The translations under genes were made by a program, and so were the position numbers. The notes beneath the pieces are model-generated. The model did no database searches, was not told the DNA's origin, and worked only from the letters and a program-made list of their open reading frames with translations. This document shows positions 1 through 64,000 of a stretch of 64,000 nucleotides of DNA, piece after piece. The stretch comes from Escherichia phage JM17. The stretch is taken from the sequence record PP400779; one strand, given 5' to 3'. Positions within the stretch are counted from its first letter, which is position 1. Each line of letters begins with the position of its first letter.

Positions 1-164
1 ACCTACTCAGCAGTTTATGTCAAAAGGAAAACGTTTCTCTGCGAATACTGTTTGGAAATCTTAATTCTATTCTCTTCCGTTCTTCTGATATTCTGTAACC
101 GGATTAATGGAAGAGACCTAAAACCATTATACTGCATTTTTATTAAAGCGTTTTTGAGGTGCTT

Positions 165-749
165 ATGACTCGTCCAGCGAGACAGATTTTTAACCAAACA
201 AATATAACAAACTTTGTTGTGGATATCCCGGATAGTACACGAACTTCAGGTTTTGTGCTCAATGCCCAAACGGCACCGTTGCCAGGTGTGAGAATTCCTG
301 TTGTTGAAACTGTGACAGGCACAATGGGGTTAGGACGTGCAATGCGTGCAGGCACCACATTTGAATATGACCCTTTTGTTGTACGATTTATAGTTGATGA
401 AGACATGACGTCCTGGATGAACATGTATAAATGGATGCTCAGCACTAATAACTATATAACCGGACATAATACGGCCCACTCCGATGGTCCTGAGTTTGTT
501 ACTTTGCACATTTTAAACAACAATAAGACTGAAGTAGTTTTGACGGCAAATTTCTATAAACCATGGATTTCTGATTTGAGTGAAATTGAATTTAGTTACA
601 CTGAAGACTCTGACCCTGCCGTTACGTGCGTAGCAACTATTCACTACGCGTATATGACGATAGAAAAGGATGGCGAAGTCATTGTGTCTCAACAACCACG
701 TCAAGCAGTCGAATCTAAATCCATTTCTAGACACCCTTCCTTGCGTTAA
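165..749 (+). CDS. 3: tail completion / sheath stabilizer protein (T4 gp3-like), assigned mainly by position
   Basis: ORF (track 159..749 uses GTG); ATG at 165 follows GAGG; lies immediately upstream of gene 1 as in T4 synteny. Confidence 0.45.
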   Translation: MTRPARQIFNQTNITNFVVDIPDSTRTSGFVLNAQTAPLPGVRIPVVETVTGTMGLGRAMRAGTTFEYDPFVVRFIVDEDMTSWMNMYKWMLSTNNYITGHNTAHSDGPEFVTLHILNNNKTEVVLTANFYKPWISDLSEIEFSYTEDSDPAVTCVATIHYAYMTIEKDGEVIVSQQPRQAVESKSISRHPSLR

Positions 750-802
750 TCGCTTCTAGCTCCGTATGTTATAATCACTCATAAATTATATGAGGAAAAC
801 CT

Positions 803-1537
803 ATGGAGCTAATCTTTTTAAGTGGCATCAAACGTAGTGGTAAAGACACTACTGCTGATTACATCAATTCAAACTTTAAATCCGTAAAATACCAATTGGC
901 ATATCCGATTAAAGACGCTCTAGCAATAGCCTGGGGACGTAAACATGCTGAAGATCCTGATGTATTCACAGAGTTGAAATACGAATACTTTGAAGGCATT
1001 GGATATGACCGTGAAACACCATTAAATCTCAATAAGTTGGATGTTATTGAATTATTGGAAGAAGCGCTAATTTATTTACAAAGTCAATATTTACCAATTA
1101 ATAATGTTAAAGTATTATCATCATTAGAAGGTGGGTATTCATATCTAGATATTAAACCATATGAAGCCCTGCGTGAAGCTATAAATAATATCAACGACAC
1201 ATGGTCAATCCGCCGTCTTATGCAAGCCCTCGGTACGGATGTTGTCGTTAATTTATTTGACCGTATGTATTGGGTTAAACTTTTTGCATTAAACTATATG
1301 GATTATATTGGAAGTGATTTCGATTACTATGTTGTAACCGATACACGCCAAGTCCATGAAATGGAAACCGCTAGAGCGATGGGTGCTACAGTTATTCATG
1401 TGGTTCGCTCTGGTACGGAATCCACTGATAAACATATTACAGAAGCTGGGTTGCCTATTGAAGAAGGCGATTTAGTTATTACAAACGACGGCTCTTTAGA
1501 AGAGCTTTATTCTAAAATTGAAACAATCTTAAGGTAA
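803..1537 (+). CDS. 1: deoxynucleoside monophosphate kinase (T4 gp1)
   Basis: 244 aa; N-terminal P-loop FLSGIKRSGKDTTADY; C-terminal ...ATVIHVVR...GLPI..GDLVITNDGSLEEL matches T4 gp1 as recalled. Confidence 0.9.
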   Translation: MELIFLSGIKRSGKDTTADYINSNFKSVKYQLAYPIKDALAIAWGRKHAEDPDVFTELKYEYFEGIGYDRETPLNLNKLDVIELLEEALIYLQSQYLPINNVKVLSSLEGGYSYLDIKPYEALREAINNINDTWSIRRLMQALGTDVVVNLFDRMYWVKLFALNYMDYIGSDFDYYVVTDTRQVHEMETARAMGATVIHVVRSGTESTDKHITEAGLPIEEGDLVITNDGSLEELYSKIETILR

Positions 1538-1541
1538 TAAA

Positions 1542-2227
<686 letters not shown>

Positions 2228-2240
2228 TTTTCACAAAACA

Positions 2241-2280
2241 GTTTACATAAGGATGATGGTGTGTTACTATCATCCTATCA
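2241..2280 (+). promoter_or_regulatory. early sigma70-type promoter (GTTTAC -35, TACTAT -10) with GGATGAT/ATCATCC inverted repeat
   Basis: GTTTAC at 2241-2246, about 17-nt spacer, TACTAT; palindrome 2251-2275; upstream of ORF 2305. Confidence 0.5.
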
Positions 2281-2304
2281 AATAAACAACCTCAAGGAAA
2301 TAAA

Positions 2305-2616
2305 ATGAAAACCTATCAAGAATTCATCGCGGAAGCTACTAAAGCAGATAAAAATTTTGTTATTAACACTAACGGCCCGTTAGATGATGAATACGCTAAT
2401 GCTATTATTAAGTCAATTTCTAATCAAGGCGTTGAAGTATCAAATTTCGAATATAAGAAAAATGATACTTATATGGTAATTAGTATCAAAAAAGGTTCAA
2501 AGGCTAAAATTAAATCTGCATTTGGTGTTATGCGAGTCGACCAAATCGATAACCACGATTTTTCACAAACAGGGGTTAAACGCCAAAATACCATTTCTTC
2601 TAAAGGCATAAAATAA
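2305..2616 (+). CDS. internal protein (IP)-like; N-terminal capsid-targeting sequence MKTYQEFIAE
   Basis: 103 aa; first 10 aa equal the T4 IPIII capsid-targeting/prohead-protease leader as recalled. Confidence 0.6.
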   Translation: MKTYQEFIAEATKADKNFVINTNGPLDDEYANAIIKSISNQGVEVSNFEYKKNDTYMVISIKKGSKAKIKSAFGVMRVDQIDNHDFSQTGVKRQNTISSKGIK

Positions 2617-2656
2617 TTTACAACACGATAGGACTATGTTATAGTAGTCCTATCAA
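2617..2656 (+). promoter_or_regulatory. PeSL-like early promoter cassette (TTTACA ... TATAGT inside palindrome ATAGGACTA/TAGTCCTAT)
   Basis: perfect 9-bp inverted repeat flanking the -10 hexamer; the same core recurs near 2955, 8003, 9300, 18835, 57800. Confidence 0.5.
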
Positions 2657-2677
2657 AACAACCAAATGGAACCTAAA

Positions 2678-2941
2678 ATGAAAACTTTCAACGAATTCAT
2701 CTCAGAATCATCTGGTGTGAAAATTAACAAAGCGGTCAATCAGGTTATTGCTGATATTCTTAATTTGTATAACATTGACTTAACTCCGCATATCACGCTT
2801 GGTAACAAACGAAACTTTTTCGTATTTGACACATCCGAACTTGATGAAAATCAGTTCAATAATATTCAACGTTTTGCTAATGATAAAGGTCTTCGACACG
2901 AGCCTGGTGGCTATAAAAAATACGCAATATATTTGAAATAA
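2678..2941 (+). CDS. internal protein-like (leader MKTFNEFISE)
   Basis: CTS-like N-terminus; alternative ATG at 2666. Confidence 0.5.
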   Translation: MKTFNEFISESSGVKINKAVNQVIADILNLYNIDLTPHITLGNKRNFFVFDTSELDENQFNNIQRFANDKGLRHEPGGYKKYAIYLK

Positions 2942-3010
2942 AGGTATACAAGCCTATAGGGATATGTTATAGTAGTCCTATCAAAACAAATGAGTAAATG
3001 GAGAAATAAA

Positions 3011-3196
3011 ATGAAACGCGCTGAACTGATTCGTAATGTTGCTGTAGTAATTGCTTCAATGGCTTTTAGTTTTTCGATGTTTGTAGGATTCATTTGCGGA
3101 CTACTGACAACAACTGAAAATTCTATCTCATTGGTAGTAGCATTTCTAATCGGTTTAATCGCTATCGTTATGGATAAAATTGCAAAAGGCGAGTAA
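3011..3196 (+). CDS. small membrane protein (two predicted TM helices)
   Basis: GGAG 7 nt upstream of ATG 3011; hydrophobic stretches. Confidence 0.4.
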   Translation: MKRAELIRNVAVVIASMAFSFSMFVGFICGLLTTTENSISLVVAFLIGLIAIVMDKIAKGE

Positions 3197-3197
3197 A

Positions 3198-3560
3198 ATG
3201 AAATATCACGTATATGCGGATTTTGAAGCAAATCCTTCTAAAGACCCCGATTGTCGTTTGATACGCAGACCATTTGATTCAGCAGCTCAAGCCTGGGCCT
3301 GGATTAAAACTTGTACTCCTTCTTACACTTTCTTTGAAGTGGTAGACGATAACGGTGTTCTGCATCCAGAACCTACAGAAACTATTAATTTCCTTCTGTT
3401 TGCTGGTTATGACTGTTATCCTCTTGGTGGTATTGACGACCTTGTTGCTACAGGAAAAACTTTTGAAGCTCTTCGCGAAATTTATAAAAACGCGGAAGAA
3501 AATTTTGACTGGTATCATATTGTTGATGCTCATACCTTTGAAATGGTGGAACATTCATGA
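3198..3560 (+). CDS. hypothetical protein
   Basis: ORF with ATG 3198 two nt after the upstream stop; no motif recognised. Confidence 0.4.
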   Translation: MKYHVYADFEANPSKDPDCRLIRRPFDSAAQAWAWIKTCTPSYTFFEVVDDNGVLHPEPTETINFLLFAGYDCYPLGGIDDLVATGKTFEALREIYKNAEENFDWYHIVDAHTFEMVEHS

Positions 3561-3841
3561 TTCTTTATGCTAAAGTATCGTCCATTGAGAACGGATATGA
3601 AAGCGACCAACGTGCAGCTAAAGCACTAGTTAATGACTACGGTATTCTGACTATCTTTGAGGTTGAAAAGGTTTATATCGACCGTTCATCTTCGCAAGTT
3701 AAATTACTCTGTGAAGACGATAAATTTAACACAGTTAACTTTGATTTCTTTATTGAAACAGAAAAAGGCCCTCTTGAATATGACATTTTCAAGAATCCTT
3801 TAGGACTTGATTGCATTCAGAACACATACACAATATGGTGA
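3557..3841 (+). CDS. hypothetical protein
   Basis: ATGA start/stop overlap with upstream ORF. Confidence 0.4.
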   Translation: MILYAKVSSIENGYESDQRAAKALVNDYGILTIFEVEKVYIDRSSSQVKLLCEDDKFNTVNFDFFIETEKGPLEYDIFKNPLGLDCIQNTYTIW

Positions 3842-3962
3842 GAAATCGTTTTGCCAACTGTTAAAATGATTGATTTGCTTTAAGAATTATGTGTTATTAT
3901 TAATTCATACCCTCTATTACCAAAGGTACTCTAAAGTGCCTTTCATAATAGAAAGTTATTTA

Positions 3963-4036
3963 GGCCCTGTAGCTCAATGGTTAGCAGCAGTCCCCTCATA
4001 AGGGAAAGGTTACCAGTTCGAATCTGGTCTGGGTCA
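3963..4036 (+). tRNA. tRNA with anticodon CAU (Met, or Ile2 if lysidine-modified)
   Basis: hand-folded cloverleaf: acceptor GGCCCTG/CTGGGTC (one U-U mismatch), D-loop with GG, anticodon loop CUCAUAA, T-arm ACCAG-TTCGAAT-CTGGT. Confidence 0.6.
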
Positions 4037-4042
4037 TATATT

Positions 4043-4119
4043 CGAGGCATAGCTCAATTGTATAGAGCAACGGATTTCTAATCCGTAGGTTGAAGGTTAG
4101 AATCCTTCTGCCTCGACCA
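4043..4119 (+). tRNA. tRNA-Arg (anticodon UCU), CCA encoded
   Basis: acceptor CGAGGCA/TGCCTCG, D-stem GCTC/GAGC, anticodon stem ACGGA/TCCGT with loop TTTCTAA, T-arm GAAGG-TTAGAAT-CCTTC, discriminator A plus CCA. Confidence 0.85.
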
Positions 4120-4435
4120 AATAAGAAGCCGGGTCGCTACCGGTAAGTCGTCGGACTGATGTTCCCTGAGTAAGGACTGGTCTTAATAAATCTTTACGAT
4201 TTGTTAATATCCCCTTACATCACAGCAGAAACGGCGCACCGAATTATCGATTCGAGGAAATATCTTTGCCGTAAGCCGAGTAGCGTTTTTGACGGAACGT
4301 TCGGATATGGTCGAGATATGGCCTTTTAAAAATATTGAGTAGCGTCAACTGCTTAATAACCGGGTTCGAATCCCGGCGTTTCGTACAAACACTTGCCTTA
4401 GCAGGTGGGACCCCGACAAGGTTGCCGCAAGGCTT
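4120..4435 (+). ncRNA. non-coding region after the tRNAs with tRNA-like T-arm (CCGGG-TTCGAAT-CCCGG at 4360-4376); candidate stable RNA or decayed tRNA
   Basis: no credible ORF; T-loop motif present but no full cloverleaf could be folded by hand. Confidence 0.25.
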
Positions 4436-4466
4436 AGCCCCTTCCTTATGGTTGGGGCTTTTTGGC
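4436..4466 (+). terminator. rho-independent terminator, copy 1 of a hairpin repeated three times
   Basis: CCCCTTCCTTATGGTTGGGGCTTTTTGG. Confidence 0.6.
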
Positions 4467-4508
4467 ATAATAATAAATAGATAAGTTAATTAACTTAGGA
4501 AAAGCAAC

Positions 4509-4973
4509 ATGAAATCATACGCTGAATTTTTGACTGAACAATCTAGTTCAGATGTAAAAGCCGCTGCGATTGCAGCAATTCAAGCAGGTAAATATTCTTA
4601 CAAAGACGCCTCTGATGAAGAACGTTTCCGTTTTATTAGAGATTTTAAAGCCGAAGGTTTTACTAATGCTAATACTGTTAGCCGAGTTTTTAAAAGCCTA
4701 GCTGCATCAGGTGAATTGTTCCAGAAAGCTACAGGTAAAGCACCTGCGCCAAAAGCGGACCCTAAAGCAGCTCAAGAAAAAAATATCGCCAAAGGAATTA
4801 TTTCTAAGTATGAAGCAATTCTTAAAGAGCTTTTAGTAATCAAAACAGAAGGACAGAAACTGGCACGAGCACATAGCTTCAAAGATAATCCTCACGCTCA
4901 TAGCCTTGAGTATGTTGAAGATATCCAAAAACTTATTAAAGACCGTATCTGGTCTGCTAAACAAATTAAATAA
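4509..4973 (+). CDS. internal protein-like basic protein (leader MKSYAEFLTE)
   Basis: 154 aa, Ala/Lys-rich; CTS-like N-terminus. Confidence 0.5.
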   Translation: MKSYAEFLTEQSSSDVKAAAIAAIQAGKYSYKDASDEERFRFIRDFKAEGFTNANTVSRVFKSLAASGELFQKATGKAPAPKADPKAAQEKNIAKGIISKYEAILKELLVIKTEGQKLARAHSFKDNPHAHSLEYVEDIQKLIKDRIWSAKQIK

Positions 4974-4979
4974 TAGAAT

Positions 4980-5010
4980 GCCCCCTTCCTTATGGTTGGG
5001 GCTTTTTGGT
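4980..5010 (+). terminator. rho-independent terminator, copy 2
   Basis: same 28-nt hairpin plus T-run as 4436-4466. Confidence 0.6.
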
Positions 5011-5097
5011 ATCTAGGGCATAAAAATATTTCATAAAGATGTTTACTTCTTCCCTAGATGTGTTACTATAGACCTATAAAAACATGAGGAAAATATT

Positions 5098-5403
5098 ATG
5101 AGTCTTTATACTGAACTGAATAAAAAATCTGAAGAATCTGCTGAAACTATTTTTAAAAACGTGCAAAAGCGTATTTTAGAAAAGATGTATAACACTGCAG
5201 CTAAAGGTGAAAAATCTTGCCGGTTTCCGATTAGGTGTTCTTCAGATTTATGCGCAAATACTATTGAATGGCTGGAAAGTGAAGGTCTTACGGTAGAGAA
5301 AAACCCGGCGACTTCTATTGACAGCGAATCATATATTAGTATTTCTTGGGATAAACCACGTATGAATGAAGGACACTACAAGTTGTTAAGTTGGAAAAAT
5401 TAA
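5098..5403 (+). CDS. hypothetical protein
   Basis: ORF behind a GTTTAC...TACTAT promoter and GAGGAAAA SD. Confidence 0.4.
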   Translation: MSLYTELNKKSEESAETIFKNVQKRILEKMYNTAAKGEKSCRFPIRCSSDLCANTIEWLESEGLTVEKNPATSIDSESYISISWDKPRMNEGHYKLLSWKN

Positions 5404-5471
5404 AAATAATGATGTACAAGCACCAAGGATGGTGATACTATAGACTTATCAACTACAGAGGAGTAAACAAA

Positions 5472-5636
5472 ATGACTACTTTAATTATTTGGTTCGATGA
5501 AAATGAAGAAACATACTGTGTGAATATTGGTGAAAGTCCAATGCCTGAATTTGAATCCTCGGATAAAAACTCTGTTGTATCTTGGGCTGAAGGTTATAAA
5601 GCCGCTAAAGGTGACGTTGAAATAATTTACATCTAA
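5472..5636 (+). CDS. small hypothetical protein (54 aa)
   Basis: not in track (under 60 aa); ATG preceded by AGAGGAG and a TGTACA...TACTAT promoter. Confidence 0.3.
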   Translation: MTTLIIWFDENEETYCVNIGESPMPEFESSDKNSVVSWAEGYKAAKGDVEIIYI

Positions 5637-5683
5637 GTACGTTTATGTTATAGTAATCACATCAAATCAAGAGGAGAAACAAA

Positions 5684-5911
5684 ATGGCTACAGTTAGTAT
5701 TGATGTCGTTGATTATGAATACACTGAAGAAGTTATTCGCAACCGTCACCCTGAAGTTCGTATCGATTCAGTCCAAGATTCCAAGTTTTGGACAACTGAG
5801 CTTAATCTGAGCGGTCCTTATGAAGCTGTTAAGAAGTTCATGGTTGAAGAATACTGCGAAGGCATGCACCCCGAAGACACCAAGTTTTATGTCAATTTGA
5901 TTAAAAAATAA
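5684..5911 (+). CDS. hypothetical protein
   Basis: ORF with SD AGAGGAGAA. Confidence 0.4.
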   Translation: MATVSIDVVDYEYTEEVIRNRHPEVRIDSVQDSKFWTTELNLSGPYEAVKKFMVEEYCEGMHPEDTKFYVNLIKK

Positions 5912-5960
5912 TTTACAAACTCTTGAGAGCAGAGTATAATGCTCTCGTTGGATAATAAAC
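5912..5960 (+). repeat. PeSL-like promoter cassette, copy A of a duplicated ~48-bp element
   Basis: ATTTACAAACTCTTGAGAGCAGAGTATAATGCTCTC...GGATAATAAA; nearly identical copy at 33140-33188. Confidence 0.6.
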
Positions 5961-5981
5961 CACCAATTGAAAGGTAATAAT

Positions 5982-6575
5982 ATGAACACACTGAAGAAAC
6001 TTGTTGAATTCATCCGCACTAAACTGGGTACTGCTATGGCTAAAAATCTGACTGTCGAAGAACAGTATAACGCAGCTGCAGATAAGTTGATCACCCAAAT
6101 CAAAGAACTAAAAACGGCTTCTGTTAAATCTATTAATGAAGAAAAACGTATTCGCGAACTTGTTAATGAAAAGAACAAGCAAGCCGCTTCTAAGGAACGT
6201 GAAATTCGTAAGCTCCTGGCTGAAGGACAAGATGTTACTATGCATGCTAAGCTTGGTCTTCTGTATCGTCGAACCGCCGAACAACTTAATACAAAAGCTG
6301 ACGGGTATGCCGCTATGCGAATTGAAATTGCTCGTAAGGTGGTTGAACTTGATGATGCTCGTCAGAATCTGGCAATCAAACTCGAATACATTCGTGAAAC
6401 TCGAGCAGCCAATGCCCTTGGTATCTCTACGGCTGATGATGTAATTGAAATCGCTGCACTGACTAAGGTTGATATCGAAGACACTCTGACTCGTGTTGAA
6501 ACGTTCAATGGCACTCCAGCCGGCGTCGAAACCACTTCTGCTGATGTACAAGAATATATTAACTCTTTGAAATAA
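5982..6575 (+). CDS. coiled-coil protein, possibly PspA/IM30-like
   Basis: 198 aa, heptad-rich Lys/Glu/Ala composition; GAAAGG SD; family assignment tentative. Confidence 0.35.
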
Positions 6576-6584
6576 AATAATACG

Positions 6585-6608
6585 GAGGACTCCGGTCCTC
6601 CTTTTGGA
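6585..6608 (+). terminator. rho-independent terminator
   Basis: GGAGGAC-TCCG-GTCCTCC followed by TTTTGG. Confidence 0.55.
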
Positions 6609-6624
6609 TAATAAAGGAGTTAAC

Positions 6625-7041
6625 ATGCGAAACCAAAATAATGATATTGACTCAATGTTCGAAGAGTTCCGAGATAAGGTAAATCCACCTACGTCTTTAG
6701 TTGATTCATTACGATATGTTGCAACTGGACGTAAATGGTACTGGTCGTCTTCTTATGAGACCACCGAGAAAACGGCTAGCCATAGCAGAAAATCTTTATT
6801 AGCCCCAGGTATTATGATTCATGATATCGGAGCTATTGCTAAACTAGTTGCAGACCATGATATTAGATTCACTGATTTCGTTGCTCCTACATGGTCTGTT
6901 TGTTGTTTAAACACCGAATTGGAATATATCAGTGAACGTTCAGATGATTACATAGGCTTTAGAGACAAGCTTTTAAGGTCTAACATGTTTTATATTGATA
7001 CAGAAGTTCTAGTCAATAATAAAAATACTACTTCACTTTAA
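6625..7041 (+). CDS. hypothetical protein
   Basis: AAGGAG SD then ATG 6625. Confidence 0.4.
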   Translation: MRNQNNDIDSMFEEFRDKVNPPTSLVDSLRYVATGRKWYWSSSYETTEKTASHSRKSLLAPGIMIHDIGAIAKLVADHDIRFTDFVAPTWSVCCLNTELEYISERSDDYIGFRDKLLRSNMFYIDTEVLVNNKNTTSL

Positions 7042-7192
7042 TCGTCGATTCTGAAACTATGTATGAAGGCAAGCCTTTGCTTAAGAGAGTTGATGCTTTA
7101 AGTGCTATTGATGCGCTTTATGAAACTATGGTTGTTAGTCCTAATTTCACTAACAATTTAATCCTTGAGCAATTTATTAAGGAATGTAGAAA

Positions 7193-7498
7193 ATGAGTAA
7201 GATTATTGAAATTAAAGTACCAGAGTTTAATGATGCCAAATCCGCTTCAGATGCAATTTATAAACTTCTGAATCAAGCTGAACGTATCGAAGAAGAAGCA
7301 ACAAAGATCGCAGACCAATATGCCGTATCATTTTCTGTAGGTGATTATGGTAGCGGTCGTACTTATTATCCTAAGGGTGAAATCGTATCCCAGTGGATGA
7401 AAAATGAAATTGAAAATAATGGTGGCGATGTTAAGCGTGAAGGTGATGGTTACGTTATTACTGAAGGTGCTTGGGTTTCGTCTTCTGCGTTGTGCTAA
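7193..7498 (+). CDS. small protein, member 1 of tandem family ending GAWVSSSALC
   Basis: 101 aa; C-terminal G-W-V-S/A-S-S-x-x-C shared with the next two ORFs. Confidence 0.45.
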   Translation: MSKIIEIKVPEFNDAKSASDAIYKLLNQAERIEEEATKIADQYAVSFSVGDYGSGRTYYPKGEIVSQWMKNEIENNGGDVKREGDGYVITEGAWVSSSALC

Positions 7499-7507
7499 GG
7501 AATCATT

Positions 7508-7780
7508 ATGTCTAAAGAACAAACCGAACTGGCTGAAGCTGTAGCAAAAATCTATGCAGCTATTGAGGCTGCCAAAGAAATTGCTGATAAACAAAACACA
7601 ACATTCGATTTGTACCCAGCTTATGGTATGGGTGGAACCTATCATTCACCAGGACATCTTAAAGCCGATCTTGAACGTTGTACAAAAAACGGCTATGCTG
7701 AATGGGCTGACGTTTACCAATACGACTACAACCTGAGCCTCGAAACTGGTGGTTGGGTCGCATCTTCTCACACTTGCTAA
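7508..7780 (+). CDS. small protein, member 2 of tandem family ending GGWVASSHTC
   Basis: 90 aa; AAGGAA SD; conserved C-terminal motif. Confidence 0.45.
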   Translation: MSKEQTELAEAVAKIYAAIEAAKEIADKQNTTFDLYPAYGMGGTYHSPGHLKADLERCTKNGYAEWADVYQYDYNLSLETGGWVASSHTC

Positions 7781-7789
7781 GGAAACAAT

Positions 7790-7987
7790 ATGTCTCGTGA
7801 ATTAGATTGTGCTGTACGTACGGCAGTAGCTGCCCTGGAAAACCTGTTCCAAATTGCAACAGAAGAACGCGAAGAAGTTACATTATGGATTGAAGATAAC
7901 GCAGGTCTGAATCTCCAGAACGCAATCTCATTATCAAATAATAGTATTACTGTTCAAGGCTGGGTATCATCTAGTTATTCTTGCTAA
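7790..7987 (+). CDS. small protein, member 3 of tandem family ending QGWVSSSYSC
   Basis: 65 aa; AAGGAAA SD; conserved C-terminal motif. Confidence 0.45.
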   Translation: MSRELDCAVRTAVAALENLFQIATEEREEVTLWIEDNAGLNLQNAISLSNNSITVQGWVSSSYSC

Positions 7988-8049
7988 AACAGTTTACAAC
8001 AAGATAGGGCTATGTTATAGTAGTCCTATCAAATTAAATGGAGTCCACA

Positions 8050-8289
8050 ATGATTTATTACGAAAGTATTGGAACCAAAGTGGTTGCTAAAACTATTACT
8101 CGTGAAAAGTTTGCAAAGATATTCGATATGCGTTATAAAAAATCTGAACACAAAGGCATCCGATTCGAAGATGCGCACTGTACAATTTGCCCTTATAATG
8201 AAGACATAAACGGTACAATCGTTCCATTGGTAGAAGCTTCACATGATGACCTCTGGGATGAATATAATATCGCATGTCGTGAAATTTAA
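8050..8289 (+). CDS. hypothetical protein
   Basis: ATG 8050 after GGAG (alternative ATG 8038); Cys/His pairs present. Confidence 0.35.
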   Translation: MIYYESIGTKVVAKTITREKFAKIFDMRYKKSEHKGIRFEDAHCTICPYNEDINGTIVPLVEASHDDLWDEYNIACREI

Positions 8290-8317
8290 GTTAATGAATT
8301 AATCCGAGGAAAATATT

Positions 8318-9274
8318 ATGATGTTAGTTATTGGTTCTCGTGCACTTCACTATCACGGTCTTATTGATTCTAGCGCTATCAAAAATAGTGATTGGGACTT
8401 TATTGCGGACCAAGGTTCTTGGAATGCATTCAAAAATCAAATGATGGGTGTATATGTCCACCAAGATAACCCTGATGTCCAAGTTTTCAAATGCTTCCAT
8501 AATGGACGCGAAACTCATTTTGAAGCATATATTGTTCCGGCAATCACTAATGTCCGTGAATTAGTCGGTGAACTCACTCCTGAAGATTTCACGTCTTCTT
8601 ATGACCTTTTAAAATACGCCAAGAAAAATTTGACTAAAGACTGTTTGAACGGGTTTTACTGGGCAACTCCTGAGATATGTCTTGCAATTAAGATGTCTCA
8701 TCGTTTCAAGAAAAATAATCCATTCTTTTTAAAGACTATGAACCATATTCAGTATCTTCGTGGTAAAGGTGTTACACTGAACGATGAACTTACTGAAATT
8801 ATGCTGAAACGCCAGAAAGAAACCTTGAACTATGCTCACCCGGTTCTTGACACTTCTAAAAGTGCGTTCTTTAAAGATGACATCTATACATATGACCATG
8901 ATACTATTCATGAAGCCATTGCACTAACAGACCGTCCAGCGTATACATTTTATATGAAAGACGGTTCTGAAGTCATGACCTCACGAGAGAAGTTCGAATC
9001 GTTACCAGAAATGGTCAAATTGGCCGGTGTATATGAAGAATCATGTGTACTAGCATTAGAACGTTCTCAGATTCCTAATGACTTTAAAATTAACCCTGAA
9101 GCCAGTTTCATGATGGCATTGGAAAAGGTCTGTACAAGCATCACCTCCGGTTGGTTCCGTGAATACGCCTGGGAAAGCTACAGCAAAGTAGTAAGTATGT
9201 ACCAAAGTTTAGGACATGACGATTACGTCAAACGTTTCAAACAAAATTTCCATATGGTAAAACCTTTCAAATAA
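8318..9274 (+). CDS. hypothetical protein with nucleotidyltransferase-fold-like N-terminal motif
   Basis: 318 aa; VIGSRALHYHGL...SDWDF resembles the GS...DxD minimal NTase signature. Confidence 0.4.
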   Translation: MMLVIGSRALHYHGLIDSSAIKNSDWDFIADQGSWNAFKNQMMGVYVHQDNPDVQVFKCFHNGRETHFEAYIVPAITNVRELVGELTPEDFTSSYDLLKYAKKNLTKDCLNGFYWATPEICLAIKMSHRFKKNNPFFLKTMNHIQYLRGKGVTLNDELTEIMLKRQKETLNYAHPVLDTSKSAFFKDDIYTYDHDTIHEAIALTDRPAYTFYMKDGSEVMTSREKFESLPEMVKLAGVYEESCVLALERSQIPNDFKINPEASFMMALEKVCTSITSGWFREYAWESYSKVVSMYQSLGHDDYVKRFKQNFHMVKPFK

Positions 9275-9344
9275 TTTCGCAAAACTGTTTACACAATTAT
9301 AGGACTATGTTATAGTAGTCCTATTAAAACATGAGGAGAATATT

Positions 9345-9650
9345 ATGAAATTAGGCGAAACCAATCGAATCGGTCTTTTTACAATATTTGCATCACCTTT
9401 TTACGTAGCTCTTTCTGTTGCAGTATTACAAAAGGCTTACAGTATGGATGGTGTTCCTGGTTTTGTATTCTTATCACCGTTTTTATTATTCGTCGGAGCT
9501 TTGTTATTATATGCCACGACTAGTTTCGACCATAACGTTTGGGTTAATTATAAATGTAAATTGTCTGAAGAAGAACACGCAGAAGCTCGTAAAAAAGCTA
9601 TTGAATCTACCAATCTAGAAAATTTCATTAAAGAATGCCGAGGAAAATAA
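9345..9650 (+). CDS. small membrane protein
   Basis: two hydrophobic helices. Confidence 0.4.
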   Translation: MKLGETNRIGLFTIFASPFYVALSVAVLQKAYSMDGVPGFVFLSPFLLFVGALLLYATTSFDHNVWVNYKCKLSEEEHAEARKKAIESTNLENFIKECRGK

Positions 9651-9651
9651 T

Positions 9652-10338
9652 ATGAATAGTTCTAAAGTGTTTAATAGTCAAGCTCGTGCAGTAGGTGGTT
9701 TTGCTCATGCGATTAAAAACGACCAGATTAAAAACGAGCCTATGTTCTTTAACTGCGATTTGAATTTTGCTTTTGATAATGGCGGTCCAATTACTCGTAG
9801 CTTTATCCAAAATCTCCCTGACGATTGGAAAGACTCGGATGTAGTATTTGATTCACGAGTCCACATGCTGATGCCTGGTTGGTACCCTGCTATCCCAGGT
9901 TATCACCATGACGATGTACCACGCCCGGATATTCCGGTTGGTCAACACTTTATTACTGCAGGACAACCTGACTATGACAATCCTCGCTATTTGTCTGAAC
10001 ATATTCTTGGTCTTGTTAACGCTGATGTGTGTCCTACTCATTTTGCAACAGGAACTGCAGAGTTCAGTCAGATTCCTGATGGTGAACTTATCTATCGCCA
10101 GTGGCACAAAGAAGTCCTCGAAAAAATCGAAAAAGGCGAACTAGAGAAATGGGAAGCTCCAGATCGTACTCTTCTTCAGTTTGATTGGCAAACATGGCAC
10201 ACTGGTTCTCGTGCAATTAGTAACGGATGGCGTTGGTTCGGACGTGTATCTCGTAATACAGACCGAGTTAAAAAGATTACCAATGAAATTCGTGTCAATG
10301 CCCAAGTTTATCTGGAATTCCCTATGGAAGGCTGGTAA
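9652..10338 (+). CDS. hypothetical protein
   Basis: 228 aa; no motif recognised. Confidence 0.45.
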   Translation: MNSSKVFNSQARAVGGFAHAIKNDQIKNEPMFFNCDLNFAFDNGGPITRSFIQNLPDDWKDSDVVFDSRVHMLMPGWYPAIPGYHHDDVPRPDIPVGQHFITAGQPDYDNPRYLSEHILGLVNADVCPTHFATGTAEFSQIPDGELIYRQWHKEVLEKIEKGELEKWEAPDRTLLQFDWQTWHTGSRAISNGWRWFGRVSRNTDRVKKITNEIRVNAQVYLEFPMEGW

Positions 10339-10829
10339 TGATTAACAAAACATATTGGTCTAATATAGACGATGGCAACGAAGGTATTTCGTATTATTCA
10401 GTAGATTGGACAGGATGTCCATCCTACTTAGTGAAACATATTTGCCAAGAATTTAAAATCAACCAGCCAGCAGGTATTATCGTGAACAGATACATTAATG
10501 GATATCAACCTATCGATGAAGTAATACGAACAACTCAAGCTGAGCTTGAAAAGTTTTTCAATAAGTGCCAATGGATAACAGGATGGATTATATTTGTACC
10601 GTCAGTGTGGTTTTTTAGTACTAAAGTAAGTGCCTTTGCTATACTAGATATTATCGCTATCTTATTAGCATCTACTATCGTAAGTATAATTGGCGGTATA
10701 ATTGGTGGAGGTACTGTAGGCATCATTATTAATCTTGTTAAAAGTAGTTTACAAGAACGTAAAGACAAGATAAAGGCCAAGAATAATGAAGTTGAACGTT
10801 TTATTACCGAATGCAGGAATTTGAGATGA
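10338..10829 (+). CDS. membrane protein with glycine-zipper helix (IIGGIIGGGTVGIII)
   Basis: 163 aa; ATGA overlap with upstream ORF. Confidence 0.45.
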   Translation: MINKTYWSNIDDGNEGISYYSVDWTGCPSYLVKHICQEFKINQPAGIIVNRYINGYQPIDEVIRTTQAELEKFFNKCQWITGWIIFVPSVWFFSTKVSAFAILDIIAILLASTIVSIIGGIIGGGTVGIIINLVKSSLQERKDKIKAKNNEVERFITECRNLR

Positions 10830-11062
10830 GTATAGCAATTTACATTAAATCAGAATCATGTGATAGTTATCTGTACACATACGATAAAGATGTGTCAGAA
10901 GAAAAAATCAAAGACGATCTTAATATGGACCTTGATATGTTCTGTCCTATTGCAGATTACAAACTTGCGGTCTCTAATAGTGAAAGTCCATCTAAAGAAA
11001 CGCGCATTGAAGAATTTATATCTGAACTAATGGCCAAATCATGGGACCGAGATGATGAGTAA
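10826..11062 (+). CDS. hypothetical acidic protein
   Basis: ATGA overlap with upstream ORF. Confidence 0.4.
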   Translation: MSIAIYIKSESCDSYLYTYDKDVSEEKIKDDLNMDLDMFCPIADYKLAVSNSESPSKETRIEEFISELMAKSWDRDDE

Positions 11063-11510
11063 GAAAAATAAAGTGAAAGAACTATCAGCCGGTATTATTT
11101 TCCTTACCGAAGATAAAGAATTATTCATGGGGCGTGTAACTGGTTCTCGTCATAAAGGTGCATTAGCTCATCGGTGGGATATTCCTAAAGGCCGTGTCGA
11201 ACCTGGCGAATCTCCTATTGAAGCCGCTATTCGTGAATGCGAAGAAGAAACTGGGTTTACACAATATGACCCTGCCTTCCTGAAAGACCTAGGTGAACAT
11301 CATTACTCAGACAATAAGAATATTCATCTGTTCCTATATACCATCCCTGTAGAGCACGAGCAATTCAGAAACAGTGTTTGTAATTCCTATCATACATTCC
11401 CAGACGGACGACAGATTCCTGAATTTGATGCATTCGCTTTAATTAAACCTTCTCAATGGGAATATGTAATGGGCAAATCATTATATAAGGTGCTCACTAC
11501 CCTCCTATAA
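11052..11510 (+). CDS. nudE: Nudix hydrolase (T4 NudE-like)
   Basis: Nudix box GRVEPGESPIEAAIRECEEETG; located next to lysozyme gene e. Confidence 0.8.
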   Translation: MMSKKNKVKELSAGIIFLTEDKELFMGRVTGSRHKGALAHRWDIPKGRVEPGESPIEAAIRECEEETGFTQYDPAFLKDLGEHHYSDNKNIHLFLYTIPVEHEQFRNSVCNSYHTFPDGRQIPEFDAFALIKPSQWEYVMGKSLYKVLTTLL

Positions 11511-11512
11511 GT

Positions 11513-11544
11513 AATAAATACCTCCTATAAACGTGGGAGGTATT
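11513..11544 (+). promoter_or_regulatory. RBS-sequestering hairpin with embedded late-promoter-like AATAAATA upstream of gene e
   Basis: stem TACCTCC (11519-11525) / GGAGGTA (11536-11542) contains the SD GGAGG; ATG at 11545. Confidence 0.5.
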
Positions 11545-12033
11545 ATGAATATATTTGAAATGCTTCGTAATGACGAAGGTCTTAGACTGACTTTATACAA
11601 AGACACTGAAGGCTTTTGGACGATTGGCATAGGCCATTTGGTAACAAAGAACCCGTCTTTAGCCATAGCTAAAGCTGAACTTGACAGAATTATCGGACGT
11701 AAATGCAACGGTACAATTACCCTTGATGAGGCTGAAAAGCTATTTAATGAAGACGTTGATAAAGCCGTTCGCGGAATCTTGGGTAATGCTAAACTTAAAC
11801 CGGTATATGATTCTTTAGATGCGGTTCGTCGATGTGCATTGGTCAATATGGTCTTCCAAATGGGTGTAGCAGGCGTCGCCGGTTTTACTAATTCTCTTCG
11901 TATGCTTCAACAGAAACGTTGGGACGAAGCGGCAGTAAATCTAGCCCAATCTAAATGGTATCGTCAGACACCTAATCGCGCGAAACGCGTAATCTCAACA
12001 TTTAAAACAGGAACTTGGAAAGCGTATATATGA
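11545..12033 (+). CDS. e: lysozyme (endolysin, T4 gene e)
   Basis: [32 protein letters not shown]... near-identical to T4 lysozyme as recalled; catalytic E11/D20/T26 context present. Confidence 0.95.
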
Positions 12034-12311
12034 AAACATACAATGAATTTTTATCAGAATCTATTCTTAACGAAGCTACTGACACATTTGCAACTAAGCT
12101 AGGTGCAGCTTTGGTTGAAGCCGAAAGTCTATTAGCACGTATTTCTGAACTTGCTAGTAAGATAGATACTCGCAAATTTGAACGTACCAGCGATATCGCT
12201 AAGCTTGAAGCCTTGTTACGTATGTGCGATAAACCGGAAGAAATCGCTAAGAACGGCTCGCTGATGAAACAACGTCTTGAAAAATATATTTCAGGCGCTT
12301 CAGAAAAATAG
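12030..12311 (+). CDS. internal protein-like (leader [10 protein letters not shown])
   Basis: CTS-like N-terminus; ATGA overlap with the e stop codon. Confidence 0.5.
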
Positions 12312-12313
12312 TT

Positions 12314-12370
12314 GTTTACTTCCTCCAAGGGTTTTGATACTATACATTCATCAACTACTTGGAGGAAATT
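12314..12370 (+). promoter_or_regulatory. PeSL-like promoter: GTTTAC, TACTAT, arms TTCCTCCAAG / CTTGGAGGAA (anti-SD / SD)
   Basis: left arm lies in the promoter spacer; right arm carries the SD before ATG 12371. Confidence 0.5.
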
Positions 12371-12480
12371 ATGACCCGTCCGAAGCGTCCATTGCGATAA
12401 ATCAAGCACGCTTAGATGAAAAAATTGCTCAACGTCCGACTTGGTACAAATACTTTGGTAAATCAATTTACTAAGGAAAA

Positions 12481-12741
12481 ATGAAAATGTATCAAGAATT
12501 TATCGTTGAAGCAGATGCCAAAGGTCCTAAATTTAAAGTTAAAGCTTTCATTGGTGATGCGGAAGACTTTGGCTCATTAAAACGTAATGGGTATTCTTTC
12601 TTAGGTGGCAATGGTAAAGAAATCAACACCTATGCAAAACGTAGTGAAATTGCTTATGTTGTAGCAAGTCCTAAAGTAGATGTTGACGATATTGGATACG
12701 ATTTTAACAACTTCGGAATTATTTCTGGCGGTAAAGCTTAA
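12481..12741 (+). CDS. internal protein-like (leader MKMYQEFIVE)
   Basis: CTS-like N-terminus; AAGGAAAA SD. Confidence 0.5.
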   Translation: MKMYQEFIVEADAKGPKFKVKAFIGDAEDFGSLKRNGYSFLGGNGKEINTYAKRSEIAYVVASPKVDVDDIGYDFNNFGIISGGKA

Positions 12742-12806
12742 ATTGTTTACGCTTAAGTATTAATATGGTATATAATTACTCTATCAAAACAAACAAGGAA
12801 ACAAAA

Positions 12807-13109
12807 ATGAAAACATATCAAGAATTTATTACTGAAGCGCGAGTGAGTGCAGGTAAATTAGAAGCCGCTATAAATAAAAAGGCCCATTCATTTCATGATT
12901 TGTCCGATAAAGACCGTAAGAAACTTGTAAGCCTTTATATTGACAAAGAGCGTATTCTCGCTCTTCCTGGCGCTAATGAAGGTAAACAGGCCAAGCCTTT
13001 GAATGCTGTCGAAAAGAAAATTGATAACTTTGCTTCTAAATTCGGTATGTCTATGGATGACCTTCAGCAAGCGGCTATCGAAGCAGCTAAAGTAATTAAA
13101 GGTAAATAA
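12807..13109 (+). CDS. internal protein-like (leader MKTYQEFITE)
   Basis: CTS-like N-terminus; GTTTAC...TATAAT promoter and AAGGAAAC SD upstream. Confidence 0.55.
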   Translation: MKTYQEFITEARVSAGKLEAAINKKAHSFHDLSDKDRKKLVSLYIDKERILALPGANEGKQAKPLNAVEKKIDNFASKFGMSMDDLQQAAIEAAKVIKGK

Positions 13110-13220
13110 CAGTTTACTTCTCCTAGAATTGTGATAGTATATTCATAATTCTAGGAGGGGTAAATACAGAAATGGACAATTCATGTGCCACGGAATGGCC
13201 CAACATAAAAGAGAAACTAA

Positions 13221-13760
13221 ATGAGAACATTTTTAACTGGACCTTATCTATCCCTGATGAATGCTTTTACACACCATTCTGATGCTAGAGTAGAAGAAAT
13301 TTGTAAGAACGGTTACGTCCCACCATTTGAAGACGTACTCAAGCAGTACTGTACACTTCGTTTAGACGGCGGCAGACAATCAGGTAAATCGACCGCAGTA
13401 ACTAATTTTGCTGTTAATTGGCTGTATGATGGTGGAACAGTTATTGTTCTTTCTAATACTTCAGCTTATGCTAAAATTTCTGCTGGCAACATTAAAAAAG
13501 AATTTTCTCGTTATTCTAGCGATGATATTCGATTCCGTTTATTTACTGATTCTGTTCGTAGTTTTATTGGCAATGAAGGTTCTAAATTCCGTGGATTAAC
13601 GCTTTCTCGTATTCTGTACATAATTGACGAGCCTATTAAAGCTCCTGATATGGATAAGATTTACAATGTCCATATTAAAACAGTCCAACACTGTTGCAAA
13701 AGCAAATATTGCATCGGCGGTATTGCTCGTCCTCAATTTTTTGTGATTGGAATGCAATGA
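13221..13760 (+). CDS. P-loop NTPase, function unknown
   Basis: Walker A GGRQSGKST, Walker B-like ILYIIDEP; start uncertain because a 36-aa ORF (13172-13282) with a strong SD overlaps. Confidence 0.4.
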   Translation: MRTFLTGPYLSLMNAFTHHSDARVEEICKNGYVPPFEDVLKQYCTLRLDGGRQSGKSTAVTNFAVNWLYDGGTVIVLSNTSAYAKISAGNIKKEFSRYSSDDIRFRLFTDSVRSFIGNEGSKFRGLTLSRILYIIDEPIKAPDMDKIYNVHIKTVQHCCKSKYCIGGIARPQFFVIGMQ

Positions 13761-14065
13761 TGACCACTATTGAAGTTTTTGAGTATTGTTATAACAGCCC
13801 AGTATGCAATAAAAGGGCTCTTGTAGAAAATTATGAGATTTACCATTTTAAACCTAAACGATATCGTTTGACTAAAGGACCGTTCGCAGGGCAGCAGGTT
13901 CTTTGTACTGCTCCTAATGCACGGTTGATGACTAGTATTCCGCATTTCAAAATGGAATTTATTGATGGGCCATTTAAGGGATTAATCACTCAAAGTTTAA
14001 TGGCGTTTAATTCCGACCCATTTTTGATTAAAGAAAAAACTTGGATAAATTTATTTTCTAATTGA
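13757..14065 (+). CDS. hypothetical protein
   Basis: ATGA overlap with upstream ORF. Confidence 0.4.
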   Translation: MMTTIEVFEYCYNSPVCNKRALVENYEIYHFKPKRYRLTKGPFAGQQVLCTAPNARLMTSIPHFKMEFIDGPFKGLITQSLMAFNSDPFLIKEKTWINLFSN

Positions 14066-14071
14066 GGTTAT

Positions 14072-14434
14072 ATGAAAGCATATCAAATTCTTGAAGGTGC
14101 ACATAAAGGCACTATTTATTTTGAAGACGGTACTCAAGCCCGGATTATTGTCTCTAAGACTTTTAAAGAAGACTCTATTGTAGACCCGGAAATTTTCTAC
14201 GGTTTGAAGGCCCGTGAAATTGAAATTGAACATCAACCTAAAGTTAAAATTGAAGGTGGTCAACATCTGAACGTTAACGTTCTGCGTCGTGAAACTCTGG
14301 AAGATGCAGTTAAGCATCCGGAAAAATATCCGCAGCTGACCATCCGTGTATCTGGTTATGCAGTTCGCTTTAACTCTCTGACTCCGGAACAGCAGCGCGA
14401 CGTTATCGCTCGTACCTTTACTGAGAGTCTATAA
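14072..14434 (+). CDS. glycyl-radical cofactor protein (GrcA/YfiD-like C-terminal module) with phage-specific N-terminus
   Basis: C-terminal ~60 aa ([63 protein letters not shown]) match E. coli GrcA as recalled, glycyl radical motif RVSGY; codon usage in this segment is host-like. Confidence 0.7.
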
Positions 14435-14658
14435 TGGCTAAATTGATTATAGAAGGGTCTGAAGATGTTTTAAAATGTTTTGCCGCCTGGTTTAGTTGCT
14501 CAGGCGAGCAATCATTCACTGAAACATTTAGAATGGGTGATATTACTGGAAACTATCCGACAACTGATATCACTGTACGTGGATATGGTATTAATGAGCC
14601 TATCCAATTGGTCGAATATGACCTTGCCACTGATGAGGAAATTCCTTATGTCGATTGA
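14434..14658 (+). CDS. hypothetical protein
   Basis: TAATG overlap with upstream ORF. Confidence 0.4.
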   Translation: MAKLIIEGSEDVLKCFAAWFSCSGEQSFTETFRMGDITGNYPTTDITVRGYGINEPIQLVEYDLATDEEIPYVD

Positions 14659-14914
14659 AGACATCAAAGGCCACAAGCCGCATACCAATGATAAAATTGG
14701 TAAAGTGAACGCTATTAAAGATGCTGAAGTCCGTCTTGGATTGTTGTTTGATGCTCTGATTGAAGAAGCATATATCTTGAAAGAAAATGAAACAGAGCAA
14801 CAAACCAAAGAAGATATGGATGCAGTGCAGGCTCTTAAGTACGCTAAGCAACATCTAAAAGAAGCCAGCATGTGGGCATGTCGTGCAGTATTTCGACCTG
14901 AGGAAAAATACTAA
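14648..14914 (+). CDS. small all-alpha protein, possibly MazG/HisE-like NTP pyrophosphohydrolase
   Basis: 88 aa; acidic pattern LIEEAYIL...E..E; assignment tentative. Confidence 0.3.
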   Translation: MSIEDIKGHKPHTNDKIGKVNAIKDAEVRLGLLFDALIEEAYILKENETEQQTKEDMDAVQALKYAKQHLKEASMWACRAVFRPEEKY

Positions 14915-15129
14915 TGGCTTCTACTATTACTGGGTTATTGGACTTCCAAGAAAAGGTCAACAAAATTTGTAGTGAATACTTAAAGTATCTTGAAGAAGAC
15001 CTTGAAGATTGTAAGGAAGAAGGCGAAGAAGACTATGCTGATCAGCGTCGACGCCAAATCGAAGAGATGAGGCGTTTCGCCAATATAGTATCTAAAGAAT
15101 CTTGGGCTTTAACTCCATTTTATCAATAA
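14914..15129 (+). CDS. hypothetical acidic protein
   Basis: start overlaps upstream stop (TAATG). Confidence 0.4.
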   Translation: MASTITGLLDFQEKVNKICSEYLKYLEEDLEDCKEEGEEDYADQRRRQIEEMRRFANIVSKESWALTPFYQ

Positions 15130-15134
15130 AGTAG

Positions 15135-15190
15135 TTTACTTCTCCTCTAGTTGTGTTACTATAGACCTGTCAACTAGAGGAGAAATCAAA
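15135..15190 (+). promoter_or_regulatory. PeSL-like promoter: GTTTAC, TACTAT, 12-bp arms CTCCTCTAGTTG / CAACTAGAGGAG
   Basis: -35 at 15135-15140, -10 at 15157-15162; right arm contains the SD for ATG 15191. Confidence 0.5.
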
Positions 15191-15649
15191 ATGACTATCA
15201 ATTCAGACGTTTTTATCCGCCGTAATAAACTCCGTCGAATCTTTGAAACGGAGTTCCGCAAAATAAATGCCGGTATAAAAGATGCTGCAAAGTCTCTTGG
15301 ACTACCAGGCTTTCATATCAAGTATTCTCAACATCTCTTAGATCGTGCCATCCAGAGAGAAATAGATGAGAATTACGTTTTTGAATTATTTCATAAAGTA
15401 AAAAATCATGTTAAAGAAGTTGCAGAATTTTTATCAATGCCGGCACGTCCAGATGTTGATGAAGATTTTGTCGAAGGTGTCGAATATCGCCCAGGCCGTT
15501 TAGAAATAACTGATGGAAATCTTTGGTTAGGACTTACAGTTTGTCGCGAAAATCCAGCATTCAAAATGAAGACTCTTCAATGCAGAATGGCTATTATTAA
15601 CAGTAAACGACTACCAGGAAAAGCTTCTAAAGCAGTGATTAAAATCTAG
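15191..15649 (+). CDS. hypothetical protein
   Basis: 152 aa; no motif recognised. Confidence 0.45.
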   Translation: MTINSDVFIRRNKLRRIFETEFRKINAGIKDAAKSLGLPGFHIKYSQHLLDRAIQREIDENYVFELFHKVKNHVKEVAEFLSMPARPDVDEDFVEGVEYRPGRLEITDGNLWLGLTVCRENPAFKMKTLQCRMAIINSKRLPGKASKAVIKI

Positions 15650-15657
15650 AGGTAAAC

Positions 15658-16200
15658 ATGAGAAAAGCACTACTCGCTGGTCTATTTGCTCTTTCGTTAT
15701 CAGCATATAGCTCCGAGCATACTTTTAGTAATGTCCAACTCGATAACTTGAATTATGCTTATCAGTTCGGGGAACAGTTTTCTAAGGACGGAAAATTTAA
15801 AACGCATGAAAATATGCATAAGAAAGGACTTGGATACATAATGGCCGCAATACTATGGCAAGAATCATCTGCCGGTATTAATCTTAAAGATAAGAAAGGT
15901 CACCATGCGTATGGAATGTTCCAAAACTATCTACCAACAATGAGGGCAAGAATTAACCAGCTTGGTTATAATATGACTGATGCCCAAATTAAGAAAATGC
16001 TATCTAAGCGGTCTAATTCAGCCAGATGGGCTTATATCGAATTTTCTTATTGGTTAAATATACATAACGGGGATATAAGGAAAGCTATATCCTCATATAA
16101 TGCGGGATGGAAGACAAGTGCTGGAAGTAAATATGCTTCTGAAGTCCTAGAAAAGGCTAATTACCTTAAATCAAATAAACTACTGGAAATAAAAGAATGA
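15658..16200 (+). CDS. secreted lytic transglycosylase-like (SLT domain) protein
   Basis: signal peptide MRKALLAGLFALSLSAYS; SLT-like motifs ILWQESS, YGMFQ, SSYNAGW. Confidence 0.5.
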   Translation: MRKALLAGLFALSLSAYSSEHTFSNVQLDNLNYAYQFGEQFSKDGKFKTHENMHKKGLGYIMAAILWQESSAGINLKDKKGHHAYGMFQNYLPTMRARINQLGYNMTDAQIKKMLSKRSNSARWAYIEFSYWLNIHNGDIRKAISSYNAGWKTSAGSKYASEVLEKANYLKSNKLLEIKE

Positions 16201-16544
16201 CCAAAATGTTGGCTTTAATAGTTGGCTTGGTTTCATTTAACGCTCTTGCTAATACTACATATACTGATGTAACGGAGTATACAAACAGAACGGCGTCTGA
16301 TTATTGTGGTAAAAGTCGAGAGTGTAAAGTAGATTTTTCACAAAAATTGTTATATGCGTATAAAGACGGAGAAAAAGATGGGGCGTCTAGTAGGTTCAAG
16401 GCGTCTACTTTAATTAAAAGATACTATAAAAAATGGCAAATATTAGAATGCTCGGTGGCGGAACCTAAAGATAAGGCAGCATGCAATTCTATGGTGGACC
16501 GTCTAGTTGACTCTTATACTAGAGGACTTGCAGCAAGTGATTAA
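16197..16544 (+). CDS. secreted/periplasmic small protein
   Basis: signal peptide MTKMLALIVGLVSFNALA. Confidence 0.4.
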   Translation: MTKMLALIVGLVSFNALANTTYTDVTEYTNRTASDYCGKSRECKVDFSQKLLYAYKDGEKDGASSRFKASTLIKRYYKKWQILECSVAEPKDKAACNSMVDRLVDSYTRGLAASD

Positions 16545-17001
16545 AAACTATATCAAGGGCGATATTGTCGCCCTGTTTTCTAAAGGTAATAATATTGCTC
16601 ATGGGTGTAATTGTTTTCATACAATGGGCGCCGGTGTGGCAGGACAATTAGCAAAGGCTTATCCAAAAATTCTGGAAGCCGATAAACTTCAAACCGAATT
16701 CGGAGACGAGTCTAAACTCGGGACTTATTCGGTTTATGAAAAATATTTTAAGACCCATAAAGCTTATTGCTTTAATCTTTATACGCAGTTTGAGCCGGGA
16801 CCTAATTTTGAGTACTCTGCTTTAATGAATTGTATAATAGAATTAAATGAATTCGGAAAGAATAAGATAATAAAGCCTGTAATTTATATGCCAAGAATTG
16901 GTGCAGGTATTGGTGGTGGAAACTGGGATGTCATCGAAGAGATTTTAGATACATATTCCACTAAACTAGAAATTGTGATTGTTGATTGGGAACCTAAATG
17001 A
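16507..17001 (+). CDS. macro-domain protein (ADP-ribose binding / putative ADP-ribosyl hydrolase)
   Basis: GDIVALFSKGNNIAHGCNCFHTMGAGVAGQLAKAYP and IGAGIGGGNWDVI resemble macro-domain motifs; start uncertain (overlaps upstream ORF). Confidence 0.5.
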   Translation: MTLILEDLQQVIKNYIKGDIVALFSKGNNIAHGCNCFHTMGAGVAGQLAKAYPKILEADKLQTEFGDESKLGTYSVYEKYFKTHKAYCFNLYTQFEPGPNFEYSALMNCIIELNEFGKNKIIKPVIYMPRIGAGIGGGNWDVIEEILDTYSTKLEIVIVDWEPK

Positions 17002-17180
17002 AATTAACTAAAGAAGAGAAAGCTAAACTGTTCGAACTTATCCATGACCTATTGGATGAACAAGCAGCCACCAATGCGTATGATGAATATGCTCCTTTGA
17101 CAGACGAAGAATATCACGCATTGATGGAATCATTTGACAGGAAAGAACAAGAACTCATTGACTATGTGAATTCACTATAA
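16998..17180 (+). CDS. hypothetical acidic protein
   Basis: ATGA overlap. Confidence 0.4.
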   Translation: MKLTKEEKAKLFELIHDLLDEQAATNAYDEYAPLTDEEYHALMESFDRKEQELIDYVNSL

Positions 17181-17189
17181 GGGACTCTT

Positions 17190-17771
17190 ATGGCTAGTTT
17201 AATTTTTACCTATGCCGCTATGAACGCTGGTAAGTCTGCTTCATTACTTACTGCTGCACATAACTATAAAGAGCGTGGCATGGGTGTATTAGTTCTTAAA
17301 CCGGCTATTGATACTCGCGATTCAAAAGGTGAAATAGTCTCTCGTATTGGTATTCGTCAGGATGCCAATATAATTACAAAAGACATGGATATCTTTGAAT
17401 TTTATAAATGGGCTGCAGCACAAAAGGATATTCATTGTGTATTTGTTGACGAAGCTCAGTTCTTAACTACTGAAAAGGTGTATCAACTTAGTCGTATTGT
17501 TGACGTGTACAATGTGCCGGTAATGGCATATGGACTACGAACAGATTTTAAAGGTAATCTATTTGAAGGTTCTCAAGCATTAATGGCTATTGCCGATAAG
17601 CTTGTTGAACTTAAAGGTGTCTGTCATTGTGGTAAAAAGGCCACAATGGTAGCTAGAGTCACGGAAGACGGACTTCCAATTACAGATGGCAGTCAAATTG
17701 AAATTGGTGATACCGATAGATATGTGTCATTATGCCGGAAGCATTGGAATGATTTGACAGGGTTGTTATAA
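17190..17771 (+). CDS. tk: thymidine kinase
   Basis: P-loop FTYAAMNAGKSASLL; C-terminal CHCGKKA...LCRKH zinc ribbon; 193 aa. Confidence 0.9.
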   Translation: MASLIFTYAAMNAGKSASLLTAAHNYKERGMGVLVLKPAIDTRDSKGEIVSRIGIRQDANIITKDMDIFEFYKWAAAQKDIHCVFVDEAQFLTTEKVYQLSRIVDVYNVPVMAYGLRTDFKGNLFEGSQALMAIADKLVELKGVCHCGKKATMVARVTEDGLPITDGSQIEIGDTDRYVSLCRKHWNDLTGLL

Positions 17772-17798
17772 ATACTAATATCTAACCAAGAGGTATAT

Positions 17799-18011
17799 AT
17801 GCAGCAATTAAACGAAAGACAACTTCGTAATCTTACTGTAACCCAATTAGATGAAATCCGAAGAGAATTAGGACATTCTATTTCTCATTTAAACGAGGAT
17901 ATCCGTCAAACTGGTTCTAAAGCTGATTATACACGCAAACGCAAGCTGGAAAAATACCTCACAGATGTTAAGGCCGTCCAAAGGCGAAAAATAAATACTG
18001 GCCAAAATTAA
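17799..18011 (+). CDS. hypothetical basic protein
   Basis: ORF with SD AAGAGG. Confidence 0.4.
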
Positions 18012-18023
18012 CAGGAGGCCTAT

Positions 18024-18326
18024 ATGGCCTTAAGAGCGATAGCTGTCATAGCGATGCTGGGGTTTTTTGCAGCAACAACTCCTATCGTTGGTACTGCACA
18101 TATCGACCCATATTTTGATAACTTTATGGAATCAGGGATTAAAAACGTATATACTTTGTTTGAAATTCAAAATGTTGAGAATTCTGAAAAATTCTATAAG
18201 TATATGGCAAAGCATTACAAAAATAGCCCCTGTGATGATGCATTTGAATGTCATGAACAAGGCGTAAAAACTGCCAGACAATTTGCTGAGTTCATGAAAA
18301 TAAAATTAGAGCCTACATCTATCTAA
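18024..18326 (+). CDS. secreted small protein
   Basis: N-terminal signal-like hydrophobic segment. Confidence 0.4.
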   Translation: MALRAIAVIAMLGFFAATTPIVGTAHIDPYFDNFMESGIKNVYTLFEIQNVENSEKFYKYMAKHYKNSPCDDAFECHEQGVKTARQFAEFMKIKLEPTSI

Positions 18327-18332
18327 TTTACT

Positions 18333-18363
18333 AGCCCCTTCCTTATGGTTGGGGCTTTTTGGC
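18333..18363 (+). terminator. rho-independent terminator, copy 3
   Basis: same hairpin as 4436 and 4980. Confidence 0.6.
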
Positions 18364-18427
18364 ATCTATCAGTTTACTTCTCCTCAGGTTGTGTTATAGT
18401 AGTCCTTACTTACTAGAGGAGAACGTT

Positions 18428-18607
18428 ATGACACGTAAAGAAAAGATTTCTAAGTTGATGTTTTTGATTGAAGAGTATGCTAATTCTGTATCCGATTGGG
18501 AAAATGCTCATGGTTGCGAAGATGGAGACATCGACATTAACAGAGCTATGAAAAAGATGGCCGACGCCCACACCGAATTGCAAATGTATGTTAACGAGAT
18601 TATGTGA
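18428..18607 (+). CDS. small hypothetical protein
   Basis: ATG 18428 after AGAGGAGAA within a PeSL-like element. Confidence 0.35.
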   Translation: MTRKEKISKLMFLIEEYANSVSDWENAHGCEDGDIDINRAMKKMADAHTELQMYVNEIM

Positions 18608-18614
18608 GGATATT

Positions 18615-18821
18615 ATGCTTTACGATTATACTGGAAAATCTGAAGACGGTGTACTTGAACTTTTACCTGAAAGCGCTGAAGATGATGATATGGTGGTGAT
18701 GTTTTGTAAAAATGGTCCTGGGGATAATGGATGGATTTATCTTCGCCAAGAAAATGACCTAATTGTTTTGGACCCAAAACAAGTTGAAGAACTTTATCAA
18801 CATTTAAAACACAATCGGTAG
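18615..18821 (+). CDS. small hypothetical protein
   Basis: ATG 18615 after GAGGA. Confidence 0.35.
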   Translation: MLYDYTGKSEDGVLELLPESAEDDDMVVMFCKNGPGDNGWIYLRQENDLIVLDPKQVEELYQHLKHNR

Positions 18822-18985
18822 TTTACATCTTGGTAGGACTATGTTATAGTAGTCCTATCAAAACAAACGGAGAACAAAATGAAACTTTTGCTTATCGCTT
18901 ATGTTGTAGTACAATACAATTATCCGATGTTTACCTATAACATGGTAAACGGCATAGTGAATCTTATTGAAACGAGTATGGTAAA

Positions 18986-19165
18986 ATGACCCGTGAACAA
19001 GCTAATAAATTGATGGACCTTATCCGTGACTTACGTGAAGCTGATTCAGATTTGAATGACGTAGCTTATCATGCGGTAAATGATAACGGAGATTTTTATG
19101 AAAATCAGGTTGACGCTTGCCAGAATGCTTTGGTGAATTTTGTTGAAACTTTAATTGGTGAATAA
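18986..19165 (+). CDS. small hypothetical acidic protein (59 aa)
   Basis: not in track (under 60 aa); ORF found by hand. Confidence 0.3.
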   Translation: MTREQANKLMDLIRDLREADSDLNDVAYHAVNDNGDFYENQVDACQNALVNFVETLIGE

Positions 19166-19166
19166 T

Positions 19167-19700
19167 ATGAAAACTGTAATTGAAACAACCGAGTTGTTCG
19201 GTGATTTATGTATCGAAAAACGTGGTTATGTGTATGTTCTGACACAAGAAGATGATGCTGCTACTATTCTTCCTATGGAACTGGATAAGATTTTGAAACT
19301 CAATCCGTCTGGACGTCGTCGAGAGGTAATTAACATTGATGAAGACCTTCAAGTTCGTTTTTATCATGGACTTTATAGTGGGGTTAATATCGAAACCGAA
19401 GATGAATGTTTTTCTATTAATAATTGGAAAACATTTGTCACTAAGGTGAAAGAATTCATGGAATCTGAAACAGCCAAAAAGGCCAAACTTCAATGGGCTA
19501 AATGCCGTAATGCTTTTATTACAAATCAGGACCGCCCTGACTATACAACAGTCCTGGGAGTTAATCCTTCTTATGAAGACGGTGATGTCGTAGTTATTCG
19601 TCAAATTGATGACCTTCGTCAACATATCATTACATTAGACAAAGATGAAGCAGTTGCTCTTAAAGCTTATCTTGATTCTATTATCCCGACTTTGAAATAA
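19167..19700 (+). CDS. hypothetical protein
   Basis: 177 aa. Confidence 0.45.
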   Translation: MKTVIETTELFGDLCIEKRGYVYVLTQEDDAATILPMELDKILKLNPSGRRREVINIDEDLQVRFYHGLYSGVNIETEDECFSINNWKTFVTKVKEFMESETAKKAKLQWAKCRNAFITNQDRPDYTTVLGVNPSYEDGDVVVIRQIDDLRQHIITLDKDEAVALKAYLDSIIPTLK

Positions 19701-19709
19701 GGAATTATT

Positions 19710-20183
19710 ATGATTATCAATGAAAACTCTTGGCATTTTAAAATTTATGCCGCATTCAATAGTACATGGAATCGTCCGAAAACGTTGTGTGCTTATTTTT
19801 GGAAAACGTTAATCCCGGTATTGGCTGTTTCAATTATTGGATTTGCGATTTTAGCAGCAGTCACAATCATTGGCCAGGAAATTTTAACTAAATTCTTTGT
19901 TTTTAGCAGTCTATGGACATTAGTTCCAGCCTCAATCGGTGTAGGCATTTTAATGGTAGCAGTCATGGCTTTTATTGCTACCGGGTTGGTAATTGGTCCT
20001 TCCTGGTTGTTAGACAAATATAACGACAGAAAATATTATAAAGAAATTGAGCTCATTGCACAAAACCAAGAACGAATTAAAAATGGACTTGAGCCTATTG
20101 AACGTAAGAAATCATTAATAGGTGAATACCTTAAAGCTCGTAAAGAAAAAGTCTGTCCTACTCTTGAATATAAGGCTAAATGA
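19710..20183 (+). CDS. membrane protein
   Basis: three hydrophobic helices. Confidence 0.45.
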   Translation: MIINENSWHFKIYAAFNSTWNRPKTLCAYFWKTLIPVLAVSIIGFAILAAVTIIGQEILTKFFVFSSLWTLVPASIGVGILMVAVMAFIATGLVIGPSWLLDKYNDRKYYKEIELIAQNQERIKNGLEPIERKKSLIGEYLKARKEKVCPTLEYKAK

Positions 20184-21169
20184 TGAAAACAATTATGAAA
20201 GGCTACTTTGGTAGCCACCTTTATGGAACGTCTACTCCTGAATCTGACGTCGATTTTAAAGAAATTTATGTCCCTCATGCTCGTGATATCTTGACCGGTA
20301 ACGTTAAAGAACACATGAGCAAGAACACGAATAACACTGCTTCTAAGAACACAAAAGACGACGTAGACCATGAGTTGTATAGTCTCAAATATTTCTTTAA
20401 ACTAGCTGCAGATGGTGAAACCGTCGCATTAGATATGCTTCACACTCCACCGAGTCTAGTAGTTAAATCTGATTTGCCTGATGTATGGAAGTATATTCAA
20501 GATAACAGGTCTCGTTTCTATACCACTAACATGAAATCTTATTTAGGGTATGTCCGTAAGCAAGCTTCTAAATACAGTGTCAAGGGTTCTCGTCTGGCTG
20601 TTCTCCGCCAAGCCCTTAAACGTTCTAATGAATGGGGACAATACTTTGATAACGGTGCAGTAATTCGTTTATCACATATGAAGAATGTTCTGCCTGTAGG
20701 TGAATTTGCTTCGTGGGTTGAAACCGAAAACGAGAAAACAGGTAAGCAAACATTCTATAATCTGTTAGACCGTAAATTCCAAGATACGTTAACCAATAAA
20801 GAGTTCAATGCCATCCTGGTTAAACTGGAAGAGAACTATGGTGAACGTGCTCGTAAGGCAGAAGCTAACGAAGGTATTGACTGGAAAGCATTGAGTCATG
20901 CATGTCGTGGTGGACTTCAACTACTGGAAATTTACAAAACCAGCGACCTGGTTTACCCACTTCAGGACGCTCCATTTATTCTTGATGTTAAGCTTGGTAA
21001 ACATACGTTTAAAACTGTACAAGAATTCCTAGAAGATATCGTTGACCAAGTTGAACAAGCATCAGAACAAGCCGCTAAGAACGGTATGCAACAAAAAGTA
21101 GATATGAGTTTCTGGGATGACTTCCTTGAACAAGTCTATCTCGAAAATCATAATTCTTACTATAAATAA
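20180..21169 (+). CDS. nucleotidyltransferase-fold protein (Pol-beta-like NTase motif)
   Basis: 329 aa; GSHLYGTSTPESDVDF equals the GS-x(9-13)-DxD NTase signature. Confidence 0.5.
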   Translation: MMKTIMKGYFGSHLYGTSTPESDVDFKEIYVPHARDILTGNVKEHMSKNTNNTASKNTKDDVDHELYSLKYFFKLAADGETVALDMLHTPPSLVVKSDLPDVWKYIQDNRSRFYTTNMKSYLGYVRKQASKYSVKGSRLAVLRQALKRSNEWGQYFDNGAVIRLSHMKNVLPVGEFASWVETENEKTGKQTFYNLLDRKFQDTLTNKEFNAILVKLEENYGERARKAEANEGIDWKALSHACRGGLQLLEIYKTSDLVYPLQDAPFILDVKLGKHTFKTVQEFLEDIVDQVEQASEQAAKNGMQQKVDMSFWDDFLEQVYLENHNSYYK

Positions 21170-21200
21170 GTAGATAAATAACCATTAACTTGAGGTAAAT

Positions 21201-21467
21201 ATGAAAAAATTAGTAATTGGTTTATTCGCAGTAATGATGACATTCTCTGTTTGTGCTACCACGGGCGCAGGAGCTGGTGGTAACCAGTCTTCTGGGCCTT
21301 CTAACGGTTCGGTAAATGCATCACATTCTCAGGGTATTGAGAACATTAAATCAAGCTATATTAATAGCACGGCCGGACAAGCAACTGAAGCATGGTCAAA
21401 GGGTCGAGTAGTTACTCGCTCTGTATTCTGTGATATGCCTAATTATGTTGCTAAGTGCGATAAGTAA
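21201..21467 (+). CDS. secreted small protein
   Basis: signal peptide MKKLVIGLFAVMMTFSVCA. Confidence 0.4.
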   Translation: MKKLVIGLFAVMMTFSVCATTGAGAGGNQSSGPSNGSVNASHSQGIENIKSSYINSTAGQATEAWSKGRVVTRSVFCDMPNYVAKCDK

Positions 21468-21575
21468 ATGTGGGGACCTTCGGGTCCCTTTAGGGGGTTA
21501 AAATATTTTTAAAAAGTAGTGTACATGCTTTTAGGATATGTTATTATAGACCTATCAAAACAAGAGGAGAACAAA

Positions 21576-21794
21576 ATGAAAACCAAAATGTTAGAAATGA
21601 TTCGTGAAGCCGGTGATAAAGGTCTTATGGTTAACACTCGTGATGCAGACCAACGTCAAGCATTCGGTGAACTGAAAGCTAAAGGTCTAGTTAAAGCATC
21701 CTTAGGAATCGGTAATGCATTACGAGTCACCTTAACCCCAGCCGGTAAAGCAGTGTTCTTTCAACCTCTTACCAAAAAATCTCGTCGCAAATAA
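21576..21794 (+). CDS. small basic protein, possibly DNA-binding
   Basis: ATG 21576 after AGAGGAGAA. Confidence 0.35.
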   Translation: MKTKMLEMIREAGDKGLMVNTRDADQRQAFGELKAKGLVKASLGIGNALRVTLTPAGKAVFFQPLTKKSRRK

Positions 21795-21863
21795 TTGTTT
21801 ACTTTTGCTTTAAACATGTTATTATAGACCTATCGAAACGAAATGAGTAAATTGGAGAATAAA

Positions 21864-22844
21864 ATGTTCAACGTTCAAATCAAAAAAGGTATCTACCGTA
21901 ATAACGAAATCTCTGGTTCTTATGTTGCCACAAAGACCTGGTTCCCGGCAAAGCTTAATCCTGAATGTTCCCACTTAGGTGATGGTAAAATTTTCGTTAT
22001 GATTGATGGTTCTGAACGTGGAGTATGGGTCTTCAAATCAGACATCGTAATGGAAGGAGTTGAGACATCACCGGTTGCAGTTGTTGAAAGCACCGAAGAT
22101 ATGAAAACTCGTATCAACAAACGCTTTAAAGTAATGAACATGATGACGAATGGCATTATCGATGGCAAAATTCGTTCACTCATTATTTCAGGTGCAGCTG
22201 GTATTGGTAAGACGTATTCTCTGGATAAAGCACTTAATAATGCTAATGATAATGGTTTCATCAAATACAAAAGCATTAATGGTAAAATCTCTGGTATTGG
22301 CCTTTACGAACAACTTTGGCTCAACCGTGATGCAGACAGCGTTCTCTTAATCGACGACGTTGACGTATTCTCAGATATGGACATCTTGAACCTTCTTAAA
22401 GCAGCATTAGATACCGGAGATAAACGCAAAGTTTGTTGGAGCACTGCGTCATCTTATCTCGATGATAAGGGTATTGATAAAGAATTTGAGTTTGAAGGTA
22501 CTATCGTTTTCATTACAAACGTTGATATCGATAAAGAGTTAGAACGCGGTTCGAAACTTGCTCCACACCTTCAAGCTTTAGTATCTCGTTCAGTGTATCT
22601 CGACCTTGGAGTACACTCTAATGAAGAGATTATGGTTCGAGTTGAAGATGTAATATTATCTACTGACATGATGCAGAAACGTGGTCTGACGGATGCAGAA
22701 ACGTATAAAGCATTGTCCTGGATGAAGGCTAATGTATCTCGTCTTCGCAATGTATCATTACGTACCGCTCTTTATGTAGCAGATTTTATTTCAACTGATA
22801 AAGATGGTTGGGAGGAAATCTCTGAAGTAACTTTACTGAAATAA
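21864..22844 (+). CDS. AAA+ / P-loop ATPase
   Basis: Walker A ISGAAGIGKT, Walker B VLLIDDVD; alternative start 21843. Confidence 0.5.
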   Translation: MFNVQIKKGIYRNNEISGSYVATKTWFPAKLNPECSHLGDGKIFVMIDGSERGVWVFKSDIVMEGVETSPVAVVESTEDMKTRINKRFKVMNMMTNGIIDGKIRSLIISGAAGIGKTYSLDKALNNANDNGFIKYKSINGKISGIGLYEQLWLNRDADSVLLIDDVDVFSDMDILNLLKAALDTGDKRKVCWSTASSYLDDKGIDKEFEFEGTIVFITNVDIDKELERGSKLAPHLQALVSRSVYLDLGVHSNEEIMVRVEDVILSTDMMQKRGLTDAETYKALSWMKANVSRLRNVSLRTALYVADFISTDKDGWEEISEVTLLK

Positions 22845-22981
22845 GCTTATAGGAAGTTCTGAGGTAACAAAAGCCATAAAGATGAATAATCATATGGCTT
22901 ACCTCAAAGAAGGACACCAGGAACCTACTGAGGGCATAGAAATATTTAAAATAATGATGTACAAATCAAAGAGGATATGTT

Positions 22982-23269
22982 ATGGATTTTATGCAAAAAA
23001 TTAAAGCCGCAGTCGAACTGTATGCTCATCGTATGGTTAGTTCTACGATGCAATATAGTGAGGAGGTTCGCCAGGACTCTTCCTTGAAAGGAAAAACTAA
23101 AGCCTTAATTACCTTAGATCGTTTGCAAAAGAATGCCATAGAGATGCTCCAGTACGACAAGGGTGTATATAAGAAAGAACAGGAAGAGAAACTTAAATCT
23201 GAAAAATTACAAAAAATCCCGAAGTCTGTTTGGTTCAGTGGAAAAAATACCGAAAAAAGTTTCTTTTAG
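22982..23269 (+). CDS. hypothetical protein
   Basis: 95 aa. Confidence 0.35.
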   Translation: MDFMQKIKAAVELYAHRMVSSTMQYSEEVRQDSSLKGKTKALITLDRLQKNAIEMLQYDKGVYKKEQEEKLKSEKLQKIPKSVWFSGKNTEKSFF

Positions 23270-23327
23270 TTGTTTACAAGGTCTATGGTTATGTTATTAT
23301 AGACCTATCAACTACTGGAGGTAAAAC

Positions 23328-23855
23328 ATGAACGCTAAAGATATTTTCAACCTGGTAAATTATAACGACGGTAAATTTAAATCTGAAGCACAAAGTAAGT
23401 TCTTTAATGACATTGCTTATGGTAACGAGATTACCGTGGACGGAGGTCAGATTTTCAAATCTCGCTGGAATTGGATTGTTATCATCGATTCAGTTGGAAT
23501 TGTGGAAGTCTACAAAAACACTAACAAAAAACGTACATTATTCTGGTCTCGTGAAACTAACGAGCAGTACAAAAAGGATAAAGCATCTCGTTTATCCAAA
23601 GTAACCCAGGAAGATATCGACTTCATTAAGAAAGATATCGAGATGTACGAAAATTTAATCGCTGAAGACCAGGCAGTACTCGATAAGTTTGATGAAATTA
23701 AAGCTTCTCGTGAAATCCCTGACTTCATGAAAGAAACAGTAAACGAACGATACGCTCTCACTTCAGAACGTATTGCAAACTATACAAAACAGAAAGCAGA
23801 ACGTATTAGTACTCTTCGGAAATTTGAAGAACGTTTAAAGACGGTTCACGCATAA
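23328..23855 (+). CDS. hypothetical protein
   Basis: 175 aa; SD GGAGG. Confidence 0.4.
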   Translation: MNAKDIFNLVNYNDGKFKSEAQSKFFNDIAYGNEITVDGGQIFKSRWNWIVIIDSVGIVEVYKNTNKKRTLFWSRETNEQYKKDKASRLSKVTQEDIDFIKKDIEMYENLIAEDQAVLDKFDEIKASREIPDFMKETVNERYALTSERIANYTKQKAERISTLRKFEERLKTVHA

Positions 23856-23917
23856 ACGCTTTACCCAAGGACGGGTTATAATGGTTTTGAGTTCCAATTC
23901 AATCTGAGGAAATAGTT

Positions 23918-24913
23918 ATGAGCATTACATCTGATGCGGTAAAACATGAAATTAACGGTTTATGTGCTTCACAGATTAAAGTGTGGTTTAAAGACCATAA
24001 TGATCGCAGAGCACTTAATTATGAGCAAATTGCTATCCAAGTTCATCAATTACTGGTTAGTAAATTTGATTTTCATATGCCGTCTGAAATCTATACTAAT
24101 CTGCCGCGAGCACTTATTAAAGCGTGTAAAGGTTACGGAAAATCAATGGCTGATGGAATCTTCAGCGCGCTGAATAAACTTAACGTTCTGTCGATGATTA
24201 ACTCTAACAACATCCTGCGTAATCTAGGACGTACTGATTTGTTCGGCCGTGAACAGGGTAAAATGCCTTTGAAATGGATTGTTGCTCATCTTAACGAGAA
24301 CCAAACACGTTTTATGGCCGTAACAGCACGTTTACAAATGGGCCTAGATCGTCAGATGAACTTTAAAACTCATCCATGTTATTCAGGTTCAACAAACTTT
24401 TATAAATGTGAGCTTCAAAAGGTCGGTGGCAAAACTGTCTTAGTAGTTCGTGTAACGTTTGAAGGACGACGTCAAGGATATTTTGACATAATCGGCTCTG
24501 GCCTTAAACATTGTGGATTTATCGACGAAGTTGATATCAAGCGAGACGGCATTGGATACCGTATTGGATATGTTTGTACTCTTAAAGAAGAGATTTCAGG
24601 ACCAGCACCAGGACTAAAAGACGTTAGATATAAAGACGAGCTCGTTGAAGAAATAAAAGAAGTTGAATATGATATCAACCAAGAAGATGCTCTTAAAGAC
24701 CTTATTGATGAACTGAATCAAGACGTTATTCCGGTTCAGAAATTTGAATCAAAACATGCTGAGCAAATCAAATACTTTGAAGCTTTGATTAACGAACTTA
24801 ATGTAACTATTCAACAGACTGACGATGAAATCTCACGATTAGCAGGCTTAAACGGTAAAAATAAAACAGAACGAGCTAATCTTATTCAAGTAGTAAAACT
24901 TCTTAAGGAATGA
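23918..24913 (+). CDS. hypothetical protein with coiled-coil C-terminus
   Basis: 331 aa. Confidence 0.45.
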   Translation: MSITSDAVKHEINGLCASQIKVWFKDHNDRRALNYEQIAIQVHQLLVSKFDFHMPSEIYTNLPRALIKACKGYGKSMADGIFSALNKLNVLSMINSNNILRNLGRTDLFGREQGKMPLKWIVAHLNENQTRFMAVTARLQMGLDRQMNFKTHPCYSGSTNFYKCELQKVGGKTVLVVRVTFEGRRQGYFDIIGSGLKHCGFIDEVDIKRDGIGYRIGYVCTLKEEISGPAPGLKDVRYKDELVEEIKEVEYDINQEDALKDLIDELNQDVIPVQKFESKHAEQIKYFEALINELNVTIQQTDDEISRLAGLNGKNKTERANLIQVVKLLKE

Positions 24914-24970
24914 TGTACAACCAAGGATGGTTGGAGTATAATGAATCTATCTTAACGAGAGGAAAATATT

Positions 24971-25924
24971 ATGACACGTTCACATTACATTGATTATTTT
25001 GCAGGTCTTATCGCTAACGTTCATGCCCAACGTGCTTCTGGTTCATTAGGATTTGATGTTCCACACCGAGTTGTAGTAAGTGGTATTCTTCGCGATTTTG
25101 GTACATACACAGGCCAAGAAAATCATATCTGTAAAGATACTCAGAATGCGTATTCTCATTCATTAGGGACACTGCTTCAATGGTTCAAACGTTCTCGTTT
25201 ATTATCTTCTACTGTAGCTCGCGATAACATTAAAAACTTTATGAAGCCGAGCTTTATTAAATCTGCGACATCTAAAACCGATTTGGTTGAATTCACTATT
25301 GTTAATGATGTTAAAAAGACTCATTTGGCTGATTGGTTATCTACCATTCCTGAAACTAAATTTGCTGATAAATTTGCTTGTGAATTCAATAACCAAGTGA
25401 ATATGCTTTTTAAACATTCTCGTAAATTATTTACAGGTGGCGATGGTCGTACAAATAAAGTTCATGCTAAAGATTGGGTTACTGCAGTATTCAAACCAAC
25501 CGGTAATGGTAACGCATCATTGTCAATTGATATCCAGGTTCCTTATTACTACTCACGTAATCTCGGTACCATGAAAGCCGAAGAAATTAATAAGCGCAAC
25601 AAAACCGTTCGTTCGCTGTCTTATAAACTTTGTACGATGTTACAGATTATGGATGTTGTTGAAATGTTCGACGAAACCGAAGATAACGGTTCAATGTTAT
25701 TCAGTTCTAATATTCGAATTAAGCTGAAGAACCCTAATACATATAAACCTAAGCCTATTAAAGAACCTAAAGTAGAAAAAGTTGATAACTTAAGAGAAGA
25801 ACGCGAATATCTCAAATCTCGTCTGAAAGAAGTCGAAGCCCAGATTGCAGAACAGACTAAATCGTTAAAAGCTCTGAATGCGAAAGCGGATGGTTTACGA
25901 AATGCCATTGAGGTATTGAAATGA
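24971..25924 (+). CDS. hypothetical protein with coiled-coil C-terminus
   Basis: 317 aa. Confidence 0.45.
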   Translation: MTRSHYIDYFAGLIANVHAQRASGSLGFDVPHRVVVSGILRDFGTYTGQENHICKDTQNAYSHSLGTLLQWFKRSRLLSSTVARDNIKNFMKPSFIKSATSKTDLVEFTIVNDVKKTHLADWLSTIPETKFADKFACEFNNQVNMLFKHSRKLFTGGDGRTNKVHAKDWVTAVFKPTGNGNASLSIDIQVPYYYSRNLGTMKAEEINKRNKTVRSLSYKLCTMLQIMDVVEMFDETEDNGSMLFSSNIRIKLKNPNTYKPKPIKEPKVEKVDNLREEREYLKSRLKEVEAQIAEQTKSLKALNAKADGLRNAIEVLK

Positions 25925-26235
25925 AAAAGCGTCTATTAGAAGACATTGCAGCTTCAAGTAATTCCAGTTTAATTAAAATTATTATGGCCGGTGAAGAAGA
26001 CGATCTGGAAATGCGCGGAAAGATTCATGGTTGTGATGATTATAGCAGCCCTATTAATTGGGATTCTGTAATGGTCATGGTTGAACGCCGCGAACGTGCT
26101 TCTAAAAACGTTCCTAATTGCCCTGAATGTGGAACTGAACAGGTGCAATTGGTCCATTGGCAGACTAATAATCTTCGTTATAAATGTCGCCATTGTAAAC
26201 ACCGATTTGACCGAGAAGAAAATGACCAAGCGTAA
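25921..26235 (+). CDS. zinc-ribbon protein
   Basis: CPECGTEQ ... CRHCKH. Confidence 0.45.
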
Positions 26236-26466
26236 AGAATATATGGAGACTGCTGAAAAGGCAGTCCGTGAATTAGCAATAGCTTATTATAATGAACATG
26301 GTAAATTTCCTGATAGATACAGCGTGCTTAAATCAGCTTTAACTCGTTCATATAAAAAATATGCTATCAGAAGTAAGTGATATTATATACAAACATAAAG
26401 AACAAACGGGCCAAAGTCTTGATTACGACGAGACTTTTAAACAAGTACTAGGAATTAAGGAATAAT

Positions 26467-26730
26467 ATGTTTAAAGTATATGGTTATGATAGCAACATCC
26501 ATAAATGTGTGTATTGCGATAATGCAAAACGTCTTTTGACCGTGAAGAAACAGCCATTTGAATTTATCAATATTATGCCGGAAAAAGGTGTTTTTGATGA
26601 TGAGAAAATTGCTGAGCTTCTGACTAAACTAGGTCGTGATACTCAAATCGGCTTGACAATGCCTCAGGTATTTGCTCCTGATGGAAGTCACATTGGTGGA
26701 TTTGACCAACTGCGAGAATATTTTAAATGA
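26467..26730 (+). CDS. nrdC: phage thioredoxin/glutaredoxin (T4 NrdC)
   Basis: 87 aa; MFKVYGYDSNIHKCVYCDNAKRLL... with CVYC active site, matches T4 thioredoxin as recalled. Confidence 0.85.
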   Translation: MFKVYGYDSNIHKCVYCDNAKRLLTVKKQPFEFINIMPEKGVFDDEKIAELLTKLGRDTQIGLTMPQVFAPDGSHIGGFDQLREYFK

Positions 26731-27062
26731 ACGATATTGATTTTGCCAAAGCATATAAATTTGTAGCAACTCTTCTCGGCCCTGACGCTCCTACTAAGCT
26801 TGAAGTTTTAAATTCGATTCCGACTTCATTGGTTCGAGATGCTGAAATATGGACATGGGACGACCCAGCTGTTTGTGAAGACCTGTACATTCTGATGAAT
26901 GACATGATGGTTAAAAAGCCTGAAACAATGGTTACTATTACTGTTGAAGAATATAATCGCCTACAAGCCATCGAAGAGCTTCTGTGGAATGTTGAATCTG
27001 ATTTGCCATCTGGGCTAGAATCCTGGGTTGATTATGAAGAGCTCAATAAGCTCCGCGGTTAA
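26727..27062 (+). CDS. hypothetical acidic protein
   Basis: ATGA overlap with nrdC. Confidence 0.45.
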   Translation: MNDIDFAKAYKFVATLLGPDAPTKLEVLNSIPTSLVRDAEIWTWDDPAVCEDLYILMNDMMVKKPETMVTITVEEYNRLQAIEELLWNVESDLPSGLESWVDYEELNKLRG

Positions 27063-27190
27063 ACCGTGGTATTCGGCTCGATGGGAGACAGTCGAGCCAG
27101 ACGTCGAAACAGTTTACAACGACGAAGAAACATGTTATGATGAGCCTTCAATAAATGAATTAATTGATATGGAAATGGGAAGAGATTATT

Positions 27191-27361
27191 ATGCAAGTTA
27201 AATTATTGTACCGTTTATTAAAAAATGGCAAGCATGATTGGTATTTGCTTATTAAAACCGATCCGAATTTTTTCTCCGGACAACCATTTACAGTTCGTCC
27301 TACTAAACGTCAGCTTCGCAAAGCTAAACGTTCTCATCGTAACTTTTATAACGTTTACTAA
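27191..27361 (+). CDS. small basic protein
   Basis: 56 aa from ATG 27191. Confidence 0.3.
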   Translation: MQVKLLYRLLKNGKHDWYLLIKTDPNFFSGQPFTVRPTKRQLRKAKRSHRNFYNVY

Positions 27362-27400
27362 ATTATAAATACCCTTATCTATTTAAGGTAAGGGTTTATC

Positions 27401-27874
27401 ATGTTATTATCAGGCGCAAAATATAAAGAAGAAAAACAAAAATTTTATGATGCACAGAATGGTAAGTGTCCTATTTGCCACCGTGAATTAGACCCTGATG
27501 TTCAAGGTAACCATCTTGACCACGACCACGAATTAAACGGGCCAAAAGCAGGTAGAGTTCGTGGGTTACTCTGTAATCTGTGCAACGCAGCAGAAGGTCA
27601 AATGAAGCATAAGTTCAACCGTTCCGGTCTTAAAGGACGTGATGTCGACTACCTCGAATGGCTTGAAGCTCTTCTTGTTTATTTGAAACAAGATTATTCT
27701 GATAATAATATCCATCCTAATTTTGTTCCAGACAAAACTAAAGAGTTCTCAAGACTAGGTAAAGAGGAAATGATGGCTGAGATGCTTCAAAGAGGATTTG
27801 AATATAATGAATCTGACACCAAAACACAGTTAATAACTTCATTTAAGAAGCAGCTTAGAAAGAGTTTAAAATGA
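27401..27874 (+). CDS. 49: endonuclease VII (Holliday junction resolvase, gp49)
   Basis: 157 aa; CPICHREL...HLDHDHE...CNLCN zinc/HNH-like motifs. Confidence 0.9.
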   Translation: MLLSGAKYKEEKQKFYDAQNGKCPICHRELDPDVQGNHLDHDHELNGPKAGRVRGLLCNLCNAAEGQMKHKFNRSGLKGRDVDYLEWLEALLVYLKQDYSDNNIHPNFVPDKTKEFSRLGKEEMMAEMLQRGFEYNESDTKTQLITSFKKQLRKSLK

Positions 27875-28692
27875 ATGTAGTATATAAACTATCATTTATT
27901 AGTAGAATTAATGCTAAAACCCCGCCATATTATTATATTGGAAGTAAAACCAATTGCACTTTTGACGGAACGAATATTATTGATAAAAATGGTAAATTTT
28001 ATTATTCGTCTTCGTCATCTTCCGAATTTCAAAAAGCTCTGTTGAAAGAAACACCGAAAGTTGAAATATTATATTTTCAATTAGTCGGAGATGAACAAAT
28101 AACTAGCATTGAAGCTGAATTTCAAAAGAATATAGAAAAAGATATATGGAATAAAGAGTATTTTAATTTAGCATATGCTAATGGTCAATTTACAACGTAT
28201 GGTGTTTCTCCTTCTAAAGAAACTAGAGAAAAGCAATCAATAACCATGATTAAAAGAAATCGTAATAAAGGTAAAAATCATGGATTTTATGGAAAGCATC
28301 ATACTAATTTAGCCAGAAAGAAAATATCAGAAGCTTCTAAAAAATACTGGAAAGAAAATCCACATCATGGATTTTCGCACACAAAGGAAGCTAAAATTAA
28401 AATTGGAATTTCATCTTCTATCAGGCATAAAGGAAGTGGAAATCCGATGTACGGCGTAAAACCTTGGAAAACTCCTAGAGCAATTAAATCTGGTACTTAT
28501 ATATTATGGTTAAAATACGCAGAAATTTTATATGATTATTTAGGTCCGGATTTTAAAAGTAAATCATCTATTTTTGCGGAGTTAAATTTACCGAAATTTA
28601 GAATTGATAATTTCATCAAAAGGTTTAAAATGGGTTGGAACCCATATTTAGACGAAGAATTTCAAAAGGATAAATTAGAATTATGTCTTTAG
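27871..28692 (+). mobile_element. free-standing GIY-YIG-type homing endonuclease gene
   Basis: VYKLSFI...YYYIGSKTN catalytic motif; NUMOD3-like repeats GKNHGFYGKHH and GSGNPMYGVKPW; AT-rich. Confidence 0.55.
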
Positions 28693-30500
28693 AGAAAGAT
28701 GTTTTAAATTTTATTTCAAATAAAGATAAAGAATTAAATACCGAAAATGCCAACAAAGATTCTCGTGTCTTTCCAACAAAAAGAGATTTAATGGCCGGTA
28801 TTGTTTCTAAACATATCGCTTGTAGTATTCTTCCGAGCCATATTGTAAATGCTCATAATGTCGGATTAATTCATTTTCACGATTTAGATTACAGTATATC
28901 ATTGCCTTTTACTAATTGCTGTTTAGTAGATTTAAAAGGAATGCTTGAGAACGGATTTAAGCTTGGTAATGCACAGATTGAAACTCCTAAATCAATTGGC
29001 GTTGCTACTGCAATTATGGCACAAATTACTGCACAGGTTGCTTCTCACCAATATGGCGGAACGACTTTTGCTAATGTAGATAAAGTACTTTCTCCTTATG
29101 TTAAACGCACCTATGCAAAACATATTGAGGATGCAGAAAAATGGCAAATCGCCGATGCGTTGAATTATGCTCAATCCAAAACAGAAAAAGATGTCTATGA
29201 CGCATTTCAAGCTTATGAGTATGAAGTAAATACTCTTTTTAGCTCAAACGGTCAAACTCCTTTTGTTACTATAACATTTGGAACAGGAACTGACTGGACT
29301 GAACGAATGATTCAGAAAGCAATTCTGAAAAATCGTATTAAAGGCCTTGGTCGTGATGGAATAACTCCTATTTTCCCTAAGCTTGTTATGTTCGTTGAAG
29401 AAGGCGTTAATCTTTATAAAGACGATCCGAATTACGACATTAAGCAACTTGCTTTAGAGTGCGCAAGCAAAAGGATGTATCCTGATATTATTTCAGCTAA
29501 GAATAATAAAGCTATCACTGGTTCATCTGTTCCTGTTTCTCCAATGGGTTGTCGTAGTTTCTTGAGTGCATGGAAAGATTCGACTGGTAATGAAATTCTT
29601 GATGGACGTAATAATCTTGGTGTTGTAACACTGAATCTTCCTCGTATTGCGTTAGATTCTTATATTGGAACACAGTTCAATGAACAGAAATTTGTTGAGC
29701 TATTTAACGAACGAATGGACCTGTGTTTTGAAGCTTTGATGTGTAGAATTAGTTCCTTAAAAGGAGTTAAAGCGACTGTTGCTCCTATTCTTTACCAAGA
29801 AGGTGCATTTGGGGTTCGTCTTAAACCTGATGACGACATAATTGAGTTATTTAAAAACGGTAGAAGTTCAGTGTCCCTAGGATACATTGGTATTCACGAA
29901 TTGAATATTCTTGTCGGTCGTGATATTGGGCAAGAAATTTTAACTAAAATGAATGCTCATCTTAAACAGTGGACTGAAAGAACCGGATTTGCTTTTAGTT
30001 TATATTCTACTCCTGCTGAAAACCTTTGTTATCGCTTCTGTAAACTTGATACAGAAAAATATGGAAGTGTAAAGGATGTCACTGATAAAGGCTGGTACAC
30101 TAACAGTTTCCATGTTTCAGTAGAAGAAAATATTACTCCGTTTGAAAAGATTTCTCGTGAAGCGCCATATCATTTCATTGCGACAGGTGGTCACATTTCT
30201 TATGTTGAACTTCCTGATATGAAAAATAACTTAAAAGGTCTTGAGGCCGTATGGGATTATGCTGCACAACATTTAGATTATTTTGGCGTTAATATGCCAG
30301 TAGATAAATGTTTTACATGCGGAAGTACCCATGAAATGACTCCTACTGAAAACGGATTTGTTTGTTCAGTTTGTGGAGAAAGTGATCCTAAAAAGATGAA
30401 CACCATAAGAAGAACATGCGGTTATTTGGGAAATCCGAACGAACGAGGATTTAATCTCGGTAAAAATAAAGAAATCATGCATAGGGTTAAACACCAATGA
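28683..30500 (+). CDS. nrdD: anaerobic ribonucleoside-triphosphate reductase (class III, NrdD)
   Basis: 605 aa; C-terminal glycyl radical motif RRTCGYLG; Cys-rich zinc site; uninterrupted (no intron). Confidence 0.95.
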   Translation: MSLEKDVLNFISNKDKELNTENANKDSRVFPTKRDLMAGIVSKHIACSILPSHIVNAHNVGLIHFHDLDYSISLPFTNCCLVDLKGMLENGFKLGNAQIETPKSIGVATAIMAQITAQVASHQYGGTTFANVDKVLSPYVKRTYAKHIEDAEKWQIADALNYAQSKTEKDVYDAFQAYEYEVNTLFSSNGQTPFVTITFGTGTDWTERMIQKAILKNRIKGLGRDGITPIFPKLVMFVEEGVNLYKDDPNYDIKQLALECASKRMYPDIISAKNNKAITGSSVPVSPMGCRSFLSAWKDSTGNEILDGRNNLGVVTLNLPRIALDSYIGTQFNEQKFVELFNERMDLCFEALMCRISSLKGVKATVAPILYQEGAFGVRLKPDDDIIELFKNGRSSVSLGYIGIHELNILVGRDIGQEILTKMNAHLKQWTERTGFAFSLYSTPAENLCYRFCKLDTEKYGSVKDVTDKGWYTNSFHVSVEENITPFEKISREAPYHFIATGGHISYVELPDMKNNLKGLEAVWDYAAQHLDYFGVNMPVDKCFTCGSTHEMTPTENGFVCSVCGESDPKKMNTIRRTCGYLGNPNERGFNLGKNKEIMHRVKHQ

Positions 30501-30967
30501 ATTATGATAGATTTTATCCTTGCGATTTTGTGAATGGCCCTGGTTGCAGGGTCGTTCTTTTCGTTACAGGTTGTTTGCATAAATGTGAAGGGTGTTATAA
30601 TAAATCAACATGGAATGCTAGAAATGGTATTCCATTCACTGGTGAAACACTAGAACAATTAATTGAATGCTTGAATAATGATTATATAGAAGGATTGACT
30701 ATAACCGGAGGAGACCCTCTCTATCCTGACAACCGAGATGTTATTCATTGCATTGCTCAAACAGTAAAAAATCTTTATCCCAATAAAAGCATTTGGTTGT
30801 GGACAGGATATAAGTTTGAAGATATTAAACAACTAGAAATGCTTAAATATGTTGATGTTATTATTGATGGGAAGTATGAGAAAAATCTTCCGACTAAAAA
30901 GCTGTGGCGAGGATCAGATAATCAGCGACTTTGGTCAAATACCGATGGGGTGTGGAAACATGATTAA
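30497..30967 (+). CDS. nrdG: anaerobic RNR activating enzyme (radical SAM, NrdG)
   Basis: radical-SAM cysteine cluster in GCLHKCEGCYN; ATGA-coupled to nrdD. Confidence 0.9.
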   Translation: MNYDRFYPCDFVNGPGCRVVLFVTGCLHKCEGCYNKSTWNARNGIPFTGETLEQLIECLNNDYIEGLTITGGDPLYPDNRDVIHCIAQTVKNLYPNKSIWLWTGYKFEDIKQLEMLKYVDVIIDGKYEKNLPTKKLWRGSDNQRLWSNTDGVWKHD

Positions 30968-31077
30968 ATTGAATTACATTATGGATACTATAAATGATAT
31001 GATTTTTCGTTTTGGTCCAGAATTTTATTCGCAATATAGTTTAGTGCTTATCAATGCTTAGTTAATTAAGGGCAAAT

Positions 31078-31293
31078 ATGTATAAATTTCGTAAAGGTTT
31101 AGCTGATTTTCTTACAACTGTAACGTTCTTTTTGTTTATGGCAGTTGGAGCTATTTTTCTTATTCCTTTTACTGGTGTATTTTTCGTGATTAGTTTAATT
31201 TCTCCAGAAAAGGGTTTATCCTCCAGCGAATTCAATGAACGTTTGGACAAAATTACTAATAAACTGAATTCTGTTCTTGATAAAAAGGCTTAA
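31078..31293 (+). CDS. small membrane protein
   Basis: two TM helices. Confidence 0.4.
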   Translation: MYKFRKGLADFLTTVTFFLFMAVGAIFLIPFTGVFFVISLISPEKGLSSSEFNERLDKITNKLNSVLDKKA

Positions 31294-31295
31294 TT

Positions 31296-31613
31296 ATGAT
31301 TAGTTTTGAGCGGTATGTAGTAGAGAGTTGGAATGGTTTTGATATGTTCGGTAATGACTATTATTTCTATGAATGTAGTCTGAACCCAAGCTTCTGGGCT
31401 GGACGTGAACAAGACCTCGAAGAAATCAACGCTCGTGCCGATTTGTTAGGTGAACTGCCTACGGTTTATTTTACCTTTGATGAATCCGGCTTCGTTATCC
31501 AGGTTTATTTTCCTGAAGAAAACTCTGGTGAGGATTCTGTTAATCCTCCTTATTGGGCTTACCAAGGAATTATTTCTCGTGGAACAAAACTCGAACTTAA
31601 AGAACAAGATTGA
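31296..31613 (+). CDS. hypothetical acidic protein
   Basis: 105 aa. Confidence 0.4.
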   Translation: MISFERYVVESWNGFDMFGNDYYFYECSLNPSFWAGREQDLEEINARADLLGELPTVYFTFDESGFVIQVYFPEENSGEDSVNPPYWAYQGIISRGTKLELKEQD

Positions 31614-31902
31614 AATTTATGGCATCCCTGAAGAAGTTGGACGTTGTCCAGGATGTTATACTGTTACAAAACTTTTAAAGGAGCTCAATGCTCCTTATAC
31701 ATTTTATAAAGTCCTCACTAATAATGGTAAGATTGAATATGACCGTCCTTTAATCGTATCTCTTGCTAAACGTGCAGGATTCACTTCACTTAATATTCGT
31801 TATCCTGTCATATTTTTAAATGATAAGAAACAAAAGAATATTGCAGAGTTTAAAAAGTCCTTGATTTCATTAGGATATGACTCTGATATCATAGAAGATT
31901 GA
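31579..31902 (+). CDS. glutaredoxin-like redoxin (NrdH-like)
   Basis: CPGC active site after KIEIYG; only in-frame ATG is 31450 inside the upstream gene, so a GTG start at 31579 is proposed (uncertain). Confidence 0.45.
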   Translation: MEQNSNLKNKIEIYGIPEEVGRCPGCYTVTKLLKELNAPYTFYKVLTNNGKIEYDRPLIVSLAKRAGFTSLNIRYPVIFLNDKKQKNIAEFKKSLISLGYDSDIIED

Positions 31903-32069
31903 CCAGGTGCCGCCTGGTCTTCTTTATCTCATTTCTAATATAATCCATTGGAATCTTCACTTCACTATCTCCTTGTGCCCCTCTCAAATCAAAAATATTT
32001 TCATAAAACCAGTTTACATCCTCGATAGATATGTTAAGATTAACACCATCTACTATAGAGGAAAATAAA

Positions 32070-32252
32070 ATGACAATTGAAGATAAAGAAATTAAGGTTG
32101 ACCAGTACTATTCGGTCAACGGTAATGCAGTACAGATAACCAAAGTTTCAAGCCTGGATGTTTGGTACCGTTCAATCAAATATCCAGAAATTGGTGAAAT
32201 GATTTGTGACCGTGGTATCTTCTGTTCAATTGCGAAGGAAATTAAGTCATGA
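32070..32252 (+). CDS. small hypothetical protein
   Basis: ATG after AGAGGAAAA. Confidence 0.35.
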   Translation: MTIEDKEIKVDQYYSVNGNAVQITKVSSLDVWYRSIKYPEIGEMICDRGIFCSIAKEIKS

Positions 32253-32497
32253 TTAGTTTAGATTCAAAGAAAGTTGTTCTAACCCTTAAAGTTAATGACG
32301 AACGTCCGGTATTCGTTACCATTTCCGATTTGCATGTTGAAATTGCTAATGACGTTCGTACTTATCAAGCAAATAAAACTCATTGGGATTATATCCCGAT
32401 GTTGACGCTTACTCAGCGTTTAGAATCAATCGGTCTTAAAGACCTTTCAGTAAGTGAAGTGAATTTTATCAAACGCGTTGTATCAATCAACCTCTGA
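32249..32497 (+). CDS. hypothetical protein
   Basis: ATGA overlap. Confidence 0.4.
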   Translation: MISLDSKKVVLTLKVNDERPVFVTISDLHVEIANDVRTYQANKTHWDYIPMLTLTQRLESIGLKDLSVSEVNFIKRVVSINL

Positions 32498-32504
32498 GGT
32501 ACTT

Positions 32505-32798
32505 ATGGGTAAAACATATCGTCGTAAAGATTTGAAAGTTCGCGATTACGACTATTTTGGTAAGCGTAAAGCTCCTGACGGTGTTAGCCACAAAGACATG
32601 GTTGAAAACATTTTCCGCTCAGATAAATGGAAACGTATGAAAGGCATTGATTCTGAAGTCAAGAATGAAATGAATCGACAACTCCGCAAAGAAGTTCGTA
32701 AGTTGAAAAAAGATGTTTACAGTAAAGAAGAGTATGATTATAATACTTCTCATACTGAAGCCAAACGTAAAGCTAACGAATGTTATCGTTACAGTTGA
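32505..32798 (+). CDS. hypothetical basic protein
   Basis: ATG after GAGG. Confidence 0.4.
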   Translation: MGKTYRRKDLKVRDYDYFGKRKAPDGVSHKDMVENIFRSDKWKRMKGIDSEVKNEMNRQLRKEVRKLKKDVYSKEEYDYNTSHTEAKRKANECYRYS

Positions 32799-32936
32799 GG
32801 AAATTATGAATATCAAACGAATGCTTTTTAAGCAGGGATTATATACTTTAAATGTTAATCCAAAGGGTGATACAACTAAATGGTCTGTAAATGACTGGAT
32901 TAAGTTCATCGATGAAAATGGGGCGTGGAACACAAA

Positions 32937-33137
32937 ATGAATCCTGAAAATATTGTGTCATGGCAACTTCGTGAAGAACGTGCCGAATTCTTTGCCAATA
33001 TGAAACTCAACGGCGTTGAGGATGAAGACTTCTTACGCTGGTTCTGGATTTACAAATACAAAGAATGCCAGTACGCTGTACTACTGACTTGTGCAGTTAT
33101 GTACGAAGGCTGGAAAGGCGCTAAAAAGTTCGGATAA
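32937..33137 (+). CDS. hypothetical protein
   Basis: ATGA overlap. Confidence 0.4.
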   Translation: MNPENIVSWQLREERAEFFANMKLNGVEDEDFLRWFWIYKYKECQYAVLLTCAVMYEGWKGAKKFG

Positions 33138-33139
33138 CG

Positions 33140-33188
33140 ATTTACAAACTCTTGAGAGCAGAGTATAATGCTCTCATTGGATAATAAA
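33140..33188 (+). repeat. PeSL-like promoter cassette, copy B of the duplicated ~48-bp element
   Basis: identical to 5912-5960 except one base (CTCTCATTGG versus CTCTCGTTGG). Confidence 0.6.
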
Positions 33189-33206
33189 ATAACCGAGGAA
33201 AATAAT

Positions 33207-33539
33207 ATGTCTACTAAAATCAAAAACGTAGTTAATTCTTTCGCTTTCGATAAAGTTGTTGCTCTTCTGGAATCCGGCAATATTGTTACTCCTCAAGTTC
33301 TTGACGCATGGGAATTCCGTCTTTATGAAATCATGCAAAAACACGACCAGAAAATTGGACGTAATTCTATTCGCGAAATTCTAGTACAATATATTCTTTC
33401 TGAATTTGACGTTGCTGCATTTGGTGTTGAATCTAAAGCTTATCAGAAACATGAAATCTCTGAAAAGACTATCCGTCGTATGAAAAATCAGCGTAAGAAA
33501 AAATTCGTTGACCTGAAAATTGTTAAGGCGGCAAAATGA
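33207..33539 (+). CDS. hypothetical protein
   Basis: ATG after GAGGAAAA. Confidence 0.45.
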   Translation: MSTKIKNVVNSFAFDKVVALLESGNIVTPQVLDAWEFRLYEIMQKHDQKIGRNSIREILVQYILSEFDVAAFGVESKAYQKHEISEKTIRRMKNQRKKKFVDLKIVKAAK

Positions 33540-33763
33540 GCGTATTAACAGAAACCTTTATTAATGACCTGCGTCTAGCTGGTTACGAAGTTGGTACAAA
33601 TAGCCTAGGTCTTCCTCAGATTGAAGGTCCTGGATTTATTCTAGAATACGAATTCAAACAATGGTGGTTATATGCTACGGTTGACGATGCGTTAAATATT
33701 GATTTTGTTGACCAATTTGATTCGTTGGATGCCGCCTTATTTGCAGCAAAGGAAATAGAATGA
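33536..33763 (+). CDS. hypothetical acidic protein
   Basis: ATGA overlap. Confidence 0.4.
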   Translation: MSVLTETFINDLRLAGYEVGTNSLGLPQIEGPGFILEYEFKQWWLYATVDDALNIDFVDQFDSLDAALFAAKEIE

Positions 33764-33853
33764 AACTATCTTGAATCGCTATAACCGAAGAAAAGTTTGG
33801 TGAATTTTAAGTCGATAACTTTATGAAAGTTACGTATCTTTGATAGTATCTCG

Positions 33854-33890
33854 TGCTTTAAGATAGGTCTCTAAATATTATGATATAATA
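33854..33890 (+). promoter_or_regulatory. candidate middle-type promoter (MotA-box-like TGCTTTA plus TATTAT/TATAAT) inside palindrome ATAGGTCT/AGACCTAT upstream of gene 55
   Basis: TGCTTTA at 33854-33860; -10 candidates 33876-33890; inverted repeat flanks. Confidence 0.35.
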
Positions 33891-33918
33891 GACCTATGAA
33901 TTGAGCCAAGAGGTACTT

Positions 33919-34476
33919 ATGACTGAACAAAAACCTAAAAATAACTATGTGAATAATAAAGAGCTTCTCGCCGCTATAATCGAGTGGAAAAAGGAGCTCT
34001 TAAATAATAAAGACCCAAACAAAATTATTCGTCAGAATGATACCATCGGTTTAGCAATTATGCTTATCGCCGAAGGCCTGTCCAAACGTTTCAACTTTTC
34101 AGGATATACCCAGTCTTGGAAGCAGGAGATGATTGCAGATGGGATTGAAGCCTCTATTAAGGGACTTCATAATTTCGACGAAACTAAGTACAATAACCCA
34201 CATGCATACATAACTCGAGCTTGTTTTAATGCTTTTGTCCAACGTATCAAAAAAGAACGTAAGGAAGTTGCAAAGAAATATAGTTACTTCGTTCATAATG
34301 TCTATGACAGTCATGACGATGATATGGTAGCGTTGGTAGATGAAACGTTTATTCAAGACATCTACGATAAAATGACGCATTATGAAGAATCCGCTTATAA
34401 AGCTCCTGGGGCTGAAAAGAAGGAAGTTGTTAGCGATTCGCCTAGTTTGGATTTTTTATATGAGGATGACAATTGA
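33919..34476 (+). CDS. 55: late-transcription sigma factor gp55
   Basis: 185 aa; ...[49 protein letters not shown]... matches T4 gp55 as recalled. Confidence 0.9.
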
Positions 34477-34675
34477 CATCTCTAACTACTTAGAAGAACC
34501 TTTTGACGAAGCAATCCCTTATTTGGTAAAACTGTTGGGTCGTGAATTTAAAATTAATTTTGACATCGACCCTTTGAACCCACATGACGTGTCATTTTCG
34601 ATAAATGGGACTCCGGTTGAGTATGAGTTCTGTATTGAAGAGGGTGGACGTTTTTATTTTAATTTAATGAGATAA
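34466..34675 (+). CDS. hypothetical protein (in the slot where T4 carries alpha-gt)
   Basis: start overlaps the 3' end of gene 55. Confidence 0.35.
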
Positions 34676-34676
34676 T

Positions 34677-35000
34677 ATGACTACCGAGATTATTGAAAAT
34701 AAAGAAGCAGAAGATGCAGTAGCTAAAATGCTACAAGAAATCCAAAAGAAAAATGAAGCTGAAGCACGTAAAAAATCAGAAAAGATTCTTAAAAAGAATC
34801 GTTTTGAACTAAACCGTCTTTATGCTCATGCTCAAGAAGCAGCAATTCAAAACAACTTCGAAGCTTACGAATATGCTATTAAGAAATCTCGGGATATTCT
34901 ACGACAACCATATAATGACAAGTTAATTAAAATCCAGTGGGTTACTACTCGTCAGGCTATTGAGGACATCATTAATGGCGCTAGTTCAAACAAAGTTTAA
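34677..35000 (+). CDS. hypothetical coiled-coil protein
   Basis: 107 aa. Confidence 0.4.
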   Translation: MTTEIIENKEAEDAVAKMLQEIQKKNEAEARKKSEKILKKNRFELNRLYAHAQEAAIQNNFEAYEYAIKKSRDILRQPYNDKLIKIQWVTTRQAIEDIINGASSNKV

Positions 35001-35220
35001 ACGTCTGAAGCTGAACGCAGGGTTCACCCTTAAATTGGGAGGTCCTCTTTGTGTTAAAATTTCTGAAAAGGAATATCACGACGGTTCTATTACAGAAATT
35101 TGTCCGCCTATTGTAAAGGCAGACCCAAAACAACTCGTGTGGGCTGATTCATTTCAAGTTAAGAAATGGTGGAAACGATGAGAGAAATCGGTTTAGGTAT
35201 TTTCTGAGAGATGATTATGC

Positions 35221-35394
35221 ATGACGAACGACCTGACCTCTGAAAATTTCGATAAAATCCGTAAAGGCAAAGCAGAAAGAATGAGACGTTTTAAAGAGTC
35301 TTACGATAAAGCTAAAGCCGAAGGAACTATTACATACAAGCCCATTCGATTTAAAAGTTCAAATGAGCCTCTGTACGGTGTACTATGTGGATAG
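35221..35394 (+). CDS. small hypothetical basic protein (57 aa)
   Basis: not in track; followed directly by a terminator. Confidence 0.3.
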   Translation: MTNDLTSENFDKIRKGKAERMRRFKESYDKAKAEGTITYKPIRFKSSNEPLYGVLCG

Positions 35395-35418
35395 GAACTC
35401 TTCGGAGTTCCTTTTTTG
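35394..35418 (+). terminator. rho-independent terminator
   Basis: GGAACTC-TTCG-GAGTTCC followed by TTTTTTG. Confidence 0.6.
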
Positions 35419-35463
35419 CTTTATAAACGGATGATAGAATGAATTAACTAATGAGGAAATAAT

Positions 35464-36483
35464 ATGAAAATTTTGCACTTAGGCGACTTCCATATCGGAG
35501 TCAAACAAGACGACCCATGGGTTCAAGATATTCAACGTGATGGTATTCGTCAAGCAATTGAATACTCTAAGAAACACGGGATTAAAACTTGGATTCAGTA
35601 CGGTGATTGGTTTGACGTCCGTAAAGCAATAACACATCGTACAATGGAATTCAATCGTGAAATCGTTGATATGATTTCTAAAGCAGGCATTCACGTTCAT
35701 GTCACGATAGGAAACCATGACATGGCGTTTAAGAATACAATAACACCTAACACTGTTTCTGAATTGTTAACTCAATTTGAAAACTTTACTATTTACGAGC
35801 ATCCGACTACTGTAGATTTTGACGGATGTCTGATTGATATCGTTCCATGGATGTGTGAAGAAAATACAGGTGAAATCTTAGAGCACATCAAGACTTCTTC
35901 TGCCGCGTATTGTGTTGGGCACTGGGAACTGAACGGCTTTTATTTCTATAAAGGGATGAAGTCTCATGGGCTTGAACCTGATTTCTTAAAGACCTATAAA
36001 CAAGTCTGGTCTGGCCACTTCCACACAATCTCTGAAGCTGCTAACGTCAAATATATTGGGACACCATGGACCCTTACTGCAGGTGATGAGAACGACCCGC
36101 GCGGATTCTGGGTATTTGACACTGATGTTGAACGTATGGAATTTATTCCTAATGAAACAACATGGCATCGACGAATCACTTATCCATTTAAAGGCAAAAT
36201 CAATTATTCTGATTATACTAATCTAGCCGTACGTGTTATAGTATCAGAAATTGATTCAGAGTTGACTAAGTTTGAATCTGAACTTGAAAAAGTAGTTCAC
36301 TCTCTTCGTATGGTTTCTAAAGTTGATAACAGTGTTGAATCTGATGACGACCAGGAAATCGAGATTAAATCACTTCAAGATATCATTAAAGAATATATTG
36401 ACGCGATTCCAGATATCTCAGACGAAGACAGAGAAGCGCTGGTCAAATATTCCAACGAACTTTATATTGAGGCGACACAATGA
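35464..36483 (+). CDS. 47: recombination endonuclease subunit gp47 (Mre11-like)
   Basis: 339 aa; phosphoesterase motifs LHLGDFH, GDWFD, GNHD. Confidence 0.9.
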   Translation: MKILHLGDFHIGVKQDDPWVQDIQRDGIRQAIEYSKKHGIKTWIQYGDWFDVRKAITHRTMEFNREIVDMISKAGIHVHVTIGNHDMAFKNTITPNTVSELLTQFENFTIYEHPTTVDFDGCLIDIVPWMCEENTGEILEHIKTSSAAYCVGHWELNGFYFYKGMKSHGLEPDFLKTYKQVWSGHFHTISEAANVKYIGTPWTLTAGDENDPRGFWVFDTDVERMEFIPNETTWHRRITYPFKGKINYSDYTNLAVRVIVSEIDSELTKFESELEKVVHSLRMVSKVDNSVESDDDQEIEIKSLQDIIKEYIDAIPDISDEDREALVKYSNELYIEATQ

Positions 36484-36737
36484 CTTTAGATGAATTTAAT
36501 AATGCTGGTCTTGGGCTTGAAGTTGAAATAGACGTTAAAGATGATGATGGATTCGAGAACACTATCAAGTATTGGATTGAACCATTACGTGTTGAAGGCA
36601 ATGAAGTTAAAGCAGTTCATGTCTGCACCGACTGGGCTATTGAATTTAGCTTTAATATAATGGACAACGATACTCCCGGCTCTATTCTTAAAATGGCTGA
36701 AGCGTGTATTGAGGATGCGTATAATGACGAAGACTGA
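36480..36737 (+). CDS. hypothetical acidic protein
   Basis: ATGA overlap with gene 47. Confidence 0.45.
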   Translation: MTLDEFNNAGLGLEVEIDVKDDDGFENTIKYWIEPLRVEGNEVKAVHVCTDWAIEFSFNIMDNDTPGSILKMAEACIEDAYNDED

Positions 36738-36963
36738 TTATGAAATCCATCGTCATGAATTTAGTATTGGTGACGGTTATATTGGTATCGTTGAATGGAC
36801 TGAGAATTACGAGGAATCAACTCCTCGTTTCTTTGGAACAATGTATGTTACCTGTGAGTACGCACCAGGTGTTGTTATGTATGCAGAACTAGATGAATAT
36901 TTTGCTGATAGGGATGACATGTTAAAATATGTAGAGGACTTCATTCGAAGAGAATACATATGA
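36709..36963 (+). CDS. hypothetical protein
   Basis: alternative ATG at 36718. Confidence 0.4.
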   Translation: MRMRIMTKTDYEIHRHEFSIGDGYIGIVEWTENYEESTPRFFGTMYVTCEYAPGVVMYAELDEYFADRDDMLKYVEDFIRREYI

Positions 36964-38648
36964 AATCATTTAAATTAAATCGTGTTCGTTATCAAAACAT
37001 CATGTCGGTAGGTGGGAATCCTATTGATATCCAATTAGATAAAGTCCAAAAGACATTAATCACTGGTAAAAATGGTGGCGGTAAATCTACGATGTTAGAA
37101 GCCATTACTTTCGGACTTTTCGGTAAACCATTTCGTGATGTTAAGAAAGGACAAATCATTAATAGCACGAACAAGAAAGAGCTCTTAGTTGAGCTTTGGA
37201 TGGAATTCGATGATAAAAAATACTTCATTAAACGTGGCCAAAAGCCCAATATTTTCGAAATCTCCGTTGACGGTGTTCGTCTTGATGAATCTGCCAGCAG
37301 TCGCGACTTCCAAGAAGAATTTGAACGTAGCATCGGAATGTCATACGCGTCTTTTAAACAAATCGTTGTGCTTGGGACGGCAGGATATACCCCTTTCATG
37401 GCTCTTAGCACCCCTGCTCGTAGAAAACTTGTCGAAGACCTTTTAGAAGTCGGCACACTCGCTGAAATGGATAAAATCAATAAGTCTCAAGTTCGCGAAC
37501 TTAATTCTCAGGGACAAGTTCTTGATGCCAAGAAAGATGGTGTTATCCAACAAATTAAGATTTATAACGAGAATATCGAACGTCAAAAGAAATTATCTGG
37601 TGATAATGTAGCGCGTCTACAGAATATGTATGACGACCTAGCCAAAGAAGCTCGTTCATTAAAAGCAGAAATTGAAGAAGCTAATGAGCGACTACTTAAT
37701 ATCGTTCTTGATGAAGACCCTACTGAGGCATTCAACAAGATAGGACAAGAAGCATTCTTGATTAAATCTAAAATCGACTCATATAACAAAGTTATTAAGA
37801 TGTATCATGATGGCGGTACATGTCCTACTTGTGCATCACAGTTGCACCAGGGTGACCCTATTGTCTCTAAGATTACCGATAAGCTTCATGAATGTAATCA
37901 CTCATTCGAGCAACTTACCTGTCACAGAGATAATCTGAGTGTCCTAGTGGACGAATATCGAGCTAATGTTAAGACTAAACAGGACCTTGCATCCGATATT
38001 CGTACCAAGAAACAAGCAATGATTGCCACTATTGATAAAGCTAAGAAAGTTAAAGCTGCAATAGAACAAGCCTCGGCGGAATTTATCGACCATGCTGATG
38101 AGATAGCTTTGCTTCAAAAAGAACTTGATAAAATCATTAAAACAAAATCAGATATCGTTCTTGAAAAATATCATCGTGGTATTATCACAGATATGTTAAA
38201 AGATTCTGGTATTAAAGGTGCTATCATTAAAAAATATGTGCCTCTGTTTAATAAGCAGATTAACCATTATCTTAAAATCATGGAAGCCGATTACGTGTTT
38301 TCTATTGACGAAGAATTCAATGAATCTATAAAATCACGTGGCCGTGAAGAGTTCAGTTATGCTTCATTTAGTCAAGGTGAAAAGGCACGTATCGATATCG
38401 CATTGTTGTTTACATGGCGAGATATTGCTGAAAAGGTTTCTGGTGTTAAAATCAACACTCTAATTCTTGATGAGGTTTTTGATGGTGCTGTCGATTCTGA
38501 GGCTGTTAAGGCTATAGATACCATCCTTGGTAGTTTACAAAATACTAACGTGTTCATTATCTCTCATCGAGACCATGACCCTCAACGTTATGGACAACAT
38601 CTTCAAATGAGCAAAGTTGGACGATTTACTGTGATGACTGTCTCATAA
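36960..38648 (+). CDS. 46: recombination endonuclease subunit gp46 (Rad50/SbcC-like ATPase)
   Basis: 562 aa; Walker A GKNGGGKST; central coiled coil with CPTC zinc hook; Walker B LILDEVFDG. Confidence 0.9.
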   Translation: MKSFKLNRVRYQNIMSVGGNPIDIQLDKVQKTLITGKNGGGKSTMLEAITFGLFGKPFRDVKKGQIINSTNKKELLVELWMEFDDKKYFIKRGQKPNIFEISVDGVRLDESASSRDFQEEFERSIGMSYASFKQIVVLGTAGYTPFMALSTPARRKLVEDLLEVGTLAEMDKINKSQVRELNSQGQVLDAKKDGVIQQIKIYNENIERQKKLSGDNVARLQNMYDDLAKEARSLKAEIEEANERLLNIVLDEDPTEAFNKIGQEAFLIKSKIDSYNKVIKMYHDGGTCPTCASQLHQGDPIVSKITDKLHECNHSFEQLTCHRDNLSVLVDEYRANVKTKQDLASDIRTKKQAMIATIDKAKKVKAAIEQASAEFIDHADEIALLQKELDKIIKTKSDIVLEKYHRGIITDMLKDSGIKGAIIKKYVPLFNKQINHYLKIMEADYVFSIDEEFNESIKSRGREEFSYASFSQGEKARIDIALLFTWRDIAEKVSGVKINTLILDEVFDGAVDSEAVKAIDTILGSLQNTNVFIISHRDHDPQRYGQHLQMSKVGRFTVMTVS

Positions 38649-38702
38649 ACGCTTTAACATGATGTGGTTATAATGACCACATCAAATTAAATGGAGAACA
38701 AC

Positions 38703-38891
38703 ATGGAGTATTCAACCGGTCAACATCTTCTTGTTGTCCCTGAAATTAAAAAATATGTTTTGACCAATACGTTTTCAGGTGAAGAACATATTGTTACTGA
38801 ACAAATGCTCAAATCTGCTTTTAAAGATGAGTATAATAAAATAATGTCTAATCGCAATTCCGCATGGACAGTTACCGACTTCTACGAATAA
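38703..38891 (+). CDS. small hypothetical protein
   Basis: ATG after GGAG. Confidence 0.4.
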   Translation: MEYSTGQHLLVVPEIKKYVLTNTFSGEEHIVTEQMLKSAFKDEYNKIMSNRNSAWTVTDFYE

Positions 38892-38903
38892 GAGAGAAAT
38901 AAT

Positions 38904-39320
38904 ATGTTTACTACTGTTAAAGGTTTCACTGCTGCTGATCTGAAAGTTACTTCTATCCGTACTGACGCTAACCCACATAACCATAATCGTGTTCGTAAAG
39001 CATGGGTCCTGCATTGTGATGAAGCAAGTGCTAAAAAACTCCAATCTTTGCCACAAGAAACTCGTTTTATGATTTATGGTTTTATTGATAACGATGTATC
39101 TGATATGTGGATTCATCTGATGCGTAAGCACTATAAAGATTCTATCGAAGCAGGTGCTAAAATCGTTCTTGATAAAGACGGTTCTGAGCGTCTGGAAGAT
39201 TTCTACTGTGTTGATGCCGACGAACAACTAATTGCAGCTGGCGAAATTGTTGCTTCTAAAATTCCAGAATATATTGAATCACTGCCTGAAGCTATTAAAA
39301 AGCAGATGGTTGCTGCTTGA
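38904..39320 (+). CDS. rpbA: RpbA-like protein (assigned by position)
   Basis: 138 aa between 46 and 45 as in T4. Confidence 0.4.
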   Translation: MFTTVKGFTAADLKVTSIRTDANPHNHNRVRKAWVLHCDEASAKKLQSLPQETRFMIYGFIDNDVSDMWIHLMRKHYKDSIEAGAKIVLDKDGSERLEDFYCVDADEQLIAAGEIVASKIPEYIESLPEAIKKQMVAA

Positions 39321-39850
39321 TAATTATGAATTTAATATATCTTATAACCTTTTATAATCGTGAGATTAAAAATGAATACCCGTGTTATTATATAGGTTCT
39401 AAAGTTTCGTGTCATTTTAATGGAAAGGATATTATTGAAGATTCTACCGGTAAAATATATACCGGTAGTGTTAATTCCTCGTATTCTCCTTTATATAACA
39501 GATTAATAGACCAAGGCGAATATTCTGTAAAAATTTTAGGCGAAACCACATTAGACCCTAGAAGAATAGAAAGACTATTCCAACTCAATGTTAAAGCCGT
39601 TTCAAATGAAAAATATTTTAATAAGGCTTATGCTAACGAGAAGTCTAGAATATCAGCTAAAGGATATGCACCGTATAAAAATTTAAAAACAGGCAAAATA
39701 GTAAAACTTTCTAAAAACGAAATAAACGAAGATTACGTCGGTGTTAGAAAAAATTGCAAATTGTCGGAGAATCATTTAAACGCAATTAGAGAATTTCAAA
39801 AAAACATATTGGACCAAAGAACGAAGAGAGAAAGTTTCTATTCGTTCTAA
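39317..39850 (+). mobile_element. GIY-YIG-like homing endonuclease gene, N-terminal (catalytic) part; possibly split
   Basis: IYLITFYNREIKNEYPCYYIGSK paralogous to ORF 27871; ends 4 nt before the next ORF. Confidence 0.45.
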
Positions 39851-39854
39851 AAAA

Positions 39855-40217
39855 ATGTTTAACGATAGAGATTTTGCTTTAAAATTTAAAGATATAATGA
39901 ATTCTCCTAATGTTAAAGATAAAATAAAAATATCTAAAACATTGTATTGGTCTAAACCTGAAAATAGAGCAAAGGCCTCTATCGCAGCTTCGAAAAGAAA
40001 TGCAACCAAAGAATTTAAGGATAAATTCAGAAAATCTAAAGCTAGAGGTACATGGATATTTCATGAACAAAAATTAAAGGAATTGTGGATTGCTTTAGGA
40101 AAACCAAGTTATATTACATTTAGAAAACATGCAATTCAGCATGGTTTTAATGATGAATCATACCAAGGTGCTATCCGGTCTTGGACAAATTATTATGCTA
40201 ATAGGAAACCTAAATGA
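39855..40217 (+). mobile_element. C-terminal basic (DNA-binding-like) part of the split homing endonuclease
   Basis: Lys/Arg-rich 120 aa immediately downstream; together the two ORFs equal one HEG in size. Confidence 0.4.
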
Positions 40218-40900
40218 AACTTAGCCGTGAAACCGTAAATATTCTGAAAAACTTCGCTTCTATTAACTCTGGCATTCTGCTGAGTCAAGGTAAATTTATT
40301 ATGACTCGTGCAGTTAATGGCACCACTTATGCGGAAGCAAATATCTCTGATGAAATTGATTTTGACGTAGCACTTTATGATTTGAATAGCTTCTTAAGCA
40401 TTTTGAGTCTAGTGTCTGATGATGCTGAAATTTCAATGCACACTGATGGCAATATTAAAATTGCAGATACACGTTCCACAGTTTATTGGCCTGCCGCTGA
40501 CAAGAGCACCATTGTTTTTCCTAATAAGCCAATTCAATTCCCAGTGGCTTCTGTGATTACTGAAATTAAAGCTGAAGACCTTCAACAATTGCTTCGAGTT
40601 TCACGTGGACTTCAGATTGATACAATTGCTATTACAAATAAAGATGGTAAAATTGTTATCAATGGCTATAATAAAGTTGAAGATTCCGGACTAACTCGTC
40701 CTAAGTATTCTTTGACTCTTACTGATTATGACGGTTCTAATAACTTTAACTTCGTAATCAATATGGCTAATATGAAAATCCAGCCAGGTAACTATAAAGT
40801 AATGTTGTGGGGAGCTGGTGATAAAGTTGCAGCTAAGTTTGAAAGCTCTCAAGTAAGTTATGTTATTGCGATGGAAGCCGATTCTACTCACGACTTCTAA
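40214..40900 (+). CDS. 45: sliding clamp gp45
   Basis: 228 aa; matches T4/RB69-type gp45 as recalled. Confidence 0.9.
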   Translation: MKLSRETVNILKNFASINSGILLSQGKFIMTRAVNGTTYAEANISDEIDFDVALYDLNSFLSILSLVSDDAEISMHTDGNIKIADTRSTVYWPAADKSTIVFPNKPIQFPVASVITEIKAEDLQQLLRVSRGLQIDTIAITNKDGKIVINGYNKVEDSGLTRPKYSLTLTDYDGSNNFNFVINMANMKIQPGNYKVMLWGAGDKVAAKFESSQVSYVIAMEADSTHDF

Positions 40901-40975
40901 GTCAAAGCTTTACGTTTATTGTGATACGATTATGGAGGAGAAATCCTCCAGTTTAATGATAATGAGGAAAATTAC

Positions 40976-41938
40976 ATGATTACTATCAATTCCAAAGAAC
41001 ACATTCTAGAACAGAAATATCGTCCTTCTTCCATTGACGAATGTATTCTGCCTGCGTATGACCATGAAACATTCAAGTCTTTAGTATCTAAAGGAAAACT
41101 TCCTCATATTATTTTGCACTCTCCATCTCCTGGTACCGGTAAAACAACCGTAGCAAAAGCATTATGTAATGATATCAATGCCGAAATGATGTTCGTCAAC
41201 GGTTCTGATTGTAAGATTGATTTTGTGCGTGGTCCATTAACTGCATTCGCTCGTTCAGTCTCAATGGAAGGCAAGCCTAAAGTTATTGTTATTGATGAAT
41301 TTGACCGTAGTGGCCTCGCCGAATCACAACGGCACCTTCGTACATTCATGGAAGAATTCTCTAGTAACTGTTCTATTATTATTACTGCCAACAACATCGA
41401 TGGAATTATCGAACCGTTACGTAGTCGTTGTCGAGTTATCGAATTCGGACGTCCAACCGAAGAAGATAAAATCTCGATGATGAAGAAAATGATTCATCGT
41501 ATGGTTGAAATCTGTAAGAATGAAAATATCGAAATCGCGGATATGAAAGTTGTTGCAGCTCTGGTTAAAAAGAACTTCCCAGACTTTCGTCGTACAATTG
41601 GTCAATTAGACCAGTACTCGTCTAAAGGTGTTCTTGATGCGGGTATTTTGTCTATCGTAACTAATGACCGTGGCACAGTCTCTGATGTTATCGAAGCAAT
41701 GAAGAACAAAGATATCAAACAGCTTCGTGCATTAGCTCCAAAATATGCCGCTGATTATTCATGGTTCATCGATAAATTAGTTTCAGAATGTTATGACCAA
41801 GTTGCACCTGGTAAAAGTATTATTTCGCTTTACGAAATTGCAGGTGAAAATAATAAGTTTCATGGACTAGCTAGTAATATTGAATTACATGTTATGTATA
41901 TGCTTCTTCAACTGACTTGTGAATTGACTTGGAAATAA
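40976..41938 (+). CDS. 44: clamp loader large subunit gp44 (AAA+)
   Basis: Walker [11 protein letters not shown], Walker B VIVIDEFD, sensor motifs. Confidence 0.9.
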
Positions 41939-41939
41939 T

Positions 41940-42503
41940 ATGAACTTATTTGATGATGACGTCCAGCTTAACGAGCACCAAATTGCATGGAAGTCTAACG
42001 ACGCTGATGCGATTCAAAAATGTGCTGACATGTTTAAAGAAAAACCTGAGAATGAATTCTTTAAAATCATTAATGCTATTAATGAAAAGAAATCTATGTC
42101 AATTGCTCAGGTCGACTACTCAAAATTTATGGTTGAGAACTCATTATCCCAGTTCCCAGAATGTATGCCAGCCGTTTACATGATGAACTTAGTCGGTTCT
42201 GAATTAAGTGATGAAGCGCACTTCAACTATATGATGGCGGCAATTCCACGTGGTCGTCGATTCTCTAAATGGGCTAAACTAGTCGAAGACACTTCAGAGT
42301 TACTAGTTATCAAACTGTTGATGAAACATTACACAATCAACATGAATGATGCTACCGAGTATAAGCGGCTCCTTGAAAAAAATAACAAGTTGCCAATAGT
42401 CCTTAAAGAACTGAAGGCCATGGTCACTGATGAGTTTCTCAAAGAAGTTACAAAAAATGTGAAAGAACAAAAACAATTTAAAAAATTAGCATTGGAATGG
42501 TAA
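41940..42503 (+). CDS. 62: clamp loader small subunit gp62
   Basis: 187 aa directly after gene 44. Confidence 0.75.
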
Positions 42504-42505
42504 AA

Positions 42506-42874
42506 ATGATCGAAATTAAATTGAAGAACCCCGAAGATTTTCTGAAAGTCAAAGAGACTCTGACCCGTATGGGCATCGCTAATAACAAGGATAAAGTTCT
42601 TTATCAGTCCTGTCATATCCTCCAAAAGCAAGGTAAATATTACATCGTCCACTTTAAAGAAATGCTGCGTATGGACGGACGTCAGGTTGATATTGATGGT
42701 GAAGACTATCAGCGACGTGATTCGATTGCTCAGTTGCTTGAAGACTGGGGCTTGATTGTTATTGAAGACTCTGCTCGTGAAGATCTGTTTGGCCTGACTA
42801 ATAACTTCCGTGTTATCTCTTTTAAACAGAAAGATGACTGGACTTTGAAAGCAAAATATACAATTGGTAATTAA
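42506..42874 (+). CDS. regA: translational repressor RegA
   Basis: 122 aa; MIEIKLKNPEDFLKVKETLTRMGIANNKDKVLYQSCHILQK... matches T4 RegA as recalled. Confidence 0.8.
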   Translation: MIEIKLKNPEDFLKVKETLTRMGIANNKDKVLYQSCHILQKQGKYYIVHFKEMLRMDGRQVDIDGEDYQRRDSIAQLLEDWGLIVIEDSAREDLFGLTNNFRVISFKQKDDWTLKAKYTIGN

Positions 42875-42955
42875 AGCAATGGGACTTCGGTCCCATTTGG
42901 AGTATAATAAGTTCATCAACAAACAAAAGACAATAACTCGTCTAAAGGAAATTAA

Positions 42956-45667
42956 ATGAAAGAATTTTACTTAACGGTTGAACAGATTGGTGATTCAATT
43001 TTTGAACGTTACATCGATTCTAATGGCCGTGAACGTACTCGTGAAGTAGAATATAAACCATCACTGTTTGCTCATTGTCCAGAAAGTCAGGCTACGAAAT
43101 ATTTCGATATCTACGGTAAGCCGTGTACTCGTAAGTTGTTCGCTAATATGCGTGATGCCTCCCAATGGATTAAACGCATGGAAGATATCGGACTTGAAGC
43201 ACTTGGCATGGACGATTTCAAATTGGCGTATTTGTCTGACACTTATAACTATGAAATCAAATACGACCATACAAAAATTCGTGTGGCTAACTTCGACATC
43301 GAAGTAACATCTCCGGATGGGTTCCCTGAGCCATCACAAGCAAAACATCCGATTGATGCTATCACCCATTATGACTCAATTGACGACAGGTTCTACGTAT
43401 TTGATCTATTGAATTCTCCATATGGTAATGTAGAAGAATGGTCTATTGAAATCGCTGCTAAGCTTCAAGAACAAGGCGGTGATGAAGTTCCATCTGAAAT
43501 TATCGATAAAATCATTTATATGCCGTTCGATAACGAAAAAGAATTGTTGATGGAATATCTCAACTTCTGGCAACAGAAAACTCCTGTCATTTTGACTGGA
43601 TGGAACGTTGAGTCATTCGATATTCCATATGTGTATAACCGAATCAAGAATATTTTTGGCGAATCTACTGCGAAACGTTTATCACCACATCGTAAAACTC
43701 GTGTTAAAGTTATCGAAAACATGTATGGTTCTCGTGAAATCATTACATTGTTCGGTATCTCTGTTCTTGATTACATTGACCTTTACAAAAAATTCTCTTT
43801 TACCAATCAACCGTCGTATTCTCTGGATTACATTTCAGAATTTGAATTGAACGTTGGTAAACTGAAATATGATGGCCCTATTTCTAAGCTTCGTGAAAGC
43901 AATCACCAACGATATATTTCTTATAACATTATCGACGTGTATCGTGTATTGCAAATTGATGCTAAGCGTCAGTTCATCAACTTGAGCTTGGACATGGGTT
44001 ATTATGCTAAGATACAGATTCAATCTGTGTTTAGCCCAATTAAAACATGGGATGCTATTATTTTTAATAGCCTTAAAGAGCAGAACAAGGTGATTCCACA
44101 AGGTCGTTCTCACCCGGTTCAACCTTATCCCGGCGCTTTTGTTAAGGAACCTATTCCAAATCGATACAAATATGTAATGAGTTTCGACCTTACATCTCTG
44201 TATCCAAGTATTATTCGCCAAGTGAATATTAGCCCGGAAACAATAGCAGGAACGTTTAAAGTAGCTCCATTGCATGATTATATTAACGCAATCGCTGAAC
44301 GTCCTTCAGATGTGTACAGTTGCTCTCCTAACGGCATGATGTATTATAAAGACCGTGATGGTGTAGTTCCAACTGAAATCACTAAGGTCTTTAATCAACG
44401 TAAAGAACATAAAGGTTACATGCTTGCAGCTCAACGTAATGGTGAAATAATTAAAGAGGCATTGCATAATCCTAATCTTTCTGTTGACGAACCATTAGAT
44501 GTTGATTATCGTTTCGACTTCAGTGATGAGATTAAAGAAAAGATTAAAAAGTTGTCTGCTAAATCTCTTAATGAAATGTTGTTTAGAGCTCAACGTACTG
44601 AAGTTGCAGGTATGACCGCACAAATTAACCGTAAATTGCTCATCAACTCACTTTATGGTGCACTTGGAAACGTTTGGTTCCGTTATTATGATTTGCGTAA
44701 TGCTACTGCAATCACAACATTCGGGCAAATGGCTTTACAGTGGATTGAACGTAAAGTTAATGAATATCTGAATGAAGTTTGTGGTACAGAAGGTGAAGCT
44801 TTCGTTCTTTATGGTGATACGGACTCTATTTACGTATCTGCTGATAAAATTATCGATAAGGTTGGTGAATCTAAATTCCGTGATACTAACCATTGGGTAG
44901 ACTTCTTAGATAAGTTTGCACGTGAACGTATGGAACCTGCTATTGATAGAGGTTTCCGTGAAATGTGCGAATACATGAACAATAAACAACACTTAATGTT
45001 CATGGACCGAGAAGCTATCGCTGGGCCTCCGCTTGGTTCTAAAGGTATTGGCGGATTTTGGACTGGTAAGAAACGTTATGCATTAAACGTGTGGGATATG
45101 GAAGGTACTCGTTACGCTGAGCCTAAACTCAAAATCATGGGTCTAGAAACTCAGAAATCTTCGACCCCTAAAGCAGTACAGAAAGCTCTTAAAGAATGTA
45201 TTCGTCGTATGCTTCAAGAAGGTGAAGAATCATTACAAGAATATTTTAAAGAGTTTGAAAAAGAATTCCGTCAATTGAATTATATTAGCATCGCGTCGGT
45301 ATCTTCTGCGAATAACATTGCTAAATATGACGTCGGTGGATTCCCTGGTCCTAAATGCCCGTTCCATATTCGTGGAATTCTGACATATAACCGAGCTATC
45401 AAAGGTAATATCGATGCACCACAAGTTGTAGAAGGTGAAAAAGTATATGTTCTGCCTTTACGTGAAGGAAACCCATTCGGTGATAAATGTATCGCATGGC
45501 CTTCTGGTACTGAAATCACAGATTTAATTAAAGACGATGTACTTCATTGGATGGACTACACTGTTCTCCTTGAGAAGACATTTATTAAACCACTTGAAGG
45601 ATTCACATCAGCAGCGAAACTCGATTATGAGAAGAAAGCATCTCTGTTCGATATGTTCGATTTTTGA
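42956..45667 (+). CDS. 43: DNA polymerase (family B, gp43)
   Basis: 903 aa; exonuclease motifs FDIEV and YNIIDV; polymerase motifs DLTSLYPSII, KLLINSLYGALG, YGDTDS; from memory resembles the RB69-type polymerase. Confidence 0.97.
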   Translation: MKEFYLTVEQIGDSIFERYIDSNGRERTREVEYKPSLFAHCPESQATKYFDIYGKPCTRKLFANMRDASQWIKRMEDIGLEALGMDDFKLAYLSDTYNYEIKYDHTKIRVANFDIEVTSPDGFPEPSQAKHPIDAITHYDSIDDRFYVFDLLNSPYGNVEEWSIEIAAKLQEQGGDEVPSEIIDKIIYMPFDNEKELLMEYLNFWQQKTPVILTGWNVESFDIPYVYNRIKNIFGESTAKRLSPHRKTRVKVIENMYGSREIITLFGISVLDYIDLYKKFSFTNQPSYSLDYISEFELNVGKLKYDGPISKLRESNHQRYISYNIIDVYRVLQIDAKRQFINLSLDMGYYAKIQIQSVFSPIKTWDAIIFNSLKEQNKVIPQGRSHPVQPYPGAFVKEPIPNRYKYVMSFDLTSLYPSIIRQVNISPETIAGTFKVAPLHDYINAIAERPSDVYSCSPNGMMYYKDRDGVVPTEITKVFNQRKEHKGYMLAAQRNGEIIKEALHNPNLSVDEPLDVDYRFDFSDEIKEKIKKLSAKSLNEMLFRAQRTEVAGMTAQINRKLLINSLYGALGNVWFRYYDLRNATAITTFGQMALQWIERKVNEYLNEVCGTEGEAFVLYGDTDSIYVSADKIIDKVGESKFRDTNHWVDFLDKFARERMEPAIDRGFREMCEYMNNKQHLMFMDREAIAGPPLGSKGIGGFWTGKKRYALNVWDMEGTRYAEPKLKIMGLETQKSSTPKAVQKALKECIRRMLQEGEESLQEYFKEFEKEFRQLNYISIASVSSANNIAKYDVGGFPGPKCPFHIRGILTYNRAIKGNIDAPQVVEGEKVYVLPLREGNPFGDKCIAWPSGTEITDLIKDDVLHWMDYTVLLEKTFIKPLEGFTSAAKLDYEKKASLFDMFDF

Positions 45668-45707
45668 TATAATGTCATGGACGGTAAACTAATTAAATGA
45701 GAGAAAT

Positions 45708-46343
45708 ATGAAAACTACTCCTATTACTATCGCTATTGACGCAATCATAAAACAAGCTTCTTCTTTGGCCGCTATGGCCAAAGTAATTAGTCAAAACCCT
45801 GCTCGTTATAATGCTATTCTAGAAACTCTTCGACGCCCTGGACTTAGTAATTATGAAAGCCGGGTAATTATTACAGGTGTTGGTAAGAATGCTAATATCG
45901 CAACTAAAGCTTCCGAGACATTTGCTTCACTAGGTATTCCTAGCATGTATTTGAACACTGGGCATTATTCTCACGGTGATGCAGGATTCATTGCGCCTAA
46001 TGATGTGTTGATTCATATTAGTCGTTCTGGTAAGACTGAAGAAATGATAGGTGTTGCTAAACATCTTCGTATGATTCGTCCTCAGGTTAAACAGATTCTG
46101 TTACATTGTAACCCAGACATTCCACAAGAATACGAAGCTCTTTTTGATTATACGTTCTGTACTGGCATCGCGGTAGAGGTTGATGAGAATTCTCTGGCTC
46201 CGACTATGTCCACTACATTGTTGTTAGCGCTTATCGATACGTTTGCTATCAACCTTTCGTCTGAACGTGGATTTACCTCTAATGATTTCCTTAAGTTCCA
46301 TCCAGGCGGTGCACTAGGTGCCATGTTACGAGGCGAACAATGA
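45708..46343 (+). CDS. SIS-domain sugar-phosphate isomerase (KdsD/KpsF/GmhA-like)
   Basis: 211 aa; SIS motifs ITGVGKNANIATK and ISRSGKTEE. Confidence 0.55.
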   Translation: MKTTPITIAIDAIIKQASSLAAMAKVISQNPARYNAILETLRRPGLSNYESRVIITGVGKNANIATKASETFASLGIPSMYLNTGHYSHGDAGFIAPNDVLIHISRSGKTEEMIGVAKHLRMIRPQVKQILLHCNPDIPQEYEALFDYTFCTGIAVEVDENSLAPTMSTTLLLALIDTFAINLSSERGFTSNDFLKFHPGGALGAMLRGEQ

Positions 46344-46483
46344 AAGCAATAACAATAGGACTTTTACTATTGATGCTTGTCATGACTATCTACTGGAGCT
46401 TAACGGCTCCGGTAATGATTCCAACACTTGTAATTGGATGGATTATGATTGGACTACAAGCAAAGTATGAATGCTTTAACTAG
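46340..46483 (+). CDS. small hydrophobic membrane peptide (47 aa)
   Basis: ATGA overlap with the SIS gene stop; not in track. Confidence 0.3.
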   Translation: MKAITIGLLLLMLVMTIYWSLTAPVMIPTLVIGWIMIGLQAKYECFN

Positions 46484-46524
46484 AATAGTGTACAATACTC
46501 CTACTTACCAATGAGGACTTTAAC

Positions 46525-48210
46525 ATGAAAAAAGCTGTTATTCTTGGTGCTGGACTGGCAACTCGTTTGTATCCAATAACGCATCATATTCCTAAGGTGC
46601 TTGTTAACTATAAACAAGATACTATTCTGAGCAATTTGTATACAATTTATTCTGACCTTGGCGCAGATGAAATTATTGTAGTAGTTCATTCAAAATTTGC
46701 TGAAACTGTTCGAGCTTATTGTGAACAAGAAGGGTTCAATGTGACTATTCGTACAGTTGATGAAGCGTATGGTTCTGCTTATGCTCTTGCTAAATTACAC
46801 AAAGATTTAGACGGCCATAATGTAATTGTTAACTGGTGTGATATTATTCCTGATTTTGGTTCATGGTCTTGGAATGTTAACGCAATCTATGTTAAGGGTG
46901 ACGAATGTCGATATAATTTCGACGGTGAAAATATCACTAACGTAGGTTCAACAGGTGGTAATGTTGTAGGAATTTATCAGTTCAAAGACTGGGAATTCTA
47001 TATGGGTTCTACTGATGAGGAAATTCATGAATACTGCAAAGGACGTGATTTCGTAGAATTCCTTTACGGCAGCGCATTCAATAAATCAGAGCTTATGAAT
47101 CTAATTGATTTAGGTGATATGCCTAAACTTGAAAAAGCTCATGAAGTTCGTGAACTTAATCGTAGTTTTAATGCAGTTGAAATTGGTGAAGAAACTGTAA
47201 CTAAATTCGCATTAACCGAACAGGGTCGAGCTCTTCAGAAAGATGAGATTTCGTGGTATCTTAAAGTGAAATCAGATTCAGTTCCTCAGTTAGTTTCTGT
47301 TAATGAAAATAACTTTGAAATGGAACGCATTAAAGGTAAGCCTGCATTTGAATATATTAAATCCAAATCAAGTCTTGCTCGTCCACAAATTGTTGATGCA
47401 ATTTTAGATGCACTGAAATTCAGCACAGACACTTATTTTGTAAGTCCTGAAACTGTTCGTCGTGATTTCACTAAAGAATTCTATACGAAAGTTATTGATC
47501 GTTGTGAAAGCATTCAACCATTGATTGATTCATTTGGTAAAATCACACATGTGAACTACACTAAGATTGGACGTCTGAAGCCAATGCTGAAACAAGCTTT
47601 AGAACACCTCATTCGTTATCATAACCGTTCTCAGGGACAGTACTCTGTTATTCACGGTGACCCGAACTTCAGTAATACTATGATTACTGATAATGGCGAA
47701 GTCAAGTTTATCGACCCTCGTGGATATTTTGGTGAAACCAAGATTTACGGGCCAAAATTGTACGATGAAGCTAAAGTGCTTTACGCTGTTTCAGGTTATG
47801 ATGAATTCAATGCTAATCCGACTTGGGGACAGTTTACTATTGATGAAACAACTTGTAATGTGACTATTAACATCAATCCATTAGTTTACAAATATGGAAA
47901 GATGAGTTCGTTTAACGAGTATCATCATTTGGCAGTGGCAATTATCTGGATTGCATTAGGTGGTTATTTCAAGAATAATCCACTTAAAGCGGTAGCCGCA
48001 TATTATAAAGGTATGGAACTTCTGACTAAGCAATTACGTAACATGGGCCGTGTACTTCAGGACGGCTCTATTAGTTATGACGTAGCAGAACCTGTAACGG
48101 CTACTCTGATTACAAAAAATCCTGGTAAATGGGTACTAACTGATAAAGAAACTGGTGTTTCCTATCGTCCAATCGGTGGCGATATCACTCATCAATGGGA
48201 ACGAATTTGA
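46525..48210 (+). CDS. bifunctional sugar-1-phosphate nucleotidyltransferase / sugar kinase (N-terminal NDP-sugar pyrophosphorylase, C-terminal APH/choline-kinase-like kinase)
   Basis: 561 aa; N-terminal GAGLATRLYP..PK signature; C-terminal Brenner motif HGDPNFSNTMITDNGEVKFIDPRGYFG. Confidence 0.6.
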   Translation: MKKAVILGAGLATRLYPITHHIPKVLVNYKQDTILSNLYTIYSDLGADEIIVVVHSKFAETVRAYCEQEGFNVTIRTVDEAYGSAYALAKLHKDLDGHNVIVNWCDIIPDFGSWSWNVNAIYVKGDECRYNFDGENITNVGSTGGNVVGIYQFKDWEFYMGSTDEEIHEYCKGRDFVEFLYGSAFNKSELMNLIDLGDMPKLEKAHEVRELNRSFNAVEIGEETVTKFALTEQGRALQKDEISWYLKVKSDSVPQLVSVNENNFEMERIKGKPAFEYIKSKSSLARPQIVDAILDALKFSTDTYFVSPETVRRDFTKEFYTKVIDRCESIQPLIDSFGKITHVNYTKIGRLKPMLKQALEHLIRYHNRSQGQYSVIHGDPNFSNTMITDNGEVKFIDPRGYFGETKIYGPKLYDEAKVLYAVSGYDEFNANPTWGQFTIDETTCNVTININPLVYKYGKMSSFNEYHHLAVAIIWIALGGYFKNNPLKAVAAYYKGMELLTKQLRNMGRVLQDGSISYDVAEPVTATLITKNPGKWVLTDKETGVSYRPIGGDITHQWERI

Positions 48211-48956
48211 TACATTATCTCTACAAAACTACTAATCTTATAAACGGTAAAGTTTATTTAGGAATGCACTCGGCTGAAGAAGCCGAGCCTTTAGATTTAT
48301 ATAAAGGTTCTGGTAAATTATATAAAAAGGCTGAAAGGAAATATGGGAAGGAAAATTTTCTTAAAGAAATCATTTCCTACCATAGCTCAAGAGAAGAATT
48401 AAAAATAGCTGAAAAGGCTCTAATAACATTAGACATAGTTAAAGACCCAAATTATTACAATCTTAAAACTGGTGGCGAAGGTGGTTCTGACGGGTTATCC
48501 CAAAGGTCCAAGGATAAAATTTCTAAGGCAAATAAAGGACGTTTAGTTGGTGATAAAAACCCAAGATGGGGTAAAACTTTGTCAGCTGAATCTATAGCTA
48601 GGGGTAAAGAAAAGCACAGGAGGTATGGTAAACCTGCATTACATGGTCTAAAGATTAATGTAGATGGCAAATATTATGAATCCTGTCGGGAAGCGGCTAA
48701 AGATTTAGGTATATCTTCTGCCACGATTCAAAAGAGAGTAAAATCGCCTAAATATCTTAATTATCGGTATCAGGACGAAAGCAAAAATGCTCACAAGTCT
48801 CAAAAATTTGTTAAAATAAACGAAAATTACTATGAATCTCTTAGGATAGCTGAAAAGAAAACGGGTATTCCTAGAAAGCGTATAGCTGATAATATTAAAA
48901 ATTCTATTGAAGGATATTGCTATGAAACCATTACATCTTTGCGTGGACGTCGATGA
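48195..48956 (+). mobile_element. GIY-YIG homing endonuclease gene (Seg-like)
   Basis: IHYLYKTTNLINGKVYLGMHS; NUMOD3-like repeats; overlaps both neighbours (16 nt upstream, 35 nt downstream). Confidence 0.55.
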
Positions 48957-49296
48957 TTGTATAACAGAGTGGAATAACAATCGTGATTACGTGAACTTCA
49001 AACCAGACGTCGAAATGGTGTCTGCCATTAATGCCCTGTATGATGCAGGGCATACAATAACGCTTTACACTGCTCGAGGTATGAAGTCAGTAGGTCCTGG
49101 TCGTATAGCAATTGACATTCTCCCAAGTCTGATTCAGAACTTGGCAAACATTGGCTTGAAGTACCATAATTTGCTAACACATAAACCAGTATATGATTGG
49201 ATTATCGACGACAAAGCTATGCGTCCTGACGAATTCAAAGCTCTTATGAATAAAGGCGAATTCGAAACATTTAAATCATATAAACCGAATCTATAA
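48922..49296 (+). CDS. HAD-superfamily phosphatase (KdsC-like small sugar-phosphate phosphatase)
   Basis: motif I LHLCVDVDDCIT, motif II TLYTARG, Lys in THKP, motif IV WIIDD. Confidence 0.55.
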   Translation: MKPLHLCVDVDDCITEWNNNRDYVNFKPDVEMVSAINALYDAGHTITLYTARGMKSVGPGRIAIDILPSLIQNLANIGLKYHNLLTHKPVYDWIIDDKAMRPDEFKALMNKGEFETFKSYKPNL

Positions 49297-49353
49297 TAAT
49301 TTAAGTAAGACCTGCAAAAACCATCGCATCAATTAACGTGAGATGCAAAAAAA

Positions 49354-50514
49354 ATGAATACTTTTAAAATTGGAACGAATTTTGATTTAGCTCTTCTTGA
49401 TAAAATCGTAGAGCTCAATAAAACTTATCCTAATAGCTTGATAAACGAAGTATACGGCTCTACAAGAGAAATGGCTTTTGTAGCAGCCAGACCTGATTTT
49501 AGGCTTCCTGACGTTGACAAAAAGATGTTAGAAGATTACGTTAAACGTTGTAACGAATTAGGTATTTGCTTTAACTATACACTCAACACGATAAATCCTG
49601 GTTCAAAAAGAGAACTAGTTGAGTGGAAGAAGAAAGCTATTCAGGATTATGTTCAGTATCTTTGGTCAATAGGCGTATGGCGTATTACTATCGCTAACCC
49701 TGTTGTTATGGAAATTGTTCGTGAAGTCAATAAAGACATTGAGATTGAAGTTTCAACAATTCTACATGTCGATGCTGTAACTCAAATCAAATACTTGCAT
49801 GACCAGTATAATATCAAAAAGGTCTGCTGTGGAATTCATAAGAACCGTTCAGTTTCTTTCCTGAAGCGTGCAGCAGAGTTTTGCAATAAGAACAATATAA
49901 TATTTGAAGTTCTTGTAAATGAGTTCTGTTCTAATGCCGGTAAAGGGTATACAACACATTGTAGCTATCGTGACTCTTGCTATATTTTCCATAGTACTGA
50001 TGTTACAGCTGATGATGCTAAATCCTTAAACGGATATCCTATGCAGCACTGTATTAAAGCTCGTGATACAGACCCATTTAACTGGTTGAGAACTCGTTTT
50101 GTTCGTCCTCAAGATTTGAAACTTTATAATGATATTGGTATCACTCAATTCAAAGTTTCAGGACGTACAGGTAGCACAGACTACATTTTGAAAGTTCTTG
50201 AAGCATACGCTTCTGAAAAGTTTGAAGGTAATTTGTTAGAACTGTGGAAGCCTTTAGAGACTATTTTCACTCTTGAAAATGAGACCGAGTTTTCACATAC
50301 GGTAAATATTGAAACCTCTTTGTTAGATGGCTTTTTAGAAAAAAGGTGGTTCAGACATCCAGATTTCGATTGTGCTAATGAGATCTGCGGGACGACGTGT
50401 ACATATTGTGAAAGATATTATAAACGTCAGTTATCTAAAAATGGGTTAGCAGAAAACTCTATATCTATTATTGATATAACTAACTCTGATGACGCTTTGA
50501 GGTACCCGGAATGA
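49354..50514 (+). CDS. Cys-rich enzyme of unknown function (possible metal/Fe-S protein, U32-like features tentative)
   Basis: 386 aa; Cys clusters VCCGIH, FCSNAGKGYTTHCSYRDSCY, CANEICGTTCTYCERY. Confidence 0.45.
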   Translation: MNTFKIGTNFDLALLDKIVELNKTYPNSLINEVYGSTREMAFVAARPDFRLPDVDKKMLEDYVKRCNELGICFNYTLNTINPGSKRELVEWKKKAIQDYVQYLWSIGVWRITIANPVVMEIVREVNKDIEIEVSTILHVDAVTQIKYLHDQYNIKKVCCGIHKNRSVSFLKRAAEFCNKNNIIFEVLVNEFCSNAGKGYTTHCSYRDSCYIFHSTDVTADDAKSLNGYPMQHCIKARDTDPFNWLRTRFVRPQDLKLYNDIGITQFKVSGRTGSTDYILKVLEAYASEKFEGNLLELWKPLETIFTLENETEFSHTVNIETSLLDGFLEKRWFRHPDFDCANEICGTTCTYCERYYKRQLSKNGLAENSISIIDITNSDDALRYPE

Positions 50515-50750
50515 TTTCTAGAAAAACTTTTAATCACCAACTTAATGAAGAGATTTTGACTACGAAACTGAACACTAACGAACAAATTCTTAAAAAGGCC
50601 CTTATGGGCCTGTTTGAAACCAAAGCGGCTAAAGTGATTAAAGGACCTGTTCAATTAGAATATTACGCTGATACATTTCTTCATAGTGTTCTTGGAAGTA
50701 TCGATGCTGAAGCTTTACGTTATATCAACATTGCCAAGAAATTCAAATAA
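50511..50750 (+). CDS. hypothetical protein (doubtful)
   Basis: ATGA overlap; an internal hairpin GGCCC-TTAT-GGGCC (50590-50607) could instead be a terminator. Confidence 0.3.
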   Translation: MISRKTFNHQLNEEILTTKLNTNEQILKKALMGLFETKAAKVIKGPVQLEYYADTFLHSVLGSIDAEALRYINIAKKFK

Positions 50751-50792
50751 GCTTTACGAATTGAGTATATAATAAATTGTATTGAGGTAAAC

Positions 50793-51509
50793 ATGGGAAA
50801 ACATAACACAATGAAATATATCAAAGCCGCAGATTTTCAAACCGCATTTAAAGCAGTCAATCGTGAAATTTTAGAAAACCCGGAATTCGTAACTGATTCT
50901 CGTATTGGACGTTGTAATGAAATTGGGTCTATGACAGTAGTTGTTGACACTCCATCATCATTCAAAATGACTGACCCACGTATTAACCGCATCTCTTATG
51001 AATATGCCGAAGACTTCTGGAAGTTTATGATTTCTGGTGGTACCAACGCAGAAGAAGCGTTTAAGGCATATCCTAATGTCGCTAAATTTATTTCTAAACC
51101 AAAATCAGATGTTTTGCCGGCGAACTTCAATACTTTCTATGGTCCTCGCATTGCGGCCCAATTACCAGCTCTTCTAAAAGAACTTAAAGAGAAGCCTAAC
51201 TCTCGAAGAGTTGTGTTCCAAATTCTAGAAAGTTCTGATCAGGCTTTGCTTGATTCGGATGAAACGCTTGAATATCCATGTACTGACTCAGTGACTTATT
51301 ATATTCGTGATGGTAAGCTTTATACCCACTGTCATATGCGTTCTCAGAACTGTGCTGTTGTTATGCAGTTGGATTTTTATCTCCAAGGAAAATTACTTCA
51401 TTATATCGCTAACGAATGCGGTGTAGAAGTTGGTGATTATACTCATACCATGGTAAGTGCCCATGTGTTTGAACGTGATTTTGATTATGTTAAAGGATTC
51501 CTTGACTAA
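50793..51509 (+). CDS. 42: dCMP hydroxymethylase (thymidylate synthase family, gp42-like, divergent)
   Basis: 238 aa; nucleophile Cys in EYPCTDSVTYYIRD; MRSQNCAVVMQLDFY with Asp at the pyrimidine-specificity position (Asn in thymidylate synthases). Confidence 0.65.
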   Translation: MGKHNTMKYIKAADFQTAFKAVNREILENPEFVTDSRIGRCNEIGSMTVVVDTPSSFKMTDPRINRISYEYAEDFWKFMISGGTNAEEAFKAYPNVAKFISKPKSDVLPANFNTFYGPRIAAQLPALLKELKEKPNSRRVVFQILESSDQALLDSDETLEYPCTDSVTYYIRDGKLYTHCHMRSQNCAVVMQLDFYLQGKLLHYIANECGVEVGDYTHTMVSAHVFERDFDYVKGFLD

Positions 51510-52408
51510 TGGCTATTTTCCGCGTACCAATCTTGAGTATGCGGTCTTATGAAACTGGACAGTATGCTATCCTTAAGGATGGCAACTTCCAACTTCATTT
51601 GCACCGTGCTAATCCGGGTGATGTGATTACATATCCACGTAATGCATCTGATATTAAAGAATGCGAACGTCTTTTCCCAGAATTTAAGTTTGTTCCATTA
51701 TGGTATAAAGATAACGCTTATAACACTCGTAAATATTTCTGGTCTGAAAATGAATTTGTGGTTGATTCATTAATTGCTTATTATGATTGCGATTTTCTAA
51801 TCACAGATATAACTGGATATGACGGCGCTTTTGATGTAGAATTCAATTTCAATATCACTGCAGACCCTAATAAACCACGTTTTTATATTGACGAATTCTT
51901 AAAAACCGACATGTTGTCGGTTAATCGTTCAATCCAAACAACTGTGTTGAATGAACGTCAAAAAGAAGTGCTGGTTAACGCAGGTGCAGATGGTAATAAG
52001 ATTATCGTAACGCAGAAAGTTATACGTCCTTCCATCATGCAGCGTCTTGTAGGTGATTTGGCTCCTATTTATCTAGATGGTATTTTTCATCCATTTCGAA
52101 TTAGTGACCCGTGCTATCGTTTTGAACAAGTGGTTGAATGTGCAATTCAATTAGGTCAACCGCTTTATATAACCGATCCAAATAATAGCTTTGACAGAAA
52201 TAAGTATCCTGAAGAAGCGTTGATTCGAATTTTTAAACCAACTAAAACTGAGTACTATCAAATTCTTAAAGGACGTCCGAAGATTCAATATTTCGAAAAT
52301 CCTGAAGAAGTATTTCATCCAGGTCTTGGTGAGTTCATCTACTTTAATGCTTTAATTTCTTCACCGTATAATATACCTAAATATGAAGATGTCGTAATCG
52401 AGGAATAA
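51509..52408 (+). CDS. protein of unknown function in the beta-gt slot (candidate DNA glycosyltransferase, unproven)
   Basis: 299 aa; no resemblance to T4 beta-gt recognised. Confidence 0.4.
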   Translation: MAIFRVPILSMRSYETGQYAILKDGNFQLHLHRANPGDVITYPRNASDIKECERLFPEFKFVPLWYKDNAYNTRKYFWSENEFVVDSLIAYYDCDFLITDITGYDGAFDVEFNFNITADPNKPRFYIDEFLKTDMLSVNRSIQTTVLNERQKEVLVNAGADGNKIIVTQKVIRPSIMQRLVGDLAPIYLDGIFHPFRISDPCYRFEQVVECAIQLGQPLYITDPNNSFDRNKYPEEALIRIFKPTKTEYYQILKGRPKIQYFENPEEVFHPGLGEFIYFNALISSPYNIPKYEDVVIEE

Positions 52409-52409
52409 A

Positions 52410-52958
52410 ATGGCTAAAATTATTTTAGTAGATGGCCCGGATAATGCTGGTAAAACAACTTTCATTAATGACATAATGGAAATTAGTGAAAGATATGTAA
52501 AAATTGATTTCCCTAAACGAACAGTTGATGGACGTTTCGATGTTAAGTCTCGAAATGAAGTTGGCTGTTTTGAAACGATGTTGAATTATTTAGACCCTAC
52601 TAAGATTTATCTGTTAGACCGTGGATATATTAGTAACTGGGTTTACGGACGTATTCGACAAGATGCGGACTCGGTTCTTGACGTTTATGAACAGGATTAT
52701 ATTCGTCTTTGCCAAAACCATGATGTGTTCACAATTATTTTAACACGTAACGAAATGACTGAAAGTTTTGAAGATGACCTTATTACTTTGTCTTCATTAG
52801 GTTTTAATACAGTCATTTCACATTTTGAAGAGTTTGCAATTCATAACAAAATCCAAACGTATCAATTACTTAATCATGATGGTGCTAACAAAGTTATAGG
52901 ATTTAATGCAAGCGAACGTAATGATTTGATTACAGAAATCATCAAATGGGCTCGTTAA
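52410..52958 (+). CDS. P-loop nucleotide kinase (thymidylate-kinase-like)
   Basis: IILVDGPDNAGKTT plus DRGY motif in LLDRGYISNW. Confidence 0.5.
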   Translation: MAKIILVDGPDNAGKTTFINDIMEISERYVKIDFPKRTVDGRFDVKSRNEVGCFETMLNYLDPTKIYLLDRGYISNWVYGRIRQDADSVLDVYEQDYIRLCQNHDVFTIILTRNEMTESFEDDLITLSSLGFNTVISHFEEFAIHNKIQTYQLLNHDGANKVIGFNASERNDLITEIIKWAR

Positions 52959-53056
52959 GAGCCATTTAAAGTTTTAAATGCTGTATAACCCTTAGTATAT
53001 AATCATTTTATCTTTTAAACATGAGTAAAATATAATGATGCCTATGGAAAAATACA

Positions 53057-54229
53057 ATGTCTGATTTAAAATCTCGTCTGATTAAAGCTTCTACTTCTAA
53101 AATGACTGCAGACTTGACTAAGTCTAAGCTGTTTAATAATCGTGATGAAGTCCCTACTCGTATTCCGATGTTGAATATTGCACTAGGTGGTGCTCTGAAT
53201 GCAGGATTGCAATCAGGCTTGACTATTTTTGCTGCACCTTCTAAACATTTTAAAACATTGTTTGGACTAACTATGGTCGCAGCGTATATGAAGAAATATA
53301 AAGATGCAATCTGTTTGTTTTATGACTCAGAATTCGGTGCTTCAGAATCTTACTTCCGTTCGATGGGTGTTGATTTAGACCGTGTAGTTCATACTCCGAT
53401 TCAATCTGTCGAACAACTTAAAGTCGATATGACTAATCAGCTTGACGCTATTGAACGCGGTGATAAAGTTATTATCTTTATCGATTCAATCGGTAATACT
53501 GCATCTAAGAAAGAAACCGAAGATGCATTGAACGAGAAAGTTGTAGGTGATATGTCTCGTGCTAAGGCACTTAAATCTCTTTTCCGTATTGTGACTCCTT
53601 ATCTGACTATTAAAGATATTCCATGTGTTGCAATCAACCATACCGCAATGGAAATTGGCGGATTGTACCCTAAAGAGATTATGGGCGGCGGTACAGGTAT
53701 TCTTTATTCTGCTAACACTGTATTCTTTATCTCTAAACGTCAGGTTAAAGAAGGTACAGAATTGACCGGTTATGACTTCACGTTGAAAGCAGAAAAATCT
53801 CGCACAGTTAAAGAGAAATCTACTTTCCCGATCACGGTTAATTTTGATGGCGGTATTGACCCATTCAGTGGCTTGTTAGAAATGGCAACTGAAATTGGTT
53901 TTGTAGTTAAGCCTAAAGCCGGTTGGTATGCTCGCGAATTCCTTGACGAAGAAACAGGTGAAATGATTCGTGAAGAAAAATCATGGCGTGCTAAAGCTAC
54001 TGATTGTGTAGAATTCTGGGGGCCGTTGTTTAAACATAAGCCTTTCCGAGATGCAATTGAAACTAAATATAAACTAGGTGCTATCTCTTCTATTAAAGAA
54101 GTTGATGACGCTGTTAACGACCTTATTAATTGCAAAGCAACAACTAAAGTTCCGGTTAAAACTTCTGATGCTCCGTCTGCAGCAGATATAGAAAACGACC
54201 TTGACGAAATGGAAGATTTCGATGAATAA
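53057..54229 (+). CDS. uvsX: recombinase UvsX (RecA-like)
   Basis: 390 aa; Walker A-like segment and acidic C-terminus; matches T4 UvsX as recalled. Confidence 0.9.
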   Translation: MSDLKSRLIKASTSKMTADLTKSKLFNNRDEVPTRIPMLNIALGGALNAGLQSGLTIFAAPSKHFKTLFGLTMVAAYMKKYKDAICLFYDSEFGASESYFRSMGVDLDRVVHTPIQSVEQLKVDMTNQLDAIERGDKVIIFIDSIGNTASKKETEDALNEKVVGDMSRAKALKSLFRIVTPYLTIKDIPCVAINHTAMEIGGLYPKEIMGGGTGILYSANTVFFISKRQVKEGTELTGYDFTLKAEKSRTVKEKSTFPITVNFDGGIDPFSGLLEMATEIGFVVKPKAGWYAREFLDEETGEMIREEKSWRAKATDCVEFWGPLFKHKPFRDAIETKYKLGAISSIKEVDDAVNDLINCKATTKVPVKTSDAPSAADIENDLDEMEDFDE

Positions 54230-54563
54230 TCTCGATGATTTAAATCTAGAAATCGTTGATGAATCCCCTTCTTCGGAAGGGGAAGACATTCGCAAAGAAC
54301 GAGTGTTTAATGAATCTCTTAAAATTATCCGTTCAGCAATGGAAAATGTCATTCAAGAGATTCTGATTACACTTGAAGACGGTTCCCATCATATAGTCTA
54401 TATTACAAAACTAGACTGGGTTGATGGTAAAATCGTAATGGACTTTGCAGTTCTTGACCAGGACAGAAAAGCAGAACTTGCACCACATGTTGAAAAATGT
54501 GTTACAATGCAAGTACAACAAGCTTTTAATGAACGAACCAAGAAAAAATTTAAATTCTTTTAA
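54222..54563 (+). CDS. 40: gp40-like head vertex assembly chaperone (by position)
   Basis: ATGAATAA overlap with the uvsX stop. Confidence 0.45.
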   Translation: MNNLDDLNLEIVDESPSSEGEDIRKERVFNESLKIIRSAMENVIQEILITLEDGSHHIVYITKLDWVDGKIVMDFAVLDQDRKAELAPHVEKCVTMQVQQAFNERTKKKFKFF

Positions 54564-54572
54564 GGAGTTATC

Positions 54573-56015
54573 GTGGTAGAAATTATTTTGTCTCATCTCG
54601 TATATGACCAGGCTTATTTTTCTAAGGTCTGGCCTTATATGGATTCTGAGTATTTTGAGCGTGGACCGGCAAAAAATGTCTTTAAAATTATAAAGAGCCA
54701 TGTTAACGAATATAATGCAATGCCATCTATCAATGCGTTAAAGGTGGCTTTAGATAACAGTTCTTTAACTGAAGCCGAATATAAAGGAACTTCAGACCTA
54801 ATTGAAAAATTGGCTGATACTCCTGAAGACCATGAATGGTTGGTTAAAGAAACTGAGAAATATGTCCAGCAAAAAGCGATGTATAATGCTACGTCCAAAA
54901 TCATTGAGATTCAGTCTAATGCTGAACTACCTCCAGAACAACGTAACAAGAAAATGCCTGACGTAGGAGCTATTCCTGATATTATGCGTCAAGCACTTTC
55001 AATTTCGTTCGATAGTTATGTTGGACATGACTGGATGGAAGACTACGAAGCACGCTGGCTTTCTTATCTAAATAAAGCACGTAAGGTCCCGTTCAAATTA
55101 AACATTTTGAATAAAATAACCAAAGGCGGTGCAGAAACAGGTACACTAAACGTTTTAATGGCTGGTGTTAACGTCGGTAAATCTTTAGGCCTTTGTTCAC
55201 TTGCTGCAGATTATCTTCAAACAGGTCATAACGTTCTTTATATTTCTATGGAAATGGCTGAAGAAGTTTGCGCTAAGCGTATAGATGCAAACATGCTTGA
55301 CGTATCACTTGATGATATCGATGATGGTAACGTATCTTATGCTGAATATAAAGCCAAGATGGAAAAATGGCGTTCAAAAACAACATTAGGACGTTTAGTA
55401 GTTAAACAGTATCCTACTGGTGGAGCTAATGCTAATACATTTCGTGCATTGCTTAATGAGTTAAAACTTAAGAAGAACTTTGTGCCATCTGTAATCATGG
55501 TTGATTACTTAGGTATTTGTGGGTCTTGTCGTATCAGAGTTTACACTGAAAATAGCTACACATTAGTTAAAGCTATCGCAGAAGAACTTCGTGCATTAGC
55601 AGTAGAATCTGAAACAGTTCTATGGACTGCAGCTCAAGTGGGACGTGCAGCATGGGATGCTTCAGACATGAACATGAGTGATATCGCAGAATCAGCAGGT
55701 TTACCAGCAACGGCAGATTTCATGTTGGCTGTAATTGAAACCGAAGAACTTGCACAAGCTGAACAACAACTTATCAAACAAATCAAATCACGATACGGCG
55801 ATAAGAATAAGTGGAATAAATTCCTGATGGGTGTACGTAAAGGCAATCAGAAATGGGTTGAGATTGAGCAAGAAGGCATGAACACACCTAACACAGTAAA
55901 TGAAAACGCAGGTGCTCAGATGCGTCAGGCAGAGGTGAATCGTACGGAACGCGTAGGTAAAGCCAAAGCAACACGTGCTGACCTAGATAGCTTAGCCAAT
56001 GAGTTAAAATTTTAA
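54573..56015 (+). CDS. 41: replicative DNA helicase gp41 (DnaB-like)
   Basis: 480 aa; GTG start after AAGGAG; Walker A GVNVGKSLG; matches T4 gp41 as recalled. Confidence 0.9.
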   Translation: MVEIILSHLVYDQAYFSKVWPYMDSEYFERGPAKNVFKIIKSHVNEYNAMPSINALKVALDNSSLTEAEYKGTSDLIEKLADTPEDHEWLVKETEKYVQQKAMYNATSKIIEIQSNAELPPEQRNKKMPDVGAIPDIMRQALSISFDSYVGHDWMEDYEARWLSYLNKARKVPFKLNILNKITKGGAETGTLNVLMAGVNVGKSLGLCSLAADYLQTGHNVLYISMEMAEEVCAKRIDANMLDVSLDDIDDGNVSYAEYKAKMEKWRSKTTLGRLVVKQYPTGGANANTFRALLNELKLKKNFVPSVIMVDYLGICGSCRIRVYTENSYTLVKAIAEELRALAVESETVLWTAAQVGRAAWDASDMNMSDIAESAGLPATADFMLAVIETEELAQAEQQLIKQIKSRYGDKNKWNKFLMGVRKGNQKWVEIEQEGMNTPNTVNENAGAQMRQAEVNRTERVGKAKATRADLDSLANELKF

Positions 56016-56021
56016 TAAAAA

Positions 56022-56043
56022 GGAGACTTCGGTCTCCTTTCGG
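56022..56043 (+). terminator. rho-independent terminator
   Basis: GGAGAC-TTCG-GTCTCC followed by TTTCGGGGTTT. Confidence 0.5.
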
Positions 56044-56103
56044 GGTTTACATCTTCCTCTAGGCATGATATGATGTACTTACACAAACCAAGAGGAAAAC
56101 ATT

Positions 56104-56478
56104 ATGAATATGTCTCAAGCAATTTTTACTGCAATCACCGAAAACACAACTGTTGAAGTAGTTTCTCCGCTGGCAACCTACGTTATTCTTGCTCCTAAAA
56201 CTATTGTATCTCGTATGGAAAACATGGGCAAACGTATCGTACAAATTGTTGGAGCTGGAAATCAAAAACTTGATTATCTACGAACCATCAAAGCTTATGA
56301 ACATTTCCAACTCGAAAAAGGTTCTCCTATCCAGGTAGAACTCGTAAATGGTGATATCGTTCGAGCAATGTTCCATCATTTCTATGCATTGAATGACCCA
56401 TCTAAAGCGGTTCGTTTAATTGCATATGACGCAAACCAAAACGAAATCAACGCAGATGTATCTAAATTACGTTTTTAA
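56104..56478 (+). CDS. hypothetical protein
   Basis: 124 aa. Confidence 0.45.
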   Translation: MNMSQAIFTAITENTTVEVVSPLATYVILAPKTIVSRMENMGKRIVQIVGAGNQKLDYLRTIKAYEHFQLEKGSPIQVELVNGDIVRAMFHHFYALNDPSKAVRLIAYDANQNEINADVSKLRF

Positions 56479-56533
56479 GTTTACTTCTCCAGTAGTTGTG
56501 TTATTATAGATCTATCAACTACCGGAGAACAAA

Positions 56534-56851
56534 ATGAAAACCATCGATTGTAAAGCAGAATTTAAGATTTTTTATCATGGTTCAAGTAGTTCAGCTAACA
56601 TCGAAAACATGCTTTGTCCTCCTGAAGAAACAGGAGTTCTGTCTGAAACTGGACGTAAGAAAAACTTGGATCGTGTATTCTTTACTGAAGATATCGGTTT
56701 AGCAAAGATTTATGCAGGACGAGCAGCACGCTCTTATGGAGGTGAACCACGTCTCTATCGAGTAATTTCTCCGGTAGATGTAGTTCAAATGAATGATACT
56801 AAAGGTGCTACAGTTTATCACGCTGAATGGGCATTTTGCGAGGAAATATGA
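56534..56851 (+). CDS. hypothetical protein with H-G-S, Tyr, Glu pattern (possible ART-like fold, speculative)
   Basis: KIFYHGSSS ... RLYRV ... TVYHAEWAF. Confidence 0.35.
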   Translation: MKTIDCKAEFKIFYHGSSSSANIENMLCPPEETGVLSETGRKKNLDRVFFTEDIGLAKIYAGRAARSYGGEPRLYRVISPVDVVQMNDTKGATVYHAEWAFCEEI

Positions 56852-57036
56852 GCAAATTAACTAAAGTTACTTTTATCGGTTGGTTTAAAAGCGGTGAGAT
56901 GTTCACTAAAGATATCATGTTATCAGGTGATCGCGAAGAAATCGAGTGGGTTACGGTACAACTTGCTGAAGTGAACAACGCATTAGTTAAAGCATTTGTT
57001 AATGACGAGAAAGTTTTCGAAGCAGATTTTCGATAA
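56848..57036 (+). CDS. small hypothetical protein
   Basis: ATGA overlap. Confidence 0.4.
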   Translation: MSKLTKVTFIGWFKSGEMFTKDIMLSGDREEIEWVTVQLAEVNNALVKAFVNDEKVFEADFR

Positions 57037-57107
57037 TTTTAAAATAACTGTTTACAAGCCCCACATACTGTGTTACTATCTTTCTATCAACTACAGAGGA
57101 AATTGAA

Positions 57108-57476
57108 ATGAAAAAATTAATCGCTTTAGCAATGGTATTTGGATTAACCGGATGTGGTGCTCATGGCTTTATCCCTAATAACGTCGGCCAACTGATTTAC
57201 AATCCGAATGTTAAACAATATGAACAACCTAAAGTTGAAGTGGAAGACCCGGTTACTGTAGGTAATCGAATGATTCAAGCTGATGCCCATGCTCAACGTT
57301 ATCGTGACTCTGATACCGTAGCATTGTCAAAAGAACAACGCGTTAAAGAACATTGTCTACAGGCTACTGAAATCGCATTCATTCGCTATGTTGAAACAAC
57401 TGGTAAAGAGCCTACCCAGAAACAAATCGCGAATAACTACGTCCAGTGTATTGAACGTTTAAACAAATTTAATTAA
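57108..57476 (+). CDS. lipoprotein
   Basis: signal peptide with lipobox LTGC. Confidence 0.45.
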   Translation: MKKLIALAMVFGLTGCGAHGFIPNNVGQLIYNPNVKQYEQPKVEVEDPVTVGNRMIQADAHAQRYRDSDTVALSKEQRVKEHCLQATEIAFIRYVETTGKEPTQKQIANNYVQCIERLNKFN

Positions 57477-57537
57477 TTGGTTTACACCAAAGTTAAAACA
57501 AGATACTATAAACATAACAAATCAAGAGGAAATTAAC

Positions 57538-57786
57538 ATGGAATTATTCGTAGCTAGTTCAGTAGCAGTTTTAATCGCAGGTATTGGTTCAATCATCATT
57601 TACATGTTGCCTTGGGTAATAGCACTTATTCGTGGCACAAAAAGCACAACAGCAATCTTCTTTGTATCTTTACTCTTTAACTGGACGATGATTGGTTGGA
57701 TTGGAACTTTAATTTGGTCTATCGTTGCCGAAAAGAAATCTGCTCAGCAGCCTCAACAAGTAATTATTATTCGCGAAAAAGAATAA
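57538..57786 (+). CDS. small two-TM membrane protein (superinfection-immunity-like)
   Basis: 82 aa; two TM helices with WTMIGWIGTLIWSI. Confidence 0.4.
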   Translation: MELFVASSVAVLIAGIGSIIIYMLPWVIALIRGTKSTTAIFFVSLLFNWTMIGWIGTLIWSIVAEKKSAQQPQQVIIIREKE

Positions 57787-57844
57787 ACTTGTTTACATTA
57801 TAGATGGACTATAGTAGTCCTATCAAATCAACTAAGGAGTTAAA

Positions 57845-58138
57845 ATGAAAAAGTTATCATTGGCAGCAATCTTACTTGCAGTATCATGTGCACCGTCTCC
57901 AGTTACGGCAGGTTATGATAAAGACCTCTGTGAGTGGTCAATGACTGCAAATCAAGAAGATGTTGAACAACAAATCTTCTCTGATATCATGAACATCACT
58001 AAACGAGACCGTCCTAATATGGTTAATAAAGTTGTTGAACAACTTAAGTCTGGCGGTATCATGCAGTACAATTATGTTTTGTATTGTGACCCTAATTTCG
58101 ATAACAAAGATATCGTAACCGAAATCACAGGTGAATAA
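57845..58138 (+). CDS. secreted/periplasmic 97-aa protein (spackle-like by size and position)
   Basis: signal peptide MKKLSLAAILLAVSCA; located between 41 and 61. Confidence 0.35.
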   Translation: MKKLSLAAILLAVSCAPSPVTAGYDKDLCEWSMTANQEDVEQQIFSDIMNITKRDRPNMVNKVVEQLKSGGIMQYNYVLYCDPNFDNKDIVTEITGE

Positions 58139-58790
58139 TATGATTTATTATATGCACAAAAATGCGCCATTTAAATATGGTAAATTTCCTAATGCACAAT
58201 GTTATAATATAACGCCGAATGAAAATAATAACGGATACCATCTCGGTGTAATTTTTGTAATTGTTAAAGATAACGAAATCGTTGCCTGGGCAGATTTTAA
58301 AGGTACAACATATGATGTTAATCCTGTGCCTTTCACATATTACAATATAATGGATTTGGCATATGATTATAATTGGTTTACTCATGACACGTTGGCTCAT
58401 ATTGAAGGTGTAGGATTTGACATCTCTTATTCTAGCTATTCATTATGTCCTATGAGCCGATCTCACGGTAAAGATGTATCATATCTTTCAATTCGGAAAC
58501 GTGTAAACTTCAAACGTAGTACAGAGTATGTTGGTGGACTCTTTGTTAAAGATAATAAAATAACCCGTATTAGTTATCCTTTAAGTGTAGGTCAAAAAGA
58601 TGTTGATGTTGATTTAGACTTAACTGAAAGTAACATTAATCGTATTGCTTCTGTATATTTTGATATCGATGAAAAAATTGTAGTGTGTGGATACGAATTA
58701 CCACCTGAAGAAAAGGCTGAAACAATTGAAGTCGAATTAGAAATTTCTGTTGATGACCAAATATTTAACGCATTTATGAATCGAGGTTAA
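58131..58790 (+). CDS. hypothetical protein
   Basis: 219 aa. Confidence 0.45.
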   Translation: MNNMIYYMHKNAPFKYGKFPNAQCYNITPNENNNGYHLGVIFVIVKDNEIVAWADFKGTTYDVNPVPFTYYNIMDLAYDYNWFTHDTLAHIEGVGFDISYSSYSLCPMSRSHGKDVSYLSIRKRVNFKRSTEYVGGLFVKDNKITRISYPLSVGQKDVDVDLDLTESNINRIASVYFDIDEKIVVCGYELPPEEKAETIEVELEISVDDQIFNAFMNRG

Positions 58791-58791
58791 A

Positions 58792-58989
58792 ATGACTACT
58801 GCAATTTGCACTGGTTCTAAAATTAGTGTTTTTACAAGTTTTGAAGATTATGAAGTTGTTTCAAAACACCAATGCCATATTAGCGTAAAAGCTAATGATG
58901 GTGTAATTTGGAATATTCCACACTATGAAGACACTACATATGAAGTCACAGATGCGAACGGTGATAAAGCGATCTTTGTGATTGATTAA
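58792..58989 (+). CDS. small hypothetical protein
   Basis: 65 aa. Confidence 0.4.
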   Translation: MTTAICTGSKISVFTSFEDYEVVSKHQCHISVKANDGVIWNIPHYEDTTYEVTDANGDKAIFVID

Positions 58990-59008
58990 ATATACTCAGG
59001 AGGTACCT

Positions 59009-59476
59009 ATGGGTATTATTAACACTGCAATAGATTCTGTTTATGCATATAAGTTTATTCGACTAATGCAAAAACCTTTTACCGAATGGAAAGCATACGA
59101 AGCCAAAATCATCGATGAACGTGGAAGTGTTCTTAAACGTCCTTCTACTCCAGAAGAGAAAGCGGCTTATACACCTTTTCATGCTTCAGTTCGTTCAATG
59201 AAGCGAATGATGAGCACTGTTCCAGGTCTTAATGGAATGGCCTCAATGATGTCTGCCTGGAGTGCTGTAGCTTCACGCTATAACATTACAGAAGAACAAC
59301 AGAAAGAAATATTTAAAGAACTCCCTTTATTTGAGGATATGGTTGCTGGTGATTCAGGTGGCAGCCCTCAAGCTATTGCATCAGGAACAACTACAGGTGC
59401 AGTCGTAAATAAAGGCCCCGAACAAATTCCTTCCAAGAAAAGAAAGCGAATTAAAGTAAATATTAATAAGTTGTGA
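59009..59476 (+). CDS. hypothetical protein
   Basis: ATG after AGGAGG. Confidence 0.4.
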   Translation: MGIINTAIDSVYAYKFIRLMQKPFTEWKAYEAKIIDERGSVLKRPSTPEEKAAYTPFHASVRSMKRMMSTVPGLNGMASMMSAWSAVASRYNITEEQQKEIFKELPLFEDMVAGDSGGSPQAIASGTTTGAVVNKGPEQIPSKKRKRIKVNINKL

Positions 59477-59515
59477 TAAGATGGCCTTATTAATTTAAGG
59501 CCTCTGGAGAATACT

Positions 59516-60538
59516 ATGGCTGAATGGATAGATAATGAATTTGCTTATCGTGCGTTTTCTCACCTACCTCGTTTTAGACAAATCAATAATTCAAGCACAT
59601 TTAAATTAACATTTCGATGTCCAGTTTGTGGCGACTCCCAGACAGATGCAATGAAAGCTCGCGGATGGTATTACGGTGGTACTCCTGGTAATGTACATTG
59701 CTATAACTGTCAATACCACAATACAATTTCCGGATACTTAAAAGAGTACGATGAAGAGCTTTATCGCGAATATCTAATGGAAGTTCGTAAAGAAAAAGCT
59801 AGAATGGAACCAAAGATTGAAAAGGTTCCTGAAGCTAAGCCGGAGCCAGAGAAAAAGACTATAAATTCTTTGCCGTCTTGTTCTCGTCTGGACAAGTTGC
59901 CTGAAGAGCATCCTATTGTGAAATATGTTAAGTCTCGGTGTATTCCTAAAGAATCATGGAACAGATTATGGTTCACATTAGAATGGCCCAAATTGGTCAA
60001 CAAGATTCAACCTGGTACGTATAAGAAAGAGATTCCCGAACCACGTTTAGTGATTCCTATTTTTAATAAAGACGGGAAGGCCGAGTCATTCCAAGGACGT
60101 GCACTTCGTAAAGATGCTCCTCAGAAATATATCACTATTAAAGCATTTGAGTCTGCAACAAAAATTTATGGTGTTGAACGTGTTAAGGAAGGAGACGTCT
60201 GGGTAATGGAAGGCCCTATTGATAGTTTATTCATACCCAATGCAATCGCTATTACAGGCGGCTCAATAGATTTAGATGTGGTACCATTTAAAGAACGTCG
60301 GGTATGGGTAATGGATAATGAACCTAGGCATCCGGATACTATAGCTCGCATGAAGCGATTAGTTGATGCAGGCGAACGTGTCATGTTCTGGGACCGAGCT
60401 CCATGGAGTTCAAAGGATGTGAATGATATGGTAATGAAAGAAAATGCAACACCACAAGAAATTTTAGAATATATGAAACAGAATATTTCAAGTGGGTTGC
60501 ATGCTAAAATGAGATTATCTCGTTATTCGAAGATTTAA
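59516..60538 (+). CDS. 61: DNA primase gp61
   Basis: 340 aa; zinc ribbon CPVCGDS...CYNC; TOPRIM-like WVMEGPID. Confidence 0.85.
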   Translation: MAEWIDNEFAYRAFSHLPRFRQINNSSTFKLTFRCPVCGDSQTDAMKARGWYYGGTPGNVHCYNCQYHNTISGYLKEYDEELYREYLMEVRKEKARMEPKIEKVPEAKPEPEKKTINSLPSCSRLDKLPEEHPIVKYVKSRCIPKESWNRLWFTLEWPKLVNKIQPGTYKKEIPEPRLVIPIFNKDGKAESFQGRALRKDAPQKYITIKAFESATKIYGVERVKEGDVWVMEGPIDSLFIPNAIAITGGSIDLDVVPFKERRVWVMDNEPRHPDTIARMKRLVDAGERVMFWDRAPWSSKDVNDMVMKENATPQEILEYMKQNISSGLHAKMRLSRYSKI

Positions 60539-60732
60539 ACCAGACCTATAATAGCAAAGGCCAAATCAACTACAGTATCCAATGGAACAGAAGGAACTAT
60601 AATACCATGGGCAACTAACAATGGTGCAATCCCGAAGTTCCATGAAATAATGCCACCTACAACTATTGCAGCGATAGCAGTTTTCTTTTTATTGCCTTTA
60701 ATAGCGTTGATTAACGATGGAAGTTTAAACAT
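60535..60732 (-). CDS. small membrane protein encoded on the opposite strand
   Basis: the only convincing minus-strand gene: strong RBS TAAGGAGATATT-ATG; two hydrophobic helices; AATAAATA late-promoter-like box upstream. Confidence 0.4.
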   Translation of the reverse strand: MFKLPSLINAIKGNKKKTAIAAIVVGGIISWNFGIAPLLVAHGIIVPSVPLDTVVDLAFAIIGLV

Positions 60733-60821
60733 AATATCTCCTTAGTTACCTTATTATTTATTACGCTTTATAAAATTAATGTTAGAATTAACTCTCTTAT
60801 ACTGAATTGAAAGGAAAAATA

Positions 60822-61343
60822 ATGGCACACTTTAACGAATGTTCACAACTTATTTCTGGTGTTGATAAAGCAGAAGAAGCTTATTTTAATGCTCTGATTC
60901 ACGAAGATAAAGACCCACTGCAGGTAATGCTTGATATGCAGAAATCTTTACAGGTTCGTCTGGCAAATGACAAGCCTGAACATAACAAACATCCTGATGA
61001 ATTGGCTACTGCTGGTGATGTTGTTGATTGGCTGCGTAATCAGAAAGATTATATTGATGATGAATTTCGTGAACTGCTGACTTCACTTGGCGGTATGAGC
61101 AATGGTGAAAAAGCTGCCAGCAGTGTATGGAAGCCGTGGAAGGCACAACACGCTGAATATCGAAATCGTCGTATCGATGAACTGTCTCCTGAAGACCAGC
61201 TTGAAATTAAATTTGAAATGATTGATATTCTGCATTTCGTTCTAAATATGTTCCAAGGTCTAGGACTTTCTGCTGAAGAAATCTTCAAACTGTATTATCT
61301 GAAAAACCAACACAACTTTGAACGTCAGGATAATGGTTACTGA
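60822..61343 (+). CDS. 56: dCTPase/dUTPase gp56 (MazG-like)
   Basis: MAHFNEC... matches T4 gp56 as recalled. Confidence 0.8.
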   Translation: MAHFNECSQLISGVDKAEEAYFNALIHEDKDPLQVMLDMQKSLQVRLANDKPEHNKHPDELATAGDVVDWLRNQKDYIDDEFRELLTSLGGMSNGEKAASSVWKPWKAQHAEYRNRRIDELSPEDQLEIKFEMIDILHFVLNMFQGLGLSAEEIFKLYYLKNQHNFERQDNGY

Positions 61344-61388
61344 TTAAGTTATAAATACACCTGTAATTAAACAACAAAGGAGTTAATT

Positions 61389-61625
61389 ATGGGTGGTTAT
61401 GTAAACATCAAAACCTTTACGCATCCTGCTGGTGAAGGTAAAGAAGTTAAAGGTATGGAAGTTTCTGTGCCGTTTGAGATTTATTCAAACGAACATCGGA
61501 TTGCAGATTCTCATTACCAAATCTTTCCATCAGAAAAGGCAGCTTATTCTACTGTAGTTTCTGATGCAGCTGACTGGAAAACTAAGAACGCTGCAATGTT
61601 TACCCCTACACCAGTAAGCGGTTAA
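61389..61625 (+). CDS. hypothetical protein
   Basis: 78 aa, followed by a terminator. Confidence 0.4.
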   Translation: MGGYVNIKTFTHPAGEGKEVKGMEVSVPFEIYSNEHRIADSHYQIFPSEKAAYSTVVSDAADWKTKNAAMFTPTPVSG

Positions 61626-61634
61626 ATAATTTAA

Positions 61635-61661
61635 GGAATCCTTCGGGATTCCTTTTTTTTT
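61635..61661 (+). terminator. rho-independent terminator
   Basis: GGAATCC-TTCG-GGATTCC followed by T9. Confidence 0.65.
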
Positions 61662-61728
61662 GTTTCTACAGTTTACAACCACTAAAAACTGTGTTAAGAT
61701 ATTTTTACTTACTCAAGAGGAGAACAAT

Positions 61729-61956
61729 ATGTTAAATCGTTGGATTAAACCTAATAACACATTAGGTGCTTTGATTGCTCAAGAAGTTTCGTTGAAATAC
61801 GGTCTTGGATATTACGATGATGTGGTCGTACACTCATTCATGATGGATGGTGAAGACGTCAAATTTAATGCCGAAATCCGTTGGGATGATGGTGGTGTTC
61901 GTTTTGTTCGAGGAACAATTAATGCTTACGATACTGAAGAAGTTGTTTGCTGTTAA
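61729..61956 (+). CDS. hypothetical protein
   Basis: ATG after AGAGGAGAA behind a GTTTAC promoter. Confidence 0.4.
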   Translation: MLNRWIKPNNTLGALIAQEVSLKYGLGYYDDVVVHSFMMDGEDVKFNAEIRWDDGGVRFVRGTINAYDTEEVVCC

Positions 61957-62333
61957 ACCAGGCGAAGGTATGATGCCTATTCCTGATACACACGAAAAAA
62001 GTTGGGAATATATCGGTGACGGAATGATGGAAGAAGTTGTTCGTCCTAAGTCTGCTTCAAGCTCTTCAAGTTATAATCATTCATACGTATCGTCTTGGCC
62101 TGGTGATTCTGGGTCAAGTTATTCTGATTGTGGTTCAAGCTCAGGGAGCTGCGAATGAACAGATTGGTAAGATGGTTTAAAAGCTGGGACGATGGTGTCG
62201 GTCCAGAAGATTGGCTGGATGTTCTTGAAGAGAATATGGCTAAAGAATTCCAGAAACACGAAGAAAAGCTCGTCGAAGATGAAGGCGAACGTATTGTAAA
62301 ACTTTATATGGGTGAACCATCGAGGAAATTATA

Positions 62334-62798
62334 ATGGATGCTATGTTATTTAAAATGTATTTGCTTGAAGCCAAGTCGTTTAAACATATACCAGTAGAAG
62401 ATAAGACTCCACTAGAAATAGCTATTCTCATTAACAAAAGTCTAAATAATCCGCAATATATCGTAGAAGAATTCTGCAAATTGCAGATTCCTAAAGGTTA
62501 CAAAATTCGTGTAGATCGAGTTGGAGCTATTACTCATTCTAAAAATTCTCCGTTTAGTCTTGAAGAAGGCATAAAGGACTTAGGTTATGAATCTACGGAA
62601 AATGCCGTTTATGTGAATCCTGAAAAGCGTTTAGACTTGTTTGAAAAGCGAGACCATAAGTATTTTGCCAAAAAATACTTTATTACATCATTAGCAGATT
62701 TAATCCATTTGCAACGAGCTATTTGGAAATTTTTTAAGACAAAAGGTGTAGCACTAGAAACATTCTCTGAACCTGCTAGTTTTTATTTAGGTGAATAA
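62334..62798 (+). CDS. hypothetical protein
   Basis: 154 aa. Confidence 0.4.
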   Translation: MDAMLFKMYLLEAKSFKHIPVEDKTPLEIAILINKSLNNPQYIVEEFCKLQIPKGYKIRVDRVGAITHSKNSPFSLEEGIKDLGYESTENAVYVNPEKRLDLFEKRDHKYFAKKYFITSLADLIHLQRAIWKFFKTKGVALETFSEPASFYLGE

Positions 62799-62799
62799 T

Positions 62800-62988
62800 A
62801 TGGACCTTATGAGTATGTTTGACGAGCCTGAAGTTGAGGCTCCTAAAGTGCATCGTAGTGAACTTGTTGATGAACTAGATAGTATTATACAGCGTCATGG
62901 CTTTAGTTTACCATTAGATGTCCTGAAAGACCTCGCCTCTTATTATGATGACCCTCCACCATGGAGTCCTTGGAGTCCTTGGAAATGA
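62800..62988 (+). CDS. small acidic protein ending PPPWSPWSPWK
   Basis: coding region contains tandem 9-bp repeat AGTCCTTGG x2. Confidence 0.35.
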   Translation: MDLMSMFDEPEVEAPKVHRSELVDELDSIIQRHGFSLPLDVLKDLASYYDDPPPWSPWSPWK

Positions 62989-63204
62989 AAGAGAAATTGA
63001 AAGAGAAATTCTTACTAGAAATCAAGGAAAAAGACTTTGAGACATGGTATCGAATGGTGAAAGGGTTGACATTGCTTTTTAAAACATCCTTATTCATGTT
63101 AGAACAACCTGGTCCTGATGGACCTTTAGTAGGAAAGCTTAAAAAGTAGTTTACATTCCCTCCTCTCGTGTTATGATAGGCTTATCTTTAAATGGAGGTC
63201 TATC

Positions 63205-63786
63205 ATGACATGTCAATCTGAACTTCAAGAACGTGAATACCTAACAAATCTGATTGATAGCAAATTCACCCGCCAAGAACAAAACATTCTCTGGGCTTGC
63301 ACCGATTCTAAGGAAGACCCGGATTTTCACTATGAATTAGACCATCTTGTTCGTAAGCATATGACTTCTACAGTACCAGTAGAACTCTACCGCGGTGTAA
63401 CTCCAGAAGAAGTAGAACGTCTTTCCCTTCTTTCTGTTGGATGCCATTGGTCTCCTGGACGAGTAACATCGTTCACAACTGATTTCAGTACAGCTCGTCA
63501 ATTCTCTGGGAGATGGGAATATCAGACGTACACTATTCTTAGTCTCAGGAATGCTCCATTCATTTTTGATTACTACCAAAACATGATTAACATTGTACTC
63601 GCCGGAAAGAACCCTAAGCATGTTATGGAAGAAACGCGTGTTGACGTCCTAGATATGATTGAATCTGAACAAGAGTACATGGTCTCAAGTATCTCTAGAT
63701 TTGAGATTGTGGAAATTGAAGAGTTAGAGTATGACCCTTTGTCTCGAGTATACAAAATCATTCATTTGAAAATGTTGAATTTTTAG
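63205..63786 (+). CDS. putative ADP-ribosyltransferase (ModA/ModB-like), first of two tandem paralogues
   Basis: 193 aa; R-S-E-type pattern ELYRG ... FSTAR ... EQEYM; N-terminus similar to the next ORF. Confidence 0.35.
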   Translation: MTCQSELQEREYLTNLIDSKFTRQEQNILWACTDSKEDPDFHYELDHLVRKHMTSTVPVELYRGVTPEEVERLSLLSVGCHWSPGRVTSFTTDFSTARQFSGRWEYQTYTILSLRNAPFIFDYYQNMINIVLAGKNPKHVMEETRVDVLDMIESEQEYMVSSISRFEIVEIEELEYDPLSRVYKIIHLKMLNF

Positions 63787-63841
63787 TGTACAAACTCTAC
63801 AGACGATGATACTATACCTTTATCAACCAGAGGAGAAACCA

Positions 63842-64000
63842 AAATGTTTATGCCGTATAACGAGTGTGAAATTGAAGAAATGGTTCGTCGTGCTCAAAAC
63901 CCTGAATATCAAGATGAATTGCAGTATGAAATTGATAGTCAATTCAGCGACATTGAACAAAGTGTCCTGTGGCAGTGTATGGAAAACAAGCCAGACTGTA
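63842..64000 (+). CDS. second ModA/ModB-like paralogue (3' end beyond the window)
   Basis: N-terminal QFSDIEQSVLWQCMENKPD parallels KFTRQEQNILWACTDSKED of the upstream ORF. Confidence 0.3.

Follow-up and report, generated by a model that had tools for sequence, protein, structure and literature searches.

The phage DNA analysed here (the window, a stretch of 64 kb) comes, as judged by sequence comparison, from an RB69-like phage (Mosigvirus) with arabinosylated 5-hydroxycytosine, in which a 299-residue protein encoded at 51509–52408 is probably the GT-B enzyme that adds the first arabinose. The window shares 99.7% DNA identity with Mosigvirus phage FL18, and twelve of thirteen proteins of the modification cluster are 98–99.9% identical to those of RB69, the remaining one, gp49, being 92% identical. 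Mono- and di-arabinosyl-5-hydroxydeoxycytidine were shown chemically in the DNA of RB69 (PMC13326640) and in that of NicPhage, which is 98.3% identical to window positions 50500–53100 (PMC13390438). The arabinosyl-deoxycytidines of these relatives bear out the original prediction of a modification other than glucose. The explanation by arabinosyl-5-hydroxycytosine was published earlier (Thomas 2018; Lee et al. NAR 2026, PMC13326640), and the inference that T4 glucosyltransferases are missing from an RB69-like phage is correct and already known biology. The base chemistry and the hydroxylase activity were demonstrated by others for near-identical proteins, and the orthology, fold, synteny and distribution described below, together with the absence of α-gt and β-gt, were established in this analysis. 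We infer from them the arabinose transfer by the 299-residue protein, its place as the first transferase and the identity of its acceptor.

The T4 glucosyltransferases are absent because the phage uses the published pathway that places arabinose on 5-hydroxycytosine. When 36 T4 proteins were searched by tblastn against the whole 64-kb window, neither α-gt (best match E=0.017) nor β-gt (best match E=6.3) had a homologue; the absence noted earlier for the T4 positions of the two genes extends to the entire window. An α-gt match at 6712–6891 (a 69-residue stretch) sits within a homologue of T4 e.5 and was rejected as chance. No glycosyltransferase family of Pfam was matched by the 24 window ORFs scanned, which comprise most, not all, of the ORFs of at least 200 residues. 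All genes located here are on the + strand. The α-gt slot is delimited by gene 55, encoding the late sigma factor (33919–34476; 91% identity to T4 gp55, match 33919–34464), and gene 47, encoding an SbcD-like nuclease (35464–36483; 76% identity to T4 gp47, match 35464–36480; Pfam Metallophos). As noted earlier, four small ORFs are the only genes between them, and they are homologues of T4 a-gt.5 (34382–34675; E=5e-14; phrog_1169), a-gt.4 (34677–35000; E=2e-32, match 34689–34979; phrog_951), a-gt.3 (34960–35181; E=6e-29, match 34981–35175; phrog_1648) and a-gt.2 (35221–35394; E=4e-23, match 35236–35391), all found by tblastn. The a-gt.5 start at 34382 is that of the mechanical ORF, and the T4 match spans 34460–34672. 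None of the genes in the slot matches α-gt, and the T4 genes that the interval lacks are mobB, a-gt and 47.1. At their place, 3′ of the a-gt.2 homologue, a terminator-like hairpin can be read at about 35396–35420; the last 70 bases upstream of gene 47 contain this hairpin together with the ribosome-binding site of that gene.

In place of T4 gene 42, the window encodes a thymidylate-synthase homologue (50793–51509) with only 25% identity to T4 gp42 (tblastn match 50871–51482). It is 99.2% identical to RB69 gp48, for which the activity of a flavin- and O2-dependent 5-hydroxy-dCMP synthase was demonstrated (PMC13326640), and nearly identical to the HY126 enzyme of known structure (9iqc/9ir2, E=8e-161). 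Its alignment contains the signature D169N, N177D and L143E (E. coli ThyA numbering), so that positions 169, 177 and 143 are N, D and E in the window synthase and D, D and D in T4 gp42. By these residues and identities, the protein is assigned to the D169N branch of thymidylate synthases as a 5-hydroxy-dCMP synthase and not a hydroxymethylase.

The interval between gene 43 (42956–45667; DNA polymerase, 99.9% identity to RB69 gp43) and uvsX (53057–54229; Pfam T4_UVSX_C and RecA, 68% identity to T4 UvsX, match 53057–54226) is predicted to carry the genes for UDP-arabinose synthesis. The first is a putative arabinose-5-phosphate isomerase (45708–46343), the orthologue of RB69 gp55 (98% identity; Pfam SIS; NCBIfam KpsF/GutQ and KdsD). 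It is followed by a 561-residue putative bifunctional sugar kinase and UDP-sugar pyrophosphorylase (46525–48210), an AfhE analogue that corresponds to RB69 gp53 and gp52 (99.5–99.7% identity), which are split in the RB69 record. [quoted passage not shown] A GIY-YIG homing endonuclease (48195–48956; Pfam I-TevI_DNA-bd, NUMOD1, NUMOD3 and SegE_GIY-YIG; 45% identity to T4 SegA) is inserted in the cluster, and comparison of the junctions showed that RB69 lacks it. The HAD-type sugar phosphatase (48922–49296), an AfhF analogue, is orthologous to RB69 gp51 (98% identity to residues 8–128; NCBIfam capsule biosynthesis phosphatase), and its DVDD motif is intact. Next to it are a U32-family protein (49354–50514; Pfam Peptidase_U32 E=7e-11; 99% identity to RB69 gp50) and the 79-residue orthologue of RB69 gp49 (50511–50750; 92% identity), homologous to small ORFs adjoining U32 in PM2 and a Yersinia phage. 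Two pathway members lie outside 33919–52408: the gene 1 dNMP kinase (803–1537; Pfam DNMK E=2e-97; 62% identity to T4 gp1) is of the type of RB69 gp159, which phosphorylates 5hodCMP (PMC13326640), and the gene 56 dCTPase (60822–61343) is 97% identical to RB69 gp56.

The 299-residue protein is encoded between the gene-42-like synthase and uvsX, and its start overlaps the stop of the synthase (TAATG). This is the position of β-gt in T4, and the equivalence is one of position without homology. The description of the 42–uvsX interval as this ORF plus a P-loop kinase, neither resembling β-gt, agrees with the ORF check, tblastn and the profile probability of 0.3% for β-gt. The protein is 98.3% identical to RB69 gp47 and 99.1% to RB69 gp46, colinear with them apart from a single-base indel between the records, and matches phrog_3891 (E=1e-155). 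RB69 gp46:47 was named 'arabinosyltransferase 1' by Lee et al., and its orthologue in Acinetobacter phage DLP3 is gp79 (PMC13326640). We found no substantive difference from these proteins; the RB69 reference record splits the ORF through one extra T, a sequencing error according to Lee et al. (PMC13326640). The high-confidence structure model contains two Rossmann-like domains separated by a cleft, which assigns the protein to the GT-B fold, and its closest structural matches are solved GT-B enzymes. The model and the orthology to RB69 gp46:47 support its original designation as a candidate transferase. The suggested comparison with glycosyltransferase families succeeded at the level of modelled fold and failed at that of profiles, since no Pfam (E≤0.01) or NCBIfam family was matched. 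The profile of the 299-residue family gave probabilities below 1% against T4 α-gt (0.1%), T4 β-gt (0.3%) and RB69 gp3 (0.4%), and no other ORF in the window matched it. Membership in GT4 was rejected, as the Pfam profile Glycos_transf_1 is not matched and the EX7E motif is not conserved: E267 is replaced by K or T in most members, and only E/D275 and H270-P271-G272 are conserved.

The fold also bears on the proposal that the protein is no transferase and supplies the sugar donor as a UDP-pentose pyrophosphorylase, as was concluded for TH1_063 of Shewanella phage Thanatos. TH1_063 is a full-length orthologue with 49% identity, and the purified protein converted UTP and xylose-1-phosphate to UDP-xylose, as detected by LC-MS/MS (PMC12838424). 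However, the fold of the 299-residue protein is GT-B and not that of a nucleotidyltransferase, NTP_transferase was absent from its Pfam and NCBIfam scans, and the cluster already has a real nucleotidyltransferase domain in the 561-residue protein with the UDP-arabinose-forming HY126 counterpart. The control for TH1_063 was a reaction without enzyme, and a host uridylyltransferase may have co-purified. We regard a pyrophosphorylase function as highly improbable.

A thymidylate-kinase-like P-loop kinase of 182 residues (52410–52958; 98% identity to RB69 gp45; phrog_761 thymidylate kinase; P-loop GPDNAGKT) starts one base past the stop of the transferase gene. The order synthase, transferase, kinase is kept in the window, Thanatos and two metagenomic contigs of unrelated phages (L007 and L008). 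Coupling of stops and starts is tight, and all four synthase homologues have N at ThyA position 169. The 299-residue family occurs in 350 phage records and the kinase in 343, with matching genus counts. The gp3-type transferase was found in 211 records, assigned to Escherichia, Shigella, Enterobacteria, Acinetobacter, Mosigvirus, Tegunavirus and two entries listed simply as 'phage', with no Shewanella record among the matches. The window encodes no transferase of gp3 type, and in FL18, the closest relative, the gene for it is located about 21.7 kb downstream of the 299-residue gene, approximately 9 kb beyond the point corresponding to the window end. This supports the original suggestion that a further transferase may be encoded outside the window.

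The base-proximal arabinose could instead be added by the gp3-type enzyme, with the 299-residue protein attaching a later sugar or using another acceptor. Thomas et al. 2018 proposed RB69 ORF003c as an arabinosyltransferase, and structures of its HY126 counterpart in complex with UDP (9iqz/9ir0) show this gp3 homologue to be a real UDP-binding transferase. Apart from He et al. 2026 and Mahler et al. 2025, in which the questions of activity and acceptor may be settled, we found no report in the literature of transfer activity for the 299-residue family. This assignment of the first sugar to gp3 is nevertheless unlikely: some 140 of the 350 records carrying the 299-residue protein lack the gp3 type, Thanatos is reported to be mono-arabinosylated with a single transferase (Lee et al., PMC13326640) although no Shewanella record has the gp3 type, and the gene always linked to the 5-hydroxy-dCMP synthase is that of the 299-residue protein. 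The distribution of 350 against 211 records and the mono-arabinosylation of Thanatos fit the 299-residue enzyme as the universal first transferase.

Based on these comparisons, a pathway can be proposed. The synthase would convert dCMP to 5-hydroxy-dCMP with flavin and O2, and the isomerase, kinase/pyrophosphorylase and phosphatase would lead from ribulose-5-phosphate to UDP-arabinofuranose. The 299-residue protein, a small sequence-divergent GT-B enzyme, would transfer the first arabinose from UDP-arabinofuranose to the 5-hydroxyl of cytosine, and the unrelated GT-B enzyme of gp3 type, encoded outside the window, would add the second arabinose on DNA. For the first arabinose, we assume DNA as the acceptor by default and regard free nucleotide as a plausible alternative. 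Tested singly, the DLP3 transferases, among them the orthologue gp79, were inactive on 5hoC-DNA with UDP-Araf or UDP-Arap (Lee et al., PMC13326640). TH1_063 glycosylated none of three acceptors that lack a 5-hydroxyl, namely plasmid DNA, dCMP and dCTP (PMC12838424).

The free-nucleotide alternative is a variant of the proposed pathway in which the 299-residue protein glycosylates 5-hydroxy-dCMP, the kinase phosphorylates the bulky arabinosyl-nucleotide and the polymerase incorporates it, so that the first sugar is pre-replicative and only further sugars are added on DNA. The inactivity of the DLP3 transferases on 5hoC-DNA is consistent with this route, and the data of Lee et al. do not, by their own account, separate a mononucleotide from a DNA acceptor (PMC13326640). 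The conserved order of these genes in distant phages, where they overlap or abut, and the near-equal distributions of transferase and kinase point in the same direction; nevertheless, linkage and fusion indicate a common pathway, not a common substrate. Natural fusions of the transferase to a C-terminal thymidylate-kinase-like domain occur in six representative clusters (P0228, P0233, P0236, P0241, P0252 and P0260), with Pfam kinase matches that fall under the curated cut-off. A second nucleotide kinase also calls for a reason when gp1 already handles 5hodCMP. The family is acidic (pI 5.1 for the window protein, median 5.2), but T4 α-gt is mildly acidic too, and the pI is weakly informative. 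On the other side, glycosylation in T4 is post-replicative. In addition, 5hodCTP itself is incorporated into DNA in E. coli, which provides a DNA-level acceptor, and attachment of the later sugars takes place on DNA (PMC13326640). Taken together, glycosylation of the free nucleotide is a possibility that we hold tentatively, behind transfer to DNA.

Replacement of the T4 glucosyl-hydroxymethylcytosine system by arabinosyl-5-hydroxycytosine means that RB69-like phages escape or trigger different restriction, CRISPR and glycosylase defences, which is relevant to the choice and engineering of therapeutic phages. If the first sugar is added to the nucleotide, the phage would polymerize a pre-glycosylated dCTP analogue, a pre-replicative glycosylated base unlike the T4 paradigm, and a transferase and kinase acting on free nucleotides would be of interest for the enzymatic production of glycosylated DNA.

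The best structural matches of the 299-residue protein are retaining GT-B enzymes of GT4 type (sucrose-phosphate synthase 6kih, BshA, MshA and PimA). It shares with the bacterial enzymes of this type the architecture of two Rossmann domains and a conserved acidic residue after the H-P-G loop of the C-terminal domain, and differs from them in its shorter N-terminal domain as well as in the profile and motif noted above. T4 β-gt, at the equivalent position between 42 and uvsX, is basic (pI 9.05) in contrast to the acidic 299-residue protein, and transfers glucose to 5-hydroxymethylcytosine, whereas the predicted reaction of the 299-residue protein places arabinofuranose on 5-hydroxycytosine. T4 α-gt is located elsewhere, between 55 and 47, is 100 residues longer and has no sequence similarity to it. 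The second arabinosyltransferase, represented by RB69 gp3 and the HY126 glycosyltransferase, is likewise unrelated in sequence and has a narrower distribution.

The T4 alpha- and beta-glucosyltransferases have no homologues at their T4 positions in JM17, as the original prediction had claimed, and translated comparison extended this to the whole window. Thirty-six T4 genes from the region between 61.2 and nrdG were translated and searched against the whole window by tblastn, and the T4 core genes gave strong matches in which the T4 order is kept. All genes discussed here are on the + strand. Gene 55 (33919-34464, 91% identity to T4) and gene 47 (35464-36480, 76%) are followed by 46, 45, 44, 62 and regA, by gene 43 (42956-45658, 62%), and by uvsX (53057-54226, 68%) with 40 and 41 behind it. 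T4 beta-gt matched the window at E=6.3. The best match of T4 alpha-gt, 69 residues at 6712-6891 (E=0.017), is a chance similarity located within the orthologue of T4 e.5. The interval between genes 55 and 47 had been said to hold only four small ORFs; these are the homologues of T4 a-gt.5, a-gt.4, a-gt.3 and a-gt.2, and the genes missing relative to T4 are exactly mobB, a-gt and 47.1. The 70 bases 5' of gene 47 contain a GC-rich hairpin, then a T run and the gene 47 ribosome-binding site. The slot between gene 42 and uvsX contains, as predicted, a 299-residue ORF (51509-52408) and a 182-residue P-loop kinase (52410-52958, motif GPDNAGKT). The homologues of imm and imm.1, which in T4 lie between 42 and 43, are found after dmd (57114-57783); arabinose genes occupy the 43-42 interval in their place, and RB69 is arranged likewise. 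Unconnected with the transferase question, the homologue of T4 61.2 (58131-58790) matches the Pfam family AdfA (anti-DarT factor A, E=2e-117).

A transferase hidden elsewhere in the window was rejected: the profile of the 299-residue protein's family matches this ORF alone, and no Pfam transferase model matched the 24 ORFs scanned, which comprise most of those of at least 200 residues. Of eight large ORFs without known function that were compared with T4, six have orthologues there (e.6, e.5, nrdC.11, nrdC.10, nrdC.6 and nrdC.3). The ORFs 8318-9274, which matches DUF7275/DUF7277 only, and 9652-10338 have no orthologue in the T4 stretch searched.

The explanation of the missing glucosyltransferases is published biology and already known. 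Escherichia phage FL18 shares 99.7% identity with positions 50500-53100, and about 150 other phages share 98%; all records checked (FL18, NRG-P0074 and RB69) are classed in the genus Mosigvirus. The proteins of the RB69 reference genome are colinear with the window, and 12 of the 13 RB69 cluster proteins compared share 98-99.9% identity with it; gp49 shares 92% and gp56, the product of gene 56, 97%. RB69 DNA carries arabinose, and the phage lacks alpha-gt and beta-gt and has novel sugar genes in the 43-uvsX interval (Thomas et al. 2018, PMC6024577). The chemistry was later revised to mono- and di-arabinosyl-5-hydroxycytosine, which fully replaces cytosine and has its sugar ether-linked to an oxygen on C5 itself (Lee et al. 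2026, PMC13326640). An independent study reported 5-ara-dC and 5-ara-ara-dC at a ratio of 1:4 in the DNA of NicPhage (PMC13390438), which shares 98.3% identity with the window across the query. The overall inference of the original prediction, a non-glucose modification with the 299-residue protein as candidate transferase, was right, but it assumed hydroxymethylcytosine as the acceptor, and the base here is 5-hydroxycytosine.

The synthase of this base is encoded by the gene-42-like ORF (50793-51509). Its product shares only 25% identity with T4 gp42, compared with 60-90% for neighbouring core proteins (tblastn), is 99.2% identical to RB69 gp48, and gave E=8e-161 against the solved HY126 enzyme. 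Aligned to E. coli ThyA, it has N, D and E at positions 169, 177 and 143, respectively; T4 gp42 keeps D169, and the D169N substitution is the signature of 5-hydroxy-dCMP synthases (Lee et al., PMC13326640). Formation of 5-hydroxy-dCMP by RB69 gp48, a thymidylate-synthase homologue that loosely binds a flavin (identified as FMN or a related derivative), was demonstrated in vivo, including with 18O2 (PMC13326640). A Flavodoxin_2-type gene (L008 4739-5293) of a metagenomic phage contig of 122 kb lies directly upstream of a D169N synthase, a transferase and a kinase, which fits the synthase's need for reduced flavin.

[quoted passage not shown] It also encodes the dNMP kinase gp1 (803-1537) and the dCTPase gp56 (60822-61343). 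UDP-arabinofuranose synthesis has been assigned to RB69 gp55, gp52:53 and gp51 (PMC13326640). A GIY-YIG homing endonuclease gene (48195-48956, 45% to T4 SegA), absent from RB69, is inserted between the genes of the 561-residue protein and the phosphatase; it overlaps the 3' end of the gene before it and takes the place of phosphatase codons 1-7, leaving the DVDD motif intact. Public annotations of the records matching 46525-52408 are inconsistent: the transferase is labelled 'RNA polymerase binding protein' (LC53, VAC36) or 'deoxycytidylate 5-hydroxymethyltransferase' (ATK47), the 561-residue enzyme 'dCMP deaminase' (NRG-P0074), and the HAD phosphatase 'phosphoheptose isomerase'.

The 299-residue ORF corresponds to RB69 gp47 (residues 1-181, 98.3% identity) followed by gp46 (99.1%), and at the DNA level the RB69 record has one extra T. 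[quoted passage not shown] The protein belongs to the published RB69 gp46:47/DLP3 gp79 family, phrog_3891 (unknown function), which is small, with 228 representatives at E<=1e-3 among 1.84 billion protein clusters. Some members (P0139, P0149, P0151, P0173, P0179 and P0235) have an extra N-terminal domain of about 190 residues, which gave one sub-threshold match to HAD hydrolases only. No Pfam or NCBIfam family matches the 299-residue protein. A family profile built from 56 diverse homologues found no relative among PDB sequences, and its comparison with T4 alpha-gt, T4 beta-gt and RB69 gp3 gave probabilities of 0.1-0.4%, which indicates no relationship. At the sequence level the protein belongs to none of the families of alpha-gt, beta-gt, gp3 or Pfam GT4; assignment by sequence was rejected, and the fold alone is informative.

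The AlphaFold2 model calculated from the family alignment is very confident (pLDDT 95.3, pTM 0.90). Foldseek placed UDP-GlcNAc 2-epimerases on top, followed by GT-B transferases such as MshA, in agreement with a GT-B fold. Invariant residues of the family cluster in both domains: S10-M-R-S13, K23-D-G-N26, R33, R74, D100 and R124 in the N-terminal half, and F193-x-P-F-R197, D200, Y203, T222-D-P-N225, K246, H270-P-G272 and E/D275 in the C-terminal half. The C-terminal residues R197, K246 and E275 form a pattern that would be expected where GT4-like enzymes bind a nucleotide sugar; the family does not conserve the textbook EX7E motif.

We infer that the 299-residue protein is the first arabinosyltransferase, in agreement with its original nomination as a candidate transferase. 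Its RB69 counterpart gp46:47 has been named 'arabinosyltransferase 1', and gp3 'beta-arabinosyltransferase 2' (PMC13326640). In all loci compared (the window, RB69, LC53, PM2, Klebsiella EI, a Proteus phage, a Yersinia phage, Thanatos, and two metagenomic phage contigs of 355 kb and 122 kb), its gene is directly 3' of the 5-hydroxy-dCMP synthase gene. The family occurs in 350 phage records, compared with 211 for the gp3 type, 209 of which are named Escherichia, Shigella, Enterobacteria, Acinetobacter, Mosigvirus or Tegunavirus; no Shewanella record is among the 211. Thanatos is mono-arabinosylated and has one transferase (Lee et al., PMC13326640). The suggestion that the true transferase might lie outside the window holds for the second enzyme: the window contains nothing that matches RB69 gp3, the FL18 homologue of which is 21.7 kb downstream of the 299-residue gene, about 9 kb past the window end. 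Against the assignment, the DLP3 transferases, including the orthologue gp79, did not singly glycosylate 5-hydroxycytosine-containing DNA in vitro (PMC13326640). Furthermore, the full-length Thanatos orthologue TH1_063 (49% identity) reportedly converted UTP and xylose-1-phosphate to UDP-xylose and left plasmid DNA, dCMP and dCTP unglycosylated, which would make the 299-residue protein a pyrophosphorylase. We give this reading little weight, because a nucleotidyltransferase has a different fold and is already encoded in the cluster, and because the acceptors offered to TH1_063 lacked the 5-hydroxyl.

Whether the first arabinosyltransferase acts on a mononucleotide or on DNA is not distinguished by published data (Lee et al., PMC13326640). 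A route in which 5-hydroxy-dCMP is first glycosylated and then phosphorylated by a dedicated kinase would agree with four observations, but we consider it less likely than not. Very distant phages share the order of synthase, transferase and thymidylate-kinase-like kinase. In the window, the synthase and transferase genes overlap at TAATG, and a single base separates the transferase stop from the start of the kinase gene. The distributions of transferase and kinase are nearly equal (350 and 343 records; Escherichia 176/176, Acinetobacter 57/57, Shigella 15/15, Klebsiella 26/25). Six representative clusters (P0228, P0233, P0236, P0241, P0252 and P0260) are natural fusions of 519-599 residues, the C-terminal halves of which align end to end with these kinases. 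The kinase nature of these halves rests on the full-length alignment and on sub-threshold Pfam Thymidylate_kin matches, found in two of the six; BLAST of the 182-residue kinase against the fusion proteins gave no match. Since gp1 already phosphorylates 5-hydroxy-dCMP, a second kinase calls for a separate substrate. However, gene order, distribution and fusions prove only that the two enzymes are coupled in a pathway, not that they share a substrate. The isoelectric point, taken as a proxy for DNA binding, is acidic for the 299-residue protein (pI 5.1), and T4 alpha-gt is mildly acidic too.

The U32-family protein of the cluster (49354-50514) has been labelled 'sugar or heterocycle reductase' (Lee et al., PMC13326640). 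Its gene is very conserved, always with at least 80% identity in 221 phage records; Acinetobacter is outside the ten commonest organism names for U32 matches, even though the transferase and kinase occur in 57 Acinetobacter phages. The U32 gene of five phage genera has a neighbour that encodes a chorismate mutase (Pfam CM_2, 34.7-47.2 bits, cut-off 27; L010 6158-6502, L006 38060-38317, L012 2825-3067, L013 2902-3288 and L014 2875-3168). The window has no chorismate mutase gene beside U32. The 79-residue gp49 (50511-50750) was rejected as a candidate, having no CM_2 match and being unlike phage chorismate mutases; it resembles a small ORF adjoining them. Among U32 proteins, TrhP, RlhA and UbiU/UbiV act as hydroxylases that depend on prephenate and not on O2; the product of RlhA is 5-hydroxycytidine in rRNA. 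The conservation, distribution and CM_2 neighbours of the phage gene suggest a prephenate-dependent cytosine C5 hydroxylase, and it is plausible that U32 would provide an O2-independent route to 5-hydroxycytosine alongside the O2- and flavin-dependent synthase. No description of such a route was found in the searchable literature. A simple link of U32 to aerobic or anaerobic hosts is weakened by about 40 Escherichia phage records with the transferase but without U32.

The cluster of JM17 is the functional counterpart of the 42/beta-gt pair of T4 and occupies the same slot. It differs from the T4 pair in that the base is 5-hydroxycytosine, the sugar is arabinofuranose, and the predicted GT-B enzyme is non-homologous.

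Follow-up and report, generated by a model that had tools for sequence, protein, structure and literature searches.

Probable arabinosyl-5-hydroxycytosine DNA modification genes of Escherichia phage JM17 and a U32-family protein that may act as an anaerobic cytosine hydroxylase

Introduction

Which DNA modification is encoded between the DNA polymerase gene 43 and uvsX of Escherichia phage JM17, and what could a Cys-rich protein contribute to it? In T4 the order is 43 - imm.1 - imm - 42 - beta-gt - segA - uvsX, whereas the 64,000-nucleotide stretch of JM17 DNA analyzed here (PP400779, called the window) carries a set of sugar-nucleotide genes at this position. A preliminary description had proposed a pathway in which a pentose is activated and transferred to 5-hydroxymethylcytosine (5-hmC), and had regarded the enzymology of these genes as not established. 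The latter view is outdated: an arabinose cluster was first proposed in 2018 (Thomas et al., PMC6024577), and the chemistry and enzymology of the arabinosyl-5-hydroxycytosine (ara-5hoC) system are published for RB69, DLP3 and NP (PMC13326640; PMC13390438). The ara-5hoC gene cluster of RB69-like phages is already known, and the remaining lead at this locus is the Cys-rich protein, a member of the U32 family.

Results

Layout of the locus

All ORFs from the SIS gene to the P-loop gene lie on the + strand and are flanked by gene 43 (42956-45667) and uvsX (53057-54229), which confirms the co-oriented set. The seven ORFs listed before were all recovered at the same positions, together with three that had been omitted (the 47-aa ORF, the endonuclease and the 79-aa ORF). 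The features are as follows:

45708..46343, + strand: predicted arabinose-5-phosphate isomerase, single SIS domain without CBS (RB69 gp55 equivalent)
46340..46483, + strand: 47-aa ORF that overlaps the stop of the SIS gene; annotated as hypothetical in both NRG-P0074 and FL18
46525..48210, + strand: bifunctional 561-aa AfhE-like enzyme, N-terminal nucleotidyltransferase and C-terminal kinase (RB69 ORF53_52c)
48195..48956, + strand: free-standing GIY-YIG/NUMOD seg-type homing endonuclease, 253 aa (TIGR01453, 4e-17)
48922..49296, + strand: AfhF-like HAD-family phosphatase (RB69 gp51), near-identical to PDB 9IQW (6.8e-81)
49354..50514, + strand: Cys-rich U32-family protein by family and fold, 386 aa (RB69 gp50)
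50511..50750, + strand: 79-aa ORF, RB69 ORF049c-like, ATGA overlap with the U32 stop
50793..51509, + strand: 5-hydroxy-dCMP synthase, thymidylate-synthase fold, flavin/O2-dependent hydroxylase (RB69 gp48 equivalent)
51509..52408, + strand: compact GT-B glycosyltransferase, 299 aa, predicted first DNA arabinosyltransferase (RB69 gp46:47 equivalent)
52410..52958, + strand: thymidylate-kinase-like P-loop nucleotide kinase, GPDNAGKT9-16 (RB69 gp45 equivalent)
60819..61343, + strand: gp56-type dCTP pyrophosphatase (dUTPase_2, 1.1e-6), outside the reported interval

The cluster is 98.4% identical at the nucleotide level to Mosigvirus NRG-P0074. It is not a chance arrangement, as 150 phage records each span 80% or more of the block. 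The earlier family calls for the SIS (4.8e-10), nucleotidyltransferase-kinase (NTP_transferase, 8.5e-10), HAD (2e-13) and P-loop proteins hold, as do the comparison with T4 and the synteny with its 42 and beta-gt slots. Family and fold assignments also hold across the remaining members, and solved structures are matched by the hydroxylase (9IQC/9IQU, ~98% identity) and the phosphatase (9IQW, 7e-81). We are confident that the interval is the ara-5hoC DNA hypermodification cluster of an RB69-like Mosigvirus. Genus, gene order and all core members are shared with the RB69/HY126 system (Lee et al. NAR 2026, PMC13326640; Mahler et al. Cell Host Microbe 2025; Thomas et al. 2018; and, through the account given in Lee et al., He et al. 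Nat Chem Biol 2026, the source of the "Afh" proteins), with proteins 98-100% identical. The fused enzyme and the glycosyltransferase are each one intact ORF in JM17, whereas sequencing errors break both up in the RB69 reference record. The 47-aa ORF gave no Pfam match; a small ORF occupies the equivalent slot in Yersinia phage TG1.

A further difference from RB69/HY126 is a GIY-YIG insertion at the 5' end of the HAD gene, which is absent from most relatives and present in 3 of the 30 best-matching records. The endonuclease exceeds the TIGR01453 cutoff (63 versus 56 bits) and contains I-TevI_DNA-bd, NUMOD1 and NUMOD3 domains. Positions 48207-48930 (~724 bp) stand where FL18, which is 99.5% identical, has ~25 bp. 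The five initial codons of the HAD gene (MGTNL) were co-opted by the endonuclease ORF, and the insertion has remodelled the HAD N-terminus; an alternative TTG start of the HAD gene is possible at 48907. The endonuclease is a selfish mobile insertion outside the pathway.

Base branch

The product of 50793..51509 belongs to the thymidylate-synthase family (Thymidylat_synt, 2e-15) and is ~98% identical to the solved hydroxylases 9IQC/9IR2 (7.9e-161) and 9IQU (1.7e-157). The catalytic PCT162-164 is kept, RSQN183-186 corresponds to D169N of E. coli ThyA, and QLD192-194 to N177D. As shown for RB69 gp48 and the ~98%-identical HY126 enzyme, it would hydroxylate dCMP at C5 with flavin and O2. Its substrate would come from the dCTPase, which by homology to T4 gp56 is expected to convert dCTP to dCMP. 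This gene has its syntenic counterpart in the NTP pyrophosphohydrolase annotated in NRG-P0074, its product shares 88% identity with the IME341 homolog and 65% with the dCTPase annotated in Thanatos, and RB69p028 is given as dCTPase by Lee et al. (PMC13326640). The dCTPase belongs to the modification system and would exclude unmodified dCTP from phage DNA. Next, 5hodCTP would be made by host kinases together with the dNMP kinase of the phage, whose gene lies elsewhere in the genome, and the polymerase would incorporate it, as demonstrated for RB69 gp159.

Arabinose activation and transfer

The SIS protein matches KpsF/GutQ (5.2e-32) and KdsD (2e-30) in NCBIfam and carries the motifs GVGKN57-61 and SRSGKTEE105-112; structural matches to 2xhz/3etn were reported for its RB69 counterpart (Lee et al. 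Table 1, PMC13326640). It is predicted to interconvert ribulose-5-P and arabinose-5-P. The fused enzyme, shown to be one 561-residue protein by Thomas et al. (2018, PMC6024577), has its NTP_transferase domain at residues 3-99, with further support from NCBIfam sugar-1-P nucleotidylyltransferases (7e-14) and PDB 1jyk (2e-5), and an APH/choline-kinase-like C-terminus with weak kinase matches at residues 308-409. Its motifs are GAGLATR8-14, HGDPNFSN377-384 and IDPRG396-400. The phosphatase matches the EcbF/BcbF-type capsule-biosynthesis family TIGR01689 and PDB 1xpj (2e-10), with DVDD at residues 9-12. On the model of HY126, as He et al. are summarized by Lee et al. (PMC13326640), the kinase domain (AfhE) would convert arabinose-5-P to Ara-1,5-bisphosphate, the HAD phosphatase (AfhF) would release Ara-1-P, and the nucleotidyltransferase domain (AfhE) would form UDP-arabinofuranose.

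The 299-aa GT-B enzyme is predicted to place the first arabinose onto the 5-OH, and a second glycosyltransferase, encoded elsewhere, would add the second arabinose. The structure 9IQZ, from the same series as 9IQC/9IQW, is labelled "phage HY126 glycosyltransferase". Lee et al. (PMC13326640) saw no activity of single glycosyltransferases on 5hoC DNA, and the Thanatos homolog of the 299-aa protein has been reported as a UDP-xylose pyrophosphorylase and not a transferase. The P-loop kinase gave only a weak dTMP-kinase match (6e-3), and structural matches to thymidylate kinases were described for its RB69 equivalent (Lee et al., PMC13326640). All clusters examined, those of Maestro, IME341 and Thanatos among them, contain this kinase, which is a conserved core member.

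The parallels to the glucosyl-5-hmC system of T4 (gp42, alpha-gt/beta-gt, gp56, gp1) comprise the dCTPase, a kinase, and two genes at equivalent positions: a dCMP-modifying ThyA-fold enzyme and, in the beta-gt slot, a sugar transferase. However, T4 uses folate-dependent hydroxymethylation instead of O2/flavin hydroxylation and takes UDP-glucose from the host, whereas JM17 would make its own UDP-arabinofuranose, and the JM17 transferase has no sequence relationship to beta-gt.

Core and accessory genes

The AfhE-like enzyme, HAD phosphatase, TMK-like kinase, ThyA homolog and glycosyltransferase form a core found in Maestro, IME341, TG1, Thanatos and Entb_45. In the Acinetobacter phages DLP3/Maestro and in Dhakavirus these five proteins are 38-79% identical to those of JM17, but the U32 protein, its 79-aa partner and chorismate mutase are missing; Acinetobacter phages have extra glycosyltransferases for a third arabinose, and NrdD/G and the SIS isomerase are absent from Dhakavirus as well. 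Among the clusters compared, U32 occurs only in Entb_45, TG1, Thanatos and the Mosigviruses. The 221 U32 matches are all at least 80% identical (152 records at least 99%), and the host genera named in them are all Enterobacterales or Shewanella. The hydroxylase occurs also in 57 Acinetobacter and 22 Rhizobium phage records, and these diverged phages appear to be devoid of U32, because the U32 matches do not extend below 80% identity. The host-range pattern of U32 relative to the hydroxylase counts in favor of the anaerobic role proposed below, but it is confounded by phylogeny.

The U32 protein and its neighbors

The U32 protein is 99.5% identical to its RB69 counterpart and 17-20% identical to the U32 proteins of E. 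coli, with RlhA as best match (81% probability). It has the conserved Cys pair of the U32 motif and an RlhA-like Cys pattern, although the correspondence of the C-terminal Cys cluster spans large gaps and appears in the MAFFT alignment only. Homologs down to 48% identity share 63 invariant columns, including 10 Cys.

Chorismate mutase is the enzyme that makes prephenate. In 56 records of related phages its gene is the small ORF next to that of U32 or of the hydroxylase. In the three loci inspected (Entb_45, TG1, Thanatos) CM_2 reaches 35-41 bits against a 27-bit cutoff and the gene overlaps, and is translationally coupled to, the U32 gene; Thanatos keeps the pair despite a rearranged gene order. 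On an 80-kb phage contig the U32 homolog is followed by DAHP synthase (2.6e-70). Profile searches and hhalign found no chorismate mutase in the JM17 window. The coupled 79-aa ORF, found in 162 phage records, gave no Pfam or NCBIfam match even at E<=10, and we rejected it as a chorismate mutase (hhalign against the phage enzymes, probability 0.15%); in TG1 its homolog stands in tandem with a real one. U32 and the 79-aa ORF coupled to it form an accessory module.

Discussion

The preliminary description was correct in recognizing a self-contained pentose-activation and DNA-glycosylation module of the RB69 type, its families and synteny, while the acceptor base, the hydroxymethylase, the order of steps and the role of the Cys-rich protein have to be revised. 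That a gp42-like hydroxymethylase provides 5-hmC for arabinosylation, with the phosphatase releasing free pentose before the kinase and nucleotidyltransferase act, is in our opinion very improbable. The synteny with T4 42 and beta-gt, the ThyA fold, the N177D dCMP-preference residue common to gp42 and the original report of ara-hmC (Thomas 2018, PMC6024577) speak for 5-hmC, and an earlier reading, "dephosphorylates Araf5p to Ara", still stands in Table 1 of Lee et al. (PMC13326640). However, published chemistry has already refuted 5-hmC: in RB69, NMR and MS place arabinose in direct ether linkage at C5 of 5-hydroxycytosine, and gp48, whose activity yields 5hodC, binds FMN and takes its oxygen from 18O2 (PMC13326640). 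For Mosigvirus NP the same acceptor was confirmed and the ara-hmC assignment termed erroneous (PMC13390438). The JM17 protein shares only 25% identity with gp42, and its RSQN, compared with RSND in gp42, replaces the D at the ThyA-169 position by N. In HY126, as far as He et al. are relayed by Lee et al., the kinase forms the 1,5-bisphosphate from Ara5P before AfhF acts, which contradicts the free-pentose order.

The Cys-rich protein had been placed in the sugar route without a defined step, and the label "sugar or heterocycle reductase" (Lee et al. Table 1, PMC13326640), the gene position between phosphatase and hydroxylase, an "epimerase" named together with the sugar genes (PMC13390438) and a U32 homolog near an NAD-epimerase and a kinase-like gene on contig L004 would fit an enzyme that tailors the pentose or nucleotide sugar, or a generic reductase. 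We consider this unlikely, as the route from Ru5P to UDP-Araf, in the account of He et al. given by Lee et al., is complete without a redox step, no sugar-acting U32 member is known, and the coupled chorismate mutase would be left unexplained. The equivalent cluster of Acinetobacter phages and of the E. coli Dhakavirus does without U32, which is therefore no core enzyme of the sugar pathway, and the U32-less clusters of Maestro and DLP3 are reported to yield arabinosyl-5hoC (PMC13326640). An RNA hydroxylase similar to TrhP or RlhA, tuning translation via phage or host tRNA or rRNA as a mere neighbor of the modification genes, seems about equally doubtful. The pyrimidine-hydroxylating U32 enzymes characterized so far act on RNA polymers and not on mononucleotides or DNA, RlhA is the best E. 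coli match, and T4-like phages encode tRNAs, for example at the Maestro locus. On the other hand, the gene lies inside the 5hoC cluster, near or adjoining the dCMP hydroxylase (window, NRG-P0074, FL18, Entb_45, TG1, Thanatos), distant homologs adjoin dCMP deaminase, thymidylate kinase and UDG instead of translation genes, and the long middle region of RlhA is missing (386 versus 653 aa). Most records annotate a U32 "peptidase" or "collagenase-like protease", and the authors of RlhA did not fully exclude a peptidase role; nevertheless, the strong sequence conservation, the translational coupling to the downstream gene and the conserved pairing with chorismate mutase make a protease or a decaying passenger without a role in DNA modification highly implausible.

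Judged from sequence and by analogy, the U32 protein may be a back-up cytosine-C5 hydroxylase that is Fe-S- and prephenate-dependent and independent of O2. The characterized members RlhA (23S rRNA ho5C2501), TrhP (tRNA ho5U34) and UbiU/UbiV (anaerobic ubiquinone synthesis), which share domain and fold with the phage protein, are hydroxylases of this type, and for none of them has in vitro reconstitution been reported. RlhA makes 5-hydroxycytidine, so that a C5-hydroxylated cytosine would be common to both, and chorismate mutase or DAHP synthase in phage relatives parallels the prephenate link. In contrast to RNA or a quinone precursor, the phage substrate would presumably be a deoxynucleotide or DNA. 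The low identity to the E. coli U32 proteins, the RNA substrates of the known pyrimidine-hydroxylating members and the absence of a chorismate mutase from the JM17 window weigh against this reading. In its favor, the window also encodes the anaerobic reductase NrdD/NrdG, and neither is found anywhere in the genome of the U32-less E. coli Dhakavirus IME341. TG1 speaks against it: this phage has U32 and chorismate mutase, but no NrdD/G in the 28 kb upstream of gene 44 or in the 18.7-kb cluster locus that adjoins this region. Paired aerobic and anaerobic enzymes are known from UbiI/H/F (flavin, O2) and UbiU/V, TrhO and TrhP, and NrdAB and NrdDG of T4-like phages. JM17 resembles these sets in that a flavin/O2 hydroxylase and a U32 protein stand side by side and NrdD/G is present, an analogy in which the common product is presumed. 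Such a U32 hydroxylase would supply 5hoC during anaerobic phage replication.

Genomic Context of the Modification Cluster

All ORFs named in the preliminary description of this region were recovered at their coordinates on the + strand between the DNA polymerase gene (42956-45667) and uvsX (53057-54229), and three ORFs missing from its list (47, 253 and 79 aa) are added here. The features of the cluster and three further genes of the window are as follows.

45708-46343, + strand: SIS protein, arabinose-5-phosphate isomerase type (KpsF/GutQ family TIGR00393 5e-32, KdsD 2e-30)
46340-46483: 47-aa ORF
46525-48210, + strand: fused AfhE-type nucleotidyltransferase and kinase, 561 aa (N-terminal NTP_transferase 8.5e-10, sugar-1-phosphate type; PDB 1jyk 2e-5)
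48195-48956: GIY-YIG/NUMOD seg-type homing endonuclease, 253 aa (TIGR01453 63 bits, cutoff 56; NUMOD1/3; I-TevI_DNA-bd)
48922-49296, + strand: HAD phosphatase, AfhF type (PDB 9IQW 6.8e-81; TIGR01689 2e-13; DVDD motif)
49354-50514, + strand: U32 protein
50511-50750, + strand: 79-aa ORF
50793-51509, + strand: ThyA-fold hydroxylase
51509-52408, + strand: 299-aa GT-B protein
52410-52958, + strand: thymidylate kinase (TMK)-like P-loop protein
28683-30500: NrdD, anaerobic ribonucleotide reductase (5e-171, glycyl-radical domain)
30497-30967: NrdG, radical-SAM activase of NrdD
60819-61343: dCTPase, gp56-type

Three results identify the window as an RB69-like Mosigvirus: its polymerase matches that of Mosigvirus JS09 at 100% identity, the 7.4-kb interval shares 98.4% identity with Escherichia phage NRG-P0074, and at least 80% of this interval is covered in 150 phage records. 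The comparison with T4 synteny made earlier was right, the T4 order being 43 - imm.1 - imm - 42 - beta-gt - segA - uvsX. Based on synteny with NRG-P0074, imm of the window is located at about 57538-57786 downstream of gene 41, whereas it adjoins gene 43 in T4. This displacement indicates that the modification cluster took over the imm position and was not added beside it. The block has an even GC content (0.33-0.40) and the base composition gives no sign of a recent foreign origin; a promoter/terminator scan revealed no enrichment over shuffles. At 8318-9274 the window also encodes a 318-aa protein composed of two recently defined domains, DUF7277 (1e-27) and DUF7275 (6e-78).

In comparison with phage FL18 (99.5% identical) the window carries a precise 724-bp insertion (48207-48930) in place of about 25 bp at the 5' end of the HAD gene. 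The first five HAD codons now belong to the endonuclease ORF, and the phosphatase, read from a new start, has a different short N-terminus and keeps its DVDD motif. The insertion is present in 3 of the best 30 records and absent from most near-identical Mosigviruses among these. Both the domain architecture and this presence/absence polymorphism at a conserved site assign the element to the GIY-YIG seg-type class. A second putative homing endonuclease (27871-28692, 273 aa, NUMOD3 motif) directly precedes nrdD, with whose start it overlaps.

Identity and Synthesis of the Modified Base

Earlier publications already cover the cluster, its product and most of its enzymes and include crystal structures of nearly identical proteins; the preliminary description had located the system correctly, and the system is not new. 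A module of eight genes between polymerase and uvsX was described by Thomas et al. (2018; PMC6024577), who showed that the fused enzyme is one chain of 561 residues and proposed that its gene and that of the SIS protein serve the making of UDP-arabinose. RB69 DNA contains mono- and di-arabinosyl-5-hydroxycytosine, in which a direct ether bond joins the sugar to C5. The RB69 ThyA homolog gp48, which binds an FMN-type flavin, converts dCMP to the dCMP form of 5-hydroxycytosine (5hodCMP), and the oxygen introduced derives from 18O2 (Lee et al., NAR 2026; PMC13326640). The earlier assignment as arabinosyl-hydroxymethylcytosine has been called erroneous, and the same modification has been found in Mosigvirus NP (PMC13390438).

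The model of the preliminary description, in which arabinose is transferred to 5-hydroxymethylcytosine made by a divergent gene 42-like hydroxymethylase, needs three corrections, which concern the base, the enzyme class of this protein and the order of the steps. We see the main value of our analysis in this correction, as the base is 5-hydroxycytosine (5hoC) and its maker a hydroxylase, not a hydroxymethylase. The ThyA homolog matches PDB 9IQC/9IR2/9IQU (up to 7.9e-161, ~98% identity), one entry of the 9IQ* series bearing the label "phage HY126", and shares 25% identity with T4 gp42. Alignments with the solved structures and gp42 revealed that the catalytic cysteine is kept (PCT162-164), that QLD192-194 has Asp at the N177 position (N177D), as in gp42, and that RSQN183-186 is found where ThyA has RSaD and T4 gp42 has RSND, which corresponds to D169N in E. 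coli ThyA numbering. This exchange has been proposed by Lee et al. as a diagnostic signature of the hydroxylases (PMC13326640). Therefore, the combination of PCT, Asp at N177, RSQN and the low identity to gp42 identifies the protein as a hydroxylase and 5hoC as the base, in line with the published RB69 chemistry (PMC13326640; PMC13390438). Judged by its sequence, the window protein is not a T4-type gp42 dCMP hydroxymethylase, which has Asp at the ThyA-169 equivalent. By analogy to the published relatives, the virion DNA of the JM17 isolate is predicted to carry mono- or di-arabinosyl-5hoC in place of cytosine.

Family searches agree with the preliminary calls for the SIS, nucleotidyltransferase-kinase and HAD proteins. 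The C-terminal part of the 561-aa protein contains the kinase motifs HGDPNFSN (HGDxxxxN) and IDPRG (IDP) at residues 377-400, and the protein is 43-71% identical to its homologs in five other clusters. It had been suggested that the phosphatase acts before the kinase and that the enzymology is not established. According to the part of the HY126 work of He et al. that is related by Lee et al. (PMC13326640), AfhE converts arabinose-5-phosphate to the 1,5-bisphosphate, AfhF then strips the 5-phosphate and AfhE last makes UDP-arabinofuranose. The kinase step thus precedes the phosphatase and, as far as these accounts go, the enzymology is largely established. The P-loop protein has a weak resemblance to dTMP kinase, and its gene is kept in every cluster version examined. 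Phosphorylation of 5hodCMP is already provided by another kinase, the gp1-type dNMP kinase, and the TMK-like enzyme perhaps acts on a glycosylated nucleotide.

For the 299-aa GT-B protein, a role in transferring the first arabinose is predicted. Comparison with beta-gt, whose slot it occupies, led us to reject an identity as beta-gt homolog, and the window contains no homolog of the T4-type alpha- or beta-glucosyltransferases. Single glycosyltransferases gave no activity on 5hoC DNA (Lee et al.; PMC13326640). The Thanatos homolog TH1_063 (locus L013:6383-7285), which is 48% identical to the 299-aa protein, was reported to act in vitro as a pyrophosphorylase producing UDP-xylose from UTP and xylose-1-phosphate, with no DNA transfer detected. 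The literature on this family is therefore in conflict between a predicted arabinosyltransferase and a UDP-xylose pyrophosphorylase. Searches of the PDB with the glycosyltransferase-family and U32-family sequence profiles returned spurious matches only, which made a fold comparison necessary.

A U32 Protein Related to Oxygen-Independent Hydroxylases

The U32 protein and its possible connection to prephenate are the sole part of the system that could be new. The protein has a Peptidase_U32 domain and the corresponding fold, and ten of its cysteines do not vary in 34 homologs, whose identity goes down to 48%. In hhalign the phage family aligned with RlhA over 206 columns (E 1.2e-5, 81% probability), whereas UbiU and TrhP scored worse (5-8e-3). 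C203-X5-C209 pairs with C169-X6-C176 of RlhA in hhalign, and MAFFT selects C192/C209 instead; C192, C203 and C209 are all invariant in the 34 homologs. An equivalent of the essential cysteine pair of the U32 motif (C169/C176 in RlhA and UbiU) is present in the phage protein. Furthermore, the C-terminus contains the invariant motif C340-X4-C345-X3-C349-X2-C352, where MAFFT sets C580 and C611 of RlhA on C340 and C349 across large gaps and hhalign stops short of the region.

Those U32 proteins that have been characterised are hydroxylases that work independently of O2, and none has been reconstituted in vitro so far. Formation of 5-hydroxycytidine at position 2501 of the 23S rRNA requires RlhA, which depends on prephenate, Fe-S cluster biogenesis and the four cysteines C169, C176, C580 and C611, whereas UbiU/V stand in for the flavin/O2 enzymes UbiI/H/F under anoxia with prephenate as the oxygen donor. 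To our knowledge, the sole established route to 5hoC needs molecular oxygen, and RB69-like phages infect gut bacteria. It is possible, although we lean somewhat against it, that the U32 protein is an Fe-S, O2-independent and prephenate-dependent cytosine-C5 hydroxylase, which provides an anaerobic second route to 5hoC. In gut phages this enzyme would hydroxylate C5 without O2 via an Fe-S cluster, in parallel to the O2/flavin-dependent ThyA-fold hydroxylase, with host-made prephenate in JM17 and a phage-encoded chorismate mutase (CM) in relatives. By analogy, such a pair would resemble UbiU/V beside UbiI/H/F.

Gene neighbourhoods in relatives outside Mosigvirus offer a genomic proxy for a dependence on prephenate. 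The gene overlapping the U32 stop codon in phage Entb_45 (locus L002:7158-7397) encodes a type II CM (CM_2 40.9 bits, cutoff 27), and this coupling is also found in Yersinia phage TG1 (L012:8706-8999) and in Thanatos-1 (L013:8983-9240), where the gene order is reshuffled, yet U32 and CM remain paired with overlapping stop and start codons. Using tblastn we identified CM in 56 phage records from more than 12 host genera, annotated beside the U32 or the hydroxylase gene. No CM was found in the window, so prephenate would need to be supplied by PheA/TyrA of the host. The 79-aa ORF has the same slot and the same length as the CM of Entb_45, but it matched no Pfam or NCBIfam model at E<=10, BLASTP revealed no similarity and hhalign gave a probability of 0.15%, and it belongs to an unrelated family; in TG1 a gene of the 79-aa family and a true CM stand in tandem. 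In the literature covered, to which He et al. 2026 and Mahler et al. 2025 do not belong, we found nothing on U32, prephenate, CM or Afh gene names in the context of phage 5hoC.

NrdD and NrdG equip the phage for anoxic DNA replication, though the known dCMP hydroxylase needs O2, and the class of phage ribonucleotide reductase follows the oxygen use of the host. U32 is absent in Acinetobacter phage Maestro and in the E. coli Dhakavirus IME341, which both keep the AfhE-like, HAD, TMK-like, hydroxylase and GT genes. The whole genome of IME341 (L011, L017-L021) retains the core arabinosyl-5hoC genes and contains no U32, 79-aa ORF, SIS isomerase, NrdD or NrdG; the KpsF/GutQ-type isomerase is thus not family-wide, and IME341 presumably takes arabinose-5-phosphate from host KdsD/GutQ. 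Maestro has no NrdD/G at the syntenic site (68 kb examined). A strict co-occurrence of U32 with NrdD/G would fit the window, IME341 and these 68 kb of Maestro, but is broken by TG1, which has both U32 and CM and in which neither the 28 kb upstream of gene 44 nor the adjoining cluster locus (18.7 kb) contains NrdD/G. In all, 377 phage records contain the hydroxylase, among them those of 57 Acinetobacter and 22 Rhizobium phages. For U32 there are 221 matches, all at least 80% identical, and the named host genera are all Enterobacterales members or Shewanella, a pattern that is confounded by phage phylogeny.

The phage protein shares domain, fold and cysteine pair with RlhA, TrhP and UbiU/V, whereas the known pyrimidine-directed members of the family act on RNA. 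It is this difference, together with the missing CM in the window, TG1 without NrdD/G in the regions examined and the confounding by phylogeny, that keeps our assessment of the anaerobic hydroxylase tentative.

More distant U32 homologs (54-56% identity) were detected in metagenomic contigs of huge phages (L003, 466 kb; L004, 80 kb; L005/L006, 60 kb) with DnaE-type polymerases, where they adjoin dCMP deaminase, thymidylate kinase and UDG. In L004 the gene after U32 encodes a type I-beta DAHP synthase (2.6e-70 vs 3e-17 for KDO8P synthase), with an NAD-epimerase also downstream and a kinase-like 484-aa protein upstream. These loci may represent an unrecognised pyrimidine hydroxylation system and, as a related U32 clade stands beside such nucleotide genes, the chemistry may be widespread.

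If the U32 protein is indeed an anaerobic cytosine hydroxylase, the RlhA/TrhP/UbiUV family would gain its first member directed at DNA, and prephenate would for the first time be seen to serve a virus as oxygen donor, which would also account for the CM genes in many phages. The poorly understood U32 family would be extended from RNA and quinones to DNA precursors, and phage plaques in combination with nucleoside LC-MS would offer a tractable system for its chemistry. For the phages themselves, such an enzyme would explain how complete cytosine replacement is kept up without O2.

Follow-up and report, generated by a model that had tools for sequence, protein, structure and literature searches.

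A U32-family protein in the DNA-modification cluster of RB69-like phages is a candidate oxygen-independent, prephenate-dependent cytosine-C5 hydroxylase

The modification cluster and the U32-family gene

The window, which is the whole stretch of 64,000 nucleotides of Escherichia phage JM17 (PP400779) that was analyzed, originates from an RB69-like phage of the Mosigvirus lineage. It contains a DNA-modification cluster and, outside the cluster, genes for anaerobic nucleotide reduction, as follows.

28683..30967, + strand: NrdD, an anaerobic ribonucleotide reductase of class III (28683-30500), with the activase NrdG (30497-30967), outside the cluster
45708..46343, + strand: SIS-domain arabinose-5-phosphate isomerase, orthologue of RB69 gp55 (Pfam SIS; PMC13326640)
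46525..48210, + strand: bifunctional nucleotidyltransferase-kinase, AfhE-like (RB69 gp52:53), which makes UDP-arabinofuranose (Pfam NTP_transferase and kinase-like matches; PMC13326640)
48907..49296, + strand: HAD-type phosphatase, AfhF-like (RB69 gp51; NCBIfam TIGR01689 at 50 bits, under its cutoff; PMC13326640)
49354..50514, + strand: U32-family protein of 386 aa, orthologue of RB69 gp50 (RB69p050), candidate O2-independent, prephenate-dependent cytosine-C5 hydroxylase
49906..50052, + strand: U32 core motif of this protein, residues E185 to C233, with the candidate Fe-S or active-site residues E185, E190, C192, C203, C209, and C233
50371..50409, + strand: C-terminal CX4CX3CX2C motif of the same protein (C340, C345, C349, C352), which may form a second metal or Fe-S site
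50511..50750, + strand: 79-aa open reading frame (ORF) of the RB69ORF049c family (PHROG 8601), overlapping the U32 gene by ATGA in the slot of a chorismate mutase (CM) gene in other genera
50793..51509, + strand: thymidylate synthase (TS) homologue, flavin/O2-dependent 5hodCMP synthase, orthologue of RB69 gp48 (Pfam Thymidylat_synt, 56.9 bits; PMC13326640)
51509..52408, + strand: putative DNA alpha-arabinosyltransferase 1, orthologue of RB69 gp46:47 (PMC13326640, Table 1), with homologues adjoining U32 genes in distant viral loci
52410..52958, + strand: thymidylate-kinase-like nucleotide kinase, orthologue of RB69 gp45 (PMC13326640, Table 1)

The reading frame of the gp50 orthologue extends from an ATG to a TGA codon, and the opposite strand is stop-rich. 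The gene lies between those of the HAD phosphatase and the TS homologue, within a modification cluster as an earlier note on this DNA had placed it, and a dN/dS of 0.018 in comparison to phage Bas46 indicates strong purifying selection. Scanning for promoters and terminators returned matches no commoner than in shuffled sequence. The sugar route from Ru5P to Ara5P, Ara1,5P2, Ara1P, and UDP-Araf is covered by the isomerase and the AfhE-like and AfhF-like enzymes (PMC13326640). The TS-like 5hodCMP synthase takes its oxygen from O2, as reported from 18O2 labeling, contains a loosely bound FMN, requires reducing equivalents, and is sufficient in E. coli together with a kinase (PMC13326640). The published account of the cluster also includes a phage-encoded dCTPase, which removes the unmodified precursor. 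For the gp50 protein itself, PHROG 5757 and most records give the label "peptidase," Table 1 of PMC13326640 gives "Sugar or heterocycle reductase," and the Bas46 record reads "putative enzyme involved in UDP-arabinose biosynthesis." Papers that cite He et al. 2026 and Mahler et al. 2025, the Thanatos paper, and a preprint on Tn-seq in phages reported neither a function nor essentiality for the gene.

The earlier note, whose interpretation is partly supported as a whole, had loosely likened the protein to U32-family hydroxylases. Pfam PF01136 (Peptidase U32) matched residues 94 to 286 (profile positions 2 to 192 of 233) with 42.2 bits, above the curated gathering cutoff of 22.4. Neither DUF3656 nor any other Pfam domain was detected in the protein. 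Its predicted structure matched that of the solved U32 representative Mk0906 from Methanopyrus kandleri (PDB 5d88), suggesting a TIM-like barrel. Mk0906 (247 aa, 14% identity) lacks the C-terminal four-Cys extension of the phage protein and has no assigned function, so that the match informs on fold and not on activity. Sequence searches of the PDB (phmmer and profile) yielded no meaningful match, the hits to IraP, BIM1, and a serine kinase having E values of 0.008 to 1.5. In the viral BFVD library, a fold search recovered unnamed proteins and orthologues of the phage protein and nothing else. Among the E. coli paralogues, RlhA was the best profile match (probability of 86%, profile versus single sequence), followed by weak matches to TrhP (E = 0.0045) and UbiU (E = 0.0085). 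The only NCBIfam equivalog matched was UbiU, at 18.5 bits against a cutoff of 440, and the protein did not fall into the RlhA, TrhP, UbiU, or UbiV orthologue groups. By sequence, it stands outside both the TrhP and the UbiU subfamilies and belongs to a large, essentially phage-borne, separate U32 clade, for which we retrieved 1672 clusters at E <= 1e-3 and 470 at E <= 1e-30.

Conserved cysteines and candidate iron-sulfur sites

The protein is Cys rich, as first noticed from the sequence, with 13 Cys (3.4% of the residues versus 0.8 to 2.1% in ten adjacent proteins) at positions 66, 72, 158, 159, 177, 192, 203, 209, 233, 340, 345, 349, and 352. The motifs quoted at that time, VCCGIH (residues 157 to 162), FCSNAGKGYTTHCSYRDSCY (191 to 210), and CANEICGTTCTYCERY (340 to 355), are all present. 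In an alignment of 35 homologues with identities down to 46%, ten of the 13 Cys are invariant (C158, C177, C192, C203, C209, C233, C340, C345, C349, and C352); the pattern has therefore been selected and is not due to chance. C192 and C233 are also kept in 127 to 128 of 128 far more diverse representatives.

The residues of the core motif (E185, E190, C192, C203, C209, and C233) are at least 90% conserved, some of them invariant, in the 35-homologue alignment. E185, C203, and C209 provide the U32 signature of a conserved Glu followed by two Cys and share alignment columns with E161, C169, and C176 of RlhA and with the equivalent residues of UbiU and TrhP. These residues are essential in RlhA and TrhP (PMC5727448, PMC6599085), and C176 of UbiU is required for Fe-S binding (PMC10990095). 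The spacing differs, since the two Cys are separated by five residues in the phage protein versus six in RlhA, TrhP, and UbiU (E-x7-C-x6-C), and the motif Cys are preceded by an insert of 11 residues that is specific to the clade and includes C192. A four-Cys [4Fe-4S] ligand motif has been described for UbiU/V and is reportedly present in most U32 proteins. Two of these four canonical Cys are aligned in the phage protein (C203 and C209), whereas clade-specific Cys stand in for the remaining two; the GxCxxAC segment found further downstream in the E. coli U32 proteins is absent from the phage protein. The invariant C192 and C233 could complete the cluster.

The C-terminal four-Cys motif is invariant in the 35 homologues, is present in 98 to 113 of the 128 diverse representatives, and recalls further Cys near the C terminus of RlhA that are essential there (PMC5727448). 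We considered whether C345-x3-C349-x2-C352 might be a radical SAM motif and rejected this reading: no Radical_SAM Pfam match was found at E <= 0.1, and the motif is located at the extreme C terminus, whereas the radical SAM CX3CX2C is N-terminal. In addition, the radical SAM motif leaves one Fe open for SAM, whereas the fourth invariant Cys, C340, precedes the phage motif and would fully ligate the site.

Chorismate mutase linkage and prephenate supply

Most phage genera other than that of the source phage have the U32 gene in translational coupling with a CM gene. An AroQ CM gene is located directly 3' of the U32 gene, often with a 4-nt overlap, in seven Straboviridae lineages that we examined, and tblastn recovered a U32-adjacent CM from 51 phage records. 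The phage CM family is, by sequence, a genuine AroQ chorismate mutase: Pfam CM_2 scores range from 34.7 to 46.8 bits versus a cutoff of 27, PDB entry 1ybz is matched at E = 3.5e-8, and the invariant residues R8, R25, K36, E49, S71, and Q75 have the spacings of the EcCM active site with one exception. In Shewanella phage Thanatos-1, the U32-CM pair has been relocated and is still together. In uncultivated phages, DAHP-synthase-CM fusions adjoin U32 at four distinct loci, L043 and L044 being taken as one locus. Chorismate mutase produces prephenate, which is the oxygen donor of U32 hydroxylases (PMC10990095). If prephenate is a stoichiometric donor, a phage-encoded CM makes sense because of the high demand for hydroxylation, about 62,000 C per genome corresponding to 6 to 12 million hydroxylations per burst.

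This linkage to prephenate-forming genes, a genomic proxy for prephenate dependence, was found for the phage U32 family as a group and not in the window. No CM was detected in Mosigvirus, the lineage of the source phage; prephenate would therefore need to come from host PheA/TyrA. The corresponding slot is filled by the unrelated 79-aa ORF, whose ATGA overlap couples it translationally to the U32 gene. We rejected the possibility that this ORF encodes a cryptic CM, since BLASTP returned nothing, no Pfam match was found at E <= 10, hhalign against the phage CM family gave a probability of 0.7%, and both families occur side by side in TG1, PM2, and 92A1, with the ORF between U32 and CM. The ORF belongs to a narrow family with many truncated members and has dN/dS values of 0.13 to 0.35; its AF2 model (three helices, pLDDT of 63) was too poor for a fold search.

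Proposed function, alternatives, and known systems

On balance, we consider it probable that the gp50 orthologue is an O2-independent, prephenate-dependent cytosine-C5 hydroxylase acting as the anaerobic counterpart of the TS-like enzyme. The decisive evidence is comparative and comprises the linkage to CM and DAHP-synthase-CM genes, the distant viral loci described below in which U32 accompanies arabinosylation genes without the TS-like enzyme, the Acinetobacter phages with the cluster and no U32, and the NrdD and NrdG genes of the window. Family membership, the conserved residues, the gene linkages, and the phyletic pattern are direct observations, from which we infer the binding of Fe-S, the use of prephenate, independence of O2, and the identities of substrate and product, combined as follows. 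The C5 position of cytosine would be hydroxylated without O2, generating 5-hydroxy-deoxycytidine, the acceptor base that the phage then arabinosylates. By analogy with UbiU/V, TrhP, and RlhA, the conserved Cys would hold one, possibly two, Fe-S clusters, two electrons would be drawn from the pyrimidine ring, and prephenate would be decarboxylated, its C4 hydroxyl supplying the oxygen atom. The likeliest substrate would be dCMP, converted to 5hodCMP and then phosphorylated and incorporated, although DNA may also be the substrate. The U32 protein would pair with the flavin/O2-dependent 5hodCMP synthase encoded two genes downstream, providing anoxic and oxic routes, respectively. NrdD (Pfam NRDD, 570.6 bits, and Gly_radical) and NrdG (Fer4_12 and Radical_SAM) appear to equip the phage for anaerobic replication and, like the absence of U32 from the Acinetobacter phages, are circumstantial evidence for an O2-independent role.

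The first alternative keeps the prephenate-dependent hydroxylation and changes the substrate, which would be phage or host RNA (ho5U34 in tRNA or ho5C in rRNA), another base, or an already modified nucleotide. T4-like phages encode tRNAs, and the CM linkage favors prephenate use and is silent on the substrate. The characterized nucleic-acid U32 enzymes all act on RNA (PMC5727448, PMC6599085). However, the extra domains specific for RNA are missing, U32 being the sole Pfam match, and the gene is embedded in a DNA-modification cluster in the Straboviridae. The gene neighborhoods of distant phages also point to DNA. At 26 distinct distant viral loci, arabinosylation genes accompany U32, and no TS-like hydroxylase gene lies within +/-10 kb, the interval scored. 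U32-associated homologues of the window's genes in the distant loci include AfhE-like enzymes (17), arabinosyltransferases (14 before de-duplication), SIS-type A5P isomerases (10), and thymidylate-kinase-like enzymes (9), Thymidylate_kin being the commonest Pfam family beside U32. One marginal TS match, in locus L032, was a canonical thymidylate synthase (244 bits) and not of the hydroxylase type. More distant members of the clade lie between dUTPase and UDG genes or next to a DNA polymerase gene. We therefore regard another substrate as unlikely, albeit with an appreciable residual probability.

A role in sugar metabolism, as a reductase or in another step of NDP-arabinose biosynthesis, would agree with the current labels, the position of the gene among sugar-activation genes, and a TIM-barrel fold common to many sugar enzymes. 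This role is quite improbable, as the route from Ru5P to UDP-Araf is already complete and the linkage to CM and DAHP synthase has no place in pentose chemistry. Sugars are not known as substrates of any U32 enzyme. The entire cluster is present, with neither U32 nor CM, in Acinetobacter phage Maestro and E. coli phage JS98, and DLP3 has the pathway without U32 (PMC13326640). Because Maestro and JS98 lack U32 and other enzymes cover the UDP-arabinose route, U32 appears from these gene contents to be dispensable for the sugar. The E. coli Dhakaviruses, represented by JS98, have the TS-like hydroxylase without U32, which is thus not obligatory in enterobacterial phages. U32 was found in 0 of 57 Acinetobacter records with the pathway and was seen only in phages of facultative anaerobes. 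This host correlation is confounded by phylogeny, since the Acinetobacter phages represent a few clades, and the distribution of NrdD, taken as a second marker of aerobes versus anaerobes, provided only an indirect bound for these phages.

The U32 protein might instead assist the TS-like hydroxylase in its redox chemistry and not hydroxylate by itself, for example as an Fe-S enzyme keeping the flavin of the 5hodCMP synthase reduced by means of prephenate or another donor. Fe-S proteins are frequent electron shuttles, and the two genes are neighbors, separated by at most ~1.5 kb, in 15 of 15 Straboviridae loci; the loosely bound FMN and the requirement for reducing equivalents would also fit. 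We know of no U32 protein acting in this manner. U32 occurs without a nearby TS-like gene in the 26 distant loci, phages that encode the TS-like enzyme can do without U32, and this enzyme and a kinase are enough in E. coli, making the helper role very improbable. Finally, a collagenase-like peptidase processing a phage or host protein, as the prevailing annotation implies and as reported collagenolysis by PrtC and HP0169 might suggest, is hardly credible, since no catalytic mechanism or residues have been defined for U32 proteolysis (PMC5727448), the conserved residues are those required for hydroxylation in RlhA and TrhP, and clade members in the loci examined were never in morphogenesis or protease contexts, their neighbors being genes for nucleotide metabolism and prephenate supply.

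Extending the hydroxylase reading to the family, we see about an even chance that phages carry a widespread, previously unrecognized clade of U32 Fe-S proteins hydroxylating pyrimidine deoxynucleotides or DNA with prephenate and not O2. This clade would provide one arm of a dual oxic/anoxic route in RB69-like phages and the sole route in many uncultivated phages, which would feed it with their own CM or DAHP-synthase-CM. The TS-like enzyme is the only characterized hydroxylase of gut coliphages in which arabosyl-5-hydroxycytosine replaces all cytosine, and it could not work in the oxygen-free gut, its oxygen coming from O2. The supply of 5hodCTP would limit replication because the phage dCTPase removes the unmodified precursor. 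If correct, an O2-independent hydroxylase would explain how these phages replicate without O2, with a bearing on phage therapy and gut phage ecology. It would be the first viral and the first DNA-directed U32 hydroxylase, extending to viruses and DNA a prephenate-dependent chemistry that acts on rRNA, tRNA, and ubiquinone in cells, and phages would be seen to reprogram the shikimate pathway by CM and DAHP synthase to pay for DNA modification. The labels "peptidase," "sugar or heterocycle reductase," and "UDP-arabinose biosynthesis enzyme" would be corrected. In vitro reconstitution of the direct hydroxylase activity of RlhA, TrhP, or any U32 hydroxylase is still to come (PMC10990095), and a single 386-aa chain with a soluble nucleotide substrate could permit the first.

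RlhA (YdcP), the 5-hydroxycytidine-2501 synthase of E. coli 23S rRNA, belongs to the same Pfam family, has the essential Glu and two Cys in common with the phage protein, and would share with it the chemistry proposed here, cytosine C5 hydroxylation dependent on prephenate and Fe-S. The two proteins share ~20% identity and are not orthologues, as there is no NCBIfam equivalog match. RlhA comprises 653 residues including DUF3656 and acts on a ribosome assembly intermediate, whereas the 386-aa phage protein lacks DUF3656, contains the clade-specific C192, C233, and C-terminal CX4CX3CX2C, and would act on a deoxynucleotide or DNA. The CmoA/CmoX carboxymethylcytosine pathway of Synechococcus phage S-B43 is a precedent for prephenate-consuming host RNA-modification chemistry turned on the C5 of DNA cytosine genome-wide, and its authors flag prephenate availability as an open issue. 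That pathway relies on a Cx-SAM synthase and a carboxymethyltransferase acting on DNA and involves neither U32 nor hydroxylation. The TS-like 5hodCMP synthases of RB69 (gp48), DLP3 (gp80), and HY126 generate, in the same pathway, the product proposed for U32; they do so with a thymidylate-synthase fold, flavin, and O2, whereas U32 would use a TIM-like barrel, Cys clusters, and, presumably, prephenate. Pairs of O2-dependent and prephenate-dependent U32 enzymes, TrhO and TrhP for ho5U34 in tRNA and UbiI-H-F and UbiU-UbiV for ubiquinone, secure a product across the whole O2 range (PMC10990095, PMC6599085), and the TS-like flavin/O2 enzyme would be the corresponding partner of the phage U32 protein. 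These pairs are cellular, with RNA or lipid substrates and partner genes that are not adjacent, whereas the phage U32 and TS-like genes lie together in one viral DNA-modification cluster.

The U32 gene and its likeness to RlhA

The window derives from an RB69-like T4-type phage of the genus Mosigvirus. The cysteine-rich ORF singled out in the earlier note, with all three cysteine motifs quoted for it, was recovered at the following position.

49354-50514, + strand: U32 ORF, 386 aa, RB69 gp50

The DNA of this 1161-nt stretch was 99.6% identical to that of phage vB-Eco-KMB38, and the protein was 99.5% identical to its RB69 counterpart. The flanks contain clamp, clamp loader, RegA, DNA polymerase, UvsX, and gp41 genes, the replication module of T4. 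Cysteines accounted for 3.4% of the residues (n = 13) versus 0.8 to 2.1% in ten neighboring proteins, and 10 of the 13 were invariant in 35 homologues with identities down to 46%. Purifying selection on the gene is strong (dN/dS of 0.018 versus Bas46; pN of 0.09 to 0.16 between genera, where synonymous sites are saturated). In Escherichia phage OLB35, U32 is annotated as two proteins of 269 and 108 aa (BFVD A0A3G3MCS7 and A0A3G3MCT7), the split being due to a frameshift or to an error in sequencing; the RB69 record likewise divides genes 46/47 and 52/53.

Of the four E. coli paralogues compared by profile, RlhA, the 23S rRNA cytidine-C5 hydroxylase, was the best match (E value of 4.9e-6 over 204 columns); TrhP (0.0045) and UbiU (0.0085) scored more weakly, and UbiV gave no match. 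Residues E185, C203, and C209 occupied the same alignment columns as E161, C169, and C176 of RlhA, residues that RlhA and TrhP cannot do without; the 4Fe-4S cluster of UbiU requires C176. These results substantiate the earlier impression of a U32-type protein. As in RlhA, the U32 motif is joined with C-terminal cysteines. The remaining canonical cysteines of the family had no aligned counterpart in the phage protein in alignments with the E. coli paralogues. The phage clade has its own set, comprising invariant C192 and C233 plus a C-terminal CX4CX3CX2C motif, which is sufficient for two metal sites. Thus, the conserved and aligned cysteines make Fe-S binding plausible. The protein falls within the known U32 family without being an orthologue of any characterized subfamily, and we infer for it a mechanism of the known prephenate-dependent hydroxylase class. 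A U32 hydroxylase acting on RNA, as RlhA does, or on another substrate is unlikely.

The DNA modification cluster

RB69 DNA contains arabinosylated 5-hydroxycytosine (5hoC) instead of hydroxymethylcytosine (PMC13326640). The hydroxyl is put on dCMP by the thymidylate-synthase homologue gp48, a flavin-binding enzyme that draws its oxygen from O2; this was demonstrated by 18O2 labeling and by the in vitro work of He et al. recounted in the same paper. UDP-arabinofuranose is made by an A5P isomerase, a bifunctional AfhE-like enzyme, and an AfhF-like phosphatase (PMC13326640). The window contains the following genes, those for modification enzymes being matched to that paper.

45708-46343: A5P isomerase
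46525-48210: bifunctional AfhE-like enzyme
48195-48956, + strand: GIY-YIG/NUMOD homing endonuclease (Pfam I-TevI_DNA-bd, NUMOD1, NUMOD3, SegE_GIY-YIG)
48907-49296: AfhF-like phosphatase
50793-51509: TS-like enzyme, gp48, 5hodCMP synthase

The homing endonuclease gene is inserted between the AfhE-like and phosphatase genes, overlapping both, and appears to be a mobile seg-like element within the cluster. Bas46 has no homing endonuclease at this spot, and in LC53 the corresponding position is occupied by a 'putative endonuclease'.

U32 and the chorismate mutase (CM) that adjoins it in other genera are both absent from the clusters of Acinetobacter phage Maestro and E. coli Dhakavirus JS98, which carry the isomerase, AfhE-like, phosphatase, TS-like, glycosyltransferase, and kinase genes. 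They are likewise absent from the described cluster of DLP3, which makes tri-arabinosyl-5hoC (PMC13326640). Since the sugar cluster is complete without it in these phages, U32 is an accessory module and no part of sugar activation or transfer. Of the options in the earlier note, transferase, epimerase, and mutase were set aside; its Fe-S and base-modification suggestions were retained. GenBank records name the gene product 'peptidase', 'putative peptidase', or 'putative enzyme involved in UDP-arabinose biosynthesis'. The sole appearance of RB69 gp50 in PMC13326640 is a table entry, 'Sugar or heterocycle reductase', derived from a 5d88 fold match; the text of that paper mentions neither gp50, chorismate, nor anaerobiosis. 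The current annotation as a reductase or other enzyme of the sugar pathway is quite improbable.

Chorismate mutase and the 79-aa ORF

In Enterobacter phage Entb_45, a genuine AroQ CM gene directly follows U32 with a 4-nt overlap (Pfam CM_2, 40.9 bits for a cut-off of 27; PDB 1ybz, E value of 3.5e-8). CM genes above the Pfam cut-off also follow U32 in LC53 (Winklervirus), TG1 (Tegunavirus), PM2 (Mosugukvirus), 92A1, Thanatos-1, and Proteus phage Pm5461 (Bragavirus). Searching for the Entb_45 CM by tblastn identified at least 51 phage records, with U32 adjacent in every one, a lower bound since the search missed the Proteus CM. In Thanatos-1, the U32-CM pair is relocated across the TS, glycosyltransferase, and kinase genes, the coupling being kept. 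R8, R25, K36, E49, S71, and Q75 are invariant in phage CMs. In comparison to the E. coli CM active site (R11', R28, K39, E52, S84, and Q88), four of five spacings agree, the E49-S71 interval being 22 residues versus 32. Some phage CMs have N-terminal extensions of 40 to 55 residues, for totals of 114 and 128 aa versus 79 to 85 aa.

L006:5884-6228: extended CM of LC53
L015:5399-5785: extended CM of Proteus phage Pm5461

Genetic evidence shows that RlhA and TrhP need prephenate, the product of CM, and in UbiU/V-dependent anaerobic hydroxylation 18O labeling showed it to be the oxygen donor (PMC10990095). Our literature search found no publication tying phage U32 to chorismate mutase, although the hydroxylase assignment may already have been made elsewhere.

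The window lineage (Mosigvirus) has no CM, the slot being held by an unrelated ORF, which speaks against a prephenate-dependent hydroxylase.

50511-50750, + strand: 79-aa ORF, RB69ORF049c family, PHROG 8601, ATGA overlap with U32

This protein is Cys-free, with three predicted helices and a conserved YYxDAFxHSxxG motif. It is weakly constrained (dN/dS of 0.13 to 0.35) and truncated in many Mosigvirus genomes. Its assignment as a chorismate mutase was rejected, since the two are unrelated and occur side by side in TG1, PM2, and 92A1, where the 79-aa ORF lies between U32 and CM. It could be a U32 accessory factor. In Straboviridae locus L017 (IMGVR_UViG_2974546015_000001, 10001-11918), with a U32 89% identical to that of the window, the TS-like gene begins 44 nt past U32 and neither the 79-aa ORF nor CM intervenes.

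Oxygen, the wider clade, and candidate function

U32 was found in 221 phage records, with identities of 80% or more throughout and only Enterobacterales or Shewanella as hosts. The AfhE-like marker occurred in 373 records; U32 was present in none of the 57 from Acinetobacter, a strict aerobe, a host correlation that is phylogenetically confounded. The absence of U32 from E. coli Dhakaviruses (JS98) counts against the proposed anaerobic role. The window encodes an O2-sensitive ribonucleotide reductase.

28683-30967, + strand: anaerobic ribonucleotide reductase NrdD (605 aa, glycyl radical) and activase NrdG
27871-28692 and 27401-27874: ORFs just upstream of NrdD, NUMOD3-containing ORF (probable homing endonuclease) and endonuclease VII

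NrdD and NrdG indicate that the phage is equipped for replication without O2, under which conditions the flavin/O2 enzyme would be unable to supply 5hodCMP. A 168-kb genome of 36.8% G+C contains about 62,000 cytosines, and a burst of 100 to 200 therefore implies 6 to 12 million hydroxylations. If prephenate is used stoichiometrically, it would make sense, given this demand, for phages to encode CM and DAHP synthase.

Metagenomes were rich in ~360-aa proteins about 50 to 58% identical to U32, and an exhaustive profile search returned 1672 clusters when sequences were grouped at 50% identity, 470 of them with E ≤ 1e-30. All examined contexts were viral except one bacterial-looking contig (L002). 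On large contigs with DnaE-type polymerases, the neighbors of U32 include dCMP deaminase, thymidylate kinase, dNK, NT5C, UDG, dUTPase/MazG, and Nudix genes; in ~45-kb family-A-polymerase phages, U32 lies between dUTPase and UDG or beside the polymerase.

The IMG/VR sample comprised 15 Straboviridae loci, all with a TS homologue at most about 1.5 kb from U32, and 26 distinct distant loci. Among 145 nearest neighbors in the distant loci, recurrent Pfam families were Thymidylate_kin (9), DAHP_synth_1 (6), SIS (5), CM_2 (4), and NTP_transferase (3), plus dNK, dUTPase, dCMP deaminase, and UDG. Fusions of CM with DAHP synthase, the enzyme at the entry to the shikimate pathway, directly adjoin U32 in uncultivated phages at four different loci (L041, L045, L055, and L043/L044, taken together), which suggests viral reprogramming of aromatic metabolism for prephenate supply.

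L045:8332-9384: DAHP synthase-CM fusion
L041:8411-9430: DAHP synthase-CM fusion
L044:7302-8354: DAHP synthase-CM fusion
L055:11079-12194: DAHP synthase-CM fusion

Local HMM/phmmer searches, counted before merging near-identical loci, showed that the window's own arabinosyltransferase has homologues in 14 distant loci, in six of which they abut U32; the A5P isomerase has them in 10 loci and the AfhE-like enzyme in 17. No distant locus contained a TS-like hydroxylase within ±10 kb (21 kb per locus), the one marginal match being a canonical thymidylate synthase. The association of U32 with arabinosylation genes and no TS-like gene nearby fits U32 as the hydroxylation supplier, and the pattern is as expected if U32 fills the step performed elsewhere by the TS-like enzyme. 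A redox helper for the TS-like enzyme, which the Straboviridae arrangement might accommodate, is very unlikely in light of these loci. A true peptidase, despite the GenBank names, is extremely improbable.

At L065:4637-6540 and L066:7673-9576, both in ~45-kb family-A-polymerase phages, a distant clade member for which no Pfam hit is recorded overlaps the genes on either side, a dimeric-type dUTPase upstream and a UDG-family gene downstream. The lack of a glycosyltransferase nearby hints at a non-glycosylated hydroxypyrimidine or different downstream chemistry. At L002:7135-17428 (ENA contig LEMO22-1 scaffold_150), which has a dockerin/GH43 gene nearby, an island carries a U32 of the clade and may be a different nucleoside-modification system.

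L002 island: U32, NT5C, NMN transporter, deoxynucleoside kinase, alanyl-tRNA-synthetase-like, radical SAM/SPASM, nucleoside deoxyribosyltransferase
L002, 15227-16360: second, very divergent U32

The analysis establishes family membership, residue conservation, gene linkage, and phyletic distribution. We consider it probable, on balance, that the U32 gene encodes an O2-independent, prephenate-dependent cytosine-C5 hydroxylase. We infer that it would act through an Fe-S center, most likely on dCMP, and yield the hydroxylated product as an anaerobic counterpart of the TS-like 5hodCMP synthase. A point against this reading is that no U32 hydroxylase has so far been reconstituted in vitro (PMC10990095). 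We propose that the large viral U32 clade acts on a new class of substrates, DNA precursors, and has a new role in anoxic DNA hypermodification. The proposed pairing of U32 with the TS-like enzyme would be analogous to the TrhP/TrhO and UbiU-V/UbiI-H-F pairs.
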